Source: Stegostoma tigrinum (taxonomy: Eukaryota). From it: a DNA stretch of 64,000 bases. Both the position numbers and the translations under genes were made by a program. The notes beneath the pieces were generated by a model. It worked only from the letters and a program-made list of their open reading frames with translations. It had not been told where the DNA came from and searched no databases. The stretch spans positions 29,169,247-29,233,246 of the forward strand of contig NC_081385.1 of assembly GCF_030684315.1 (NCBI RefSeq), written 5' to 3'. Positions 1 through 64,000 of the stretch are shown here, piece by piece; the first letter of the stretch is position 1, and every line of letters begins with the position of its first letter.

Positions 1-721
1 GTTGTTAGGGTTAGAGTTTTTTTTCAAAGGAACTGTCTCAATCACATCAAACTCCCTCTTTGAATAAATACAATTCTATCAATTTCAAAAGTGGCAGGGT
101 TGGCAAAGGAGGAGTTCAGTTGTCCTTGGAATGAATTTCTGATAACAGACTTTAGTTTAAAATGGGTATGACAGCTCTAAGTGTGACTGTATCCAGGAGC
201 TGCCTTTCACCCTGCCCCCTCTCCCCACATCCCTTTGAGCTACCGGGAAGCAGCTGCATCCTTTAAACTCTGATACTGCTAAAACTGTATTTTCCTGTAC
301 TGCGACTCCCAGCAACACAGGAAAGACTGATGATGGGAGATAGGAGATCTAAAAGATCAGGCCAACAGAAGTCCAAACAAACAATGATTAAGCAAACACT
401 GTCAACTCAGCACAGCAGGCAGCTTTGCAGGAAGCTGATATGAAATGAGAAAGAAATAGGCTTCAAATCTTTGGTATTCATTTCAATTACTGCTGATGTT
501 TCCAGCAGTCTCATACACATGCACACACACACACCCACCACGAGTAATTATGATATGATTGTAGCACTATATCACTCTGAACACAAGATTGTGGGTTCCT
601 GGTTTACTTCAGAGTTCTCTATCCTGGCTGGCACCCCAGTGCTACTATTTGAGGGAGGAGCCATTAAACCAAGATCTTGTTGGTCAGACTAATATTTATC
701 CATAATTTTTTTTTGTTCACA

Positions 722-2867
722 TAGATGCTTCAGGCGGGATAGAGAGGAGCTGCATTACTGGTCAAAGAGGATATCACAGCTGTGCTGAAGGAGTGCACTA
801 TGGAGGACTCGAGCAGTGAGGCAATATGGGCAGAGCTCAGAAATAGGAAGGGTACGGTAACAATGTTGGGACTGTTCTACAGGCCTCCCAACAGTGAGCG
901 TGAGACAGAGGTACAAATATGTAGACAGATTATGGAAAGATGTAGGAGCAACAGGGTGGTGGGGATGGGAGATTTTAATTTTCCCAATGGTGACTGGGAT
1001 TCACTTAATGTTAGGGATTCAGATGGAGCAGAACTTGTAAGGAGCATCCAGGAGGGTTTTCTAGAGCAATATATACATAGTCCAACTCAGGAAGGGGCCA
1101 TACTGGACCTGGTGTTGTGGAATGAGCCCGGCCAGGAAGTTGAAGTTTCAGTAGGGGATTACTTTGGGAATAGTGATCACAATTCCGTAAGTATTAGGAT
1201 ACTGATGGACAAAGACAAGAGTGGTCCGAAAGGAAAAGTGCTGAACTGGGGGAAGGCCAATTATAGCAAAATTCGGCAGGAGCTGGGGAATGTGGTGTGG
1301 GAGCAGCTGTTTGAGGGCAAATCCACACTTGATATGTGGGAGGCTTTTAAAGAGAGGCTGATTAGAGTGCAGGACAGACATATCACTGTGAAAATGAGGG
1401 ATAGAAAGGCCAAGATTGGAGAACCATGGATGACAGATGAAATTGTGAGACTAGCAAAGAGGAAAAAGGAAGCATACATAAGGTCTAGGCGATTGAAAAC
1501 AGACAAAGCTTTAGAAGAATATCGGGAAAGCAGGACCAATCTGAAACAAGGAATTAAGAGGGCTAAAAGGGGTCATGAAATATCTTTAGCAAGCAGGGTT
1601 AAGGACAATCTCAAAGCCTTTTATCCATCCATATGGAGCAAGAGGGTAACTCGAGAAAGGATTGGCCCACTCAAGGACAAAGGAGGGAAGAAATGCGAGG
1701 AGTCAGAGAAAATGAATGAGATTCTTAATGAGTACTTTGCATCGGTATTCACTGAGGAGAGGGGCATGACAGATGTTGAGGTTAGGGATAGATGTTTCAA
1801 TACTCTAGGTCAAATCGGCATAAGGAGGGAGGAAGTGTTAGGTATTCTAAAAGGCATTAGGGTGGACAAGTCCCCAGGTCCAGATGGGGTCTATTCCCAG
1901 GTTTTTGAGGGAAGTGAGAGAGGAAATAGCTAGGGCTTTAACAGATATCTTTGCAGCATCCTTGTGCACAGGTGAGGTCCTGGAGGACTGGAGGATTGCT
2001 AATGTTTAAGAAGGGTAGCAAGGATAATCCAGGTAATTACTGACCGGTGAGCCTGACATCAGTGGTGGGGAAGCTGCTAGAGAAGATACTGAGGGATAGG
2101 ATCTATTTACATTTGGACGAAAATGGGCTTATTAGTGATAGGCAGCATGGTTTTGTGCAGGGAAGGTCATGTCTTACCAACTTGATAGAATTCTTTGAGG
2201 AAGTGACAAAGTCGATAGATGAGGGAAGGGCTAAGAATGTCAGATACATGGACTTCAGTAAGGCGTTTGATAAGGTTCTCCATGGTAGGCTGATGGAGAA
2301 AGTGAAGTCACATGGGGTCCAGGGTATACTAGTCAGATGGATAGAGATCTGGCTGGGCAACAGGAGACAGAGAGCTGTAGTGGAAGGGTGTTTCTCAAAA
2401 TGGAGAACAGTGACCAATAGTGTTCCACAGGGATCTGTGTTGGGACTACTGTTGTTTGTGATAAACACAAATGATCTGGAGGAAGGTATAGATGGCCTGA
2501 TTAGCAGGTTTGCTGATAACACTAAGATTGGTGGAGTAGCTGACAGTGAAGGGGACTGTCACAGAATGCAGCAGAATATAGATAGATTGCAGAGCTGGCC
2601 GAAGAAATGGCAGATGGAGTTCAATCTAGGCAAATGCAAGGTGATGCATTTTGGAAGATCCAATTCAAGAGCGAACTATACAGTAAATGGAAAAGCCCTG
2701 GGCAAAATTGATGAACAGAGAGATCTGGGCGTTCAAGTCCATTGTACCCTGAAGGTGGCAAAGCAGGTTGATACAGTGGTCAAGAAGGCATACGGCGTGC
2801 TTTCATTCATCGGATTCGGCAATGAGTCTGAGTACAAGAGTTGGCAGGTCATGTTACAGTTGTATAG
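722..2867 (+). mobile_element. CR1 LINE ORF2 (APE endonuclease + reverse transcriptase), 5'-truncated and disrupted; upstream part
   Basis: ORF 782-1933 has APE motifs YRPP, MGDFNFP and SDHN. ORF 2047 onward has RT motifs QHGFVQGRSCLTNL, DFSKAFDKV, PQGSVLG and FADN. There is a frameshift near 1890 and a TGA at 2041. A PLE interrupts it at 2868. Confidence 0.95.
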
Positions 2868-3957
2868 TTCTCACACACCACCCTACCAACCTCCGGATAC
2901 AACGCATTATCCTCCGACACTTCCGCCATTTACAATCCGACCCCACCACCCAAGACATTTTTCCATCCCCACCCCTGTCTGCTTTCCGGAGAGACCACTC
3001 TCTCCGTGACTCCCTTGTTCGCTCCACACTGCCCTCCAACCCCACCACACCCGGCACCTTCCCCTGCAACCGCAGGAAATGCTACACTTGTCCCCACACC
3101 TCCTCCCTCACCCCCATCCCAGGCCCCAAGATGACATTCCACATTAAGCAGAGGTTCACCTGCACATCTGCCAATGTGGTATACTGCATCCACTGTACCC
3201 GGTGCGGCTTTCTCTACATTGGGGAAACCAAGCGGAGGCTTGGGGACCGCTTTGCAGAACACCTCCGCTCAGTTCGCAACAAACAACTGCACCTCCCAGT
3301 CGCAAACCATTTCCACTCCCCCTCCCATTCTCTTGATGACATGTCCATCATGGGCCTCCTGCACTGCCACAATGATGCCACCCGAAGGTTGCAGGAACAG
3401 CAACTCATATTCCGCCTGGGAACCCTGCAGCCATATGGTATCAATGTGGACTTCACCAGTTTCAAAATCTCCCCTTCCCCCACTGCATCCCTAAACCAGC
3501 CCAGTTCATCCCCTCCCCCCACTGCACCACACAACCAGCCCAGCTCTTCCCCCCCACCCACTGCATCCCAAAACCAGTCCAACCTGTCTCTGCCTCCCTA
3601 ACCGGTTCTTCCTCTCACCCATCCCTTCCTCCCACCCCAAGCCGCACCCCCAGCTACCTACTAACCTCATCCCACCTCCTTGACCTGTCCGTCTTCCCTG
3701 GACTGACCTATCCCCTCCCTACCTCCCCACCTATACCCTCTCCACCTATCTTCTTTACTCTCCATCTTCGGTCCGCCTCCCCCTCTCTCCCTATTTATTC
3801 CAGTTCCCTCCCCCCATCCCCCTCTCTGATGAAGGGTCTAGGCCCGAAACGTCAGCTTTTGTGCTCCTGAGATGCTGCTTGGCCTGCTGTGTTCATCCAG
3901 CCTCACATTTTATTATCTTGGAATCTCCAGCATCTGCAGTTCCCATTATCTCTGATC
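2868..3957 (+). mobile_element. Penelope-like element (Neptune-type), 5'-truncated, young; GIY-YIG endonuclease plus terminal repeat (family A)
   Basis: Open frame to the stop at 3601 contains the CNRRKCYTC linker and NVVYCIHCTRCGFLYIGETKRRLGDRFAEH. A C-rich tract and a hammerhead-bearing 3' end follow. 12-bp TSD ACAGTTGTATAG at 2856-2867 and 3958-3969. Confidence 0.93.
3824..3855 (+). ncRNA. Minimal type I hammerhead ribozyme in the PLE terminal repeat
   Basis: CU-CUGAUGA(3826-3832)-A-GGGUCUAGGCCC (stem II)-GAAAC(3846-3850)-GUC(3851-3853)-AG. Matches the conserved core and the minimal hammerheads known from PLEs. Confidence 0.85.
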
Positions 3958-4538
3958 ACAGTTGTATAGGACTTTGGTTCAACCACATTTGGAATACTGC
4001 GTATAGTTCTGGTATCCACATTACAAAAAAAATGTGAATGCTTTGGAGAGGATGCAGAGGAGGTTCACCAGGATGTTGCCTGGTATGGAGGGTGTTAGCT
4101 ATGAAGAGAGGTTGAGTAGATTAGGATTATTTACATTAGAAAGACAGAGGTTGAGGGGGGACCTGATTGAGGTCCACAAAATCATGAGGGGTATAGACAG
4201 GGTGGATAGCAAGAAGCTTTTTCCCAGAGTGGGGGACTCAATTAGTAGGGGTCACGATTCCAAGGTGAAATGGGAAAAGTTTAAGGGAGATATGCGTGGA
4301 AAGTTCTTTACGCAGAGGGTGGTGGGTGTCTAGAACGCGTTGCCAGTGGACGTGGTAGAGGCGGGCATGATAGCGTTATTTAAGATGTATCTAGACAGGT
4401 ACATGAATGGGCAGGGAGCAGAGAGATACAGATCCTTGGAGAATAGGCGACAGGTTTAGATACAGTATCTGGATCGGCGCAGGCTTAGAGGGCCAAAGGG
4501 CCTGTTCCTGTGCTGTAATTTTCTTTGTTCTTTGTTCA
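3958..4538 (+). mobile_element. CR1 LINE ORF2 C-terminus and 3' UTR (continuation of 722-2867)
   Basis: ORF 4034-4333 reads ALERMQRRFTRMLPG...LRGDLIEV...FFTQRVV. It ends in GGGCCAAAGGGCCTGTTCCTGTGCTGTA and a (TTCTTTG)n-like tail. Confidence 0.93.
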
Positions 4539-5200
4539 TTCACAGGATGTGAGCATCGTTCAGTAAGCCAGCATTTATTCCCTCTCCCTAATCACACAGA
4601 GGCATTGAGAATCAACAACATCACAGTGGGTCTGGAGTCACATGTACACCAGACGGCACGGTGGCTCAGAGGTTAGCACTGCAGCCTCACAGCGCTAGGG
4701 ACCCAGGTTCAATTCCAACCTTGGGTAACTGTCTGTGTGGAGTTTGTACATTCTCTCTGTGTCTGCGTGGGTTTCCTCCAGGTGCTCCGGTTTCCTCCCA
4801 CAGTCCAAAGATGTGCAGCATAGGTGGATTGGCCATGCTAAATTTCCTGTGGTGTTCCGGGGTGTGTGGGTTATAGGGGGATGGGTCTGGGTGGGATGTT
4901 CCAAGGGGCGGTGTGGACTTGTTGGGCCGAAGGGCCTGTTTCCACACTTAGGGAATCTAATCTAATCAGACCGGGTAACGGCAGCAGGTTCCTTCCCTGA
5001 GAAACATTAGTGAACCAGATGAGTTTTTCCCTCTACAATCAGCAACAGTTTCATGGCCATCATTAGATTCCTACTTCCAGATTTTTATTGACATCAAATT
5101 CTAACATCTGCCGTGGCGGGATTCGAACCTAAATCCCCAGGATATTATCTAGGTCTCTAGATCAGTAGTCTGATAATAATACCACTCAGCCTTTACTTCC
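4535..5200 (-). mobile_element. tRNA-derived SINE with a LINE-like 3' tail, split by an HE1 SINE
   Basis: Collinear with copies at 24053-24375 and 46165-46490. B-box-like GGGATTCGAACC near 5118-5129. Resumes at CAGACCGGGTAA after the HE1 insert. Confidence 0.8.
4655..4966 (+). mobile_element. HE1-type V-SINE
   Basis: tRNA-like head GGTGGCTCAG...GGTTCAATTCC, V-domain TGTGTGGAGTTTG...GGGTTTCCTCCAGGTGCTCCGGTTTCCTCCCACAGTCCAAAGA, CR1-like tail GGGCCGAAGGGCCTGTTTCC. CAGAC flanks both sides. Confidence 0.9.
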
Positions 5201-5840
5201 CCAGTATCATCTGCAAAAGGGATTATCTGGCCATTATTATTTCCATACTTGTGGGGCCATGCTGTTTCTAACTGGAATGCCACATGCCCTACACTGCAAC
5301 ACTGGCTATAAGTATACCAAGGGCTGTATAGTTGATTTTTTAGTACTTCACAATGCCCCAATGTCTTTTTTTTAGCTCCAATTAACACACTTCTCAAGAG
5401 TAAACCATGATCATAGTATGAACAGGTTGGAAATGAGCAAGGTTGCTAAATTTATAATAACATGATAACATAAGGAGAATAAGCACAAAAAATAAGCAGC
5501 AATCTCAAAAGGAGGGTAATGGCTAGAAAGGAAATACTGTCACCAGGGAAAACAACTCATTGGTGGATATCCACATAAACTATAAATCTTTGCAAAGCCC
5601 TCTAAATAAGTGGGATTGTATACTGTTGGGAAAAGTATGGATAATTTTACAGTGACCTCCTATGGTGGAGGAAAGGGATAGTTTTTTTCCAGCCATGTCA
5701 TCTGTGGATCTTGTTCTGTTTTATTTATTTACTGATAGCGGGCACCACTCCCAAGGAAAGCATTTTTTTTATCCCCATCCCTAATTGTGATGGAAATCAT
5801 GAACTCATCAGGATAAGAGGTATTGAGGCTTTGTTGATGT

Positions 5841-5894
5841 TTAATATAGTCACCAAGAAGATGCACATTAATATAGTCACCAAGAAGATGCACA
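5841..5894. repeat. Perfect 27-bp tandem duplication
   Basis: TTAATATAGTCACCAAGAAGATGCACA at 5841-5867 and 5868-5894. Confidence 0.95.
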
Positions 5895-7035
5895 TAAATA
5901 TAAACCAATCCCACATAACTGTTGTACTAAATCTCTATGTGAGAGTGGCACAGCCACATTTCTGGGTCATTAGTTTTGTAATCAGTTGCTGGTTTTAAAG
6001 GCATTTCATTCCACTAAGTACTGAAATGGTTCATATTGATGAGGCGCTATTTGGTTGATCCAGTGAATGTACAAATTAAGAGCCGGATTAGGTCACTGTG
6101 CCCCTCAAGCCTGTTTTACCATTCAGTAAGATCATGGATGTTCTAATTGTAACCTCAAATCCATATTCTCCCTTCTGATAACCTTTTCACCACCTTGCTT
6201 AACAAACATCTATCCACCTCTAAAGTCAAAATATTAATGAAACTGCCTCCATTTCCTCTCAATGTTGCAGCCAATAACGAATTTCTCTTTCAAATTTTTC
6301 CATGGTGCCTTTTGCCCTGCTTTCAAAACATCTTCAAATGAAGCTTTGATCTTGTCCCTCATTTATTACTTCTGAGTCATTTTAGTTCAAAGAAGCAAAG
6401 TCTTCATGAAAAATCTCTCACTAAAGCATGCTGATTATTTGCATTTTGAGGGCATCTACAACTCTTTGCCTCACTTTCATGCAGCCTAACCCTTTTATGT
6501 AACACCCCCACATAATTGGCTGCAGAGCACATCACATACAAGACATACTGCAGCAACTCACCGAGGGTCTTTCAGTAGCACCTTCCTAACCTGTGAACTC
6601 TACAACCTGAACAGACTGAGCAGCAGAAATGAACAAACATATTAACATACCAGTTATGAGCCATTCAGCCCTTCAAAGGCTGCTCTGTCATTCAATAAAA
6701 CCATGGTTGATCTGAACGCAATCTCAAACCACATACATCCTTCTCCGGATAATCATTCATCCCTTGCTTAACAAGAATCAATCTACCCCTGCCTTAAAGG
6801 TCTTCAAGGATTTTGTCTCCTCTATCTTTTGAGGAACCATTCCAAAACTCACAAGCCCCTGAGAGAAAAGAATTTGGCTCACTGTTTGTTTTCAATAAGT
6901 AAGATGGGCAGAGTGGCATAGCAGGAGCGTGCAGGGCCCAATACCCAGTGGTCGAGAGATCAAAACCATCCTCTGCTATTTGAGAATTTCAATGTGCCAT
7001 GACCATTATTCTGTTCTGCCCACTCTATGGGCTTG

Positions 7036-7060
7036 GCGCGGTGGCTCAGCAGTAAGCACT
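7036..7060 (+). mobile_element. 5' head of an HE1 SINE whose body lies at 10648-10882
   Basis: GGCGCGGTGGCTCAGCAGTAAGCACT matches the head of the copy at 4655, and the body at 10648 lacks a head. Confidence 0.65.
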
Positions 7061-7090
7061 GGCACTATCTACCACTTCTTCCTCCGCTAC

Positions 7091-9268
7091 TAAGAAACAA
7101 CAAAGGAACAAAGAAACCTACAGCACAGGAACAGGCCCTTTGGCCCTCCAAGCCTGCGCCGATCAAGATACACTGTTTAACCTGTCATCTATTTTCTAAC
7201 GGTCTGTGTCCATTTGCTCCCTGCCCATCCATGTACCTGTCCAAATATATCTTAAGAGACGCTAACTTGTCTGCGTCTACCACCTCTGCTGGCAATGCGT
7301 TCCAGGCGCCCACCACCCTCTGTGTAAAGAACTTTCCACTTATGTCTCCCTTAAAATTTCCTTTTCTCACTTTGAACTCATGACCCCGAGTAATTGAGTC
7401 CCCCACTCTGGGAAAAAGCTTTTTGCTATCCACCCTGTCTATATCCCTCATGATTTTGTAGACCTCAATCAGGTCCCCCATCAATCTCCATCTTTCTGAT
7501 GAAAATAATCCTAGTCTATTCAACCTCTCTTCATAGCTAGCACCCTCCATACCAGGCAACATCCTGGTGAACCTCCTCTGCACCCTCTCCAAAGCATCCA
7601 CATCCTTTTGGTAATGTGGCGACCAGAACTGTACACAGTACTCCAAATGTGGCCAAGCCAAAGTCCTATACAACTGCAACATGATCTGCCAACTCTTGTA
7701 CTCAATACCCTGCCCACTGAAAGAAAGCATGCCATATGCCTTCTTGACCACCCTATTGACCTGCGTTGTCACCTTCAGGGAACAATGGACCTGAACACCC
7801 AGATCTCTCTGTTCATCAATTTTCCCCAGGACTTTTCCATTCACTGTATATTTTGCCCTTGAATTTGATCTTCCAAAATGCATCACCTCGCATTTGCCCG
7901 GATTGAACTCCATCTGCCATTTATCTTCCCAACTCTCCAGTCTATCTATATTCTGCTGTAATTTCTGACAGTCCCCTTCACTATCAGCTACTCCACCAAT
8001 CTTAGTGTCATCAGCAAACTTGCTGATCAGACCACCTACACCTTCCTGCAGATCATTTACATATATCACAAACAACAGTGGTCCCAGCACAGATCCCTGT
8101 GGAACACCACTGGTTACAGGTCTCCAATTTGAGAAACTCCCTTCTACTACTACCCTCTGTCTCCTGTTGCCCAGCCAGTTTTTTATCCATCTAGCTAGCA
8201 CACCCTGGACCCCATGTGACTTCACTTTCTCCATCAGCCTGCCATGGGGAACCTTATCAAATGCCTTACTGAAGTCCATGTATATGACATCTACAGCCTT
8301 TCTCTCATCAATCAACTTTGTCATGTCCTTAAAGAATTCTATTAAGTTGGTAAGACATGACCTTCTCTGTACAAAACCATGTTGCCAATCACTGATAAGC
8401 CCATTTTCTTCCAAATGGGAATAGATCCTATCCCTCAGTATCTTCTCCAGTAGCTTCCCCACCACTGACGTCAGGCTCACCGGTCAATAATTACCTGGAT
8501 TATCCTTGCTGCCCTTTTTAAACAAGGGGACAACATTAGCAAGTCTCCAGTCCTCTGGGACCTCACCCGTGTCTAAGGACACTGCAAAGATATCTGTTAG
8601 GGCCCCGGCTATTTCCTCTCTCGCTTCCCTCAGTAACCTGGGATAGATCCCATCCAGACCTGGGGACTTGTCCACCTTAATGTCTTTTAGGATACCTAAC
8701 ACTTCCTCCTTCCTTATGTCAACTTGGCCTAGACTAAGCAAACATCTATCCCTAACCTCAACATCCATCATGTCCCTCTCCTTGGTGAATACCGATGCAA
8801 AGTACTCGTTAAGAATGTCACCCATTTTCTCTGACTCAGCGCATAACTTTGCTTCTTTGTCCGTAAGTGGGCCAATCCTTTCTCTAGTTACCCTCTTGCT
8901 CTTTATATATGTATAAAAGGCTTGGGATTTTCCTTGACCATGTTTACCAGCAATATCTCATGTCCTCTCTTAGCCCTCTTAATCCCTTTTTTCAGATTCG
9001 CTCTACATTCCCGATATTCTTGCAAAGCTTTGTTTGTCTTCAGTCGCCTCAACCTCATGTATGCTTCCTTTTTTCTCTTGGCTAGTCTCACAATTTCACC
9101 TGTCATCCATGGCTCCCTAATCTTGCCTTTTCTATTCCTCATTTTCACAGGAACATGTCTCTCCTGCACGCTAATCAACCTCTCCTTAAAAGCCTCCCAC
9201 ATATCGAATGTGGATTTACCTTCAAACAGTTTCTCCCAATCTACATTCCTCAGATCCTGCCTTGAATC
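7091..9268 (-). mobile_element. CR1 LINE, 5'-truncated, young, with an uninterrupted 431-aa RT/C-terminal frame
   Basis: ORFs 9202-8903, 8825-8484 and 8480-7185 (DFSKAFDKVPH, GVPQGSVLGP, FADDTK). 3' tail at about 7091-7150. Same subfamily as 722-4538, in opposite orientation. Confidence 0.95.
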
Positions 9269-10650
9269 CTACATTGATGACTGTATCAGCGCCACCTCAC
9301 ACTCCCATGAGGAACTTGAACAGTTCATCAACTTTACTCACAGCTTTCACCCCAACCACAAGTTCATCTGGACCATCTCTGATACCTCTCTCTCCTTTTT
9401 GGATGTTTCTGTCTCCATCTCTAGTAAACACCTCAAAAGTGACATCTACTTCAAGCCCACCAACTCCCACAGCTACCAAGACTACACCTCCTCTCACCCA
9501 CCTTCCTGCAAAAATGCAATCCCTTACTCCCAATTCCGATGCGAACACCACATCTGCTTGCAAGATGAGGCATTCCTCTCCCAAACATCAACTGTCTTCA
9601 TATCTCCAGGGCTGCAACATCCCCTCTTCAGTGGTTGAAAACATTGTCAACTGCATCTCTTGTGTTTCCCACACCTCAACCTTCACACCCCATCCCCCAG
9701 TAAAAACAAAGACAGAATCCCACTTGTCCTCATGTATCACCCCATTAACCTCTGGATTCAACACATCATCCTCCAGCAATTCCGCCAGTTGTAAACTGAT
9801 CCCACTACGAAGGCCATATTTCCCTGCCCACCCTTATTTGCCTTCCAGTGGGACCGCGCTCTCCGCGACGCCCTCATCCACTCCACATTCCTCACTAGCC
9901 CCACCACACCTGGAACCTTTCCCTGCAACTGCAGGAGGTGTTACACCTGCCCGTACACCTCCCCCCTCACCTCCATCCCAGGCCCCAAAAAAACCTTCCA
10001 CATCAGACAGACGTGCATACCTGCCAATGTGGTCTACGGCATCTGCTGCTCCCGGTGTGGCCTCCTCTACATCGATGAGACCAAGCGGAGGCTTGGAGAC
10101 CGCTTTGTACAGCACCTGCGCTTGGTTCATGACAAACAACAACACCTCCCAATTGCGAAGCACTTCGACTCCCCCTCCCACTCCTTGGACAATGTGTCCA
10201 TCCTGGGCCTCCTCCTGTGTAACAACGACACCACTCGGAGACTGGAGGAGCAGCACCTCCTATTCCTCCTTGGGAGCCTACAACGTAATGGTCTCAATGT
10301 GGACTTTTACTCACTTCAAAACCTCCCCACCCCCGACCTCATCCCATGACCAACCCTCCCTGTCATCTCTGCCTCCTCGGCCTGTCCATCTTCTCTCCCA
10401 GCTATCCCCTTCTCCTACCTCACTGACCAACCCCCACCTGCACTCACTATCATCACCCCACATACCTCCCCCAGCCCCAGCCCTCCTTTCTCTATTTATT
10501 TCAGATCCCCCTACCCTCCCCCATTTCTGAAGAAGGCTCCTGATCCGAAACATCAGCTTTCTTGCTCTTCTGATGCTGCTTGGCCTGCTGTGTTCCTCCA
10601 GCTCCACACTCTGTTATCTCTGACTCCAGCATCGGCAGTTCTTCCTATCT
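9269..10650 (+). mobile_element. Penelope-like element (family B): RT C-terminus, GIY-YIG and terminal repeat, frameshifted; its first 30 bp lie at 7061-7090
   Basis: YIDDC...SLSFLDV...YFKPTNSHSY...AIPYSQF and VYGICCSRCGLLYIDETKRRLGDRF. 7061-7090 encodes GTIYHFFLRY, which joins YIDDC. Confidence 0.92.
10525..10556 (+). ncRNA. Minimal hammerhead ribozyme, family B, partly decayed
   Basis: CUGAAGA(10527-10533)-A-GGCUCCUGAUCC-GAAAC-AUC-AG. GUC to AUC fits CpG decay. Confidence 0.6.
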
Positions 10651-10882
10651 CCCCATGTCTGCATGGGTTTCCTCCGGGTGCTCCGGTTTCCTCCCACAGT
10701 CTAAAGATGTGCAGGTTTGCTGAATTAGCCATGCTAAAGTGCCTAGGGATGTACAGGGTAGGTGGATTAGCCATGGAAAATGCAGGGTTATAGGGTAGGG
10801 GGAATGGGTGTGTGTGGGATGCTCTTCAGAGAGTGGGCAAGGACTCAATGGGCCAAAGGGCCTGCTTGTAGGGATTCAATGA
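10648..10882 (+). mobile_element. HE1 V-SINE body and tail
   Basis: GGGTTTCCTCCGGGTGCTCCGGTTTCCTCCCACAGTC...GGGCCAAAGGGCCTG. Confidence 0.85.
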
Positions 10883-11585
10883 CCCCTGCATTTAAAATGC
10901 GATGCACGGGAACACCCCCCCCACCCCCCCACCCACCCCGCCACCTACAATTTCCCTCCAAGTCACATAGTATTCTGATCTGGAATTATATTATTGTCTC
11001 TTCATTGCCTGTCAGTCAAGAGTCTAGAACTCCCTCTCTAACAGTACTGCGGATGTACCATGCTGTTCCTCCCCAGTACACTACAGCAGTTCAAGAAGGG
11101 TAGCTCACCATTTCTCAATGTGAATTATGAATGGCAATGATGCTGATTTGACCAGTAATGTCCAGATCCTGTGAATGAATGAAATTACCACGAATTGATC
11201 CAGCTTCTGTACCTCCCTAAAATTTCTCCATCCCAGAACCAGGCCATTCAGTCCAATGATCTATGCCAGTTTTAATGGCCCATGCAATCCTTCTCCCACT
11301 CTATTCATTTTGTTCCATGCTGTGCTCTTTTAATCCTTTCTTCTGACCTGAATTATATCAGACATATAGATAAGAATGAGGTTTGAACGTTTAGGAAGAT
11401 ATTTTTATACCTCTGTTATTTCGTATCTCTATGGTTGAATGACAAATTTATTTATATAAGAGCTTTAAAATTCCTTGTGCAGTTAAACTACATCCTAAAC
11501 ACAATTCATCAGAAACATTCTTGGTTGTACTGCCAAACGGTACATGCCTCTCTTTCACTAGTTCCCCTTGCAACCCTTGGGAAGG

Positions 11586-11683
11586 AACAAAAACAGAAGT
11601 TGCTGGGAAAGCTCAGCAGGCCTGGTAGCATCTGTGAAGGAAAAGACAGTCAGCGTTTCGGGTCCGGTCACTGTTGCTCAGAC
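11586..11683 (-). mobile_element. PLE terminal-repeat mini-insert (family C) with decayed hammerhead
   Basis: Minus strand reads TCTGAGCAACAGTGACCGGACCCGAAACGCTGAC...CAGATGCTACCAGGCCTGCTGAG. 12-bp TSD CCCTTGGGAAGG at 11574-11585 and 11684-11695. Confidence 0.8.
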
Positions 11684-11714
11684 CCCTTGGGAAGGTCAGC
11701 TAACAGTCTTCTCT

Positions 11715-12115
11715 TAGTGGCAACCTCTTTCCTCAGTAGCATTGGTTTTGGATTGAGGCCCACTTCAGGACAGCTAGTCTAAGCTGATGTCCCAGTGCAG
11801 TACTGATGGAGGGGTTCTTAAACAGAGGCTTTCTTCCTGCTTTGCTGGATGTAAAAGAACCTGCGCTATTTCTTTGAGGATAGTCTGAGGAGATCTTAAT
11901 GACTCCTGATTAATATTTAATCTTCAAACAAATTACGAACACAGATTATCTAGTCATTATTGTATTGTTGTTTGTGAGAGCCTGTTGTAAGAAATTGGCT
12001 GCCTCATGTCCTATATTGCACCACCCAGTACTTCAAAAGTTAGTGCTTTGGCATTTACGCTTTCCTGATCTTCTTATAGTCAGGAAAGGCACAAAATAAA
12101 CAGACCGTCTTTTTT
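11715..12115 (+). mobile_element. Old Deu-domain SINE (SacSINE1/AmnSINE1-like)
   Basis: TCTAAGCTGATGTCCCAGTGCAGTACTGATGGAG...GGATGTAAAAGA...AATATTTA resembles the Deu core. Related decayed copies lie near 545-700, 24490-24850, 54380-54700 (-), 57160-57490 (-), 60330-60650 and 61840-62850 (split). Confidence 0.65.
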
Positions 12116-12117
12116 CA

Positions 12118-12625
12118 GTCACAGAGTCTGAGAGATGTACAGCATGGAAACAGACCCTTTGGTCTACATTGTCCATACCAACCAGATATCCTAAATTAAT
12201 CTAGTCCTGTTTACCAGCATTTGGCCATATGCCTCTAAGTCCTCCTATTCATGTACTCATCCAGATGCCTTTTAAATATTGTTACTGAACCAGTCTCCTC
12301 CACTTCCTCTGGCAGCTCATTCCATGCACCTACCAACCTCTGTGTGAAAAAGCTGTCTCTTCAGTCCCTTTTAAATCTCTCACTTCTCATCTTAACCCTA
12401 TGTCCTCTAGTTTTGGACTCTCCTATCCTGGGAAAAGTACCTTGGTAATTCACCCTATCCATGCCACTCATGGTTTTAAGAGTCTCTATAAGGTCACCCC
12501 TCAGCCTCCGATGGTCCAGGAAAAATAGCCCCAGCCTATTCAGCCTCTCCCTGTAGCTCCAACTCTCCAACCTGCAAACATTCCTGTACATGTTTTCTAA
12601 ATCCTTTCAAGTTTCACAACATCTT
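12118..12625 (-). mobile_element. CR1 LINE 3' fragment
   Basis: ORF 12591-12361 SYRERLNRLGLF...RLRGDLIE, plus a typical CR1 3' UTR. Confidence 0.85.
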
Positions 12626-14074
12626 TTTTCTTTTTACCCTGAACAATATTCAATTGCAAAACTTCCACGCATTTATTGAAAGCTTCATTTTTTATCACTG
12701 TCTGCTCTCTCTTATAGTCACTCCCTTTCTGTGTAAAGTGAAATACAAATTTATACTTCTGATTTTCTTAAAATAGTTCTGTAAACTCTCTCAATTAAAC
12801 TGGCAATAGAATAGAAGTTAGGGCCATCTCGCAACTGTGCTAGTTCATTTGTGGCATGAATAAATAATGGAGCCTACCCCATTTACTGAGTTTTGTTTTA
12901 TTCACAGCCACAACCCATTGTCGGTTTCCTTAACATAAACCACCAAGCGCCCATTATCAAATCCCGACATTCCAAATGAAACACATCACAGCAAGTCCGA
13001 CAATGATCCAAAAACAACTGCAAAAATTACATGTCAAACAAGGCTCCAGCCATTTGAAATAAATGGGAGCGAGTCAGTAAATTAGGTCTTTTTCCTCCAG
13101 CTCTTATTTCCCTGCAGCTTTGGAAAATTATTTAATATTATTCTTCTGACTCGTTTCAGAGATCCCCATGAAAAGGTATGGAACAAACTCTTAAACAACG
13201 GATGGAATCCAAACTTAATATGAGCACTTTGTCTCAAGAAATCACTTTAAAAGGACAGGCTGGAAGGAGTAAATGCCCAGCTAAGTGTTGTTGGTTTCTA
13301 GGGCAGACGTGTGGTTTGATAAAATAAGTAACTAAACAGATAGAATAACATGTCATATTTATTCAGAGAAACTAGGCATTCCTTTCTTTTACTAAGTTCC
13401 TAAGGTGAACATGAATTGATTTCTAAACTCTTCAGTAACATATTGCTGTCAGTTTCTAATATCTAAATTGTCAATCATGTAACAATGGCCTGGAATGATG
13501 GCAAGTAGCTGATTTAACTACAGTATGTCAACCACACTGTAATTTCCAAAATTTTGAAAATATTTTAACTATCAGACATCTTATCGAGCAAACATCAGGA
13601 TAACCTCCACACTTCTGTTGTTTTCAGAAGTACAGACTAGGAGGAGGGAGGAGTATAAATGGGTCATCAATTTTTTAAACATCTATTGGCCACAACTTTC
13701 AGGATAATTAGAGCAGATCATTTCGCCCTTGGATCTGTCCTCCATTAGCTGAGCTATTTTTGTCTTCCTTCACTCTTTAACATCCTTCCTTTATAGAAGT
13801 AGTGTTAGATTTTTGACATAATTGTATCATGTATGTGTTTCCTTATTTTGTTTGCCACTTTTCCTCTGTATCTTTATGTTATTCCTTAATTCTTGCATAA
13901 TTCCTTTTTGTGCCTTCAATTCAGTTCCATTAGTCTTCCTGTCTTTCATTTCCTTGATGTCTCTCACATAATACTGAATACCAAGATGGGGACAAAACAT
14001 CCTCTCTCACGTCTCACTTCATGGAAATCTCTGCATCTGTCCAAATGAATCTTTCTGTATGTTCCCACGCCTCT

Positions 14075-14096
14075 TTCTCTCTCTCTCTCTCTCTCT
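14075..14096. repeat. (CT)n microsatellite
   Basis: Run of about 11 TC units. Confidence 0.9.
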
Positions 14097-14346
14097 TTCC
14101 TAGCAGTCATTTCCCTGGCACTGTTTTCTGACAGCCAAAGTTAAAGACAATCAAGGAGGTTTGGAAGCAGCCTGGTCTGGTCAGCATCTAGACTGAAAGA
14201 GTAAGAGGGAACTGGACAGGAGGAAGGCTAGACTGAAGGAGGTATTAAGGAATTAGCTCTCCACCTAACCTTCTTGGTGGAGACCTGGTCCTAACCAATG
14301 TGAAGGCGGAATGTTAGTTCCACAGAATGAAAATAAACACTTACAT

Positions 14347-14557
14347 CAATCTGAGATAACACGGTGTGAAGCTGGATGAACACAGCAAGCCAAGTAGCAT
14401 CAGAGGAGCAGGAAAGTTTGATGTTTCCAGACGGGACCCTTCTTCAGAAGAAAGTTTCCTGCTCCTCTGATGCTGCTTGGCCTGTTGTGTTCATCCACCT
14501 TCACACTGTGTTATCTCAGATTCTCCAGCATCAGCAGTTCCTACTATCTCTGTAACT
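14347..14557. mobile_element. Fold-back PLE terminal-repeat insert (family B)
   Basis: Arms of about 65 bp (14348-14415 and 14456-14522) are inverted, with an antisense decayed hammerhead between them. 9-bp TSD CACTTACAT at 14338-14346 and 14558-14566. Confidence 0.85.
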
Positions 14558-14583
14558 CACTTACATACTTTCTGTGATTTATT

Positions 14584-14803
14584 GGGGGATCAGTTAGATC
14601 AGTTGGTTGGACAGCTGGTTTAGGACATAGAATGATAACAACAGCATAGGTTTAATTCCCACAATATCTGAGGTTACCATGAAGGACTTGCCTTCTCACC
14701 TACCTCCCTTGCATAAGGCATGGTGACCCTCAGCTTAAACCACCACCAGCAGTCTCTCTCAAGAGTCAGTAGTCCTATGGCTTGGTAAGACTATGGTACT
14801 TTA
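14584..14803 (+). mobile_element. tRNA-derived SINE (family not assigned)
   Basis: A-box-like TTAGATCAGTTGG and B-box-like GGTTTAATTCC, body GGTGACCCTCAGCTTAAACCACCACCAG. Confidence 0.6.
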
Positions 14804-15731
14804 ATGTGGTTTTTGACATTCCTTCAGAGGATGTGGGCATCACTGGCTGGGCAGCATTTGTTGCCTGTCCCTAGTTGCCCTGGAGAAGGAGGTGGTGAGC
14901 TTCCTTCTTGAACCACTTACAGTCAACCAGCTAGGGGTTGATCCACAATACCTTTAGGGAGGGAATTCCAAGTCAGGATGGTGAGAAACTTAGAGGGGAA
15001 CTTGCAGGTGGTGATTGTATCTGTGTATTTACTGCCCTTGTCCTTTGAGATGGAAGTGGTTGTGGGTTTGGTATCTACAACATTAATTGTACACATGCAA
15101 ATAGAAGCAGTGTGGCTGATCCAGGGTATCTTGATTGTACACAATCACAAAACAATTCTATCATATGATAAGATTAATAACAGGGAGCTGTGGTAGTAGC
15201 ATAGAATTGGAAATACCAATGTTTGGTTTGCTTTGCAGTCACTTGTCTGTTGGCATCTGCAACCCTCTTTCATAACAAGGTACGCAATTCAGAATTCTGG
15301 CCTGTTCAAAGGATCATCAACTCAAAAGCAATCACATCAGGATAGAGATGTCAAATGACAGGAGTGAACAGAGGACAGAAGTAATCCAATTTTTCTCAGA
15401 CATGCAAAAATTAAGGCTGATGGCCCACGCTTTTCCAATGCTCCAAGATTGTCATAGAGTTTCCAGGAACGAACGTTCAAACTTCTGCTTTGAAAACTCG
15501 GCAGAAAAATCAGAGCAGTAGCAAAAAAGAACTTTGCTATTTCAGTTACTTTTAACATGCAAAAATTGCCCTCTGTTATTAGTGACTTGTATATTCCACA
15601 GCCATGAAGTTGATTAATGCTGTCATAATGTACATGAGCTTGTTAAGTTATTCTTATTTTTAATGCAAATATATTGATGCACTGCATATTTTCTACATAG
15701 GAATGACATTACACAGACGTGAAGGGTATGA

Positions 15732-15908
15732 CAGAACATAGAACATAGAAAAGTACAGCACAGTACAGGCCCTTTGGCCCACAAGGTTGTGCCGTGGAAT
15801 AATCCTAATCCAAAAATAAAATAACCTAATCTACATTCCCTTCAATTCACTGCTGTCCATGTGCATGTCCAGCAGTCGCTTAAATGTCACTAATGGCTCT
15901 GCTTCCAA
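15732..15908 (-). mobile_element. CR1 3'-end fragment
   Basis: (AGAACAT)n tail and ACAGCACAGTACAGGCCCTTTGGCCC terminal motif. Confidence 0.8.
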
Positions 15909-16365
15909 GAAGGGAATGTTTGTACAGTGGCACATTACAGAGAGCAGGAGATGGTAGCAAAGTCACTGCAGTAATGATGCAGATACGCAGGCTTATCATC
16001 CAAAAGCAGGAGCTTAATTGCCATGATAACTGATGCGACTTTCAATTCAGTTAATAAATATAGAGAAAATTGCTAAGTTTCATTAATAATAATTTAGACA
16101 CTGTCAAAGCCTATTTGGTTCAATAATGCCCTTCAGGGAAGGAGATCTGTGGTCCTTATCAATTCTGTTCTCCAGATCCACAACAGTGTGGTTGATTCCT
16201 ACCTGCCCTCAGAAGCCACTTATTTGTATCAAGTTACTACAGCAGAAGGCACTGTGGATGGATCTCGACCACAGGATCTGCAACTGTTCAAGGACATGAC
16301 TCAACTACCTCTTTTAGGGATAGAATCACTGATATTTACTTTGCAAGACTGATTTTTAAAAGTGT

Positions 16366-16508
16366 GATCAGAGATAATGGGAACTGCGGATGCTGGAGAA
16401 TCCAGGATAACAAAGTGTGGAGCTGGATGAACACAGCAGGCCAAGCAGCATCTTAGGAGCATAAAAGCTGAAGTTTCGGGCCTATACTCTTCTAAGATGC
16501 TGCTTGCC
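16366..16508 (-). mobile_element. Fold-back PLE terminal-repeat insert (family A)
   Basis: Reverse complement of about 3835-3957 followed by a short sense arm (CTAAGATGCTGCTTGCCCTG). 17-bp TSD CTGATTTTTAAAAGTGT at 16349-16365 and 16509-16525. Confidence 0.88.
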
Positions 16509-18149
16509 CTGATTTTTAAAAGTGTTCCGTAGACTTAAGAAACTACATCTGTAACATGCTCAAAGTACTTGAGTATATGAGCTGTAAAACTAATTATTAG
16601 AGAACTGCATACTTAAAACATTGTCAAAACAATATACACAGCCTTCTAGACAAATTTCATTTATTATAATAAATGGGCAGCATTTTGATTTGAAGGGAAA
16701 CTATCACCATATCAATAAGTGTTGCTGCAGTAAATTTGTTTGCCTTTTTCACTTCTGTTCACAGGCATTGCAAGTAACGGTAACTAATAGTCTTTTGAAT
16801 GGAATGTGAAAGTCGTAAATAATGCAGTAAATCTGAGGTCACGTCATGTGTAAGGAGCTAAGTGATTTACAGAGACAGGATTATGTGTATTGGTGCACGG
16901 AGACTGTTTAGATAGTAACAGATGGCTTGTTGGTTGGAAGTGAGAACAATATACTTCCCTTAGGAAGCAAAAAATTGCTGCTTGTAAAGAGAATTCTGAA
17001 AATGGTGGTTGAATTAATCAATCTGAATTTAGCCACAGCAAGTGGCTTGCAAGTTGTAGTTTCGAACTTGCATCCCCTCGATACTGAATGCACTCAACAA
17101 GTATTGGATATGTGCTTGAAGGCTGGCCTGTAGGCATTCTCCAGTCTCAATGGACACAGTCACTCAACTGAATTCCAATGAGCCACTTTGAAGAGCCGAG
17201 GCGTATGGAGAGACAGAGACGGAGTTGCAATAATTATATTTGCTACATTACCTTTAAACCTAGGATTAACTCAGCCAGGTAGCAAACACAAATGGTGCAA
17301 GATTCAACAGTGAACATTTCTCCAAATTCCAAGGCCTGGATTTCGTCGGGCCACATCCCTCCATTTAAAAGTCAGGATGGATCCAGATGGCTGCCTCCTA
17401 TAATTTGATGTTGACAGCAGCAACAAATACTTTAAGGCAAAACCTCTATCCCTATCTCAAAGGAATGTCCTGCCCTAGTGAATTGCTGGCTAATCAGACA
17501 GTCATCACTTCTGTAATCGCAGCAGGGCCAACCAGCAATGGTGGCCACTGCTGGGACTTCAGGCCCACCCACAATACAGAGGAGCCAAAGTATTCTGGGA
17601 TTAAGGGACTCAATGAAGTGGGCAGGGGGAAATGAGGAAAGGTTGGTTTAATAAGCTGGCATTAGAGATAAAGTGAGGAATGACCCTAATGGAGAGGAAC
17701 TTATGATGAGCACAACAGGCCCAAAGGAATTTACTTCACATGTATCTGTCTAGCCCACATGGCATGAGTCTGCCCCCTTGCCACAGGTCAAGTACCAGTG
17801 TGGTGTGATGAAGCACTTAAATAGCTCTTAACTGGTCATGTAAATATCTCCATAAGCCCAACAATGGATGAAATACCTGCATAGAGGCAAATATCCCATC
17901 ACCTAGTCATCCTTTATTTACACATGTACAGCACATGGACTCTGACCAGCTACCTCATGCCAGTCCCTACAGTGAGGACAGCCTCTGTGGATCCTGTTTA
18001 TATTGGTTGGCCAGAGCTCCCTAATTGGTCTAGATCGACAACACCAGTTAGGAATGTCCTAATCAACAAGGCCAACCTGGCCAACCTCATTCCAATCACT
18101 GTTGTGCGTAAGCTGCCCACGCCTCTTCTGATCTTGATTAAAGGAATGA

Positions 18150-18335
18150 CTGCTAGTTAGTCTTAACAAGAAGAGGCTCTTGTCGTTACAAGTGTGGCTT
18201 ATTACATGATAGCAACTGGGTATAAGTTATATTAGTTTGCCAAGCCATCTGGAGACATCGATGGCAGGTCTGCCCACTTCGAGACCTGACATCATCAGAC
18301 TGGGTGGAATTTAATTCAGTGTCCAATATTAACCC
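18150..18335. repeat. Interspersed repeat shared with 36585-36790 (unclassified)
   Basis: CTTAACAAGAAGAGG(C/A)TCTTGTC...TATAAGTTATATTAGT...TTTAATTCAGTGTCCAA recurs collinearly at 36592-36787. Confidence 0.7.
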
Positions 18336-21024
18336 TTTCAGAACCATTACCTCAGACAAAGAGCTGTTCCTTACTAAATTCTACTTTACAAGCTGACTCT
18401 AAAATATAACCACCGGCACTCTGTATCTACTGAGAATACAAAGGTACACTTCAAATTATAATTAAACCAAACGAACCCCCTGCAACTCTTATGAGATAAA
18501 ATTACCCTGTACGGAATGAGCATTGGATATACTGAAGCAATTAAATAAAAAAGGTCTTCTATCCTTCGCTTTAATGGAAGTATGGAACTATTTAACATGG
18601 TCATTACAAAGGTGAGTCCTGATAAAACTAATGATTTCTTGTCATTAAAATTGAATAGTGAAATTTGAAACCACCAACTGAACGAGTTCAGCTGGCACTG
18701 AATCTGCTTCAGAGGCCCCAGGATTTTAACTCAAGTATATAAAATTACTTTTTGGGTCTCATTTTAAAAGAGCCAGAGTGAAGATGAAGCAGATTTATTT
18801 TAAGCAGTATTTTGTGACAAACTGGAATGCACAGTCTGAAAGTGGGTATAGGAGATAAAACTAGATAAATAGTTTAAAGGGGGAAAATGTTGGGAAAAAA
18901 GTTCAGGAAAGTGAAATTAATGGGCTATTTTAAAGGCTGAATGGCCTCCTCTATATTGTATGATTTTAGTGATATCAGGTGAATTTGTTTCCATGCTGTG
19001 AAGCACGCATGATTCAAAGAAAAAGAATCATAGGAGTTAATATCATTATTGTCAATTTGGTTGTCATCGAATGAATGAGAAATGTAACACATTTGCAGAT
19101 GATGAGAATCAAGTAAATCTAGATAAGATATTGCAGGCATAGATGTTGAAGTAGGTGCAGAGCAAATCTCTCTCTATTTACTTTGTCTGAAGACTATAAC
19201 CCTTATCCATTCTCCATACATCAAATTACTCAACAGTCAGTTTTAGCACTGTTCCCACATAACTTTGTGAGCCAAGCATCAGGCTATGAAAACATCACAG
19301 AAATCCCTTGTGTATTACTAGATATCAAGCCTTTTCTGGAAAGGGAGATCAATCTCATTTTATTTCCTCCAAATTTGTATAGCTTCAAGCAGTATAAAAT
19401 TATCATTTTTATGACTCACAAAGCAAATTAAAACTTTCCAATATTATACATGCGCCAATTAAGCAGAGATTATTGTGGTCATATTGAAGATTTTTAACAC
19501 TAACAGCTAATAGTGCAGTGGTTAAACTGCAGCATCAAAAGCAGCCAAGATTCACAAACGGTATACATTTTGCAAGCATTCTGTCCTGTTTTGTTGGGAA
19601 ATTTCTCTCATTTGATCAGTATCATAAAATCCTTGAATTCTGGGAACACTCACACTGTTACAAAGCATTTGGGATTATTGCACTGGATATTTTTAACTTC
19701 CTGGGAAAGAGAGACTGAATGGGTTTTAGAAGCATTAAAGGGGCCAGGCACTCAGTTGGAAAAGCTAAACAACTCACTTCACTTTTTAACTGTTCGTTAC
19801 TGTTGACAACAGGGAGACGATTCTCCAAGCTGCTGCTAATGTGTTTCCACAGAGCAGCAGCACTGGACAGCTCAGGAATCAGACCCCAATATCCAAGTTG
19901 AAGTGTGGTTGGACAAGGCCAGGTATGAAAGGTCACCTTGTAGTTTTTTAGGACTAAATTTGGCATAACTCCAGCCTAATGCTGAAGTGTGGAAAATGTT
20001 TAAGGAATTTGCTGGAGCTCTAGTTCAAGACTTAAGAGCCAGAAGAATTAGAAGCAAGATTATGCAGCCTCTCAAACACAGTCCACTATTCAAAAAGAAA
20101 TTTCATATACTTAAGGAAAGCACTTTTTTCTTAGAAGTTGAGAAAAATGGATGCCCTTTCTTGATTTCTCCTAATTTTGTAAAGTTTACTATCCAGGAAC
20201 AGATTAGACTGTAAACACATGATCATTTCTTTTGATGCGGGAATCAACTGCAGCTGGTAGTATATCACTGGTACTCCATCAATAGACACCAACTGCAGAT
20301 TGCTAGTACACTGTGACTGTCACCCAAGTGTAAGATACTCTCAGGCCAAAGCCAGTGCAATACCATCAGAAATTGGATTCTTCTTCACAATTGGGATCCC
20401 TTAGTATTCTATATTTAGTATTTCCTGCACAACACAAGGCCTCATTTAACATGGTATCTAGCCTTCTACAAGCATTAAAAGAAGATTTGCACTACCTTAT
20501 TAAAAATACAGCGTATTGGGAAAGAAGACTTTTCTTTCTTGGAAGGAATGGAAACAAACCTGAAAATGAAGGTGGGCAAGGGGACAATAGTTGTCACACA
20601 GTTTGAAAGGATTGAGACAATTGATTGACATAACAAAAGCTACCCGCCCCTAGAAATGGGGGATATCAACAACTGGTCAGGTAGTCCACATCAGACATTC
20701 TCAGAGAGCTATCTTCCCCACATGGAAGATGGAACAGAACAGGAGGAGGAAGGCCCAGGAAACAGTTTACTAACACTTTGGCTAGGGATGCTGCCTTCGC
20801 AACTTTAATCAGGCCAACATATTCTGCACCAACTGCCTGTTTGTCCGCTCATATCAGTGACTCATCCCCAGATATCACAGTGGTATACTTTGTCCGATTA
20901 ACCAATGTATCGTATCTTAACTGCTGCTCTTTCTATTTTTTTTTCCAATCAATATGTTCAGAGATGTTATTACACACTTCTGGAATAAATCGGACTGAAC
21001 CTGGCCTCCTGGCGCAGAGGTAAG

Positions 21025-22180
21025 GTCATTGAGTCATACAGTCATACAACATGTAAACACACCCTTCAGTCCAACTCATATGCGCTGATCAGACATCCCA
21101 ATCTGACCTAGTCACATTTACCAGCATCTAGCCCTAACCCCTCCCTATTGCTGGACCATCCTGATGCCTTTTAAATGTTGTAACTGTATCCCCCTCCACG
21201 ACTTCATCTGGCAGCTTGTGCATACACATACTGCCCTCAGTGTGAAAAAGATACCCCTCAGGTCTTTTTTTTAATCTTTCCTCTCTCACCTTAAGCCTAT
21301 GCCTTCTAGTTCTGGATTACCCATCCTAGGAAAAAGGCCTTGCCTATTTCCCCTATCCATGCCACTCATGATTTTATAAACCTCTGCATGGTCACTCCTC
21401 AGCCGCTGACATTCCAGGGAAAAATGTCCCAGCCTACTCAGCCTCTCGCTATAATTCAAACCCTCCAACCCTGGCAACATCCTTGTAAATCTTTTCTGGA
21501 CCCTTTCAAGTTTAACACCATACTTCCTATAATAGGATGACTAGAACTGTACACAGTATTCGAAAAGTGGCCTGACCAATATCCTGTACAGACATAACAA
21601 GGTCCCAACTCTTATATTCAATGTACTGACAAATGAAGGCAAGCATGCCAAAAGCCTTCTTCACCGCCCTGTCTATTTGCAACTCCACTTTCACGGAAAC
21701 ATGCATCAGCAACTCTAGATCTCTTTGTTTGGCAACACTCCCCAGGGCCCTACCATTAAGTGTAGAAGTACTGCCCTAGTTTGCCTTACCAAAATGCAAC
21801 ACCTCACATTTGTCTAAATTAAACTCCATCTGCCACTCCTTGGCCCATTGGTCCATCTGACGAGGGTCCCGTTGTACGCTGAGGTAATCTTCTTCACTGT
21901 CCAATACACCACCTATTTTGGTTTCATCTGCAAATTTACTAACCAAACCTCCTTTATTCACATCCAAATCATTTCTATAAATGATGAAGAACAGTGGACT
22001 TAGCACTGATCCTTGTGGCACACTGCTGGTTACAACCCTCTATCACCCGCCTTTGTCTCCTACCTTCAAGCCAATGTTATATCTGACTGGCTGATTCCCC
22101 CTGGATTCCAAATGACCTAACCTTACTAACCAGTCTACCATGAAGAACCTTGTTGAATGCTTTGCTTAAGTTAATGTAGA
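21025..22180 (-). mobile_element. CR1 LINE RT-to-3' fragment, decayed
   Basis: ORFs PQGSVLSP...FADETKIGG...WQMEFNLDKC, VKKAFGML, and MLPGLEGLNYSERL. Confidence 0.9.
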
Positions 22181-22974
22181 CACATATCGTTCTGCTGCTT
22201 TACTTGCGTGTAACAGGAGCCCCTCAACTGCTGCTTCTTAACAAACTCAAGAAACAAGCTGAAAATTACTTACGAATGGCCACCTTAAATTACTAGGTAA
22301 CTGTGATCATGAAGCCTCAATATCAATAATAACACAGCACAGCAGAAGGCCATGTATGCTTTTCTGTCTGGGCAATGAAACTCTTCAGCAAACAATGCCT
22401 CAGTCATCCCATTTCTCTGCTTCTTCCTAAAAGTCTTACACATTTTTGTATATGGAAGCATATCCTAGTCTTTTTTTTAAGCTACCATTGAATTTACCAT
22501 GTTTCAAATGCTGCAACAAATATTCTTATTTTATGTTACAATGTTTCTCAAGGCTACTGACTCTCTTGAAGTACTTCTCATAAATTGGAAAATAGTCTCT
22601 TGAACAATGGTGGAAGTATTTTGTACAATATAACTGCTGGGTCTGCTTCAAACACTCTTACTGGCATTTCCAAATCATAACAACATTCCTGATCTCTCCT
22701 CATGGTTTATTGTTAACTAGTTTATGTTTTCTGATTACCAACCCTGCTCCTCAACATGTTCTCAATATCAACTCTGCCTGAAACTAATTTATTTGGACGT
22801 ATCCAATAAATCTATTATTAACCGTGTAACATTTTCTACTCTAAGAAGAGCAATTCCAGCCTCTCTAATCTCCCCAAGTGGCTGAAGCAATGGCAGAAAG
22901 ACACATTAGTAATTTTACCCTAATGTGAAAAGATTGTGGTTTGTAGATGACCATGGAGGGTGACTATTTTAATG

Positions 22975-23461
22975 TTAAGGAAAAGAACATGGAACTTTAT
23001 CCAGATGTGCGATAGGGTAGTTTGCCAACTTCTGTTCCCAGGACAATAAGAAACTACAGGGTGTTGTGAACACAGCCCAGTTCATCACACAAACCAGCCT
23101 TCCATCCAATGACCCCATCTCTTCCTCCTGCTGCCTAGAGAAAGCATCCAACATCATCAAACACCTTCCCACCCCAGTTATAATCTCTTCCACCCTCTTC
23201 TGTTGGCTGGAAGATAGAAAAGTTTGTACACAACAGCTTCTACCCTACCTGTTATTAGATTTCTGAATAATCATCTCAAGTTTTAAATTTAATGTTAATT
23301 TTGATCTGTTTGCACTTTTTCTGTAGTCATAGCAAATTGTATTATTTGCTTTGCTCTATTTCCCTAATATACTCTGTATGTAATGATCTGCCTGTACTGC
23401 ATGCAAAACAAAACTTTTCACTATACCTAGATACATGTGACAATAATAAATCAAATCAAAT
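22975..23461 (+). mobile_element. Rex1/Babar-like LINE 3' end
   Basis: KKLQGVVNTAQFITQTSLPS...CLEKASNIIK and a GTGACAATAATAAATCAAATCAAA tail. Same family as 52985-53165 plus 54075-54275. Confidence 0.7.
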
Positions 23462-23572
23462 TAATGCCAGGAGCTGACCGTGCAGTGTGCTCCTACCAGA
23501 GAAGGAACAATTGTGACAATTAGTGGGACAAAAGTTACATTTGATCTTAAAAACCAACATAGAATCACTGAT

Positions 23573-23689
23573 AGTAAAGTGTGAAGCTGGATGAACACAG
23601 CAGGCCAAGCAGCATCTCAGGAGCACAAAACTTGACGTTTCGGGCCTAGACCCTTCATCAGAGAGCATCTGCAGTTCCCATTATCTCTG
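23573..23689. mobile_element. Inverted (fold-back type) PLE terminal-repeat insert (family A) with an intact hammerhead core on the minus strand
   Basis: 23573-23663 is antisense to 3824-3915, then the sense 3' tail AGCATCTGCAGTTCCCATTATCTCTG follows. 14-bp TSD ATAGAATCACTGAT at 23559-23572 and 23690-23703. Confidence 0.9.
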
Positions 23690-24052
23690 ATAGAATCACT
23701 GATCTTAATGCAGAACAACTGAAATCAAATACCTCCACATACAGTCTCAGATATCTGATTATCTTATAATGGGTTTTAAATAAAGATTTTGTAATTTGTG
23801 TCCAAGATCCATTCAGGTTTTAGATAAGACAAATCAATCAAGATTTTTTCATAAGCAACAAGTAAAGCTGAAAATCAACCCACAGAAGAGCATTGTGTTA
23901 ATAAAGCACTTTACCATTCAAATCCTATTAAAATGCAGGGCTGTTTAAATGATGGTTGGAAAGATTAACTGAGATTGTAAGTTTAATTCAGTGTTGCATT
24001 GTCAAATGAATATCTCCATAGCTTCTCTGTCTGTCATTAAGTTTATTTTTAA

Positions 24053-24375
24053 ATTCATCCATAGGTTGTGAATGTCAGTGGCTAGATCATCCTTTATTGC
24101 CCAGAGGATAGTCAAGTGTCATCCACACGGCTGTGGGTCTGGAGTCACATGCAGGCCAGGCCAGATAAGGATTTCTTCTCCCCCTGCGCTGCGCACCACA
24201 CTCCCCCAACAGTCAACAATGGATTCATGGTCACCATTAGATTTTTTAATTCCAAATTTTCATTGAATTCAAATTCCACCATCGGCATGGCAGGATTTGA
24301 ACCTCAGACCCAGAACATTACCTGAGTCTCTGGATTAACAGTCCAGCGATAACACCATTAGGCCATCGCCTCCCC
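24053..24375 (-). mobile_element. tRNA-derived SINE with a LINE-like tail
   Basis: Collinear with 4535-5200 and 46165-46490. Ends ACCATTAGGCCATCGCCTCCCC, the tRNA-like head read on the minus strand. Confidence 0.8.
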
Positions 24376-26479
24376 TTGAAGTGCTTGTACAGCCGCCATG
24401 TCATACACTCGTAACTGATTGTAATATGTACCATAATGCACAGGACATTTGAGAATTCAACAGAGCCTTGACAAAGGCATTAGCTTGGATTCAATGATAA
24501 TGGCCTCATTTCTAAGGCAAAAGTTAGTGGATTAAAGTTGGAGGTCTAGAAGTTATAGCTCATTATCTAGGATTGCACTTCAGTAGCAGTCTAAGTGAGT
24601 GTTGCACTGTTAAGAGTGAACACCTCTTCAATGAGATGTTAAGGCATGCCTCTGTTGGTCTTTTCAGGTGATTGTGAAAGGATCCACATAAGATGTATTT
24701 CCTAATAGCACTAAAAGAAATGTAAAAATTGTGCATGCTGTACATCAATTGGCTGCCTCATTTGCTTAGCCTAGAGCAGCAACAACAGTTCAATAACACT
24801 CCAATAGTTGCAGAGTCACTTCAGTTATCCACAAGTCATAAAGAATATTCAAATCTATAGAGTACTTTTACAGCACAGATACAGATCTTTCAAATCAGGC
24901 CCATTGTTTATGTTTCACATGAGCCTTCCTCCACCCTTCCACCTTTGTCTTTCACTCCAAGAACTTATCTAACCCCTCAATAAATACTTTCATGCTGGTC
25001 ATTTCAATCACTCTTTATGGTAGAGAGTTAGACCTTCTAACCAGATTCTTTGTACAAAGATTTTTCATGAATTCTCTATTGGATTTATTAATAATTATTG
25101 CATAAGGCAGTTAGTACCTTAAAGGGTTAACTGTCACTACAAGATTAGTTCTCTCCATCAAAATCTAAAGCTAGCCAGTTCGCCATGTATTCACTGGCAT
25201 CTGTATAGTGCTTCAGCAAGCGTTAAGAGCACGTAGCTAAAATAATAATGTTTATTCACTCTTAGGTTAAGCCTCGTGTCTCATAAGAGAATATCATGTA
25301 TCCGATGTCACATAACTAGTTATTAAGATGTATGAAACCAATATATTTTTTCTACATCTTCTACCAAAGATGTCCATGTTGCATTCGTCATCACACCATC
25401 CCAGTAGCTTAGACTAATACCAATGAAAAGGCATGATGGAAGAGAATCAGAAAATTCCAGATGTTATGTGACACTGTAATGGTAACTATCTTATATTTAT
25501 GGTCTTTGGTTCTGGTATTCTGCAAAAGGTGGGAACAACTCCTCTATGTCTATTCTTTCAAATCTTTTCATAACTTTAAAAGTCTCTGTCAAGCTATTTG
25601 AGTTTTCTCCTCTACAGAATAAAAGCTCTAGCATGCTCAATTATTCCTGATCGGTAAAACTTTTCAGTTTGGGGTCATTTGTGTTTTTTGCATCTTCCTT
25701 CGAGCCTCTATATTTAAAAAAAATGAATACCAAAATTGTGCATAGTGTTCAAAGTGCAGTCTCTCTCATCAATATTCTAATACTTAAGTAGCTTTGTACC
25801 TGAGATGGCACCATTAGTGGCAACTTTGCAAACTTTTCACTTCACTCATGTGAGGACATGTGACAATAAATCTAATTCTAATTCTAATTCTAGCTATTCC
25901 TGCCAATGGATCTATTGTCAGGGTGTGTCACACTGGTGTCTTGTGCCATCCTCACACATTCACTGTCGCTCAGCTACAGTAACATCTAATCATCCAGCAA
26001 TGCCGAGATTGACCTACCTTTCCACTGCTCTCCCCTTTGCTATCCAGAAGGGATTTCTGTAGCTCTTCAGCTCTGATCAGTTCACCAAAACACAGATATT
26101 TTCCATAAATGATGTCATTTTTCAAGCATTCTTTTCACTGTTGCAATTCAAAGCACCTCATCATTTATTTTATGCTCTGAGTGTGGAATTTTTAGCATAC
26201 TTCTGAGCATTCAGATTTTATATCCTCTATTTTCTTCCACAGATCTTAATACCCAGGTTTCTGAGACATATTAGAGTGTGAATAGAACACTTCTGGCTAT
26301 CTCTATCCTATCCAGATTTCAGTACAAGAATCATATTCTGTTATCATTGGTTCTAAACAGACAAATATGGTGCAGTTTAGCCATTGTTTTATATCAGTTT
26401 AACACATTAGCCAGAATCTTATAGGGGTCTAAGCAATGTGGGCTATAGTGAAATTGGTGGTAGATTGAGAGGACAAGTC

Positions 26480-28700
26480 CATCAAGGCCGAGCTCAATAT
26501 TGGTGATTCTCTGTAGGTAATGGCAAGTTACAATTAAGAGAGGTTATTGTTTGGTAAGCCCCTTGTTCTTGACCCATTCACCTCAATAATATTTAGCTTC
26601 CCTTCTGCCTTGCAAAGAGGTGTCATTTGTACACACTGCTGCTGCACGCCATTCACCTTGACTCTGTCGTCCACTGCCTGGCAACACCTTACATACTTAT
26701 TTTCCGCCAGGCAGCAGGGATCCCCGGTAGAAGGCTTTCTACTCAGGTGTCCTCCAGTTTTCCATCTGGAACCTGGTGTGGGAGCAGTCCCTTCTGACCG
26801 CAGATTGCAGAGGCTCACAGACTCCCAACCCAACTGTTTATTTTGTGTGGACCAGGTATATATTTGCTGGAGGTGTTGCACTCCCTTTTTAGTTGTTTGA
26901 AAAATCATTTGTTGTGCTTTTTGTAACACTTCAGCCCCATGCTCCCGATCTTTGAGCATCTGATACAGAGGGGTGTGGGCAGATGAGGGGGCCTCATTGT
27001 GGGTCTGCTTCTGGGCCCAGCCAGGTTGGCTATTAACAGGTCAAGGCAACGAGCTGTGGAAGGGGTCACTTCTGCCAACTGCCTACCCCTCTTCTGTGGT
27101 TACATTCGTGCCTGGAGATGTTGGAGGGGGAAACATGGTGTCCACCAACATTCTCGATGTCTTTGGAGAGAGGTTGGCACCGCAGGGGATACAGTGCTTT
27201 ATCTCCCCTTCCAACTTGATTTAGTCCCTTCCAGCTCTTCCTATTCTCCCCTTATCTTGACAGTTAGCATTGCCCTTAAGGGGCTTCAAATGTAAATATC
27301 CAATTGACCACACGGGTGATTTACAGGTGGTGGTTAATCATTACAGCCAAAATATTTGATGATAAAAAAAAGTTCAGTACTGTGTGACAGCACTTCTGGA
27401 TATAAAAACAAAGAAGAATATTCAGTTTCCTGTCTTATCACAGATGCCAAATAAGCTTGACATTGAGAAAACGTAACCTGGAAACCAGAGTGGATGCCTG
27501 GAAAATTCTGCTTGACCCTTGGTGTGAAAGACCTCCATGTTGGACATCAGGCACCAGTATGTCAGGTCATACTGCATGGGTACCAGCCACACACACCTCA
27601 CATCCATGGACTCCGACAACTGGCATGTCCAGCCTCAAAGATCCCTCATGGCCCAGTGCCAACTCACTTACAGGACGTATTTATATTTCAATGCTGCCCG
27701 TCGGGCTGTGCTGATAACTTTCATTGTAATGTGCTGAAAGAACACTGCGCACACCCAGCTCAAGGACTGGACCAGGCTGCATCTTTGGGCTTTTCACTTG
27801 CTGTCATAATGCTCACTTAGCTCTCAGCAATCCTGACTTGCCAAGTTTGGTACTTTGCCCTCTCAGCCAAAGAAACCAGGCTCAAATTATTTGTGTCTTA
27901 CAACCCTTCAACCATAAAGCTTGTGATGGTTGCCAGCAGGCCTCAGATAAGTCAAACAATATTGTCTTCACTCGCTATTGGGGAGGTGCGGGCCAAAACG
28001 AGTACTGTCTCCAGTGCCAGCCCAGGGTTAGTCAGCCACTTGGGGCAGTCAGAATCAGGACAGTCTTGGGACAGATCTACAGCACAATGCACCTTGAACC
28101 TTCCTGTCCTACTTGGGGCTGTTTTCCCTCTGGAAGACAGAGGCAGGCATAAGGGGAGATGAAAGTGGGTAACACAGCTACTACTTTTGTTACAGATAGG
28201 GAGATGCCCTCAGCAAGCGAATAGGTAGCGCAGATGGCATGCAGAGTAGTATTGGGCATTAGGGTGGGTGACAGCAAGTGAAGATGGATGTTGAAGACAA
28301 TAGTCCGAATGCCACAGCCTTGGTGAGAGGTGGATGCAGTAGTAGCAGAGATAGAGTGAGGGTAAAAAAACAGGAGACAATGTGGAATGGAGAAGGATAT
28401 TGGCCTTTCTCCAGCAGTATTGGACATTATTCCAGATGGCTCAGACTACTTTTATCTGAGTGCCAACCTCAGAGCAGTAGGGCATGGTCTGGTGTTGCGC
28501 CCTCCTCAGCTGGCCCTGGGACAAGAGGATAACCTGTACCTCCACCTGTACTAGCCCTTGCAGAATCATCTCTAGGTCCCCGCCCACACAGTGGGGAACA
28601 CATTTTCCCCTTTCTACCATGTCCAGGGTAAATGTGTACTGTGCCGGTCAGCTCTGGGCTGATGACCTTGCCTGGGTACACAACAGGCTTTTAAACATGG
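26480..28700 (-). mobile_element. Highly decayed non-LTR retrotransposon, possibly L1/Tx1-like
   Basis: GC-richer block with many short overlapping ORFs and a loose resemblance to Tx1 ORF2 C-terminal motifs. No clean motif was recovered. Confidence 0.35.
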
Positions 28701-28849
28701 TGTAGTGCAAGGGATGCTGGTTAATTCTGGGACTAAAACTGAACATGAGGGATGCCGCGGTATGGTATGGTACGGCAAGCAAATGGCAAGGCTTTGCGGT
28801 GATAAACCCTTTACAAAAACCCTGAAAATTTTACTTTCCACATTTTAGA

Positions 28850-29400
28850 TCAAGTGTGGATATTGTCCAGATTGTGTTGCGTTTGAACATGGCCTGCTTC
28901 AGTATCTGATGAATCGCGAATGGTGTCGAACTTGTGTGCAATTATTGGCGGACATCCCCATTTCTGACCTTATAATGGAGGGAAGGTCATTGACGAGGTT
29001 GCTGAAGACGATACAGCCTTGGGCAGTACCAAGAGGAACTCCTGCAGAGATGTCCTGGAGATGAGATAACTCATCCCCAAGAACCATAACCATCTTACTA
29101 TGTGCCAGATATGACTCCAAACAGACGGGAGCTTTCTCCCTGTTAGCTTTTGATTCAGGATTTGCCAGGGCTCACTGATGTTACATTAGGTCAAATGAAG
29201 CCTTGATGTCAAGAGCTGTCATTCTTACCTCACCTCCGGTATTCAGCTCTTTTATCCATGTTTGAACCAAGGCTGTAATAAGGTTGAGTTGAGTGGCCCT
29301 GGTGGAACCCAAACTGGGCTTCACTGAGCAGATTATTGTTGAGCAAGTGCTGCTCGATAGCATTGTTGATGTTACTTTACTCATGTCAGATGATGAAGGC
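28850..29400 (-). mobile_element. CR1/L2-group LINE RT fragment (same family as 57495-59590)
   Basis: LITALVQTWIKELN...VRMTALDIKASFD and ESYLAHSKMVMV...SAGVP. Confidence 0.8.
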
Positions 29401-30569
29401 TCACTGGTGATTCCCCTAGAGTCGAACTGCCCATTTTGTGCATTCAAAACAGTCACCTCCAAACTAAACTGTATGATGGAAATTAGCCGCTCATCCCAGT
29501 TGTATTATGGCCGAGGCCAGAAAAAAATCAGAACTATATGGGTTGGAAACAGTTAATGGCAATAATTCAATCAAGGACTTTAAATATCACGAACATTAAA
29601 GGAGAGAATTCTAGTTCTAAACGCTTTTACATGTGGATATAATTTTTGAAATATAGATGTTTTACAAATCAGTTACAGCTGACGACCAAGAGCTTGTAAG
29701 ATTTTCAGCTATTAAATCTAATGTCATCAAACATCCCAGCTGACCATAATCACCTGGGAAGATGAAGACAATGTCGTGTAGGCACAAGGATTAATAGAAA
29801 TGTATAATCTTGCAATGGATTAGGAAGGTATTAACTCCCAGTGTAGATTATGCAACACTATCTGCAGTCAACCCAAGTTTCTTTTCTTTCCTGTCTCCTT
29901 GCTCATCTTCTCAACAGAAATAAATATCACAGGCTGCAAGATAACTACAGTTAGTGAGCAGCAACTTGCCAGGAAAATTCTGTGAGCAAGACTCCATCTG
30001 CAGGGGCCAGCTTCAGTTAGAGTTAAAGTGCATCGACATATAAAGTCTCCCACATGTGAAGAAATGTTTTATTTTTATCTGTTACATAAGCGATATGCCT
30101 GTATGTAATTTTTACAAACAAGAGTCCATGAGGTGAATTATCATCTCGCAGTGGAGGTATGAATTTTGTTGTGAAACATTGAGTTTGGTTTTGGGCAGTT
30201 TTCCTCTGAATTTCTGATCCTATGCCCTTTCTTGTGTGGCTTATTTGCACATCAGGAAGGTCTTGGAAAATGCAAATGTTCCTCTCCAAAGGTTGAGTTC
30301 CCATGGTGAGGACCACAAGAAAATTGTATCTGTTCCCTCGCCCGACTTTCACTTGCTAACAGTCACTCAATATTGCAATGGATTAGAAGTGGATGAGAAG
30401 ATTTACATTTTATTTTGAACTCGACACCAAACAATCGTCTGAATCCTGAGATTTATACATCACAATTTTAACTCTATTCTCTGACCTGTTTATTGTTTAA
30501 GCAGCATGACAATGAAACCTGCATGTGTAGATAGTTCAGATAAATGTCATCTCCACATCAATGCTGTCA

Positions 30570-30960
30570 GTGAGGATCTTTTGGCGTACTGGTGGTAACC
30601 CAGCCTCCAGGCCACAAGGTCTGGGTTCAAGCTCCCCCTCTGCCCGACCTTGCTGTTTCAAAATACTATCAGGCTCACAACTCTTTCTGACAGAACATGC
30701 CAGACACAGGTTGGTTAGGGAATTACCTAAACACAATAATTTGCATCTGCAAAATGTAGTGCAGTAGTAAGTGTCTGTATCTCTGGGTCAGAAGGCCTGC
30801 ATTGATGTTCTAACTGCTCCAGAGTTATGACAGAGCAGGTTGACTTTTAAAAATATCTGCAAGGGGTTGTCATTGTAATATCCCTGCATCTGGCTAGAAT
30901 ATCCAAGTTCAATTTTCACTTACCCCAGAGGTATGTCATAACAGGCTGTTTAAAAATATT
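30570..30960 (+). mobile_element. Cluster of three short decayed tRNA-like SINEs
   Basis: Three consecutive units of about 100-150 bp. Two show a B-box-like GTTCAA; the second and third resemble 36785-36880 (+) and 20925-21025 (-). Confidence 0.5.
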
Positions 30961-31341
30961 TCTTGTTTGATGCTTGCTAGGTGAGAACACAAATTTGACA
31001 ATACATCTGTGTGACGCTGTATACATCAGGGTTCACCAACTCAGCTTGGAACTGGTGAGATTCGCAAATCAGTGGCTTACACAAATTGACACAGTGGTAC
31101 GTGGGTGCAGCACCAACTTACAAATGTCTGTTGACATTCTATAGTTTACACCTTCCTCTGTTGGACAATGCATTGACATGGTACAAAGAACATTGACACG
31201 CAAGCAGCCTATCCGGTAAAACTAGACAAAATCCATTTGCTTTAAATGGGGCTCACAGCTGCAGGGCAGTGACACAGTTTGGTTAACATGAGCTGAACAC
31301 TTTGTTATTTTGTCTCTATCTGAGTCGTAATGATATTTTGA

Positions 31342-33850
31342 GAGGGATTCTTACCATGCGGTCTGGTGTGCTTTCTCATCCGATCTTACCATACCCACCT
31401 CCATGATTCCCTACCTTGCCCCTGTGATGCCTCTCATATCCAATTTCTGCCCCATCTTATCATGTGCCATTTCCAGAATGGCTTGCCACTGCGGGTATTT
31501 GCCAAAACACTGGCAACTCTTGCACCACTTTGAAGCTACCTTTACTTCAGAAATGGTCAAAAATGGCATCTGGACATTTTGGAGAAGGGAAAGACGGCAT
31601 TGCAGTTCTCTGACAGAGGCCTGCAGGCCCTGGAGGACAGAGTGGTCCAGAACAGGTCACTGTCCCCAGTGACCATGCCACCAATCCTGCCAGCCTGGGT
31701 CAGTGCCATCTCCAGGTGCAGTGGAATGGGCAGCAATGCAGAAAGAAGGTCAATAATCTTCTCCAGTCTGCCAGGGTGAGTCTCTCCTCGCTGCTACATC
31801 ATGCTCACTACATCCCTGTTACTGCAGCCACACCTCCCTTTAAAAGCCCTATACTCGATGTTTCCTGCAGCAAAGGCTCATGCTCTGCCACCATCATTAA
31901 TGCCTGTAACACCCTCTAATCTGCTCTCGTTCTGCGCCCCCATCTCCCTCTGAGGCAATGCCCTCTGTGTTGCCTCCTCAAACCCTTTGGTAAACTTCAC
32001 CAACTTTACCTCAGATGTACCAACATTTACAGCCATGCTACCAACTCATTTACCCTTTTTGCTCATCTCAGGAGAAGACAGCCTATAAGAGGGCAGAGAG
32101 AATCCTTATGGGAGGGCCTCCATGTCCTCACCCCCTATAAGGAAGGAATCCTGCCCTTGGAACAGAAACCTGGGAATGCTCCTGTGGGGTTGCCAAGACA
32201 AGAGGTTAAGTACCACTGTTCATTCCATTGCAACTTCCACATTAATCCTGCTGCTACTCTCAATCATTGTACATGACTACTAATGAGTGATAGTAGGAAC
32301 TGCTGATGCTGGAGTCAGGGATAACACAGTGCGGAGCTGGAGGAACCCAGCAGGCCAGGCAGCATCAGAGGAACAGGAAAGCTGATGTTTTGGATCGGGA
32401 TCCTTCTTCAGAAAATGACTCCTAATGGCTTCTAATCACTGGCTGCAACGCTTTCTCTCTCTTTGGTCTTGCAGGTTGCCTACTCAATACCTAAGCAGGG
32501 AAATGCCCAACTGCCCCAGAAGACAAGAGTATGGAGACATCAGGAGAAGCATTGTAAAGGCCACTATCTGCACCCCACTCGCTCAGGTACTGACAACCCA
32601 GGGACAGTAGGAATGTAGCTAGACAGTGTGGATACAGGAGTGGGTCCTGCACTGCTGCCAATCAGGGACTTCACCTAAATGCGCTGGGCAGTGCAGCAGC
32701 AGCTACAATTGCCTTCATTGCCTCAGAAGCTGGACAAGTGCAGTAAATCTTGTGGCCATCTGGCCAGCTTCATGGAGAGGTTGACAGCTGCCGCGGAGAG
32801 CTGGGTGGCTTCAGGAGCTGCTGGTGTGCTCCCACAAGTGGCACACCATCACTAAATCCATTGATCCTCGGGTCTGAGGACATGGTGTAGGTGTGGTCAC
32901 ACCCTGGGCCTTTGGCACTGGCTGCTCAGGACACTGCAGAGCTGGTTAAGCCCTCCACCTCCACCCTACCTACCCACCTCCAACCTGTGGAAATTTAAAC
33001 CATTGTATAGGATGACCCAAAGGGCTAAACGTGCTGATGATATTCAACAGCTGCATGACCTTAAATGAGTCCTGAGAACATTCCTACACGCACTGAAGCC
33101 GGCACAACCAACATGTTTTTCGATGGCTGTTTTATCTGTGCCTGGCTGGTTGTTGCACAGTATAAGAGAGAGAGGTTTGTTCCAAGCTGCTGGATTTCAC
33201 CTCGAACTGAGATGGCAAACAGTGCCAGGAACAACCTCAGTCTCCATACCAGCCATTGATCGGGGGGTCCCTGACGGGCAGAAGGGTGTGAGGCATATTG
33301 CTCTTTTCCTCTCTTCTTCATTCTTTTTATTTACTTAATAAATGTTCCTTTGATTTTTCATCTTTTATTATTCCTCAACAAATGTTCATATGTAAGCAAA
33401 TTGCTGTTGTCGAGCCTTCTCTTAACTCCATTTAACCGAATCTGAAAACAACCGTTTGCATACACTCAGCCATTGAGAGTCGTCACCTCAGGCAAGAATA
33501 CCCTCAATACATCTAGCCCATCGCAACACAAGTATGTCTGGGGTCAGTCTACAAACCTCCATTGCCAACAGACTCTGCTGCTGAGCAAGCTTCCTCCACC
33601 CCAGCTGGAGGAGTAGGGAGTACACCGAGATGCAGTTGGAGGGGGGTGGTGGGGGGAGGTGGGTATAGAAGAAAACACATTCAATACATTTCAATGACTC
33701 AGGTGAAAATGGTATATTTATCACTCTCAGTTTCTGCATAAATGTTTCTGACATTAACTTTCATATGTTTGTGAGTCACTCCATGTAAGCATTAAACACA
33801 TTTTCATACCATCTCACTGCAGGTCACGGTTTCGCCGACAGCGGTTTGCA
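31342..33850 (+). mobile_element. PIF/Harbinger DNA transposon relic with a spliced Myb/SANT-like gene
   Basis: KGKTALQFSDRGLQALEDRV and WNGQQCRKKVNNLLQSAR, donor GTGAGT at 31776, acceptor CAG at 32069-32071, then EKTAYKRAERILMGGP. This is typical of Harbinger Myb/SANT proteins. The nuclease gene is only faintly suggested on the minus strand near 33450-33800, and the boundaries are approximate. Confidence 0.6.
32286..32414 (-). mobile_element. Solo PLE terminal-repeat insert (family B)
   Basis: Antisense to 10525-10650 and starts at TTCTGAAGAAGG. 13-bp TSD ATGACT(A/C)CTAATG at 32273-32285 and 32415-32427. Confidence 0.85.
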
Positions 33851-34361
33851 CTGAGAACCAATTCCTTTAAGTCTGGCTCCCTTTGTGTGCAAAGGTGTTG
33901 CTATGAAAGAGCCACCAGCAGTTGCTATGTCAGGGAGGTACAACATACATAGAGGATCACCACAGGATAGGCAGCCTGTGTGCTGGACAATGCATGGGTC
34001 TCTTTACAATGTTCTATCCATCTAAAAGCCCTGTGCTCAGTGTTTGGTGTAACCCCTTCCTTCACAGGTCCAGTTATTTACGTTGCCCACTGTGTGCTCA
34101 CAGACATTTTCTTTCCTAGTGTGCATTTTGGATTTGCATCATGATGGAAGAGGACAGGGAGTACTCCTCTGCTAGTGGCTTCCAGCTTCAGCCTGAACAT
34201 AGCACAGAGTACCCAGACACTCACATCCCCTTCCTAGTAACCCATCCCATTAAACCCATAGGTTCACAGTTCTCCAAGTCCCCACCCAACCTGTCTACAT
34301 GTGCCTAAACATGCCAACTTTTCCCATCCAGCGCCTGGATTATGAGGCGGCCATATATCTC

Positions 34362-34955
34362 ATATATATCATATGAGGCAGCACAAAGGAACTACGCAGA
34401 GCAGAGGAAAATCACCTGTACAGTGTATTCAAAAAGAATGGGTACCCTATGAACACAGTCCGCCGATTTCTCAGCAACAAACCCAAACAAACAGACAAAA
34501 CGGGCTCAGAAACCATAACCACTCTCCCCTACATCAAAGACATTTCCGAAATGACTGCCAGACTACTCAGAGCACCCCCCCCTCAAACCCCTGCATCCAA
34601 CACTCAGTACCAGGTTCAATGGTACCAAGTGTGGGGGGGGGGGTCCGAGTAGTCTGGCAGTCATTTCAGAAATGTCTTTGATGTAGGGGAGAGTTGTTAT
34701 GGTTTCTGAACAAACACATTGACTTGGAGCCAATCTACCATCCCCTGAGAAAAAGAACAGAAAATGACATCACCAACCCAAGGAAACTTAACCAGATAAA
34801 TAGAAAGTGGGACATAACACCAGCGCTTCGTCGGAGGCTCACTGATGATGTTACCTAGAATGGTGACAAAACGTCTGAAAACTAACCTTCCAGCTCAGCG
34901 AGGAAACTCACATCCAGAACCTCAACCTGAACTACAAATCTTCTCAAAACTTGCT
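34362..34955 (+). mobile_element. Rearranged Penelope/Poseidon-like element (family D) with an internal inverted repeat and hammerhead
   Basis: EENHLYSVFKKNGYPMNTVRRF...TLPYIKDISEMTARLLR, a PLE RT-thumb/linker region. Inverted arms at about 34506-34570 and 34643-34708. 13-bp TSD GGCCATATATCTC at 34349-34361 and 34956-34968. Confidence 0.85.
34839..34878 (+). ncRNA. Minimal hammerhead ribozyme, family D, with a mutated G12
   Basis: UCA-CUGAUGA(34842-34848)-U-GUUACC-UAGAAU-GGUGAC-AAAAC-GUC(34873-34875)-UGA. Stem I is UCA/UGA and stem II is 6 bp. GAAAC is AAAAC at 34868. Confidence 0.75.
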
Positions 34956-35081
34956 GGCCATATATCTCCTCCTTTTAAAGCCTTCTGTTCCCCCACTTTT
35001 CATAATGTTACTGCACCTTTGCCCAGAACCAGCAGCCCCCATACACTAACATGAATCCCAGTCCCGGGACAACAGCCTCAT

Positions 35082-35480
35082 ATGGAAGAGGCCGGGGGTG
35101 GGGAGATTTTAAAACGGGTGAATTCCATGTTGCTCCTCCAGTTTGCAGGTGGTATCATTGTGGCACTGGAGGTGGCCCAAGATGGACATGTCACTCAGGG
35201 AGTGGGAGGAGGAGTTAAAATGGTTGGTGACTGGAAGATGTTATCGTTTGTCACACACAGAGCGCAGATGCTGTACAAAACAGTCTCCGGGTCTCTGCTT
35301 GGTCTCACCGATGTAGAGGAGGCCATATCGGGAGCAGTGGATACAGTAAACCAAGTTGATAGATGTGCAGGTGAACCGCTGTCTACCCTGGAAGGTTTGT
35401 TTTGGGCCTTGAATGGAGGTGAGGAGGGAGATGTAAGGGCAGGTGTAGCACCTCCTGTGGTTTCCAGGGGTAATGGGGTT
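35082..35480 (-). mobile_element. Penelope-like GIY-YIG fragment
   Basis: RRCYTCP...FTCTSINLVYCIHCSRYGLLYIGETKQR. Confidence 0.88.
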
Positions 35481-38400
35481 AGTGGGAGTGTGTTCAAGTC
35501 CATTGTGCAAATGACAGAAAATTAAACCCTGGAACAATTACAGTGTGTACCCCCTTAAGGTACTGAACAATCCCTAAAAGATGTGAAGTTATTAATTCAC
35601 TAACAGCAGCTAAATAGCTGCAATGTGCCAACTACTATGTTAACAATTAAACAGCTTGCTCATGTTGACTTCCATGACTGTTGATAAAATCACATCAGTG
35701 GCAGTGTCAAAAGAAGGTTAAAACCCGGTCTCAGAATGATTCATTAAAGGGCCTACTTTGTCAGATCATTAACTCAAATTAATTACCAGATTAAACCACC
35801 GTCAGAAACACTTTGCTCAATTCAATCCAGTTTAAATCAATCCCTTTTAAAGCCACTTACTGAGTAAGTAAACAATGTTCATTGGCAAAACACAGAGACA
35901 GACTGCAAACTGTACTTTGATGAATGTAATCTAAAGCAGCTGTCTGAAGAGACCATCAAAGATAGCCTCATCAATCATTACATCATCATGCCAGGGTGCT
36001 AATTAACAGAATTTTAACTGATCAGGGAGCAAGGCGACAGGTTTCACTGTGGATCCCCTTTAAGAAATTAACTGTGGATTGTGCGTGAAGCCTTGGCAGG
36101 AGGAGATGAGAGAGGGAAAGAAGCAAACAGCTCTTACAATCCTTTTGGGTCTGCAATATTTGTCAAATATACAGAGTGACTTGCTTTGGATCACAAAGAC
36201 TACGATGCATCCAGGGATGGAAGCCATACTATGTCAAGAAAATCTTTAATTGAATGAGGCAAGGTGAATATGTCAACTCTCTATTAATTTATAAAACACT
36301 TACATGTTCTTCACCTACTCTCCTAAAGGTGTTGACTTGTGAATCCCCAATAGCCAGGACCCACATGCATTCAAAGTAAGTGGACACCCAGGAGGGGTAA
36401 GGGATTCATGGTCAGGGCTCGGAGCTGGACTTGAGTTTATCTGCATCACCTTCACAACTCACTTGCTAACTGTCCTGCATTCTCATTTGTGCCATTTGTG
36501 GGTAAAGGATGCTGATGCCATCTCTCTTTTCTGTAATTGGGTCAAAGACCCTATTTAGTTTGCAATGGGAGAGGGACAACCACAAGTGAATCTTAACAAG
36601 AAGAGGATCTTGTCTTCATGTGATGCAGTTTATTGTATGACAGCAATTAGGTACAAGTTACATTAGTGAGATAAACAAGGTACATTAGTGAAATCGCTAC
36701 TAAAATAATAAGGAGACCTGTGGACATAGGTCTACACTGCACGAGGCCATCAGATTGAGTGAAGTTTAATTCAGTGTCCAAAATTAGATTTCCCTACCTC
36801 TGAGCTAGGAGGCCTGGGTTCAAGTCTCATCTCTTCCAGAGGTGTGTCATAATACATCTGATCAGGTTGATTAAAGTAACAGATGTCTGGTGCTTGGAAT
36901 GGGATTGTGTACTTTGAAATTCCAGGTTCAATGGTACCAAGTGAGAGCGAAGGATCACAGACACATCTCTCTTTGGTCATGTCAGCAAATACACCTGCAC
37001 CCAAAAGATATAAAAGCTTCCATTCCAATGTTACGCATATTTTCTTTAAGATTTTACTTACTCTCTTGGCCTTTAAACTGTTCTAAGACACATTCCCACC
37101 TGTAATGTGCATATAACATCAACACAAGTACAAACTGAATATGGAAAAACTGCAGAGTGAATGAGACCATAATTCAATCTTTCAGGTCTCCCTTTTCTCT
37201 ACTCCCATTTAGCTTTGTATTTACTGCCAAAAGACTTTCAAAGGTCTTCAAGTGTATTACACCAGATCCAAACTTGACAGAGCATGTTGTTCATGGTTCC
37301 TTTTCTTAAGAAGCCCTTTCCCTGGAACAAAGCAGCATCCAACACTCAGCACCCTCCCAACACCCACCCCACATCTCCTTCACTGAAATGGAACATGATG
37401 AAGGCCAGTCAGATCTCAGAAAATAAGATGTGATGGACAACTCCACTAAGTCTCAATTGCCCTTGTAATTCACTTTCTTGTTCAGAAGCAAGCAGCAAAG
37501 AAAGACAGTTTGAGGTCTTATTTTTAAAAGTAGAGTGAAAGTCAAGGGATACATTTTATATTCAAGTGACTCTCACTTAATGGAGGAGACTCCAAGATTG
37601 TGACACATTTATGGACCCTACACTGGGTGCAAATGAAAGGAATGGGCCTTGTCTGCTACATATGTGACCTCGAACCACAGCTCAAAATTTGAAGCACGAG
37701 TCCATTCTTTTCCAATTTGTTTCTGAGCTTTGGGTATTTTGATCTTTTGTTTGAACAACTGGCTGTTTTGAATTCTTTAAACTCAAGATTGTTGTTTTCT
37801 TTCAGCATAAAAGGATATATTGATTAAATGTATTGAACGCATCACACATAAGACAGTCAGCATATTTCCAATGTCCATCCCTACTCTCCACTCTGCCTTC
37901 TGAATGACTGAATAGTGAGACAGCTGTTTAAGTGGAACAGAGAAAAATTACAAGTCTGTCAGAAAATACAAAATCTCACGGCTCAAAAACATCAGCATCA
38001 CACAAGTCATCCCTAGCATCATCCCAATTCCAGCACCCTGCCTGTCTCAGGCAATGACAGCATGTGATGTCATTCCCCTCTTCCAAACCCAGTCAGTGTG
38101 GGAGCTCCATCCCACAGAACTATACAATCAGACTTAAATTCTCAGCAGGTCCTATAAACAGCAATTCTCCAAAACAGACAATTCACCATTTCTCACTTTT
38201 ACAACTTTTATTTATAACTGTGTTATACTATAGCTCAAACATTAAATTCCATGTGATCACATTTAATGTTCTTCCATGTCAAACACTCACACTTGTTTCA
38301 TCTCTGAAGATATTCTTCCCTGTTGATTGAAAGATAATATTAACTTGCCCCCTGCTTCCCAGAAGCATGTTTGGGTCCAACCTCGCAGACACGTGGAGCC

Positions 38401-38974
38401 CTTCATTACCCACTCTGCTCGTGGGCCGAGACATTAGCCTTGATCTAAAGCTTGAATCAGCCTTCATCCAAAATCCACATATTCATTTTGTTGTGGGAAT
38501 CACTGAGTGAGGATTGGAAACATTCTCATTCTGCATTGCTAGAATCAATGAGGCCAACTGCTTGTCGGTTCAGGTGAACTTATTTAGCTGCAACTCGAGA
38601 ATGAACTCCTGGCCTGTCTAGTTTCCACTGCCTCAGCACCAGATACTTTGGTGCCACAAGCAATCAAAAGGCTTTTTTTAATCTCAAGTGAGTTGGAATA
38701 TCGGAGCGACAAAATGATGCTTCTGATATATTTTGTAACATATTCACATATATTCGATCATACCGAAACATACACACTTTACTTCGGACTTCACCTAACA
38801 GATCTTATTATTTGGCAGGATAAGAACACCCAATGAGATGAGGTATTACTTTGCATCTACTTGTTATCTATGACTCTTGAGTATCAGTGAAAAATTTGTC
38901 TAGAAAATGCTACTAATCTCCCCAAATCTACACAGCTTTTCATCTTTAAAATATAATGTCAGCATCATTAACAG

Positions 38975-39720
38975 AATCAGTATTTATTACCTATCTTTAC
39001 TGGCCCTTGAGAAGATGATAGTAAGCTAGCTGCCTTTTCAAACCCCTTAAGTCCTCCTGGTGTAAGTCCTCAGAGAATGCTGTTACCGACAGTATTTCAG
39101 GGTTTAGACCCAGTGACAATAAAGGAACAGCAATATATTTCCAAATCTGAGTATAACTAGCAGGTGGCGGTGTTCCCATACATTTGCTGACCTTGTCTTT
39201 TAAGGTGGTAAAGATCACAGACATCTTTTGAAGATGCCTTACTGAGTTCTCACACTGAAACCTGTAGGTTACAGACATTGCTACATCTAGTGTCAAGGCT
39301 GGAGAGGGAAATAACATTTTCAGTGGTTTTTGAGATGTCAATCAAGTGGACTGCTTTGTCCTGTCTAACTTTGATCTTCTAGAGCATGGTTTACATTGCA
39401 CTCATCCAGGCAACTGGGCAGGATCACATCACACTCCTGATTTGTGAACTGTAGATGGCAGAAAGCATTGGGAAAAGAGATAAATGGCACAGTCTACATA
39501 GTTTCCAATCTGTTCATGTAGCTAGGATATTTATCTGGCTGGTCCGATTAAAGTTCTAGTCAATGATTATTTTTAGGGAGTTGACAATATCAATGTAGAC
39601 ATAGCAATAGTGATGCAATTGACTGCCAAGAGGAGGTGTGTGGACTCTCTCTCTCTCTTTCCCTCTTTGGAGACAGTTATTGACTGGCATTCATTCAGTG
39701 CAAATTCTTTAATTGACATC
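38975..39720 (-). mobile_element. CR1/L2-group LINE 3' fragment, decayed
   Basis: Collinear with 57495-58230 (GCCCTTGAGAAG...GCTGCCTT...GACCCAGTGACA). Confidence 0.65.
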
Positions 39721-40171
39721 ATTATACCAGTAAATATTTATTTCAGTATTGTACTGTTAACCAATATTATAGCCTCACAACATGTGATACTGTTGACAGA
39801 ATCCTTTAATACTAATATCAAATCCTCCCGTTCACTTTGAAAAGCACCAATCCATTGATTTAGAAATGTTGAATACTCCATTAAATGGCACAGACAAAGA
39901 AATTTATATACATTTTGTTATTGTGTGAGTATATTGTATAATGTAATGCTAAAACTTCTGCTCTTAAAAATAGCGAAGAATTTATTGGTGGGAAATGCAA
40001 ATACAAGTTTGAATAGAATTGTGTGTACTTACTTATTGGCTTATCGCATTATCAATAGATGTCAAACTACACCACACAGTTAACTTTGAGTGCAGTGACA
40101 GTTGTAACTGAACTAAATACACTAAGTATCCTTTGGAAGAGATTAAACCCTGTCTACCTTTAAATGGTCAT

Positions 40172-40280
40172 TGGATAAACATACGGATGATAATGGAATA
40201 GTGTAGGTTAGATGGGCTTCAGACCGGTTTCACAGGTCGGCGCAACATTAAGGGCCTGTGCTGTAATGTTCTATGTTCTA
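40172..40280 (+). mobile_element. Short CR1 3'-end insert
   Basis: ATGGAATAGTGTAGGTTAGATGGGCTTCAGA...(TGTTCTA)n. Same family as 62661-62790. Confidence 0.8.
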
Positions 40281-41899
40281 TGCACCCAGTTAAACGGTAC
40301 AAGCAAATGTTGAAGATCCCATGCTATCATTTACAGGAATGCGGAAATTTCTCTGTAATTGGGAATGTGATTCATTATCCCTTAAAGATAGAAAAATACA
40401 AGAATGTTCATGTCGATGTGGAGGTTGTGTTTAATTTTCCTCTATTGACCAACATCATAAAGGATGTTTCTCTCCTTGATAGATATGAAGTATAAACTCC
40501 AACTTTGCAATGTCTACCACAAGTCTTGAGTTGCTGATGCAGAGAGATCTTGATGTTCTGGGGCAACAACACCAAGAAAGAGCCTTCCTTACTCTTAAAA
40601 CTGAAACAGAACAAACTATGTCACAAGCAATACGTAAGTATATAGAATATGCTTAACTGGAACACCAAATTGTCAAGTGTTGTTGGGGCTGTGTGCAGCC
40701 AATTCTGTTATAAGGACAAATCTAAACAGTGCACATATTGTGTAACTAATTTAATGCTTATTGTTTAGTATGCTCAGGACACAGTCATTGTTCTAATTAT
40801 ATTATTAATTGACATTTCTGAATAGATATTTGCAGCATAACTCCCTAAATTTAAACTTCTCCACATCCGCCCCACGCCCCCCATTAGCCAGGCTCCAACT
40901 GTCTGGAATAGTTCCTAAGAAAAGATCCAAACTTCCTGATATTGTAAAGAATAAAAGAGTTAAAGGTTTCAGAGTTGAAACAGTCACCATGATCCCATTA
41001 ATTTGAAAAGGCGATATTGTTGATTAACATCTTTCATGTTATGGCCATCAAAGACAACTGTGCTTGGCCTTCACCAGTGTTGTGAACTGTTAAGAGAAAG
41101 TACATGAGTCTGTTTTGTTGTTTGAAATCAGAACCTCACCATCTTCCAAAACGGTGGCTCACATTCAGATTAGTGTCTACTGGAGAAGAAATGAATGGTC
41201 CAACATATCTCGAGAGTACATCTCTTGGTGGGATGTTGTATCAGCATTCCTTCCAAGATATTCCATCAGAAAAGACAAAGGGCACAACAGGCCCATAGCG
41301 TCAATGCAGGAAGACCCCTACAAGTTAGTCACCATACCTGCAGTACTGTGAGCAATTCAGCATAGCACATCACAAGAAGAGTAATTGGTGTCGGTGGAAG
41401 TGCAGTGCAGGTTTATTAGAATGATACCTGGATGTCTAGGAGTAAACCGTGACAAAAGATCATACAAACTGGTGTGAGTTTTGTTTCCGGCAGGGTATGT
41501 TACCTGATGCAACAATGCCCGTGGGGTCATCGAGTCATACAGCATGAAACAGACCCTTCGGTCCAACCAGTCCATATCAAACTTAATCCCAAATTTTAAC
41601 CAATCCCACCTGCTGCTATCTCCACAATATAAATTAGGTGCGGCTCTCACTGCATGAACAATCCAACAGACATTTATAACAATGACTATGAACAAATCAC
41701 ACTTAAGTGGTTAGGCTAGTCTTAAGCAATTAGTTTTTACAAGACATCATACTTCTAGTGGAGTGTCATGCTTCAAGTGACCTGAGGTAAGATTATGAGG
41801 TCTTTACATGTTTAGGTCACAGGTTATGTTGCTGTAATGATATCATCCGCATGAGTCTTAATGGTATACTGACTGTGAGATGTAAGACATCACTTTCGT

Positions 41900-43560
41900 A
41901 AAGATAAAACATTTCCAAACAGATATGCATTTGTCCAAAGGCATTATTTGTCAATCAATAATTATAGAAGCAGATGAAACAAAGTTTACAAAACTAATGC
42001 TCAAAGTTCTGAGTAATGCTTTGAAAATTCATCTTGATGTCATGGTCATATAGCCCTTTATACATTGTTCTCTCATAAAAACTGAAAGAACTGTAGATGC
42101 TGTAAATCAGGAACAAAAGCAGAAGTTGCTGGAAAAGCTCAGCAGGTCTGGCAGCATCTGTGAAGAAAAAGTCAATGTTAACGTTTTGGGTCAGATGACC
42201 CTTAGAACTTCTGAGGAAGGGTCACCGAGTTAACACCAATGTTAACTCTGATGTTTTCTTCACAGATGCTGCCAGACCTGCTGAGCCTTTCCAGAAAATT
42301 AGTTTTTCTATACATTGTTATCTGTTGAATTAAATTGACAACTTGGTTGTATGCTGCTGTTGCTGTCACTCAACATCACCATCCAATCAAAATTGTTAGG
42401 GTGTTCTTCCTCATTCCCTTCGAGAATGATTGGAGTGTCGTCCAAAGGTCTGAACTGGCTTCTGTTCTTTCACAATGTAGCATCCGCATCAGCAAGGACT
42501 TTGCATGAACTAGGCTGGTTGCATATTTCAGAAACCATTAATTTTTGTACCACCATCTCTCATACTCTGTCCAGTGCACAGGTTTGATCATTCTTGACCC
42601 ACTTGCTTTCATTTTGTACTGACTCCGAAGAAAATTGCCTTGTATCTTGGAATAGTTAGACAATCAGTTGCATGCAAGTTTGTCTGCATTTACCTTCTGT
42701 GCTAGGGGTGGTAATCCTTTGCTATTGTTGTTGCATGAAAATTCAGCAATGTGAAAATCTTGCACTGTTGCTTGAAAGTTAACAATAATTGATTTGCTTT
42801 TATATACCATATGCTCTACTAGACTATTTGAATGTGGTTAATAGTGTAACAATGTAATATTGGCCAATTGCCATTTAGTGTGCTAGTGTGGTATGATTCT
42901 GTGCACTGAGATCTGTGCATACCGATAGTCTTGCTATTGATGGACCATTGGTAATTACCAGACAGCAGATTTTGGGAAGCCAACCTGAACTTGCCTATTG
43001 GTACTGTATTGTGATTCTGCCAATGCACAGAACTGATGATTCTTTACATGTTATGAAACAGTCACTTGTAGGGTGTATCAGAGTGCCATGTGCTGAGGAA
43101 CGAGTCTTTCAAAATGAAAATCGGTAATACATTGGCAATAGCTCAACTTTAGCTTTTAGTGTGTATCGTCCTGCCTTTTCAGGATATGATCATAATGTTT
43201 CTAAAAGCTTCTGACTGCCTTGAACCATCCACATGGTTTGTGAGGTTAACAACACGGAAAGATTGATCATCTTATGAAATATGCCTTTTGTTTAGTTCAC
43301 TTTGAATTGATGCCACGTGCTTTACAGATAACAAGGGTCTCCAATAAAGCTTTTGGGTAGGTGCGACAAACTGCAACTGCTATAGACTTTGTTGGTTTGG
43401 TGCACTTTGCTCAACCTAGCATTAAGTTGCAGCTAAAGCATGTAATATTTTGGCATACCACTATGGCTTCATATTTCTGTCCATGACCAAATAATACATC
43501 AATAGTATATTTCTTTCCCAAAAATCATCCCCATGGTTATTTTTAATTCTAATTCTCACA
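41900..43560 (-). mobile_element. Ty3/Gypsy pol relic (integrase region)
   Basis: Minus strand ITNGP (42955-42941) and PHSNSLVEHMV (42837-42806) resemble the integrase SDNGP and PQSNGLAERMV motifs. Boundaries are approximate. Confidence 0.55.
42070..42308. mobile_element. Fold-back PLE terminal-repeat insert (family C)
   Basis: Inverted arms meet at ATGACCCTTAGAAC/TTCTGAGGAAGGGTCACC, the hammerhead start. 11-bp TSD TATACATTGTT at 42059-42069 and 42309-42319. Confidence 0.85.
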
Positions 43561-43639
43561 CAACAATATATGTAAAAACTTTATTCCATTCTTCCAGTTT
43601 CTCCTCTGTTGCATTTGTCCAAAGATTGCAAAGTTCCAT

Positions 43640-44760
43640 TCTGCCATTTCTGATATGTCTTCCTTTTTGTCTATCAACGTAAGATTCTAATTCAGGTTAA
43701 TGGGACACTCCATTATGTCTGATCCATCTCACATGTTCCTGTTTTCACCCCTTCTTCTCTCTCCCAGAATGCTTCCCCTCATCTTTACTTACCATCCTAT
43801 CAGCCTCTGCATTCAGCAGATTATCCTTGGCCATTTCCATTACCCCTAACATGATGCCAACTGCAAACACATCTTCTCATGCCTTCCCTTTGGCTTTCCA
43901 AAGAGACATTCCTTCAATGATGTTTACAGTGTATTCCATAGACATCCTACGCAACTCCACCTTCTTCTCAGGCACATTTCCATACACGTGTAGGGAATGC
44001 AATACATATCCTTTGATCTCTCTTCTAGCCATCCTGGGGCCTGCACATGCTTTCCAAGTGATGCAGCGATTTCCTTCTACTCTTTTTAATCTAGCATATT
44101 GTATTCAATTTTAACGATGCATCCGCCTCTACACTGAGGACAGCAAATGAAAACTGGATGACCGCTTTGCAGAATCGGTTCACAGGCACAATTCCAAACT
44201 TTGTGTCACTTGTCATTTCAATTCTTGCCCTTATTCTGACCTTTCTATCCTTGGACTGTGAGATTGCTGCAATGAATCTCAATACACGCACGAGGAATGA
44301 CACCTCATCTTTCAAGGAGGCACTCCCTTGGCTTTGGGAGGCAACATTCAGTTCGTCAATTTTAATCATAACCTGCATCTTGATTTTTTTGCCTTGCTGT
44401 TTAAGTTTCTTCAAATCACTTGGTTTATTCTATCGCTTTGTATTTAGATGGCTGCTAGGCAGTGTCCACGCCTCGTTTAGACAACTTTGGTTTCCTTACA
44501 TGGCCCACTATCATTCCCTTCGGCTTTTGCGCCATGAAACTTTCTGATGTTTAATCTTCCTTTGTCCTCCACCCTATCAAATCTCATTCCTTTCCTTCTC
44601 CTAAACTGACCTTCCCTTGTTCCGGCAATTGCATTTCCCTGTTTCCTCGATTCTGTGGATTAGTCATTGCCCTGAAAGAGTGACTGTTTCTCTCCCACGA
44701 CCTGCTGTGTATTTCCAGCATTTTTAGTTTGCTTACATTACAAATTTACAGCATCTGTGT
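43640..44760 (+). mobile_element. Old Penelope-like element (GIY-YIG region and terminal repeat)
   Basis: GTFPYTCRECNTYP...FNLAYCIQ and ATGACCGCTTTGCAGAA parallel the element at 2868. The decayed tail reads CCTGCTGTGTATTTCCAGCA. Confidence 0.7.
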
Positions 44761-46164
44761 CAAAACAGGATCAACAGTCTTGCAAGTGAACAGCAACTGG
44801 CTTTATCGAACATAACTTTGGTATATACAGAGGGTAGTAGGTGTGCAGATCTTACCTGGTTCCAATCTGTTGTATGCTACCTAATATCACTCTGACTTCA
44901 TGGCTTCCACATATACTTACCCAGAATAAAGTTATAATTCCATTTACTCTACAGCATCTGCAGTATTTTATTTTAATGGTTATGCCTCTGAATCTCATGC
45001 TTACTTATGAGTCTTGCAGCTTCCGTTTTCCTTAGGTTCAAGAAATCCTGCAATTGTGAAAGGCACTACATAAATGCAAGTCTTTCTTTCAAATAGTTTT
45101 ATAGTGAAGAATGGTTGTATCTTAATTCAACTGAAGGTGTTGCAGAAAGAGATGGCAGTGACCACTGTCCAAAATTGGTCATTTGCTGACACAGACATTT
45201 TAGGATCCAGTTAGCGTGAGGATGCTAGTTGTTAAACTGATATTTGAGTAAGTTATTATCCCAGTTTATGTCCTATGCTTTGCAGCTCTTCACAATGTAC
45301 AACACAAATGCTTGTTCTATTCCACGATATTGGGAATGTGCCAGTTCAAAGGCCTCAGCAATGGAGACAATCAGTTACCAACAGAAAAGAACAGTCATCT
45401 ATTTGTTGCCTCAGGTCTAGAGTTGGGCGCAACAGGGCTTAGTTCTTTTGGTGTCAAGTGATAACATGAGAAGTTAATTACAGATCCAAATATTACACAC
45501 ACACACACCATTCTCCCCATGCACTCACTGACACATTCACATCCACTCACATTGTCACACGTATGGATACATACGCACAAGGTCACACTCATTTTTGCAT
45601 AAGCCTGAAAGGCCTCAGTTGTGTGAGTCGTATATCTTGGATTTCTGAGTGGGACTAGGGAATATGTGTTATATATTACATCAGAAAATGTAACGAGTCA
45701 CTATGCTAATATGCTATGAGAAGTGAGTCAAGGTTCCTTCTGGCTTGTCTGATGGCTTTGCTAGTGCACAGGGACCAGAAGCTTTGTGCTGTTGTTCAGG
45801 GTTTGTATTCACATCTATTTTGGCTGGCTGGAGTCTGTTTCTGTTGCAATGCAAAAGGCTATTGTATCTCTTCAGAGCACTGTTCTGGCACCTTTCCCAG
45901 ACTGGGATAGGAATTACTTTGACAGATTTATTATATGCAAGGAAAGACTCAGGTTTACATGGAATTAGAGGAAGCGTTACTCTTAGTCTCAATCCCTCTG
46001 AACTGACTGAGGTGGGGACATTGGTGAGCAGGGGCAAAGGTGGGAGAATCATCCAGAATTTCCACCCTTAACTCTGTGCAGAAAGCTGCATTGTGTGTTC
46101 AAGGATATGCTCACCTGAATGATTGGCTTGTCAATACTCAGTACTTAAGATCACATTTTTATAC

Positions 46165-46490
46165 TTGTTCACAAGATGAGGATATCATTACCTAAGCCAG
46201 TATTAATTGCCCATCCCTAACTGCTCAGAGGACAGTTAAGAGTCAACCACGTTGCCGTGCGTCTGGAGTCACATGTAGGCCAGACCGGGTAAGGATGGCA
46301 GTTTCCCTCCCTAAAGGGCGTTAGTGAACCAGATGGGTATTTCCTCACATTCAATAATGGTTTCATAGTCATCATTAGACTCTTAATTCAAATTCAAAAA
46401 AAATCTGGAACTTCAAACTGAGGTGCCCAGAACATTACCTGAGTCTCTGGAGACTAATAGCCTAGCAACAATACCACTAGGCCAACACCT
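46165..46490 (-). mobile_element. tRNA-derived SINE with a LINE-like tail
   Basis: Collinear with 24053-24375. Confidence 0.8.
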
Positions 46491-47509
46491 TATATGTTGC
46501 CCTTATTAAAAAATATCAGGTGTATCAATCCTTTGAAATCCATTCCATTGTTGATAGTTCTTCAAGAGAAAAGGGAAAATAAGGGTTTTTTTGAGTAGTC
46601 TACACCTCTGAGTTTGAAGAACATATTAAATAATTAATTTGATTGCATAAAAATTGTGTAAAACTTCTGTTTAATTTGATATTTTGAATAATTCAAAACA
46701 TCTTGATGAAAAGGTCTAAATAATAAGGAATAGCTCAGTTCAGCCATTTTCATCCCAGGTGGCAGCATTCAGCAACATTCACTTTTGGCATGTATTTCAA
46801 CAGATCATTTTCGAGCAACGTGAATCTTGTAACATTAAGTCTCAGCAAAACTGTACAGTCTTTGCTGGGTTTGCGATGTAAACAATGGTCCTTGGAGGGT
46901 TAAGGGATGGGGGAAGACACTCGTAATGTCACTTTAATGCACAGTAACATTTTTTTGCTTCCTTTCTCTTGAGTCAAATGCTGCCCCCTGCCCTGGGGTC
47001 GTGAGAAAAACAGTGGGTAAGTTTCTCAACAGCAACACAGCTCACGTCTGAACAAAAAGCAAACATACCAGTGTCAAGCAGAAACTTTCCATAATCTGTC
47101 ACAAGTATGTACTGGAGACATACACAAGCTGATCTGTCCCTAACTCCAGACGTCCCAGAAGCTGTCATACTGGTCAAAGGACCTGAGGGTTATCTATAAA
47201 TGTAGTCAAAATAGCAAACAAATGAGGAAAAGCTCCAGCACATATGGTAAAAGCATATTGCAGGGAGGAAGGGACCAGTGAAAAAAAATCTTGTGGAGGC
47301 AGGGGGTTGTTTGATGTGCTAAATGAGTATTTTGCCACTGTCTTCACCAAAATTGCCAACATAGATGTAAATGAGGTGGGAGAGATAATGTCAGATAAGA
47401 CAGGAAATAGAGAAAGAGGAGGCATTTCAACATTAGCTATCTTCAAAGTAGTGAAGCCACTTGGTACAAATTGGATGTATCTTAGATTACTGAGGGAAGT
47501 AAAAGTTAA

Positions 47510-48014
47510 CAGAAACAGAAGTTGCTGGAAGCTCAGTGGACCTGGTAGCATCTAGATACTACATACTAGAACTGTACAGTGCAGGAACATACCCTTTGGC
47601 CCACAATGTTGTGCCAAACGTGATGCCAAATTAAACTAATCCTTTCTGCCTGCTCTTGGTCTGTATCCCTCCATTCCTTGCATGAAGAAAAAAATCAGAG
47701 TTAACTGATTCAGAATTGGGTTTGCGATGTAAACACTGGTCCTTGGAGGGTTAATTGACGGGGGAAGATACTCATAATGTCAGTTTCATGTACTTTTGCT
47801 GAGACTTAATGTTACAATATTCACTTTGCTTGAAAATGATTTGTTGAAATACTTGCCAGAAGTGAACGTTGCTGATTCAGAACTCAGAAAGGTCACCAGA
47901 CCCAAAACGTTAACTCTGGTTTTTTTTCTTGACAGATGCTGCCAGACCTGCTGAGCATCCAGCAATTTCTGTTTTTGATCCTGATTGCAGCATTCGTAGT
48001 TCTTTCGGTTTTTA
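47510..48014. mobile_element. Fold-back PLE insert (family C) holding captured local DNA and a nested CR1 3' end (about 47553-47683)
   Basis: Antisense arm at 47510-47552 plus 47684-47704 and sense arm at about 47883-48014. 15-bp TSD GGAA(G/A)TAAAAGTTAA at 47495-47509 and 48015-48029. Confidence 0.8.
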
Positions 48015-48283
48015 GGAAATAAAAGTTAAAATTGCAGGTGGTCTCGTCACTGTATTCTAGAGGACTAAATGATTACTAAAATCACATTCTTGTTAGAAAA
48101 GAGAAGACAGGGATCCTTGTAACTACAGTCCAGTCGGTTTAATACAAAGTTAGAGGAAATATTCAGAAGCAATAATCTGGAAAAGTAAGTCATTTGGAAA
48201 GGTATAACATCATTGGAAAAGAATGTCAACACGGTTCAATTAACAAGAAAAATTAGTGACCAGTTTAATTGACTTCTACAATA

Positions 48284-48640
48284 GGCAGCATGGTGGCTCA
48301 GTGATTAGCACTGCTGCCTCACAGTGCCTGGGGCCTGGGTTTGATTCCAGCCTCAGGTGACTGTCTGTGTGGAGTTTACACTTTCTCCCTGTGTCTGCGA
48401 AGGTTTCCTCTGGGTGCTCTGGTTTCTTCTCACTGACCAAAGATGTGTAGGTTTGGTGGATTGGCCATGCTAAATTGCCCATAGTGTCCAGGGGATGAAC
48501 AAACTAGACAGATTAGCCATGGGAAATGCAGGGTTACAGAGATGGGGTGAGGGTGGGTGGAATTCTTTTGGAAGGGTTAGTATGGACTCAATGGGCCAAA
48601 TAGCCTACTTCCACACTGTGGGGATTTGATCATTCTATGA
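48284..48640 (+). mobile_element. HE1-type V-SINE
   Basis: Head, V-domain and tail are collinear with 4655-4966. Confidence 0.9.
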
Positions 48641-51124
48641 ATCAACAGAGTGGATTTCTGAGCGATGTAATATTTATGCTGTATGTGTGGACTTTCACCA
48701 GGTATTTGAAACTTAAGTCTATGAAATTGACACCATACTGGCAGTGTGAACAGAGACATAGAGTGTAGCGACGAAGAGTTGATTTTCAAAATGGTGGCCA
48801 GTGGGCAGTGGTGCTTCCCATAAGTTGGTATTGGGGCCACTCCTGTTTTTGATATTTATTAATTGCCTGGTCTTGGGTAATCATGACATAATTTCAGTGT
48901 GTTGATGATGTGAAATTCAGTAATGAAGTAAACAGAGTGAAATATATTAAGTTTGGAAGTGCAGTTTCATGAGGGTATAAAGAGACTGGCAAAGTAGGCA
49001 GACAAATGCTGAACAAAATTTTACTTAAATATAATGTGATACATTTTTGTAGGAAGAATGAGGAGAGTACTATAAACTAAATGCTACAATTTTAAAGAGG
49101 GTGCAGGAACCGAACGAACCTAGAACTAAGTGCAAGCAAGACTTTGATGGTGGCGGCATAAATTCAGAAAGGGTTTAAAATGCCTGGAACCCTTAGCTTC
49201 TTTAGAGAAAAATTCGATACAAAAACAAGGAAATTACATGAACACTTTGTAAAACACTATTGGAACTCATGCAGTTGAAGCATTGTGTTCGGTTTTCGAA
49301 CAATAAGGCCTTCAGGAAGGTGCAGAAGAGACGTAGTGGTACTGAGGATGAGAGAAATCAGTTCTATGGAGAGACTGGAGAAGTTGGTGTTGTTCTCTTG
49401 AGACAGACAAGGTGAATGGAAGATTCGATAAAAGGTGTTCAAGCACAGAGTAAATAACAAGAAACTGTTTCAATGTCAGATGGGTTGTCAAACACAGGAA
49501 ATACAAACTTAAGTCGAATGGCACAAGAACGAGAAATGACCTAAGGATTCTTTTCTCTAAGTAAGCAGCAAGTTGTTGTGATTAAACATGCACTGCTGTC
49601 CAGGGCAGTAGAAGCAGATCCAATAGTAGTTTTCAAAACTGAATTGGATAAATTCTTGAAGAGAAAAATAAATTGCTAGGCAGTTAGCAAAGGATTTGCA
49701 ACAATAGTGCATTTTACCAAAGTGCTGGACCAAACACAGTGGAACCTGCTTCTATAATAAGGAGAGTAAAATAAAAATAGAAGATACAAGTGGTATGGTC
49801 CTGGATGACCACATCCAATACCTTTGGCATTTTCCACCTGTGTCTCTTAGGCTTAGCGGTATACTCAATAGAATGCTAATCCAGAGACCTAGGCTCAAAT
49901 CCCACCAATTTTTAATGCAGTTCACTGCCATCAATCCTCCTTCAACATTTTTTTTTGTGTTAGGTTTGTCAAGTGATTATTGATAGAGGATGCACCACTG
50001 TAGTGTATCCACAGAACAGCCTTAGTTCTTATATGCCAATAAGAAATGTTATTGCATAATAGCAATAAGAACAACAATATTTAGTCAGGCATAATGACCG
50101 TGACCTTGGAGAGGTGGTACAGATATAACTGCTCTGTTCAAAAACCAGAGTAAAACTCCTTGTCTCCGACCACCAACTGTATGTGCCAACTCCAACAAGA
50201 CAGAATATAATCTTCACCCCTTGACATCCAATGGCAGCACCAATGCCGAATCCCACTGCTAATATCCTGGGGGTTATCATTGATGGGAAACTGAACTGAA
50301 CCAAACTTACAAATACAGTAGTTACAAGAGCAGGTCTGAGGCTGGGAATTCTGCAATGAGTAACAATTAATGTTTTAAAATCATTGGCTGTGGTAGGAAT
50401 TGATGCACTTTTAAAAACAAGCTGCTGAAACTCATTGTGTACCATGCTCATACTGCTGCTTGGTTCATGAAGTGGGGAAGCTGTTTGTAAATGGCCTGGT
50501 ATCAAGAATCTATACAGGCAGTTTTGGCCAGTAATAAGTAGCTGATTGGTTAGTGCAGTATGACCAGTCATGGACATCAAAGATCATCAGTCTAACAATG
50601 ATTTTGATTGTTTTTTAGGTAGCAGAATAGCTTGTGGTGTGGATGTTGCAGTGTGGATGTTTGATCCACTGAAAGGCACATTTTGTGTACTTATCTCTGC
50701 ATTAAAAATACCTGATTCTGAAAGAAAACTGCCTTTTTCTCTTGACCAGTTGCTGTAAACTATTGCCTTTAGCCAGTAACTCAGAGACTTTGCAGTTGAT
50801 GTACCAATTGTCCTATGCATCATGCTAGGAAGTGAAGGATCCTGGAGAAGAGACTGAAGAACAGAAAGTCCTGGTAAATCAAAAGGATCATTTTAGTAAA
50901 GCCTGTGAACTAATTCTATTTAGCCATGATTTCAGTATCTTATTCACTCCACCCATAAAAGCAATGTTTTATTTTTGTTTGCCTGCATCTGTTTTCATGA
51001 GTGTTTCATGGTTTAAAAGGGTTTTGAGTTTTAATTAATCAAGCTGTATGTTGGTAGCTCATAGCTGTTTATTCATGATAAGAATTTACTTATTTACAAT
51101 AAATAGTAACTCTTCTTCCTCTTT

Positions 51125-52110
51125 GCACCATGATCACTAATGAATTTTTACAACCTAAGCTGATTTGCTCCCTTTGGAACTTTTAGCTGGTCTCCAGATA
51201 CTTGTGACTGAATTTCTGTCCTGTGTGTAGTTGTATGAGTTCTCTAACTGCTTGCTTGTGTTGTACCTTTTTCATTTTCCTTTGTCTTTGAGCCACAGTG
51301 GCTAGGGCTTGAATCTCATGAATGGTTATGTTGCTGAGATCTGTGCATTTTGGTAATCCTGCCCCTGCTGGAACACTAGCATCTACCAGGTAGAAGATGT
51401 TGGAAATCCAGCATCATGTTTATGGGGTACCACAGTGTGACTGTGCCACTGTATGGATTTGAGGATACACGTTATGCTGTGTGAGATGTTCCTTTCTAGG
51501 TTTTATCATGGTCTGCCACCTTTTGGTTTACCTGTCTTTAGGTGAGTAGAAGTAATACAGTGGCATCAGTTCCTATATCAATTTTGGATTTCTGGTGGTG
51601 TTAACCTGCCTTCTGGAGAGAAACGATACTGATGGTTATAAAACCTCTGATCATCATTTCACTGACACGATATGTTAAACTGTTAATGTAAAAGGCCTGG
51701 TCATCCTCCAGTTTGCTTTATAGTTTGGTGGCCATTTGTTGATATCATTCAGATGACTGTCAGCATTATGGTATTGCACCACCTTGGTGATCACCAGGGT
51801 CTTGTTCCAGGACCTGGCTCGGCTTTTGAAACCAGACAGTTGAAATCCTTTTAGCTGCTGATTCCACTTTTAACCAATAAGAATTATTTCAACTACTGTA
51901 ACGTCACTTTTACATCGGGAACTTCACTGTCTTTATTTTTGTGAAAAAAAAACTGAAGAGCTTCTAGTTGTCATACCTTGAACTTTAAGCAGAAAGAAGG
52001 TAAGTCTGCCTGCAGGCTACTTAGGTTGGAGATTTGTATACACATAAACCGAATGTAGTTTAGTCTTCGTTGAGGATTCTAATACAAACTGTTTGTGAAA
52101 CTGACTACCA
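51125..52110 (-). mobile_element. Ty3/Gypsy gag-protease relic
   Basis: Minus strand 51585-51553 encodes KIDIGTDATVL, similar to the aspartic protease KIDTGAxxTV motif. A PBS-like TGGTAGTCAG lies near 52110-52101. Confidence 0.5.
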
Positions 52111-53711
52111 TGATGTGAGATGATGCGACAGTCTTATGTGATACTTGTGTCAGCTCATGAGACATGGGTCATGTAGTACAAAAGATTTAAATTAGCTTTT
52201 ATTATACCACCTAACATATACATATGTACACTATAATCACAGGCACTTGCACAACTGGGCTCAAGCTAAGCAATTCAGATACATTGTAGCATTCTTTCCT
52301 CAGTGCTTCATGCTGCAAAGGGGCTCAGCAAGATGGAGCCTGAGACCTTTAAACCATTAGTTCAAATGTCCTGACATGGTGATGACATCATGAGGGTGCC
52401 CTTTAAAGATATCTTCCCGATCTGCTGCTTTGAAGAGACTAGCATGAGAGTCTAGCAGAAAAAGCAAAGTCATGAATCATTAAAGATATAAAAACCCCAG
52501 AACTCAGTAAGTTAGCCACAATTTCACAGGGAAGAGTTATGAAAACTGCAGCTGGACAATTTTTAAAAAATGTGTAGAGTGAAGTGCATGTTGGATTTAA
52601 TTATAAAAAGAGGGAAAGATATCACTTTTACCTGGAAGGAAAACTTAATTGACTCTATGATTACAACCCTTTATGCTGTTAACTATGTTATATAAATGCA
52701 GATTTTTATTGTTAGTGGGGGTACTCAATGACTCCTTTGCATCAATGCCACAGATTGCAAAGGAAGCTTAACACTGTAAGTTGCACACAGCTAATACTGT
52801 GCCGTTAGCTACCTTCCTCAGAAAGCACATATTGCAAAATCCACCCTTACAGAAGATCCATATGCACCCTAGAGCAAATCAAGCTGCGAGATAAACCAAA
52901 TTATCAACAAACGTATGGACCTAGTTTATTGTTGGACTCTATACAGTCAGTCAATTACATTCAAATCCAAATCAATTACACTCCAAACCAGCCTTCGTTC
53001 TATTGACTCTGTTTTCTCAAGGCAGTGGGAAGAATAGACGACAAGTGTAATCTCAGATCCCTCCCACCTTGGTCATATTCTCTTCCTCTCTCTTCCCTTG
53101 GGCAAAAGATACAAAACTTTGAAAACAAGTGCCAAGAGATTTGAGAACAGCTTCTTCCCGCTGTTATAGAGTCATAGGGCTATACAGCATGGAAACAGAC
53201 TTTTTGGTCCAACTCATCTATGCCGACCTGATATCCTAATGAAATCTAATTCCATTTGCCAGCTTTTGGCCCATATCCCTCTAAACCCTTCCTATTCATA
53301 CACCCATCCAGATGCCTTTTAAATGTTGTAACTGTACCAGCCTCCATCACCTCCTCTGGCAGCTCATTCCATACACACACCACCCTCTGTGTGAAAAAAA
53401 TTCCCTTGTGTCCCTTTAAGTCTTTCCCCTCTCACTTTAAACCTATGCCTCTAATTTTGGAGACTCCACGCTGGGACAAAGACTTTGGCCACCCTCCAGT
53501 CTCCGATGCTCCAGGGGAAAAAAAAATCCCAGCCTATTCAGCCTCCTCTATAGCTCAAACCCTCCAACTCTGGCAAATTTCTTGTAAATCTTTACTGAAC
53601 TCTTTCATGTTTACCAACACTTTTCTGACCTCAGGAAGACCAGTATTCTTTTCGCGGCCTCGCTAACGTCTTGTACAGCTGCAACATGACATCCCAACTC
53701 CTATACTCAAT

Positions 53712-53935
53712 AGAGATAATGGGAACTGCAGATGCTGGAGATTCCAAGATAATAAAATGTGAGGCTGGATGAACACAGCAGGCCAAGCAGCATCTCAGGA
53801 GCACAAAAGCTGACGTTTCGGGCCTAGACCCTTCATCAGAGCTCTGATGAAGGGTCTAGGCCCGAAACGTCAGCTTTTGTGCTCCTGAGATGCTGCTTGG
53901 CCTGCTGTGTTCATCCAGCCTCACATTTTATTATC
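53712..53935. mobile_element. Perfect palindromic PLE terminal-repeat insert (family A)
   Basis: 53748-53841 and 53842-53935 are exact reverse complements with no spacer. TSD TCCTATACTCAATA at 53699-53712 and 53934-53947, with microhomology at the edges. Confidence 0.95.
53842..53873 (+). ncRNA. Minimal hammerhead ribozyme (mirror copy on the minus strand at 53810-53841)
   Basis: CUGAUGA 53844-53850, GAAAC 53864-53868, GUC 53869-53871. Identical to 3824-3855. Confidence 0.85.
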
Positions 53936-55931
53936 CTATACTCAATACACTGACTAACGAAAGCAAGCCTGGCAAACCACCCAGTCTATCTGCAACTTGA
54001 TTTTCAAGAAACTATGCACCTGCACCACGAGACCTCTTTCTTCCACAGTGCTCCCCACGGCCCGACCATTAACTGCTAATAGACTTATGAATGGACTTTT
54101 CATATACTAGAGTTGATCTTTCTCTGCACCTTCTCTGTTGCTGTAACACTATATTCTGCACTTTGTTCTATTATCCAGATTTATATAAGGTGTGGCTGGT
54201 CTGAATAACACACAAAATGATACTTTTCACTGTATCTCAGTACACATGACAATAATAAATCAAACCAAATCAAAAAATAAAAAGGAGAGATTATTTGCAA
54301 AACTCTAGTTGACAACAGAAATTCAATGGTCTTCGCCCGTGTCTCCATTTCTGTTGTTGAGCTGTTGGGGATAATAATCTAATGCCTCCACATTACAAGG
54401 CACATCTTCCATGACCTCAGAATATCCTAAATCACATCAAGTAATTCTAAAACATAATCACTGTTGTGATATAGGAAATGCACTGCCAATTTCTGCACAG
54501 CAGCCTCCCACTAATAAAAATGAAAGGTTTTACTCTGAAACTGGAGTCAATAAATGCTAGTCAGTTCCGCTGTTCTTCATCAAATAGTGGTATGAAACTT
54601 TCATCTACTGAGCCTCTGTGATGTATTGTCCAGAAAACTGCACCTCAAGACATTTCAACACTCCTTCAGCACTGCTTTGAACTGCAGTTCTACATTATGT
54701 GGTTACTCGTGTTTCCAGTTTTCTAACATCTATAATTTATCCCAAAGGAACTCTTACAACATAATATATATTCAACCAAACTGATATATCAGGTCCACTG
54801 CCAGTTTAATATTTGAAAGCTCTTTCTATTGGTCGGAAACAGGAGGTTTTCTGTTTCTAGAATGGTGAAAGCTCATTAATTGTTTTCCAATGATGGAAGT
54901 CAAATAACTGGGGCAGTACCGTTAGAACTGCTTGAGAGCTGAACTCAAAGCATCAGACTGCAATGTATAATAAGATTAACAATGGATGGGGAGTTGTTCT
55001 GAAGATTGGCTGTGTTTTGAATAGTGAAGCCCATTTCATAATAAGATAAATTATATAGAACAGAGGTATTGTGCAAAGACTTGAATTTCCTAGTGTTGTG
55101 CATCATTATTGAGTATCTCCGAAACCATTCTCTTGATTAATATAACTTAGTTAAATAGATTTCTGAACCCAGATGTCCGGAAGGATCAACCCAGCAAAAG
55201 TTACATTTTTCAATCTCACCTCAAAGGCAAGCTCTTGTCTCTCATGATGGGGTGGGGATAAAAAATTAAACTGTTTTGGAAGTTTATCTCATTTGTAGGG
55301 GCAGTTCACCACTGCTTAATCAAGGTGTTTAGTGTTTCACAGTGTAAACAGAGCCCGGCATATACCTTAAAATTTTCTTTGTACTTCATTCCTGGTCACC
55401 ATGAAACACAGCAATATTATTTAAGAGATGAAAATATCTACCAACAGATAATGCTGCATAATATTGCATTTGTTTATTCCTACAATGGCTGCATAGTGAA
55501 ATGGAACTAAAACGTGAAACTCATGAAGAAAAATAGCGTCCATCGATTCTTTGTGAATTCCACCTGCCTCATTCAACTTCTCAGAAGGTTTGCCATCACA
55601 ACTTCAAACCTAAAATTCAAAGTCACTACTTTGGGTTTTTCTTTCCGGTTAAGCCTTAGGGACTCCACTGGTTAATTTTAAAATATCCATAAATGTCATT
55701 TTTGAGCTGGAATTTGACTACAGCAACCGGCGCAAAAATGTTTCCTGCTCCTGGTATCTCTGCTGTAATCGTAAACTCTCAGTGCATTTGTAAATTGAGA
55801 TGCTGAAAGTAAAAAGGCATTTGACCTTCAATAATAGGCACAATTTTTTTAGAAGTGTTTAGCATAAATGAAACAAGTTTCTAGAAGTACATCAACCACC
55901 TCCCGTCATGATTTTAAAGCAATATTCTTAC

Positions 55932-55992
55932 CATTAAGTACAGCCAGTATTGACAGTATTGAAGTCCAGAGTGTCAACTGCGCTGCGTTCAT
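55932..55992 (-). CDS. Probable first coding exon of a secreted or membrane protein gene (signal peptide)
   Basis: Kozak-like ATCACCATGA at 55992. Translates to MNAAQLTLWTSILSILAVLN+G and ends at the donor G|GTAAGA (phase 1). It lies directly downstream of the CpG-rich promoter. The gene is not recognised. Confidence 0.65.
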
Positions 55993-56400
55993 GGTGATTC
56001 CTACAGTTTAATATCCAAAGAGACAAGCAGCTCCGGATTAGTTTCCCTAGAAAGTAATCTCTCGCACGAGAAGCTTGCAAACACACGACCTCAATTAATT
56101 CAGGACACCGACCTGCTGCACGATGCGGTCGTTTAAACCTTCGCCGGCCGGCAGAGACTGTGAACACGCGTGCAGACCATCAGCGATGTGACATCGGGTA
56201 CTGGTCGCCTCAAAGCTCTTGCAAGCACTCTCCAGTCCTTGGGAGTCCCCGGGAGCCGCCTGTCAATCAAAGCCCCTACCTGTCCGGGCAGGAGGCTCCG
56301 CCCCGTCACGCATTGGGGGCCAATCACCACCAGCACTTTGTCTGGAACGGCTTGATTGGCTCACTGCCTGCCAATCAAGCTCACCTGCGGGTTGACTCCA
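55980..56400 (-). promoter_or_regulatory. CpG-island-like promoter with a GC box and multiple CCAAT boxes
   Basis: The only CpG-dense non-repeat stretch in the window. CTCCGCCCC at 56296-56304; CCAAT/ATTGG at 56312-56316, 56320-56324, 56355-56359 and 56371-56375; CGTCA half-CRE at 56304. Confidence 0.75.
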
Positions 56401-56879
56401 CCCCCAACCCCCTGGTGGGTTCAATTCCCACTGAGAAAAAAAACACCTGCAATTACAGTGACAGTTCTCGTTATTTATTGCCATAAAACCAATAAATACA
56501 ATTGCTTAACTTCAGGCATATGAACAGAGTTTCCAAATTATTTGTTATTGTTAGGTTTAACTTTAGCATTTCATTGTTGTGGTGCAGAAGGAGACCATCT
56601 GGCCCAACATACCTGCACCAATTCTATAAGGTACAGTCAATCATCTGCCTTTTCCCTATATCCCTAAACACCATTTCTACCCAAGTAGCCATCCAATGAA
56701 TGCCTTGGTTGAATTTGCTTTTTTTCACATCACTTTAAATCTATGCCCCATCAATCTTTTATTTCAGTGATTTTTACAAATTCTTTCATGTGGTTTGTTT
56801 TTGTAACACGTGTAACGAAAACAAGTTCAAATTCTACGACATCTTCCCAACCCCCTTAAAAACACAACCTGGTATCTAA

Positions 56880-57048
56880 AATAAAATATGAAAATCTGAA
56901 GATGCTGGAAATCTGAAACAAAGATCAAAATTGCTGGAGGGATGCAGCTGGCCTGGCAGCATCTGTGGAGAGAAAGCAGAGACTATGTTTTGGATCAACA
57001 GACGCTGGCAGACATACAGATTTTCTCCAGTAATTTCTATTTTTCTGT
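56880..57048. mobile_element. Old fold-back PLE terminal-repeat insert
   Basis: AGATGCTGGAAATCTGAAACAAA...GGCAGCATCTGTG followed by the inverted CAGACGCTGGCAGAC...CTCCAGTAATTTC. No clear TSD. Confidence 0.6.
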
Positions 57049-57494
57049 CACATGCTTAATGCTTGTACCTTACAGCTTAAACACTTTAATGTCCATCTCA
57101 GCATTCAAATCATCACCACTACAGTAATGATGCAGAATATGGTACTAAAAATTGTGTTAAAAAATCCCACATTTGTGCAGCATGCTTTTGTAGATATCAC
57201 AAAGCATTTTATTGTCAATGCAATAGTACTGCAGGAAACCAGGTAACCAAATTGCATGCAGCAAGCTTCCACAAACAGAAATAGCATGAATTACTGTTCA
57301 CCAACAATGTCAGCTGAGGGATAAATATCTGCTAAGGCAGGAAGAATTACCTCCCTATTCTTTGAAATAATGGTCTGAGACATTTCCTACCTGAGAGTGC
57401 ACACGGGCTCTCATTTTGATGCCCCAGTGATAGCGCAACAGTCCCCCAGCAATGCACCGAAGCATGAATGTGGACTTTGCTCTCCAATTATATT

Positions 57495-59590
57495 TTGTTC
57501 ACTCAAGGAATGTGAGTTTTGCTGGATGGCCCAACATCTATTGCCCAACCCTAATTGCCCTTAAGAAAGTGGTGGTAAGCTGCCTTCTTGAACTGCAGCA
57601 ATTCATTTAATGTATGTGCCCCCCACAATGCCGTTAGGGAGGGAGTTTCAGGATTTTGACCCAGCAAAACTGAAGTAACAGTGATGTACTTCCAAGACTT
57701 GATAGTGACAGTCTTGGAGGGAGATTTGTAGCTAGTGGTGTTCCCATGTCTGCTTCCCGTTCCTTCTAGATGATAATGCTCATGAGTGCAGAAGGTGTTG
57801 TCTGAGGAGCTGTCTGCAGTGCATTTTGAGGATGGTATGCACTGCTGCTGCTCACAATTGGTGGTGGATGTTTGTGGATGTGGTGCCAATCAAGTGGGCT
57901 GCTTTGTCCTGGATGGTGCTAAGCTTCGTGAGTGTTGTTGCAGCTGCACTCATCCAGACAACTGGGGAGTACTCCAAGATAGTCCTGACTTGACCCTTAT
58001 GGATGGCAGGCAGTGGCTGGGAGACAGGGGGTGAGTTACTCGTTGTAGGATTCCTAGCCTCTGACCTGCTTTTGGAGCCATTGAATTTATATGGCTAATC
58101 CAGTTCAGTTTCTAGTTAAGGGTAAACCCAGGATGTTTTAGTAGAGAATGCAGAGATGGTAACAACATTGACAATAGTTAGATTCTTCCTTGCTGGAGCT
58201 GCCTGGCATCTGTGTGGCACAAATGTCCAGAGAAAGCCCAAGCCTGGATATTGTCCAGATATTAATTCATTTGAACTTGGGCTGCTTGAGTGTCTGAAGA
58301 GTCATGAATGGTGATGAACACTATGCGATCATCAGCGAACATCCCCACTTCCAACTTGATAGCGGAGGGAAGGACATTGATAAAGTAGCTGAAAATGACG
58401 TGGCTTAGGACACAACCCTGAGGAGCTCCTGCAGAAATGCCCTGGAGCTGAGATAACTGACCTCCAACAGCCAGAACCATCTTCCTGTGTGCCAGGTATG
58501 ACTCCAAAAAGCAAAGAGTTTTCGGCTGGATTTGCTGACTCTAGTTCTACTCGGGCTTGTTGATGCCATGCTTAGTTAAATTGTGACTTTGGTGTCAAGG
58601 GCATTACTCTCACCTTACTTTTGGAATTCAGCTCTTTTGTCAATGCTTGAGCCAAGGCTGTAATAAGGTCAGAAGCTGAGTCACCCTGGTGAAACCCAAG
58701 CTGGGCATCAGCGAGCAGGTTATTGTTAAATAAGAGCTGCTTGATAGCACTATTGATGACACCTTCCATCACTTTGATGATAATCAAGAGTAGACTGATG
58801 GTGCAGTAATTGGCTGGGTTGGATTTGTCCTTCCTATTGTTTAACCAGACACACCCGGGCAATTTTCCACAATGTTGACTGGATGCCAGTATTGTAGCTG
58901 CACTGGAACAGCCTGGCTATGGGTAAGGCAAATTCCAGAGCATATGTATTCAGTACAATTGCCAGTATGCTGTGAGTATCTCGTGCCTTCAACCTTTTCT
59001 TGATGTCAAGAGGACGGAATAAAACTGTCTGAAGACTGGCATCTGAGATGATGGAGTCTTCCCGAGAAGTCTATGAATATCCTCTACTTGGAATTTCTAG
59101 CTGAAGATTGTTGCAAATGCTTCAGCTTTATCTTTTGCAATGATGTGCTGGACTCTTCCATCATTGAGGATGAGAATACATCCTTCTCCAGTGAGTTGTT
59201 TAATTGTCCACCACTATTCACAACAGGATGAGGGCAGGACTGCAGAGTTTAGATCTTATCTATTGGCTGTGCAATCACTTAGCCCTGTCTATCACTTGCT
59301 GCTTTGGCATCCAAGGAACCATGTTATAACTTCACCAGGGTGACACCTTATTTTTAGGTGTGCTCCAGTGCATGCCATCCTGCACCCTTCGTTGAACCAG
59401 GGTTGGTCGCCTGCTTTGATGGTAATAGTAGAGTGGGCAATATGCCAGGACATGAGGTTGCAGATTGTATTGGAGTACAATTCTGGAGCTGCTGACGGCC
59501 CACAGAATCTCATGGATGCCTAGTCTTGAATTGATAGATCTCTTGACAGTCTGTTTCATTCAGCGTGGGGGTAGTGCAACAAAATATGAT
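57495..59590 (-). mobile_element. CR1/L2-group LINE ORF2 (RT) to 3' end, decayed
   Basis: QPWFNEGCR, KSNPANYCTISLL...KVMEGVIN...QLGFHQG...DLITAL, and SAGAPQGCVL...MFADD. Other fragments lie at 10885-11180, 14815-15150, 50060-50360 and 63575-63900. Confidence 0.85.
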
Positions 59591-60849
59591 GTTATTGAAA
59601 CCCATGACTTTGTAACCCAAAGGTGAATGCTACCAAGCGTGGTTTTTATCCACAGGGATGGTTAAATCTCAATAATAGGTTATTTCTCTTTACGTTTCAA
59701 ACCACAAATGGAACAGGGCGTGAAAAGTAAGACTACGATTCAAGTCAACTTTAAAAATGTCGCTGTTGTGCCCCTTCGACATTTTATGTTGAGTAAACAA
59801 TCAGAATCTTTTACTTGCACTTGCAATGGTAGGCAGGGTCATTGACATATAACCATTTGTTGATTATTTGCAAAAACATGTTCAAATTTGGTTAATAATT
59901 TCCCTGTGCTGGTTAGTCAGTAGGGCTTGTTGAGTTTCAGTATCTTCTTATCATATTTGTAATTTTTGTTAATTATTTCCTTCCCTTTCATTCAAGTTTC
60001 TCCCTAGTATGGCAGTCTCAGTCCTGCCAACACATAGCTAAGAACATTCCTGTAAGAAGAGCAGAACATTGGTGTTATTCTTGACATTTTGTATTCGGTA
60101 CAATTGCCAGAATGTCGTCAGTATTTCTTTGGTCTTTCTATTGGCATTGGCTCCGTCTTCCTCTTTCTAAGCATTAGGGTGCATGTTGGTATTGTATGGC
60201 ATGAAGAGGGGAGGAAGAGGAGAAAAATATTGCATTTCAAATGGGATTTCCCTATGGTTGCAGCTGATTTTCCATTATTTACATGCTCAACCTTTGAATT
60301 AGATGGTTGCATGTTCAAGCCCCATTCTAATGCAGTATCTCCCTGATTAGGTGATGTCCATTTGATGAAACATTAAATATCTGCCTTTTCATTTGGATAG
60401 AAAGATCCCATGGAGCTGTCTTGAAGAGGAGCAGGTGAGATTTCCCTACTGTCATAGCCATTTATACCTCAACCAGCTGATTATGGGGTTATTATTATAT
60501 CCCAACGTAAAAGATTTTCCAGTGAGCAAACTGGTGTTTCCATTGAAATGCTGGAACATTACAAGGAAAGTATTTAATGGGCTGTAAAACTCTCTGGGAT
60601 AATCTGAGATTGTGAAGGGTGCTGCATAAATACAATATTTTTGTTTACTGTGCAGCTGAAAATATCTTCCTCTATGTCAATAAGCAGGCCTATATTAAGT
60701 CCAATCTCTGATTCCTAATGTGTATGCACACCTCAGGGCAGGGGTAGTTCAAAATTAAAAAGCAGGACTATGAAGATATCACTCTGATTTACTATCAGAG
60801 CCATTACCAAATTGGCATGGAGTCAATGAGACTGGAGATTGGAGTAAGA

Positions 60850-61300
60850 GAAATGCGTTTTGATTCATGGGACACTGACTGTAGTACTAGGGAAAGAGGG
60901 AGCTCTAACTGTGGGCATTGTGCTGAAAACCTGTGACCTGGCATATTGTATAACTACGGCCTTAAAAAGGACCTTAGAGAAATTAAGGGGACAGAATGGT
61001 GAAGGGTTCACATGAAGGGAGATTTAGAGAGTTAAAAAGACAGTGCAGGTTAACAATATGGATAGTGATAATCAGAGAGTGATGGGAAATAACAAAACAT
61101 ACAGACATAAGAAAATACCAGTGAAACAGGGTCCAAATGGGGGATAAAATGTTAAAAAGACAGGATTCAAGGCTCTATCAGAATGCAAGCAACATTCACA
61201 AGATGGATGAATTGATGGCACAGATGGAAGTAAATAGATATCAAATTGGTGGACATTACAGGGACGTGATTGCAAAGTGTCCAAGATCTGAATATTCAAG
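60850..61300 (+). mobile_element. CR1 ORF1/ORF2 junction relic
   Basis: LYQNASNIHKMDELMAQMEVNRY resembles the APE N-terminus (YxNARSIxNKxDEL). Confidence 0.6.
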
Positions 61301-62011
61301 CTTTTTGGATTTCTGGTCTTTTGGCCCTTTATTTGCTCCTCTGTTACTAAATCTCCAGGAAAATGTTGCTCTGTCAATGGGTTGCTGTTGTGCCTGTCAG
61401 AGACTGACCAATTAGTGACTCAGTCACTCATTGGCTATTGTTAAGTGGGAAACAAATTGCCCTCCTCAAAACCAACTGTTTTTAACAACATCAAAGTCCA
61501 TTTCAACAGTAACACCAGAAGACTATTTTTGGTCATTCAGCTTTACATCCAGAACATCTGATCCCTGGCTGAGCAGTAAATCACAGGGGAAACAGGCTAA
61601 TGACCGGCACTGAATTGTCGCCAAAAGACCCAACTCCTTCTTTACATACTTATAAGGAGAGATGGAAGATTATTAGAATGAGATTTTTTACTGGATTACT
61701 GCCAATAATACCCTCTTAATTTTAAGAAGAAATCTCAGTAGAAGGAACACTCCAGAGGCCCCATATTTCTGTTTTCCCTTCAACCTGGATTCAGGCTGAT
61801 ATGGCATGCCCAAAGTGAGCTACACCTATACAACTCAGTACTGGTCATGACTCTGTTGCAGCCCTTTCTCTTCTGAGTTTTGAGTTCCTACCCTTTGCTC
61901 CAGAGACTTGAGCACAAGCTTTAGGCTGGTGCTACTAACACAACACTAAGGGAGTGCAGCAATGTTGGAGGTGTCATCTTTCAGATCAGATGTTGAAAAT
62001 AGCATCTTCAA

Positions 62012-62270
62012 ATCACTACAGTGTGGAAGAAGCCATTCAGCCCATCCTGACCCTCCAAAGAGCATCCCATCTAGACCCACCCCTCTACTTATCCATGCAT
62101 TTCCCATGGCTAATCCACCTTACCTGCACATTTTTGGACTGTGTGAGGAAACCTACACAGACACACAGAGAATGTACAAATTCCACGCAGACCGTAATCT
62201 GAGGGTGGAATTGAACCCAGGGCTCTAGTACTGTGAGGCTGCAGTGCTAAGCACTGAGCTACTTTGTCAC
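62012..62270 (-). mobile_element. HE1-type V-SINE
   Basis: Reverse complement of the HE1 head, V-domain and tail. Confidence 0.85.
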
Positions 62271-62299
62271 CTAATAAACCTTAGTTACTTGTAAAATTA

Positions 62300-62512
62300 T
62301 AGGTAGTTCAACTATAACATGAGTTTCATTAACACAAATTGGCTGTAATGCGATTGATGAATAGTGGGCGCTGTTTGGATAACAAACTTTCTGCTGTACC
62401 GGCACTTTGATTTTCTACAGTGATTTCCCTATGATGCAATTTTCTGCAGCATAATTTTCTATAGTGCGAGGTCACACAAGAATGAAACTATCGCATTATA
62501 GGAGAACTACTG
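62300..62512. mobile_element. Tc1/mariner (Tigger/MER6-like) MITE
   Basis: Imperfect TIRs TAGGTAGTTCAACTATAA and TTATAGGAGAACTACTG, flanked by TA at 62298-62299 and 62513-62514. Confidence 0.65.
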
Positions 62513-63899
62513 TATACCATTTTGAAGACAAGATGGGGAGTTATTCCTGATCAACTCTAATCCCTCAACCAACTTCACTAATCAGATGATGTGGCCATTA
62601 TTACACGGCTCTGGGGAGGATCTTTCTCTGCACAAGCTTGCAGCCATTAATCCTACACCATTTGACAAGCATATGGACGTACATGGAATAGTGTAGGTTA
62701 GATGGGCTTCAGATTGGTATGACAGGTCGGCACAACATCGAGGGCCGAAGGGCCTGTACTGTGCTGTAATCTTCTATGTTCTATGTTCTATAACAGCAAC
62801 TCCACTTTGGAACACAAATTGTAACTGACAATCACATTAATGTGCTTCCAAAATGCTTTGCAGGACTACACTCAGACAAAAGCAGGTGGGGTGGAGAGGG
62901 TGGTGTGTTGGAGAGAATGGTGGGGGTTCACTGTGGAGCCCTTGGGCCATGATTATCAAACAAATGTTAAAAGCAAACTTTAACATTTGAAACAGAGGAG
63001 CAGATACTGGATTTTTCCAAAATGGGAGATGGTTTTTATCCCTCTCCCACCTTCTGGGTTGGTTTACTAATTCTAGTATTCTAACAGTATTCTGCGTGGA
63101 AATACATCCTGTGAACTGCAATAGTTCAAGGAGGCAGATCACCACCTACTCAAGGGCAATTAAGGATGGGAAATAAATGCTGGCCCAGCCAGCTCACATC
63201 CAGTGAATGAGTATTTTTTTTAAAAAGCTGAATGCATCATCGACATCTTCGATAATGCCCATCAGCATCACAGGCCCCCGATTCTCTGCAGTATGTAAAT
63301 CAGTCACAGATAGTCCTTGCTGCACCCACTCTGCGTGAAGAACTTCTGTTCAACCATTGCCCTCTTCCTTGCCCTTTTTGGTCTTCAGTGGACAAAGGGA
63401 AGTCAAGACCCCCAGCATTTTTGTGTGATGTTAAAAACTGGACTATATGGGCTGCTGTCAGCCCTTCACAAGGTTGGCCCTTAATATTCAAAACAATGAC
63501 AGAGAGAGAAAGGTTTTCATGTCCATCCAGGCCTGTCATAAACAATGTTAGTGCCTTATATATCACAACTTAAATTCTCCCCTGGGAAAGGGGAAAACCT
63601 AACTCAGGGCAATGTCCTCAACACAACCGTCTTCAGTTGCTTCATCAACAAATTCCCTCCATCATAAAGTCAAAGTTCATCAATGTCTGCGTCATGTTTA
63701 GTGTCAATTGGCGACTTCAGTGCATCTTGATAAAACACAGAAATATCCAGAAAAGTATCTAGCAACCTGTTTGACAGGCATAACCCTTCACCACCAACGT
63801 ACTTTGGCTCCAGACAAGATGCAATACTGTTGCCCACCAAGACGTCTTCAAAATTATCTTCCAAACACACACCCTTTACCACCTAGAATTACAAATGCA

Positions 63900-64000
63900 G
63901 CAGATGCATGGGAACACACCCACAGGAAATGCATGGGAACAGACCCACAGCAAATGCAATGAAACACACCCAGGCAGATGCATGGGAACATACCCACAGG
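63900..64000. repeat. 25-bp minisatellite (at least 4 units, runs off the window end)
   Basis: Units like GCAGATGCATGGGAACACACCCACA start at 63900, 63925, 63950 and 63974. Confidence 0.9.

Follow-up and report, generated by a model that had tools for sequence, protein, structure and literature searches.

The window analysed here, a 64,000-nucleotide stretch of the Stegostoma tigrinum genome, carries nine short inserts that begin or turn back at a hammerhead ribozyme motif of Penelope-like elements (PLEs). This raises the question of why the breakpoints recur at the ribozyme, and whether the inserts form a mobile system of their own. The original prediction had read them as a short RNA or cDNA unit moving independently and snapping back, in the manner of a retrozyme.

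Nine short inserts and their parent element

The presence of nine inserts derived from three related PLE terminal repeats (families A, B, and C) was confirmed throughout. They are given below after the two longer PLE copies of the window; positions between 2867 and 3957 in the following text refer to the family-A copy.

2867-3957, plus strand: young family-A PLE, 5'-truncated, with the ORF end (Zn-finger linker, GIY-YIG), 3' UTR, and terminal repeat with tail; 12-bp TSD (2856-2867 / 3958-3969)
9262-10651, plus strand: older, ORF-bearing family-B PLE copy; TATTTAT at 10493-10499, core at 10527
11586-11683, minus strand: lone family-C arm with a degenerate core, start at core -1; TSD 12 bp
14347-14557, no single strand: family-B pair, minus arm from core -2, tailed plus arm from +31; TSD 9 bp
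16366-16508, no single strand: family-A pair, tailed minus arm from +5, short plus remnant from ~+38; TSD 17 bp
23573-23689, no single strand: family-A pair, minus arm from 3822, plus arm consisting of the tail alone (3929-3956); TSD 14 bp
32286-32414, minus strand: lone tailed family-B arm starting at core -3; 13-bp TSD with one mismatch
42070-42308, no single strand: family-C pair, tailed minus arm from +6, plus arm from -2; TSD 11 bp
47510-48019, no single strand: family-C pair interrupted by later foreign pieces; TSD 10 bp
53713-53933, no single strand: family-A perfect palindrome, both arms from 3824; TSD 14 bp
56880-57048, no single strand: family-C-like tailed arm, decayed and with the core lost, plus a probable second arm; TSD absent

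Seven of the nine inserts fold back, in keeping with the prediction that most of them do, and those at 11586 and 32286 are single arms. The two arms of insert 23573 have no sequence in common. The extent of insert 47510 is inflated by foreign pieces (47717-47875 matches 46769-46942), and the second arm of insert 56880 is visible by eye only, not by BLAST. TSDs had been predicted at eight inserts and were found at eight, being exact in seven, mismatched at one base in 32286, and absent from 56880. As a control for these calls, a similar finder was applied to 60 random intervals in each of six genome blocks; it was positive for 0-2% of the intervals in four blocks, whereas the two repeat-rich blocks gave 47% and 98%. 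Every insert has at least one arm that begins from 4 nt before to ~30 nt after the C of CUGA. That the core is usually kept held for the five inserts with an intact CUGANGA (14347, 23573, 32286, 42070, and 53712), but not for the four in which it was degenerate or lost (11586, 16366, 47510, and 56880). No head-to-tail tandem of two or more hammerhead units occurred among the nine inserts, and a 41-nt head-to-tail jump was seen at one of 15 genome loci examined.

The parent protein is encoded by a 1,077-aa open frame with DKG, YIDD, and YIGET. Its GIY-YIG match (E=3e-4) lay just under the Pfam cut-off; a Pfam search with the long open frame returned no domain, a PDB sequence search returned no match, and the atlas neighbours of the protein were RT/GIY-YIG (0.96-0.97). 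All 150 scored genome matches of the family-A protein were 100% identical, and a single 33-mer of the family has 93,311 exact matches. A Cys motif at residue 810, between RT and EN, is Zn-finger-like; such a motif at this place is a feature of the Neptune/Nematis clade according to PMC8557442. The hallmarks of EN+ PLEs are present, namely partial tandems (pLTR), an inverted 5' copy, a one-sided 30-40 bp tail, and a TSD. At three tandem loci the tail runs straight into the ORF, with the ATG ~35 nt after 3956 and a unit of ~3.56 kb, which places the hammerhead and the tail at the front of the coding unit.

The 5' wall and the hammerhead motif

Four features of the family-A repeat are listed below.

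3792-3798, plus strand: TATA-like TATTTAT, a predicted promoter element, 30-32 nt before the wall
3820-3825, plus strand: the wall, the main 5' start of short arms, located at the 5' strand of helix I and peaking at 3822 and 3824
3824-3855, plus strand: minimal type I hammerhead motif, with CTGATGA at 3826-3832, helix II at 3834-3845, GAAAC, and a predicted cut after C3853
3915-3957, plus strand: tail; short arms end at ~3915-3921 and long arms at ~3950-3957, the two putative start sites of reverse transcription

A genome sample of 1.263 Mb of blocks plus search loci yielded 128 arms of the young family A. Within the 6 nt of the wall 27 of these arms start (4.5 per nt), compared with 0.035-0.06 per nt over 3001-3814, a density about 100 times that upstream. 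Exact-match junctions counted genome-wide numbered 3,417 at 3824, 50 at 3816, and 280 at 3841. The starts of short arms form a cliff upstream of 3820-3825 and a trimmed shoulder downstream; the 38 of 66 short arms that start past 3825 require trimming or early stops. A break-free zone at 3344-3819, seen in the 42 youngest arms, was rejected, with 15 of the 128 arms breaking at 3401-3814. In family C, 26 of 68 arms start at -7 to 0. The family-B set, which is impure and includes older family-A copies, had 31 of 145 arms at the wall (15 rows at -3). Among the sites listed for DNA contigs from two runs of one sample, the only 5' loose end with diverse flanks was 3825 (257 and 172 contigs); since contigs cannot show RNA starts, these ends were used for DNA ends only.

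Ordinary random 5' truncation would require the peak to be an alignment artefact of a conserved ribozyme beside a variable UTR, and BLAST alignments of old copies do drop off near the wall (low-identity classes; rows at -46). However, the peak persisted in 90-100% identical arms directly abutted by a partner arm or TSD, and it appeared in the exact-match junction counts as well. Random truncation is refuted for family A and has next to no chance of being the general explanation; the pile-up at the 5' edge of the ribozyme stood as predicted.

Plotted relative to CUGANGA and the cut site, the breakpoints peaked at the 5' edge of the ribozyme and not at the cut. Genome junctions numbered 2,314 at the predicted cut site (3854), versus 1,322 at 3861 and 280 at 3841. 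Run-off at the cut site was rejected as the main source, in that 3854 reached just 1.75 times the nearby control, AGCT palindrome joins dominated (63 of the first 100 joins listed, by eye), and the non-palindrome remainder (~860) was lower than the control. Rejection of cut-site run-off agreed with the earlier view that a cleavage product is not the main template. AGCT joins at 3854 were, by a rough estimate, ~9 times as frequent as joins at a matched GGCC palindrome. As for the motif itself, core, helix II, and palindromic loop are present and helix I has 2 bp in family A and 4 bp in family C; an Rfam search of the motif gave no hits, and the monomer is predicted to fold into a different hairpin.

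The sharp stop before the ribozyme motif is likely to arise because the RNA of the element begins there. A TATA-like box precedes the wall by ~30 nt in three families: TATTTAT is found 34-36 nt upstream of CUGA in family A and in all five long family-B copies, while family C has CATATAAA at ~-33 in three of four long copies and an initiator-like TCAGTT at the wall. We take TATTTAT, CATATAAA, and TCAGTT to be promoter-like on the basis of general consensus motifs; TATTTAT is a non-canonical box, and its neighbouring bases are equally conserved within family A. Transcription is accordingly placed only by prediction at 3822-3824, where the wall sits, with the cut site elsewhere. The extra base before 3824 was G rather than A at a ratio of 36:9, whereas position 3816 gave 13:17 (listings tallied by eye; p=0.0014). 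On stored loci, leaving out those picked by the recurrent-junction pattern, the excess of G was not significant (12/28 versus 36/134, p=0.11). An extra G is a known signature of the cap (PMC4859970). Speaking against the promoter reading, the D. virilis Penelope has an internal promoter without a TATA box (PMC2377424).

A 3' splice site at the wall would likewise put G before the junction, as the end of an exon, and the template would then be a spliced RNA, as is the case for D. virilis Penelope, where the 5' end of helix I coincides with the end of the intron (PMC4209133). In family C the wall is indeed preceded by CAG and by a word resembling a branch point. Families A and B, however, have no AG there, the nearest being ~22 nt upstream, and the base before a family-A arm mostly belongs to the partner arm or the TSD, leaving no space for an upstream exon. 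We consider splicing very unlikely.

Arm pairs and the origin of the short copies

Short arms (≤135 nt) made up about half of the young arms (66 of 128). In 34 of 36 pairs the 3' ends were one of each kind, and in 34 of 36 the arms were both short or both long (14 long/long), with two mixed pairs against 17.5 expected (p=2e-8). Such concordance bears on the possibility of a strong pause, in which RT on a long RNA is released just past the hammerhead, through a cDNA hairpin or a protein on a C-rich tract. No promoter is required for this, a hairpin ending at 3826 can be closed by CUGAUG pairing with CGUCAG, and the upstream tracts of families A and B are C-rich. A stochastic stop, however, should yield many mixed pairs, family C has the wall without the C-rich tract, and the TATA spacing is left unexplained. 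Moreover, 10 of the 17 full-length copies extending into the upstream repeat, the second-pass cDNAs, cross the wall and one stops on it; many templates therefore do not begin at the wall. We judge a pause unlikely.

Variants matched between the arms of a pair at 33 of 48 sites, versus 16% when shuffled (0 of 2000 shuffles as high), which shows that the arms belong to one subfamily but does not show that they come from one molecule. Perfectly palindromic junctions and concordant arm lengths would also result from snap-back, where a single cDNA folds at the ribozyme and copies itself into the second arm, and self-priming was proposed for rotifer PLEs (PMC3846280). Yet the arm without the tail extends further 5' than its tailed partner in 16 of 37 pairs, so that neither arm can be a fold-back copy of the other. 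Snap-back is excluded for these 16, whereas among the remaining 21 some may have arisen in this way. Three tailed arms, including that of 23573, have no overlap with the partner, and single arms of both end types occur. As the general route, snap-back is very improbable.

The architecture of the minis, with head-to-head arms, one of them ~37 nt longer, and a TSD, was shared with kilobase-long copies, including ORF-bearing ones. We then considered a separate non-autonomous, retrozyme-like family, whose short masters make their own RNA, are trans-mobilised, and re-amplify. The abundance of short arms fits such a family, and non-autonomous PLE derivatives exist (10.64898/2026.07.22.740005; PMC8557442). 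The 22-nt junction of 53713-53933, whose arms are 100% identical to 3824-3953 and 3824-3917, was found again at 370 genome sites, and an older variant at 3902 was enriched in short arms (36 of 66, versus 13 of 62 others). Against this, the recurrent junction sits on five variant patterns, each also present in long copies, and no variant column of at least 8% was private to the minis across 128 arms and 15 loci. The ends varied slightly (a few nt) at every one of 15 loci, which is the pattern of new insertions, and the minis are not head-to-tail tandems and lack the upstream box. Because the variant patterns of the minis match those of long copies and the arms are often not mutual copies, a separate snap-back retrozyme family was not supported, and we regard it as highly unlikely. 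Of the original prediction, a short RNA or cDNA unit is likely involved, but its self-mobilised, snapping-back, retrozyme-like character was not sustained.

Judged from the sequence, the minis are probably short run-off ('strong-stop') cDNAs of autonomous PLEs, made near a predicted capped RNA 5' end. RT would start ~95 and ~135 nt downstream of this end and then run off. The GIY-YIG endonuclease would nick both target strands, 9-19 bp apart, and each nick would prime one cDNA, one from ~3917 and the other from ~3956, both probably made in a protein dimer on one RNA. The cDNA ends would be joined head to head, often after trimming or microhomology annealing, giving a fold-back with a TSD. Long copies would follow the same route on templates that extend beyond the start in the upstream direction, whether multimeric, read-through, or circular RNA. 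The older variant enriched in short arms and the short arms starting past 3825 count against this reading. In retroviruses, minus-strand strong-stop DNA is a short run-off cDNA primed near the RNA 5' end, and in L1 twin priming both target nicks prime to produce an inversion; in contrast, the short cDNA here would be target-primed and integrate, and both arms copy the same region. Beginning downstream of the TATA-like box, the minis are predicted dead ends; a new element that spreads by itself is the less probable reading.

A more elaborate scheme, which we put forward tentatively as rather unlikely, would have the genome record three RNA templates of one PLE: capped uncut RNA giving minis from 3822-3824, hammerhead-cut linear RNA giving the smaller AGCT-joined class at 3854, and doubly cut, circularised unit RNA accounting for long copies and for seamless tandems, both of which disregard the wall. 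If true, the ribozyme would convert a transcript making only dead-end minis into one copying the whole element.

Relation to known elements and significance

The mini architecture is the published PLE 'inverted pLTR plus tail'. The canonical EN+ PLE unit consists of a 5'-truncated copy, an adjacent inverted copy, a 30-40 bp tail at one end, and a TSD (PMC8557442; PMC3846280; PMC2377424). Head-to-head arms, a one-sided ~37-nt tail, TSDs of 9-19 bp, partial tandems, a repeat running into the ORF start, and palindromic junctions are all shared with it. What differs is that some half of the arms fall into a separate class (≤135 nt) sharply bounded at the 5' wall, and that pairs are class-concordant; the available parts of the same three papers hold no description of this.

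Biochemically, there is a likeness to the anole element, Anolis Poseidon PAc, as presented in the main text of PMC11167929. In vitro, the RT of PAc starts at two neighbouring internal sites, which define the tail and lie just downstream of the hammerhead; both strands are extended, a dimer is predicted, and products shorten with the template 5' end. The PAc ORF starts inside the hammerhead, whereas here the ATG follows the tail; that main text contains neither a transcription start map nor a genomic short-copy peak. Non-LTR retrozymes are also short, non-coding, and PLE-related, with a type I hammerhead motif and long TSDs, but they are head-to-tail tandems of 150-450 bp yielding circular RNAs (PMC7229834; 10.64898/2026.07.22.740005), while the minis are head-to-head or single, begin at the ribozyme, and carry variants common to autonomous copies. 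Metazoan PLE hammerheads likewise have a minimal core and a palindromic helix III loop, and occur mostly singly or close together on opposite strands, read as truncated PLEs (PMC4209133); that study recorded the opposite-strand pairs without mapping breakpoints, which are mapped here.

A point of caution is that short repeats bearing a hammerhead can number tens of thousands and yet be by-products, not a retrozyme family. The copying mode of PLEs and the role of the hammerhead are treated as open questions in PMC8557442 and PMC11167929. Since the family is young and huge, its breakpoints serve as a record of reverse-transcription intermediates. This record supports a pair of internal start sites in vivo together with two classes of template, and it predicts the transcription start to within ~3 bases.

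Short inserts and their parent element

All nine short inserts of the original prediction (11586, 14347, 16366, 23573, 32286, 42070, 47510, 53712, 56880) were found in the window, on contig G000:C42 of the 3.2-Gb genome searched. The window contains pieces of a CR1-like LINE and of Penelope-like elements (PLEs), and the inserts derived, as had been claimed, from three related terminal repeats.

Terminal repeats in the window
3824-3957, terminal repeat of family A
10525-10651, terminal repeat of family B
42209-42308, terminal repeat of family C

TSDs of 9-17 bp were confirmed at eight of the nine inserts (seven exact, one with a mismatch); seven folded back and five retained an intact CUGANGA. 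The ORF-bearing PLE copies at 2867-3957 and 9262-10651 both lay inside CR1-like LINE copies (1275-4536 and 7099-9261; ~85% alike). The 47510 element was split by two later insertions (47554-47875), one of which matched 46769-46942, in two orientations. A fourth PLE family occupied 34506-34910; its tail-to-tail hairpin of ORF sequence (34506-34709, 8-bp flanking repeat) was not ribozyme-anchored and lay directly upstream of a hammerhead (34842) whose helix II is long.

In family A, a young autonomous PLE, the endonuclease end (188 aa) was 100% identical at 150/150 scored genome places. A natural copy gave a frame of 1,077 aa that includes DKG, YIDD, a Cys linker and YIGET and whose atlas neighbours were RT/GIY-YIG proteins. 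A 33-mer of the repeat occurred 93,311 times in the genome and a 29-mer close to the ORF start 606 times. In tandem copies (unit length ~3.56 kb) the tail (3915-3957) ran directly into the ORF, with an ATG ~35 nt past 3956; the hammerhead and tail therefore front the coding unit too, besides ending every insertion.

Breakpoints and the hammerhead motif

Arms were collected from six sampled genome blocks (1.263 Mb) and 30 loci picked with a word that carries no information on the 5' end, requiring at least 90% identity in the repeat core and at least 25 aligned core bases. Of the resulting 128 arms, 62 began upstream of 3815 (0.005-0.06 per nt), 1 at 3815-3819, 27 at 3820-3825 (4.5 per nt) and 38 at 3826-3880. 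Genome-wide junctions, counted as 32-mers with three non-native bases immediately before them, numbered 50 at 3816, 3,417 at 3824, 280 at 3841, 2,314 at 3854 and 1,322 at 3861 (~0.1%, 5.9%, 0.3%, 1.9% and 1.1% of copies, the denominators being rough totals scaled up from 19-47 local matches). The predicted breakpoint peak at the ribozyme was thus real, forming a wall at the 5' edge of the motif; native sequence was retained back to 3811 in 19,562 copies. In DNA contigs from two runs of one sample, the loose ends before 3825 were diverse, and one of the runs showed such ends after 3956 as well. Similarly, 26/68 family C arms started at -7 to 0 relative to the C of CUGA, as did 31/145 in an impure family B set.

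The motif fits the minimal PLE hammerheads, which cleave weakly and as dimers (PMC4209133). The Rfam search did not detect it, and monomer fold prediction favoured a different hairpin. The predicted cut site, 3853|3854, was a minor, ambiguous peak: by eye, AGCT palindrome joins made up 63 of the first 100 junctions listed at 3854, roughly nine times the rate of GGCC joins at 3841 (43/100), and non-palindromic junctions were fewer at 3854 than at 3861. In the anole element the ribozyme required protein, and insertion in vitro did not require cleavage (PMC11167929).

Head-to-head pairs and their templates

A short and a long end were combined in 34/36 head-to-head pairs of this unbiased set. TSDs of 9-19 bp were found at 31/36 pairs and 18/56 single arms, and TSD-like matches at 98% and 47% of random intervals in two repeat-rich blocks (G000:C5:60000001-60200000, with few PLE arms, and part of C1:50000001-50200000, respectively). 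The 53842 junction was carried by 370 genome loci; at 15/15 fetched, one arm ended at 3915-3924 and the other at 3950-3957, with differing flanks. Head-to-head pairing with kilobase arms occurred in several of 20 long-copy loci. This insertion pattern is already known: the same architecture, an inverted copy with a tail of 30-40 bp and a TSD, has been published (PMC8557442; PMC3846280; PMC2377424). For the anole element, reverse transcription starts at two internal sites whose spacing equals the tail; extension occurs on both target strands, and a protein dimer is predicted (PMC11167929). Short copies frequently adjoined or sat within other copies of their own PLE (L047:6966-7190, L058:2216-2429, L209:1078-1208, L247:4570-4688).

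Mixed pairs numbered 2 where 17.5 were expected (p=2e-8); the others were 20 short/short and 14 long/long. Variant bases were common to both arms at 33/48 informative sites (16% when shuffled). Moreover, the tail-less arm extended further 5' than the tailed arm in 16/37 pairs, and three tailed arms, including 23573, consisted of tail only; self-copying by one cDNA is impossible for those pairs, which excludes for them the proposed snap-back. A pair would instead come from two cDNAs, each primed at the target, that became joined head to head, the template probably setting arm length. A head-to-tail jump at L010:1512-1684 (3824-3863, one extra G, restart at 3824) resembled run-off cDNA switching to another RNA. 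At L217:845-1575 both arms leapt from the 3' UTR at 3673 to sequence resembling the ORF 5' region, which suggests that both were copied from a template with an internal deletion.

Non-LTR retrozymes, as outlined in PMC7229834 and 10.64898/2026.07.22.740005, are head-to-tail tandems yielding circular RNA. A separate, self-mobilised retrozyme-like family was not borne out here: the recurrent 53842 junction lay on five variant patterns, every one also present in long arms, and the pattern was the same in both arms at 13/15 loci. An older pattern was commoner in short than in long arms, leaving this reading some room; long copies may have been lost with age, or a subfamily may have made more short RNA.

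A predicted transcription start at the wall

TATTTAT lay 34 nt upstream of CUGA in family A and 34-36 nt upstream in 5/5 long copies of family B; CATATAAA lay ~33 nt upstream in 3/4 long copies of family C, which had TCAGTT at the wall. Going by consensus motifs, we take the former two to be TATA-like boxes, and TCAGTT fits an initiator. In all three families, diverged as they are, the wall thus stands 29-32 nt downstream of a TATA-like box, and is a predicted transcription start. By eye, 63 of the first 100 junctions listed at 3824 had a preceding G; with palindrome rows removed (27 and 10), G:A was 36:9 at 3824 versus 13:17 at 3816 (p=0.0014 on these by-eye tallies). In the retrieved loci the G excess before the wall was not significant (12/28 vs 36/134, p=0.11). 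In L1 and SVA, an untemplated G is the signature of a copied cap (PMC4859970). Among 17 full-length copies reaching the upstream repeat, 10 crossed the wall, 1 ended on it and 6 ended downstream, so longer or circular templates must exist too, which counts against a single template.

In the literature covered, we found no report of class-concordant pairs together with a sharp wall that coincides with a predicted transcription start; relevant material may lie in Repbase entries, subscription papers or the supplementary figures on PAc, the anole element, which were outside that scope. Together, the wall and its short copies are a real and mechanistically informative variant of known PLE behaviour.

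Follow-up and report, generated by a model that had tools for sequence, protein, structure and literature searches.

A 224-bp insert at 53.7 kb in a 64,000-nt stretch of the Stegostoma tigrinum genome (the window, to which all positions refer) consists of two pLTR 3′ ends of a young, endonuclease-positive Penelope-like element (PLE), arranged head-to-head, one of them tailed, inside a target-site duplication (TSD). That this is a PLE insertion we regard as practically certain. The best explanation of its form is that it arose as a by-product of PLE insertion, without a selected function, and we assign a probability of about 0.7 to a mechanism in which nicks in the two target strands each prime a cDNA. 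The asymmetry of the tail, which was absent from the preliminary description of this locus, is the main clue to formation. Papers are cited by accession.

Results

Geometry, insertion site and age of the palindrome

The palindrome within this insert has no spacer. Its two arms of 94 bp each are complementary at 94/94 positions, with zero mismatch, and its centre reads CATCAGAG/CTCTGATG. This agrees with the perfect, spacer-less 188-bp palindrome of the preliminary description, although the span that had been assigned to it, 53712..53935, is really 224 bp long and includes an unpaired tail of 36 nt on one arm only. Exact spacer-less palindromes with arms of at least 7 bp occur three times in the 64-kb window, and the other two have arms of 9 and 7 bp; a palindrome with 94-bp arms is far beyond chance expectation. 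The left arm together with the tail is the reverse complement of positions 3824-3953 (130/130 sites), and the right arm is identical to 3824-3917 (94/94 sites), the terminal repeat to which the palindrome had already been matched. The symmetry ends exactly at the element boundary and does not extend into the unique flank. The features of the locus, and those of the related loci discussed below, are listed in Table 1.

The 14-mer TCCTATACTCAATA is present twice and frames the insert. Three of its bases are common to the element ends (53712; 53934-53935), and of the 14-bp TSD proposed earlier the repeat itself is there, while its unambiguous part amounts to 11 bp. The chance of a 12-mer match over 40x40 offsets is estimated at ~2e-4. 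When the flanks are rejoined, the LINE becomes continuous in the resulting empty site, and the copies at 21413-21762 and 7651-7734, the latter of which sits inside an RVT_1 ORF, align to it over the junction; we take this receiving LINE (APE+RT) to be of CR1 type. Zero differences over 94 or 130 sites correspond, under the rule of three, to a pairwise divergence of no more than ~2-3%. Judged from these counts the insertion is young, with an age that zero differences bound loosely; the earlier wording 'very recent' holds in so far as it means young.

Several observations concern the targets of insertion. Projected onto the LINE, the inserts at 2.9 and 53.7 kb occupy the same part of its RT region, no more than ~30 bp apart (2856-2867, 53700-53711). 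Two LINE copies with endonuclease and RT, at 743-4456 and 7091-9261, have opposite orientations and are 83-87% identical; the one is interrupted by the young PLE fragment and the other abuts an older PLE fragment (9270-10655). The motif TATAC stands at the TSD end away from the tail in 3/8 TSDs (including 42059-42069). This, like the proximity of the 2.9- and 53.7-kb inserts, may reflect a weak preference for certain targets, or chance where LINEs are abundant.

Table 1. Positions of the palindrome, its surroundings and related PLE inserts in the 64-kb window
Feature	Position	Strand	Remarks
Sister copy, young family, 5′-truncated PLE	2868..3957	+	linker zinc finger, GIY-YIG, pLTR, tail; 12-bp TSD 2856-2867 / 3958-3969
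Solo untailed arm	11586..11683	-	ends 1-2 nt before hammerhead core, directly at 12-bp TSD
Two-armed insert, older	14347..14553	.	left arm untailed, ends ~2 nt before core; right arm tailed, starts near cleavage site; 9-bp TSD
Two-armed insert	16366..16508	.	tailed left arm and 17-20-nt inverted second arm; 17-bp TSD
Two-armed insert, non-overlapping arms	23570..23692	.	untailed arm to 2-4 nt before core, and last 28 nt of tail; 14-bp TSD
Solo tailed arm	32286..32414	-	ends 3-4 nt before core, directly at 13-bp TSD (1 mismatch)
Old near-symmetric analogue, other pLTR family	42074..42308	.	junction at hammerhead 5′ edge; arms 72/92; TSD 11 bp exact (15 with 1 mismatch)
Old LINE fragment (presumably CR1-type) that received the insertion	53163..54100	-	empty site aligns across junction
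Left TSD copy	53699..53712	.	core 53701-53711; 53712 common with element end
PLE tail, 36 nt	53712..53747	-	100% identical to reverse complement of 3918-3953; end marks putative start site 1
Left palindrome arm, pLTR 3′ part	53748..53841	-	sense on minus strand
Predicted hammerhead core, left arm	53812..53839	-	CUGAUGA ... GAAACGUC; predicted cut between 53812 and 53811
Right palindrome arm, untailed pLTR 3′ part	53842..53935	+	outer end = putative start site 2 = 3917 of long copy
Predicted hammerhead core, right arm	53844..53871	+	CUGAUGA 53844-50, bulged A, 4-bp helix II, GAAACGUC 53864-71; predicted cut 53871/53872
Right TSD copy	53934..53947	.	core 53936-53946; 53934-53935 common with element end
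Candidate first coding exon of host gene	55932..55992	-	ATG, hydrophobic 20-codon signal-peptide-like leader, GTAAG donor
Oldest two-armed insert	56880..57048	.	arms 34/51 identical; no TSD found

Identity of the element

The sister copy identifies the family. Its ORF at 2753-3598 matches GIY-YIG with an E of 4e-4, a value below Pfam's cut-off, and the closest longer relatives of its protein are found in Stegostoma tigrinum (94% identity) and Rhincodon typus (92%), where RT/endonuclease is annotated; the 92%-identical Rhincodon protein contains RVT_1 and then GIY-YIG. Furthermore, tblastn located RT-thumb-EN fragments at 2864-3499 and 9270-10334 of the window. Upstream of the GIY-YIG motif the sister copy encodes CNRRKCYTC (CX4CxxC), and a zinc-finger-like CX2-5CxxC linker between RT and EN is present in Neptune and Nematis and lacking in Penelope and Poseidon (PMC8557442). 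This linker finger points to an element of Neptune/Nematis type rather than one of Penelope/Poseidon type. Between the former two we presume Neptune, in view of its occurrence in vertebrates (PMC4209133). Penelope is among the repeats listed for the whale shark (PMC8455134).

At 53.7 kb, the features of an endonuclease-positive PLE are found together: a hammerhead-bearing pLTR, a one-sided tail, a head-to-head 5′-truncated copy and a TSD. We infer that the insert was mobilised by the RT/endonuclease of the PLE itself. No full-length source PLE was found in the 64-kb window, which counts against the best explanation, a palindromic master elsewhere being possible.

The window contains other remnants. 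The fragment at 34362-34955 is a different PLE-like sequence, by eye Poseidon-like, with a hammerhead-like motif near 34843, a 13-bp TSD and an internal inversion (34506-34585 / 34630-34709); a 60-residue piece of it had no Pfam match. More decayed PLE endonuclease fragments lie at 35121-35462 (without a pLTR) and 43505-44757. The inverted repeats 46769-46857 and 47789-47875 are ~90% identical and 0.93 kb apart, and a pLTR arm follows directly at 47880; they are possibly a MITE or a DNA transposon remnant.

Paired pLTR arms elsewhere in the window

Head-to-head pairs are common among the pLTR loci of this window. A pLTR profile built from 12 window arms gave 23 matches at E ≤1, of which 4 with E 0.16-0.89 were dropped; the best match in 3 shuffled windows had an E of 1.6, and the 12 seed arms match by construction. 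The search retained 19 arms at 13 loci. Six of these loci, at 14.4, 16.4, 23.6, 42.1, 53.7 and 56.9 kb, are two-armed, and all six are head-to-head. Each of the six has exactly one tailed arm, an outcome with a probability of ~0.016 if tailing were independent at 0.5, and in five pairs the untailed arm ends at the inner site or no more than ~8 nt from it. The second arm at 16.4 kb, an internal piece of 17-20 nt, ends at neither start site and counts against the best explanation. Of the 11 loci searched for a TSD, 8 have one of 9-17 bp, and those at 9.3, 47.9 and 56.9 kb gave none; the loci at 43.5 and 47.5 kb lay outside the search.

The outer ends of these inserts are fixed: in coordinates of the sister copy, the tail ends at 3953-3957, and site 2 corresponds to 3917 in both the 53.7-kb and the 23.6-kb copies. 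The inner junctions differ at all two-armed loci. This combination of fixed outer ends and variable inner junctions is as expected if the junction forms anew each time. Arm overlap is limited to 20 nt or is nil in two of the six pairs; the arms at 23.6 kb do not overlap and are separated by an 11-nt gap, and in the 14.4-kb insert each arm has sequence that is absent from the other. Compared arm against arm, the older pairs have diverged, with 63/68, 19/20, 72/92 and 34/51 identical columns (92.6%, 78.3% and 66.7% for the three longer overlaps). This decay suggests that no function has been maintained. The notion that the structure at 53.7 kb is special or maintained is not supported, given head-to-head pairs at 6/13 pLTR loci and divergence in the older ones.

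A further observation concerns the two putative start sites. The sequence TTATC/TATCTC is repeated before both of them (3908-3917, 3944-3957; likewise 14510-14553), one copy at each foot of a small tail stem-loop, and is a candidate initiation signal, with one for each protein subunit.

Hammerhead motifs

Each arm holds one minimal type I hammerhead core, and our own descriptor scan found 4 intact motifs in the window, two of them in the palindrome, whereas Rfam at its gathering threshold gave no match in the 64-kb window. The two back-to-back hammerheads noted earlier are, in this sense, predicted cores. They resemble the minimal hammerheads of metazoan PLEs (PMC4209133) in the CUGANGA and GAAA boxes, the unpaired, bulged base before helix II, the G10.1-C11.1 pair, the palindromic ACGU (15.2-16.2) and the absence of helix III. 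They differ from the hammerheads of that study in a helix II of 4 bp, a native helix I of 2 bp (as in the long copy at 3826), against about 4-5 bp for the class, and, at 53.7 kb, a distance of 4 nt between the cores; in Schistosoma, dual hammerheads lie 100-700 bp apart on opposite strands (PMC4209133). The junction AG/CT (53840-53843, 53872-53877) can lengthen helix I to 6 bp, including one G-U pair, although the full hairpin outcompetes this fold. Only in a transcript whose 5′ end lies no more than a few bases from the junction would a 6-bp helix I make a difference.

Single minimal motifs from metazoan PLEs did not cleave in vitro and dimers showed low cleavage (PMC4209133), and an anole PLE ribozyme cleaves only when its protein is present (PMC11167929). 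By analogy, a minimal hammerhead alone should be near-inactive. The preliminary description had supposed that the hairpin matters by blocking cleavage; for a minimal hammerhead without helix III, expected to do next to nothing alone (PMC4209133, PMC11167929), that supposition falls away.

Positions at which the arms stop

Three of the 19 arms continue into upstream element sequence, and 16 are short. Eight of the short arms, or seven without the doubtful arm at 47.9 kb, have their ends 1-5 nt short of the C that opens CUGANGA, and they belong to three diverged pLTR families. At 11.6 and 32.3 kb the TSD lies directly beyond the arm end; because the next bases are TSD, these ends are not an alignment-edge effect. 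Against a null that is uniform over 135 nt, and with correction for 131 windows, the clustering of stops has a P between 5e-6 and 3e-3, depending on the arms admitted and on whether the 53.7-kb pair counts once, with stop positions read by hand to within 1-2 nt and a crude null that was chosen after the data had been seen. In the perfect palindrome, both arms made use of the preferred stop, 2 nt before the core.

In the predicted fold, the RNA can pair CUGAUG with CGUCAG to form a stem that starts at the hammerhead 5′ edge, and upstream of the core it forms a tract rich in C and U in which 6 of 123-124 nt are G. This stem or this tract might conceivably bear on the stop. Three other causes were considered and set aside. 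The ribozyme cut itself is ruled out as the arm end, with just one of the 19 arms (the right arm at 14.4 kb) beginning near the predicted cut; a hairpin in the nascent cDNA is a doubtful RT terminator, the predicted 3′-end hairpin being weak (-1.5 to -3.8 kcal/mol); and a splice junction was rejected as well, the conserved candidate acceptor being 23 nt before the core, not 2. This candidate 3′ splice acceptor, TATTTATTYCAG, follows a pyrimidine tract at 3792-3803 and 10493-10504, in both long copies, and fits the known intron of PLE pLTRs. It lies 21 nt before a reading frame through hammerhead and tail that is open at 3.8 kb and has stops in the decayed 10.5-kb copy.

Predicted hairpin RNA, candidate host gene and DNA stability

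In silico folding predicts that a transcript from either strand forms one long hairpin, with a stem of 92 bp and a 4-nt loop (-198 and -201 kcal/mol, against -30 for a single arm). Such a hairpin had been foreseen in the preliminary description, with a stem of 94 bp that would have to be shortened accordingly to 92 bp. The candidate first coding exon of a host gene lies 1996 nt from the palindrome, in keeping with the ~2 kb given before, and beside it is a CpG-rich, promoter-like stretch (56001-56500), with a CpG o/e of 0.73 and CCAAT boxes (55932-56500). If this exon is real, the palindrome is predicted to lie in the first intron of that gene. A phase-compatible candidate second exon (36798-36994) had no homologue, its only 2 multi-stretch matches resembling repeat noise.

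If transcribed, the intronic pre-mRNA duplex could be ADAR-edited or diced. We give about even odds to incidental editing or the production of some siRNA, without selected function. Rearranged Penelope copies with long inverted repeats are reported to give rise to siRNAs that match the inverted regions, with inefficient silencing (PMC3681739). The shark locus is like the Drosophila Penelope endo-siRNA loci in its inverted copies and predicted fold-back RNA (PMC3681739, PMC3136932), although the Drosophila loci are kilobase-scale repeats and the shark stem is one of 94-bp arms in a putative intron. Of the earlier proposal that the family generates its own silencing RNA, the siRNA is plausible, while the idea was already published for Drosophila Penelope, where silencing is inefficient (PMC3681739).

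At the DNA level, long arms, high identity and the lack of a spacer raise the risk of cruciform- or hairpin-mediated instability (PMC7999016). By analogy, the palindrome is a candidate fragile site until mutation breaks its symmetry, as had been suggested for it before. In contrast to the AT-rich human PATRRs, its centre has 40% GC.

Discussion

A proposed two-nick origin

We propose that an RT/GIY-YIG protein, probably a dimer, would nick both target strands ~11-14 nt apart, and that each 3′-OH would prime cDNA synthesis on uncleaved element RNA, one at the tail end (yielding 130 nt) and the other 36 nt inside (yielding 94 nt). Since both cDNAs are antisense to the RNA and lie on opposite strands, the product must be head-to-head. 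Both cDNAs would stop 2 nt before the hammerhead core, and they would be joined without a spacer either by one RT that jumps onto the 3′ end of the other cDNA as a template or by end joining. With two RTs on one RNA, the outer RT may stop short of the inner one, giving an insert of the 23.6-kb type with its 11-nt gap, or it may displace the inner cDNA, reach the same stop and jump to the freed 3′ end, giving the spacer-less junction. Other junction positions would produce the asymmetric copies nearby. Primer-template homology of one or two bases is present at each end of the 53.7-kb insert.

Parts of this scheme have relatives among other retroelements. In L1 twin priming both target nicks prime cDNA, which yields an inverted segment within one TSD from non-overlapping parts of one RNA. 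The 23.6-kb insert, with its non-overlapping arms, resembles such a product. Unlike in L1 twin priming, the two primers at 53.7 kb copied the same 94 nt, for which two RNAs or displacement of the first cDNA would be needed. The end-to-end template jumping of R2 provides an analogy for the junction step.

The closest biochemistry is that of the anole Poseidon element PAc, whose protein cuts and extends both target strands in vitro and has been modelled as a dimer; reverse transcription begins at a pair of adjacent internal sites between which the tail lies, and proceeds mainly on uncleaved RNA (PMC11167929). As in PAc, two putative start sites bound the tail in the shark family and the hammerhead lies just upstream (PMC11167929); for insertion of PAc the hammerhead is dispensable (PMC11167929). 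Unlike PAc, the 53.7-kb family has the CX2-5CxxC linker, and the analogy has to be read with the caveat that the in vitro work concerns the Poseidon clade and the shark family is of Neptune/Nematis type. The accessible part of PMC11167929 contains no assignment of strands to start sites and no joining of the second strand, nor does it describe, for PAc, head-to-head products or a stop at the ribozyme 5′ edge.

Comparison with described PLE structures

The insert is like endonuclease-positive PLEs such as Penelope of D. virilis and Pen2a of A. vaga in its inverted pLTRs, hammerhead and junction palindrome (PMC8557442), and also in the optional tail of 30-40 nt at one end only and a TSD of ~10 bp (PMC8557442). 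Unlike D. virilis Penelope and Pen2a, it is made up of two pLTR ends with nothing between them, and the whole insert is the junction palindrome. Its 94-bp arms compare with the 18- and 38-bp palindromes of rotifer pLTRs (PMC3846280). Inverted pLTRs with a one-sided tail are in print (PMC8557442, PMC2377424, PMC8969392), while the accessible parts of the reviews PMC6155905 and PMC6765202 hold nothing on inverted copies. Inverted pLTRs, junction palindromes, hammerheads on opposite strands and siRNA from inverted Penelope copies are already published. The formation of head-to-head repeats and the role of the hammerhead in PLEs are both described as unresolved (PMC8557442).

Non-LTR retrozymes, which occur in a chondrichthyan genome, are likewise short, non-coding hammerhead elements related to PLE pLTRs (bioRxiv 10.64898/2026.07.22.740005). 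According to the same source, retrozymes are head-to-tail tandems of units with a type I hammerhead each, in which dimeric cleavage is possible, whereas the 53.7-kb insert is head-to-head and never carries two sense ribozymes on one strand. Membership among the retrozymes was rejected, the arms being inverted and not tandem.

Other explanations

An inverted arm could also arise if a single cDNA or antisense template folded back at its end and was copied, and self-priming on an antisense template is the published reading of head-to-head junction palindromes in rotifer Penelope (PMC3846280). The self-complementary AGCT at the centre would suit such an event. A fold-back requires a loop or a palindrome encoded by the template, however, and the long copy reads CCCCCTCT upstream, not AGCT. 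Self-priming would also give no reason for independent inserts to share the site-2 base as the end of their second arm, and it cannot make the 23.6-kb insert, with its non-overlapping arms, or the 14.4-kb insert, with sequence unique to each arm; we therefore rate it as unlikely. Rather improbable, too, is a non-autonomous palindromic unit copied as a whole, the transcript hairpin being primed at its 3′ tail, or cut in the loop into RNAs that start ~2 nt before the core, with the stop at -2 inherited. In its favour, the minus-strand transcript is predicted to fold into the full hairpin, from which the 36-nt tail hangs free, the clustered stops coincide with the loop of that hairpin, and non-autonomous PLE derivatives have been described (bioRxiv 10.64898/2026.07.22.740005). 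A unit of this kind does not account for the different junctions in all six two-armed loci; moreover, no flank of a donor locus was carried along at 53.7 kb, and the arms show zero differences from the endonuclease-coding copy at 3824-3953.

A predicted perfect duplex of 92 bp from either strand, a probable intronic position and the siRNAs reported from inverted Penelope regions in Drosophila (PMC3681739, PMC3136932) could speak for selection of the palindrome as a means of self-silencing, in which the ribozyme is masked, Dicer or ADAR receives its substrate and the family is held in check. We consider this very improbable: the same review calls Penelope siRNAs inefficient silencers (PMC3681739), complementarity is lost in the older pairs (down to 92.6%, 78.3% and 66.7%), and the minimal ribozyme is expected to be inactive as a monomer. 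Two of the six pairs have an arm overlap of 20 nt or nil, and therefore the process is not aimed at long hairpins. Perfect palindromes are a known class of artefact, and a fold-back chimera in the library or assembly, or polishing that homogenised the arms, has to be weighed as well. An assembly fold-back is hardly credible here, with symmetry that stops where the element does, a tail on one side only and a duplicated target; taking out the insert restores an uninterrupted LINE, and five decayed analogues lie nearby. A MITE or foldback DNA transposon with long terminal inverted repeats would be short and non-coding with inverted ends and a TSD, as this insert is. DDE transposases produce TSDs that are fixed and short, whereas TSDs among the relatives of this insert range from 9 to 17 bp, its ends are asymmetric and its sequence is that of a retroelement pLTR, and this last reading has next to no probability left.

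What the stubs may record

As a single locus the insert matters little, being one of many short PLE stubs; its value is that of a clean natural footprint of PLE insertion. Thousands of shark copies would allow a tally of the fixed outer ends, the rule of one tail per pair and the clustering of inner ends, all of which an existing in vitro system could put to the test. Moreover, a young and perfect 188-bp palindrome would serve well as a marker with which to follow palindrome decay and insertion polymorphism in sharks. In the open PLE literature we met neither the one-tail rule nor a stop at the hammerhead 5′ edge; subscription papers and Repbase/Dfam may already describe short palindromic copies.

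It is possible, and we put this forward tentatively as something that we ourselves rather doubt, that PLE stubs record an insertion intermediate in which an asymmetric RT dimer uses the tail end to prime one strand and the inner site to prime the other, and in which the uncleaved hammerhead region marks the preferred end of reverse transcription. The main part of the hammerhead would then be that of a structural boundary bound by protein, or else it would mark where a short template RNA has its 5′ end. If true, the boundary reading would answer the question of what PLE hammerheads do, and active shark PLEs would be a steady source of spacer-less palindromes, and with them of fragile sites and intronic dsRNA.
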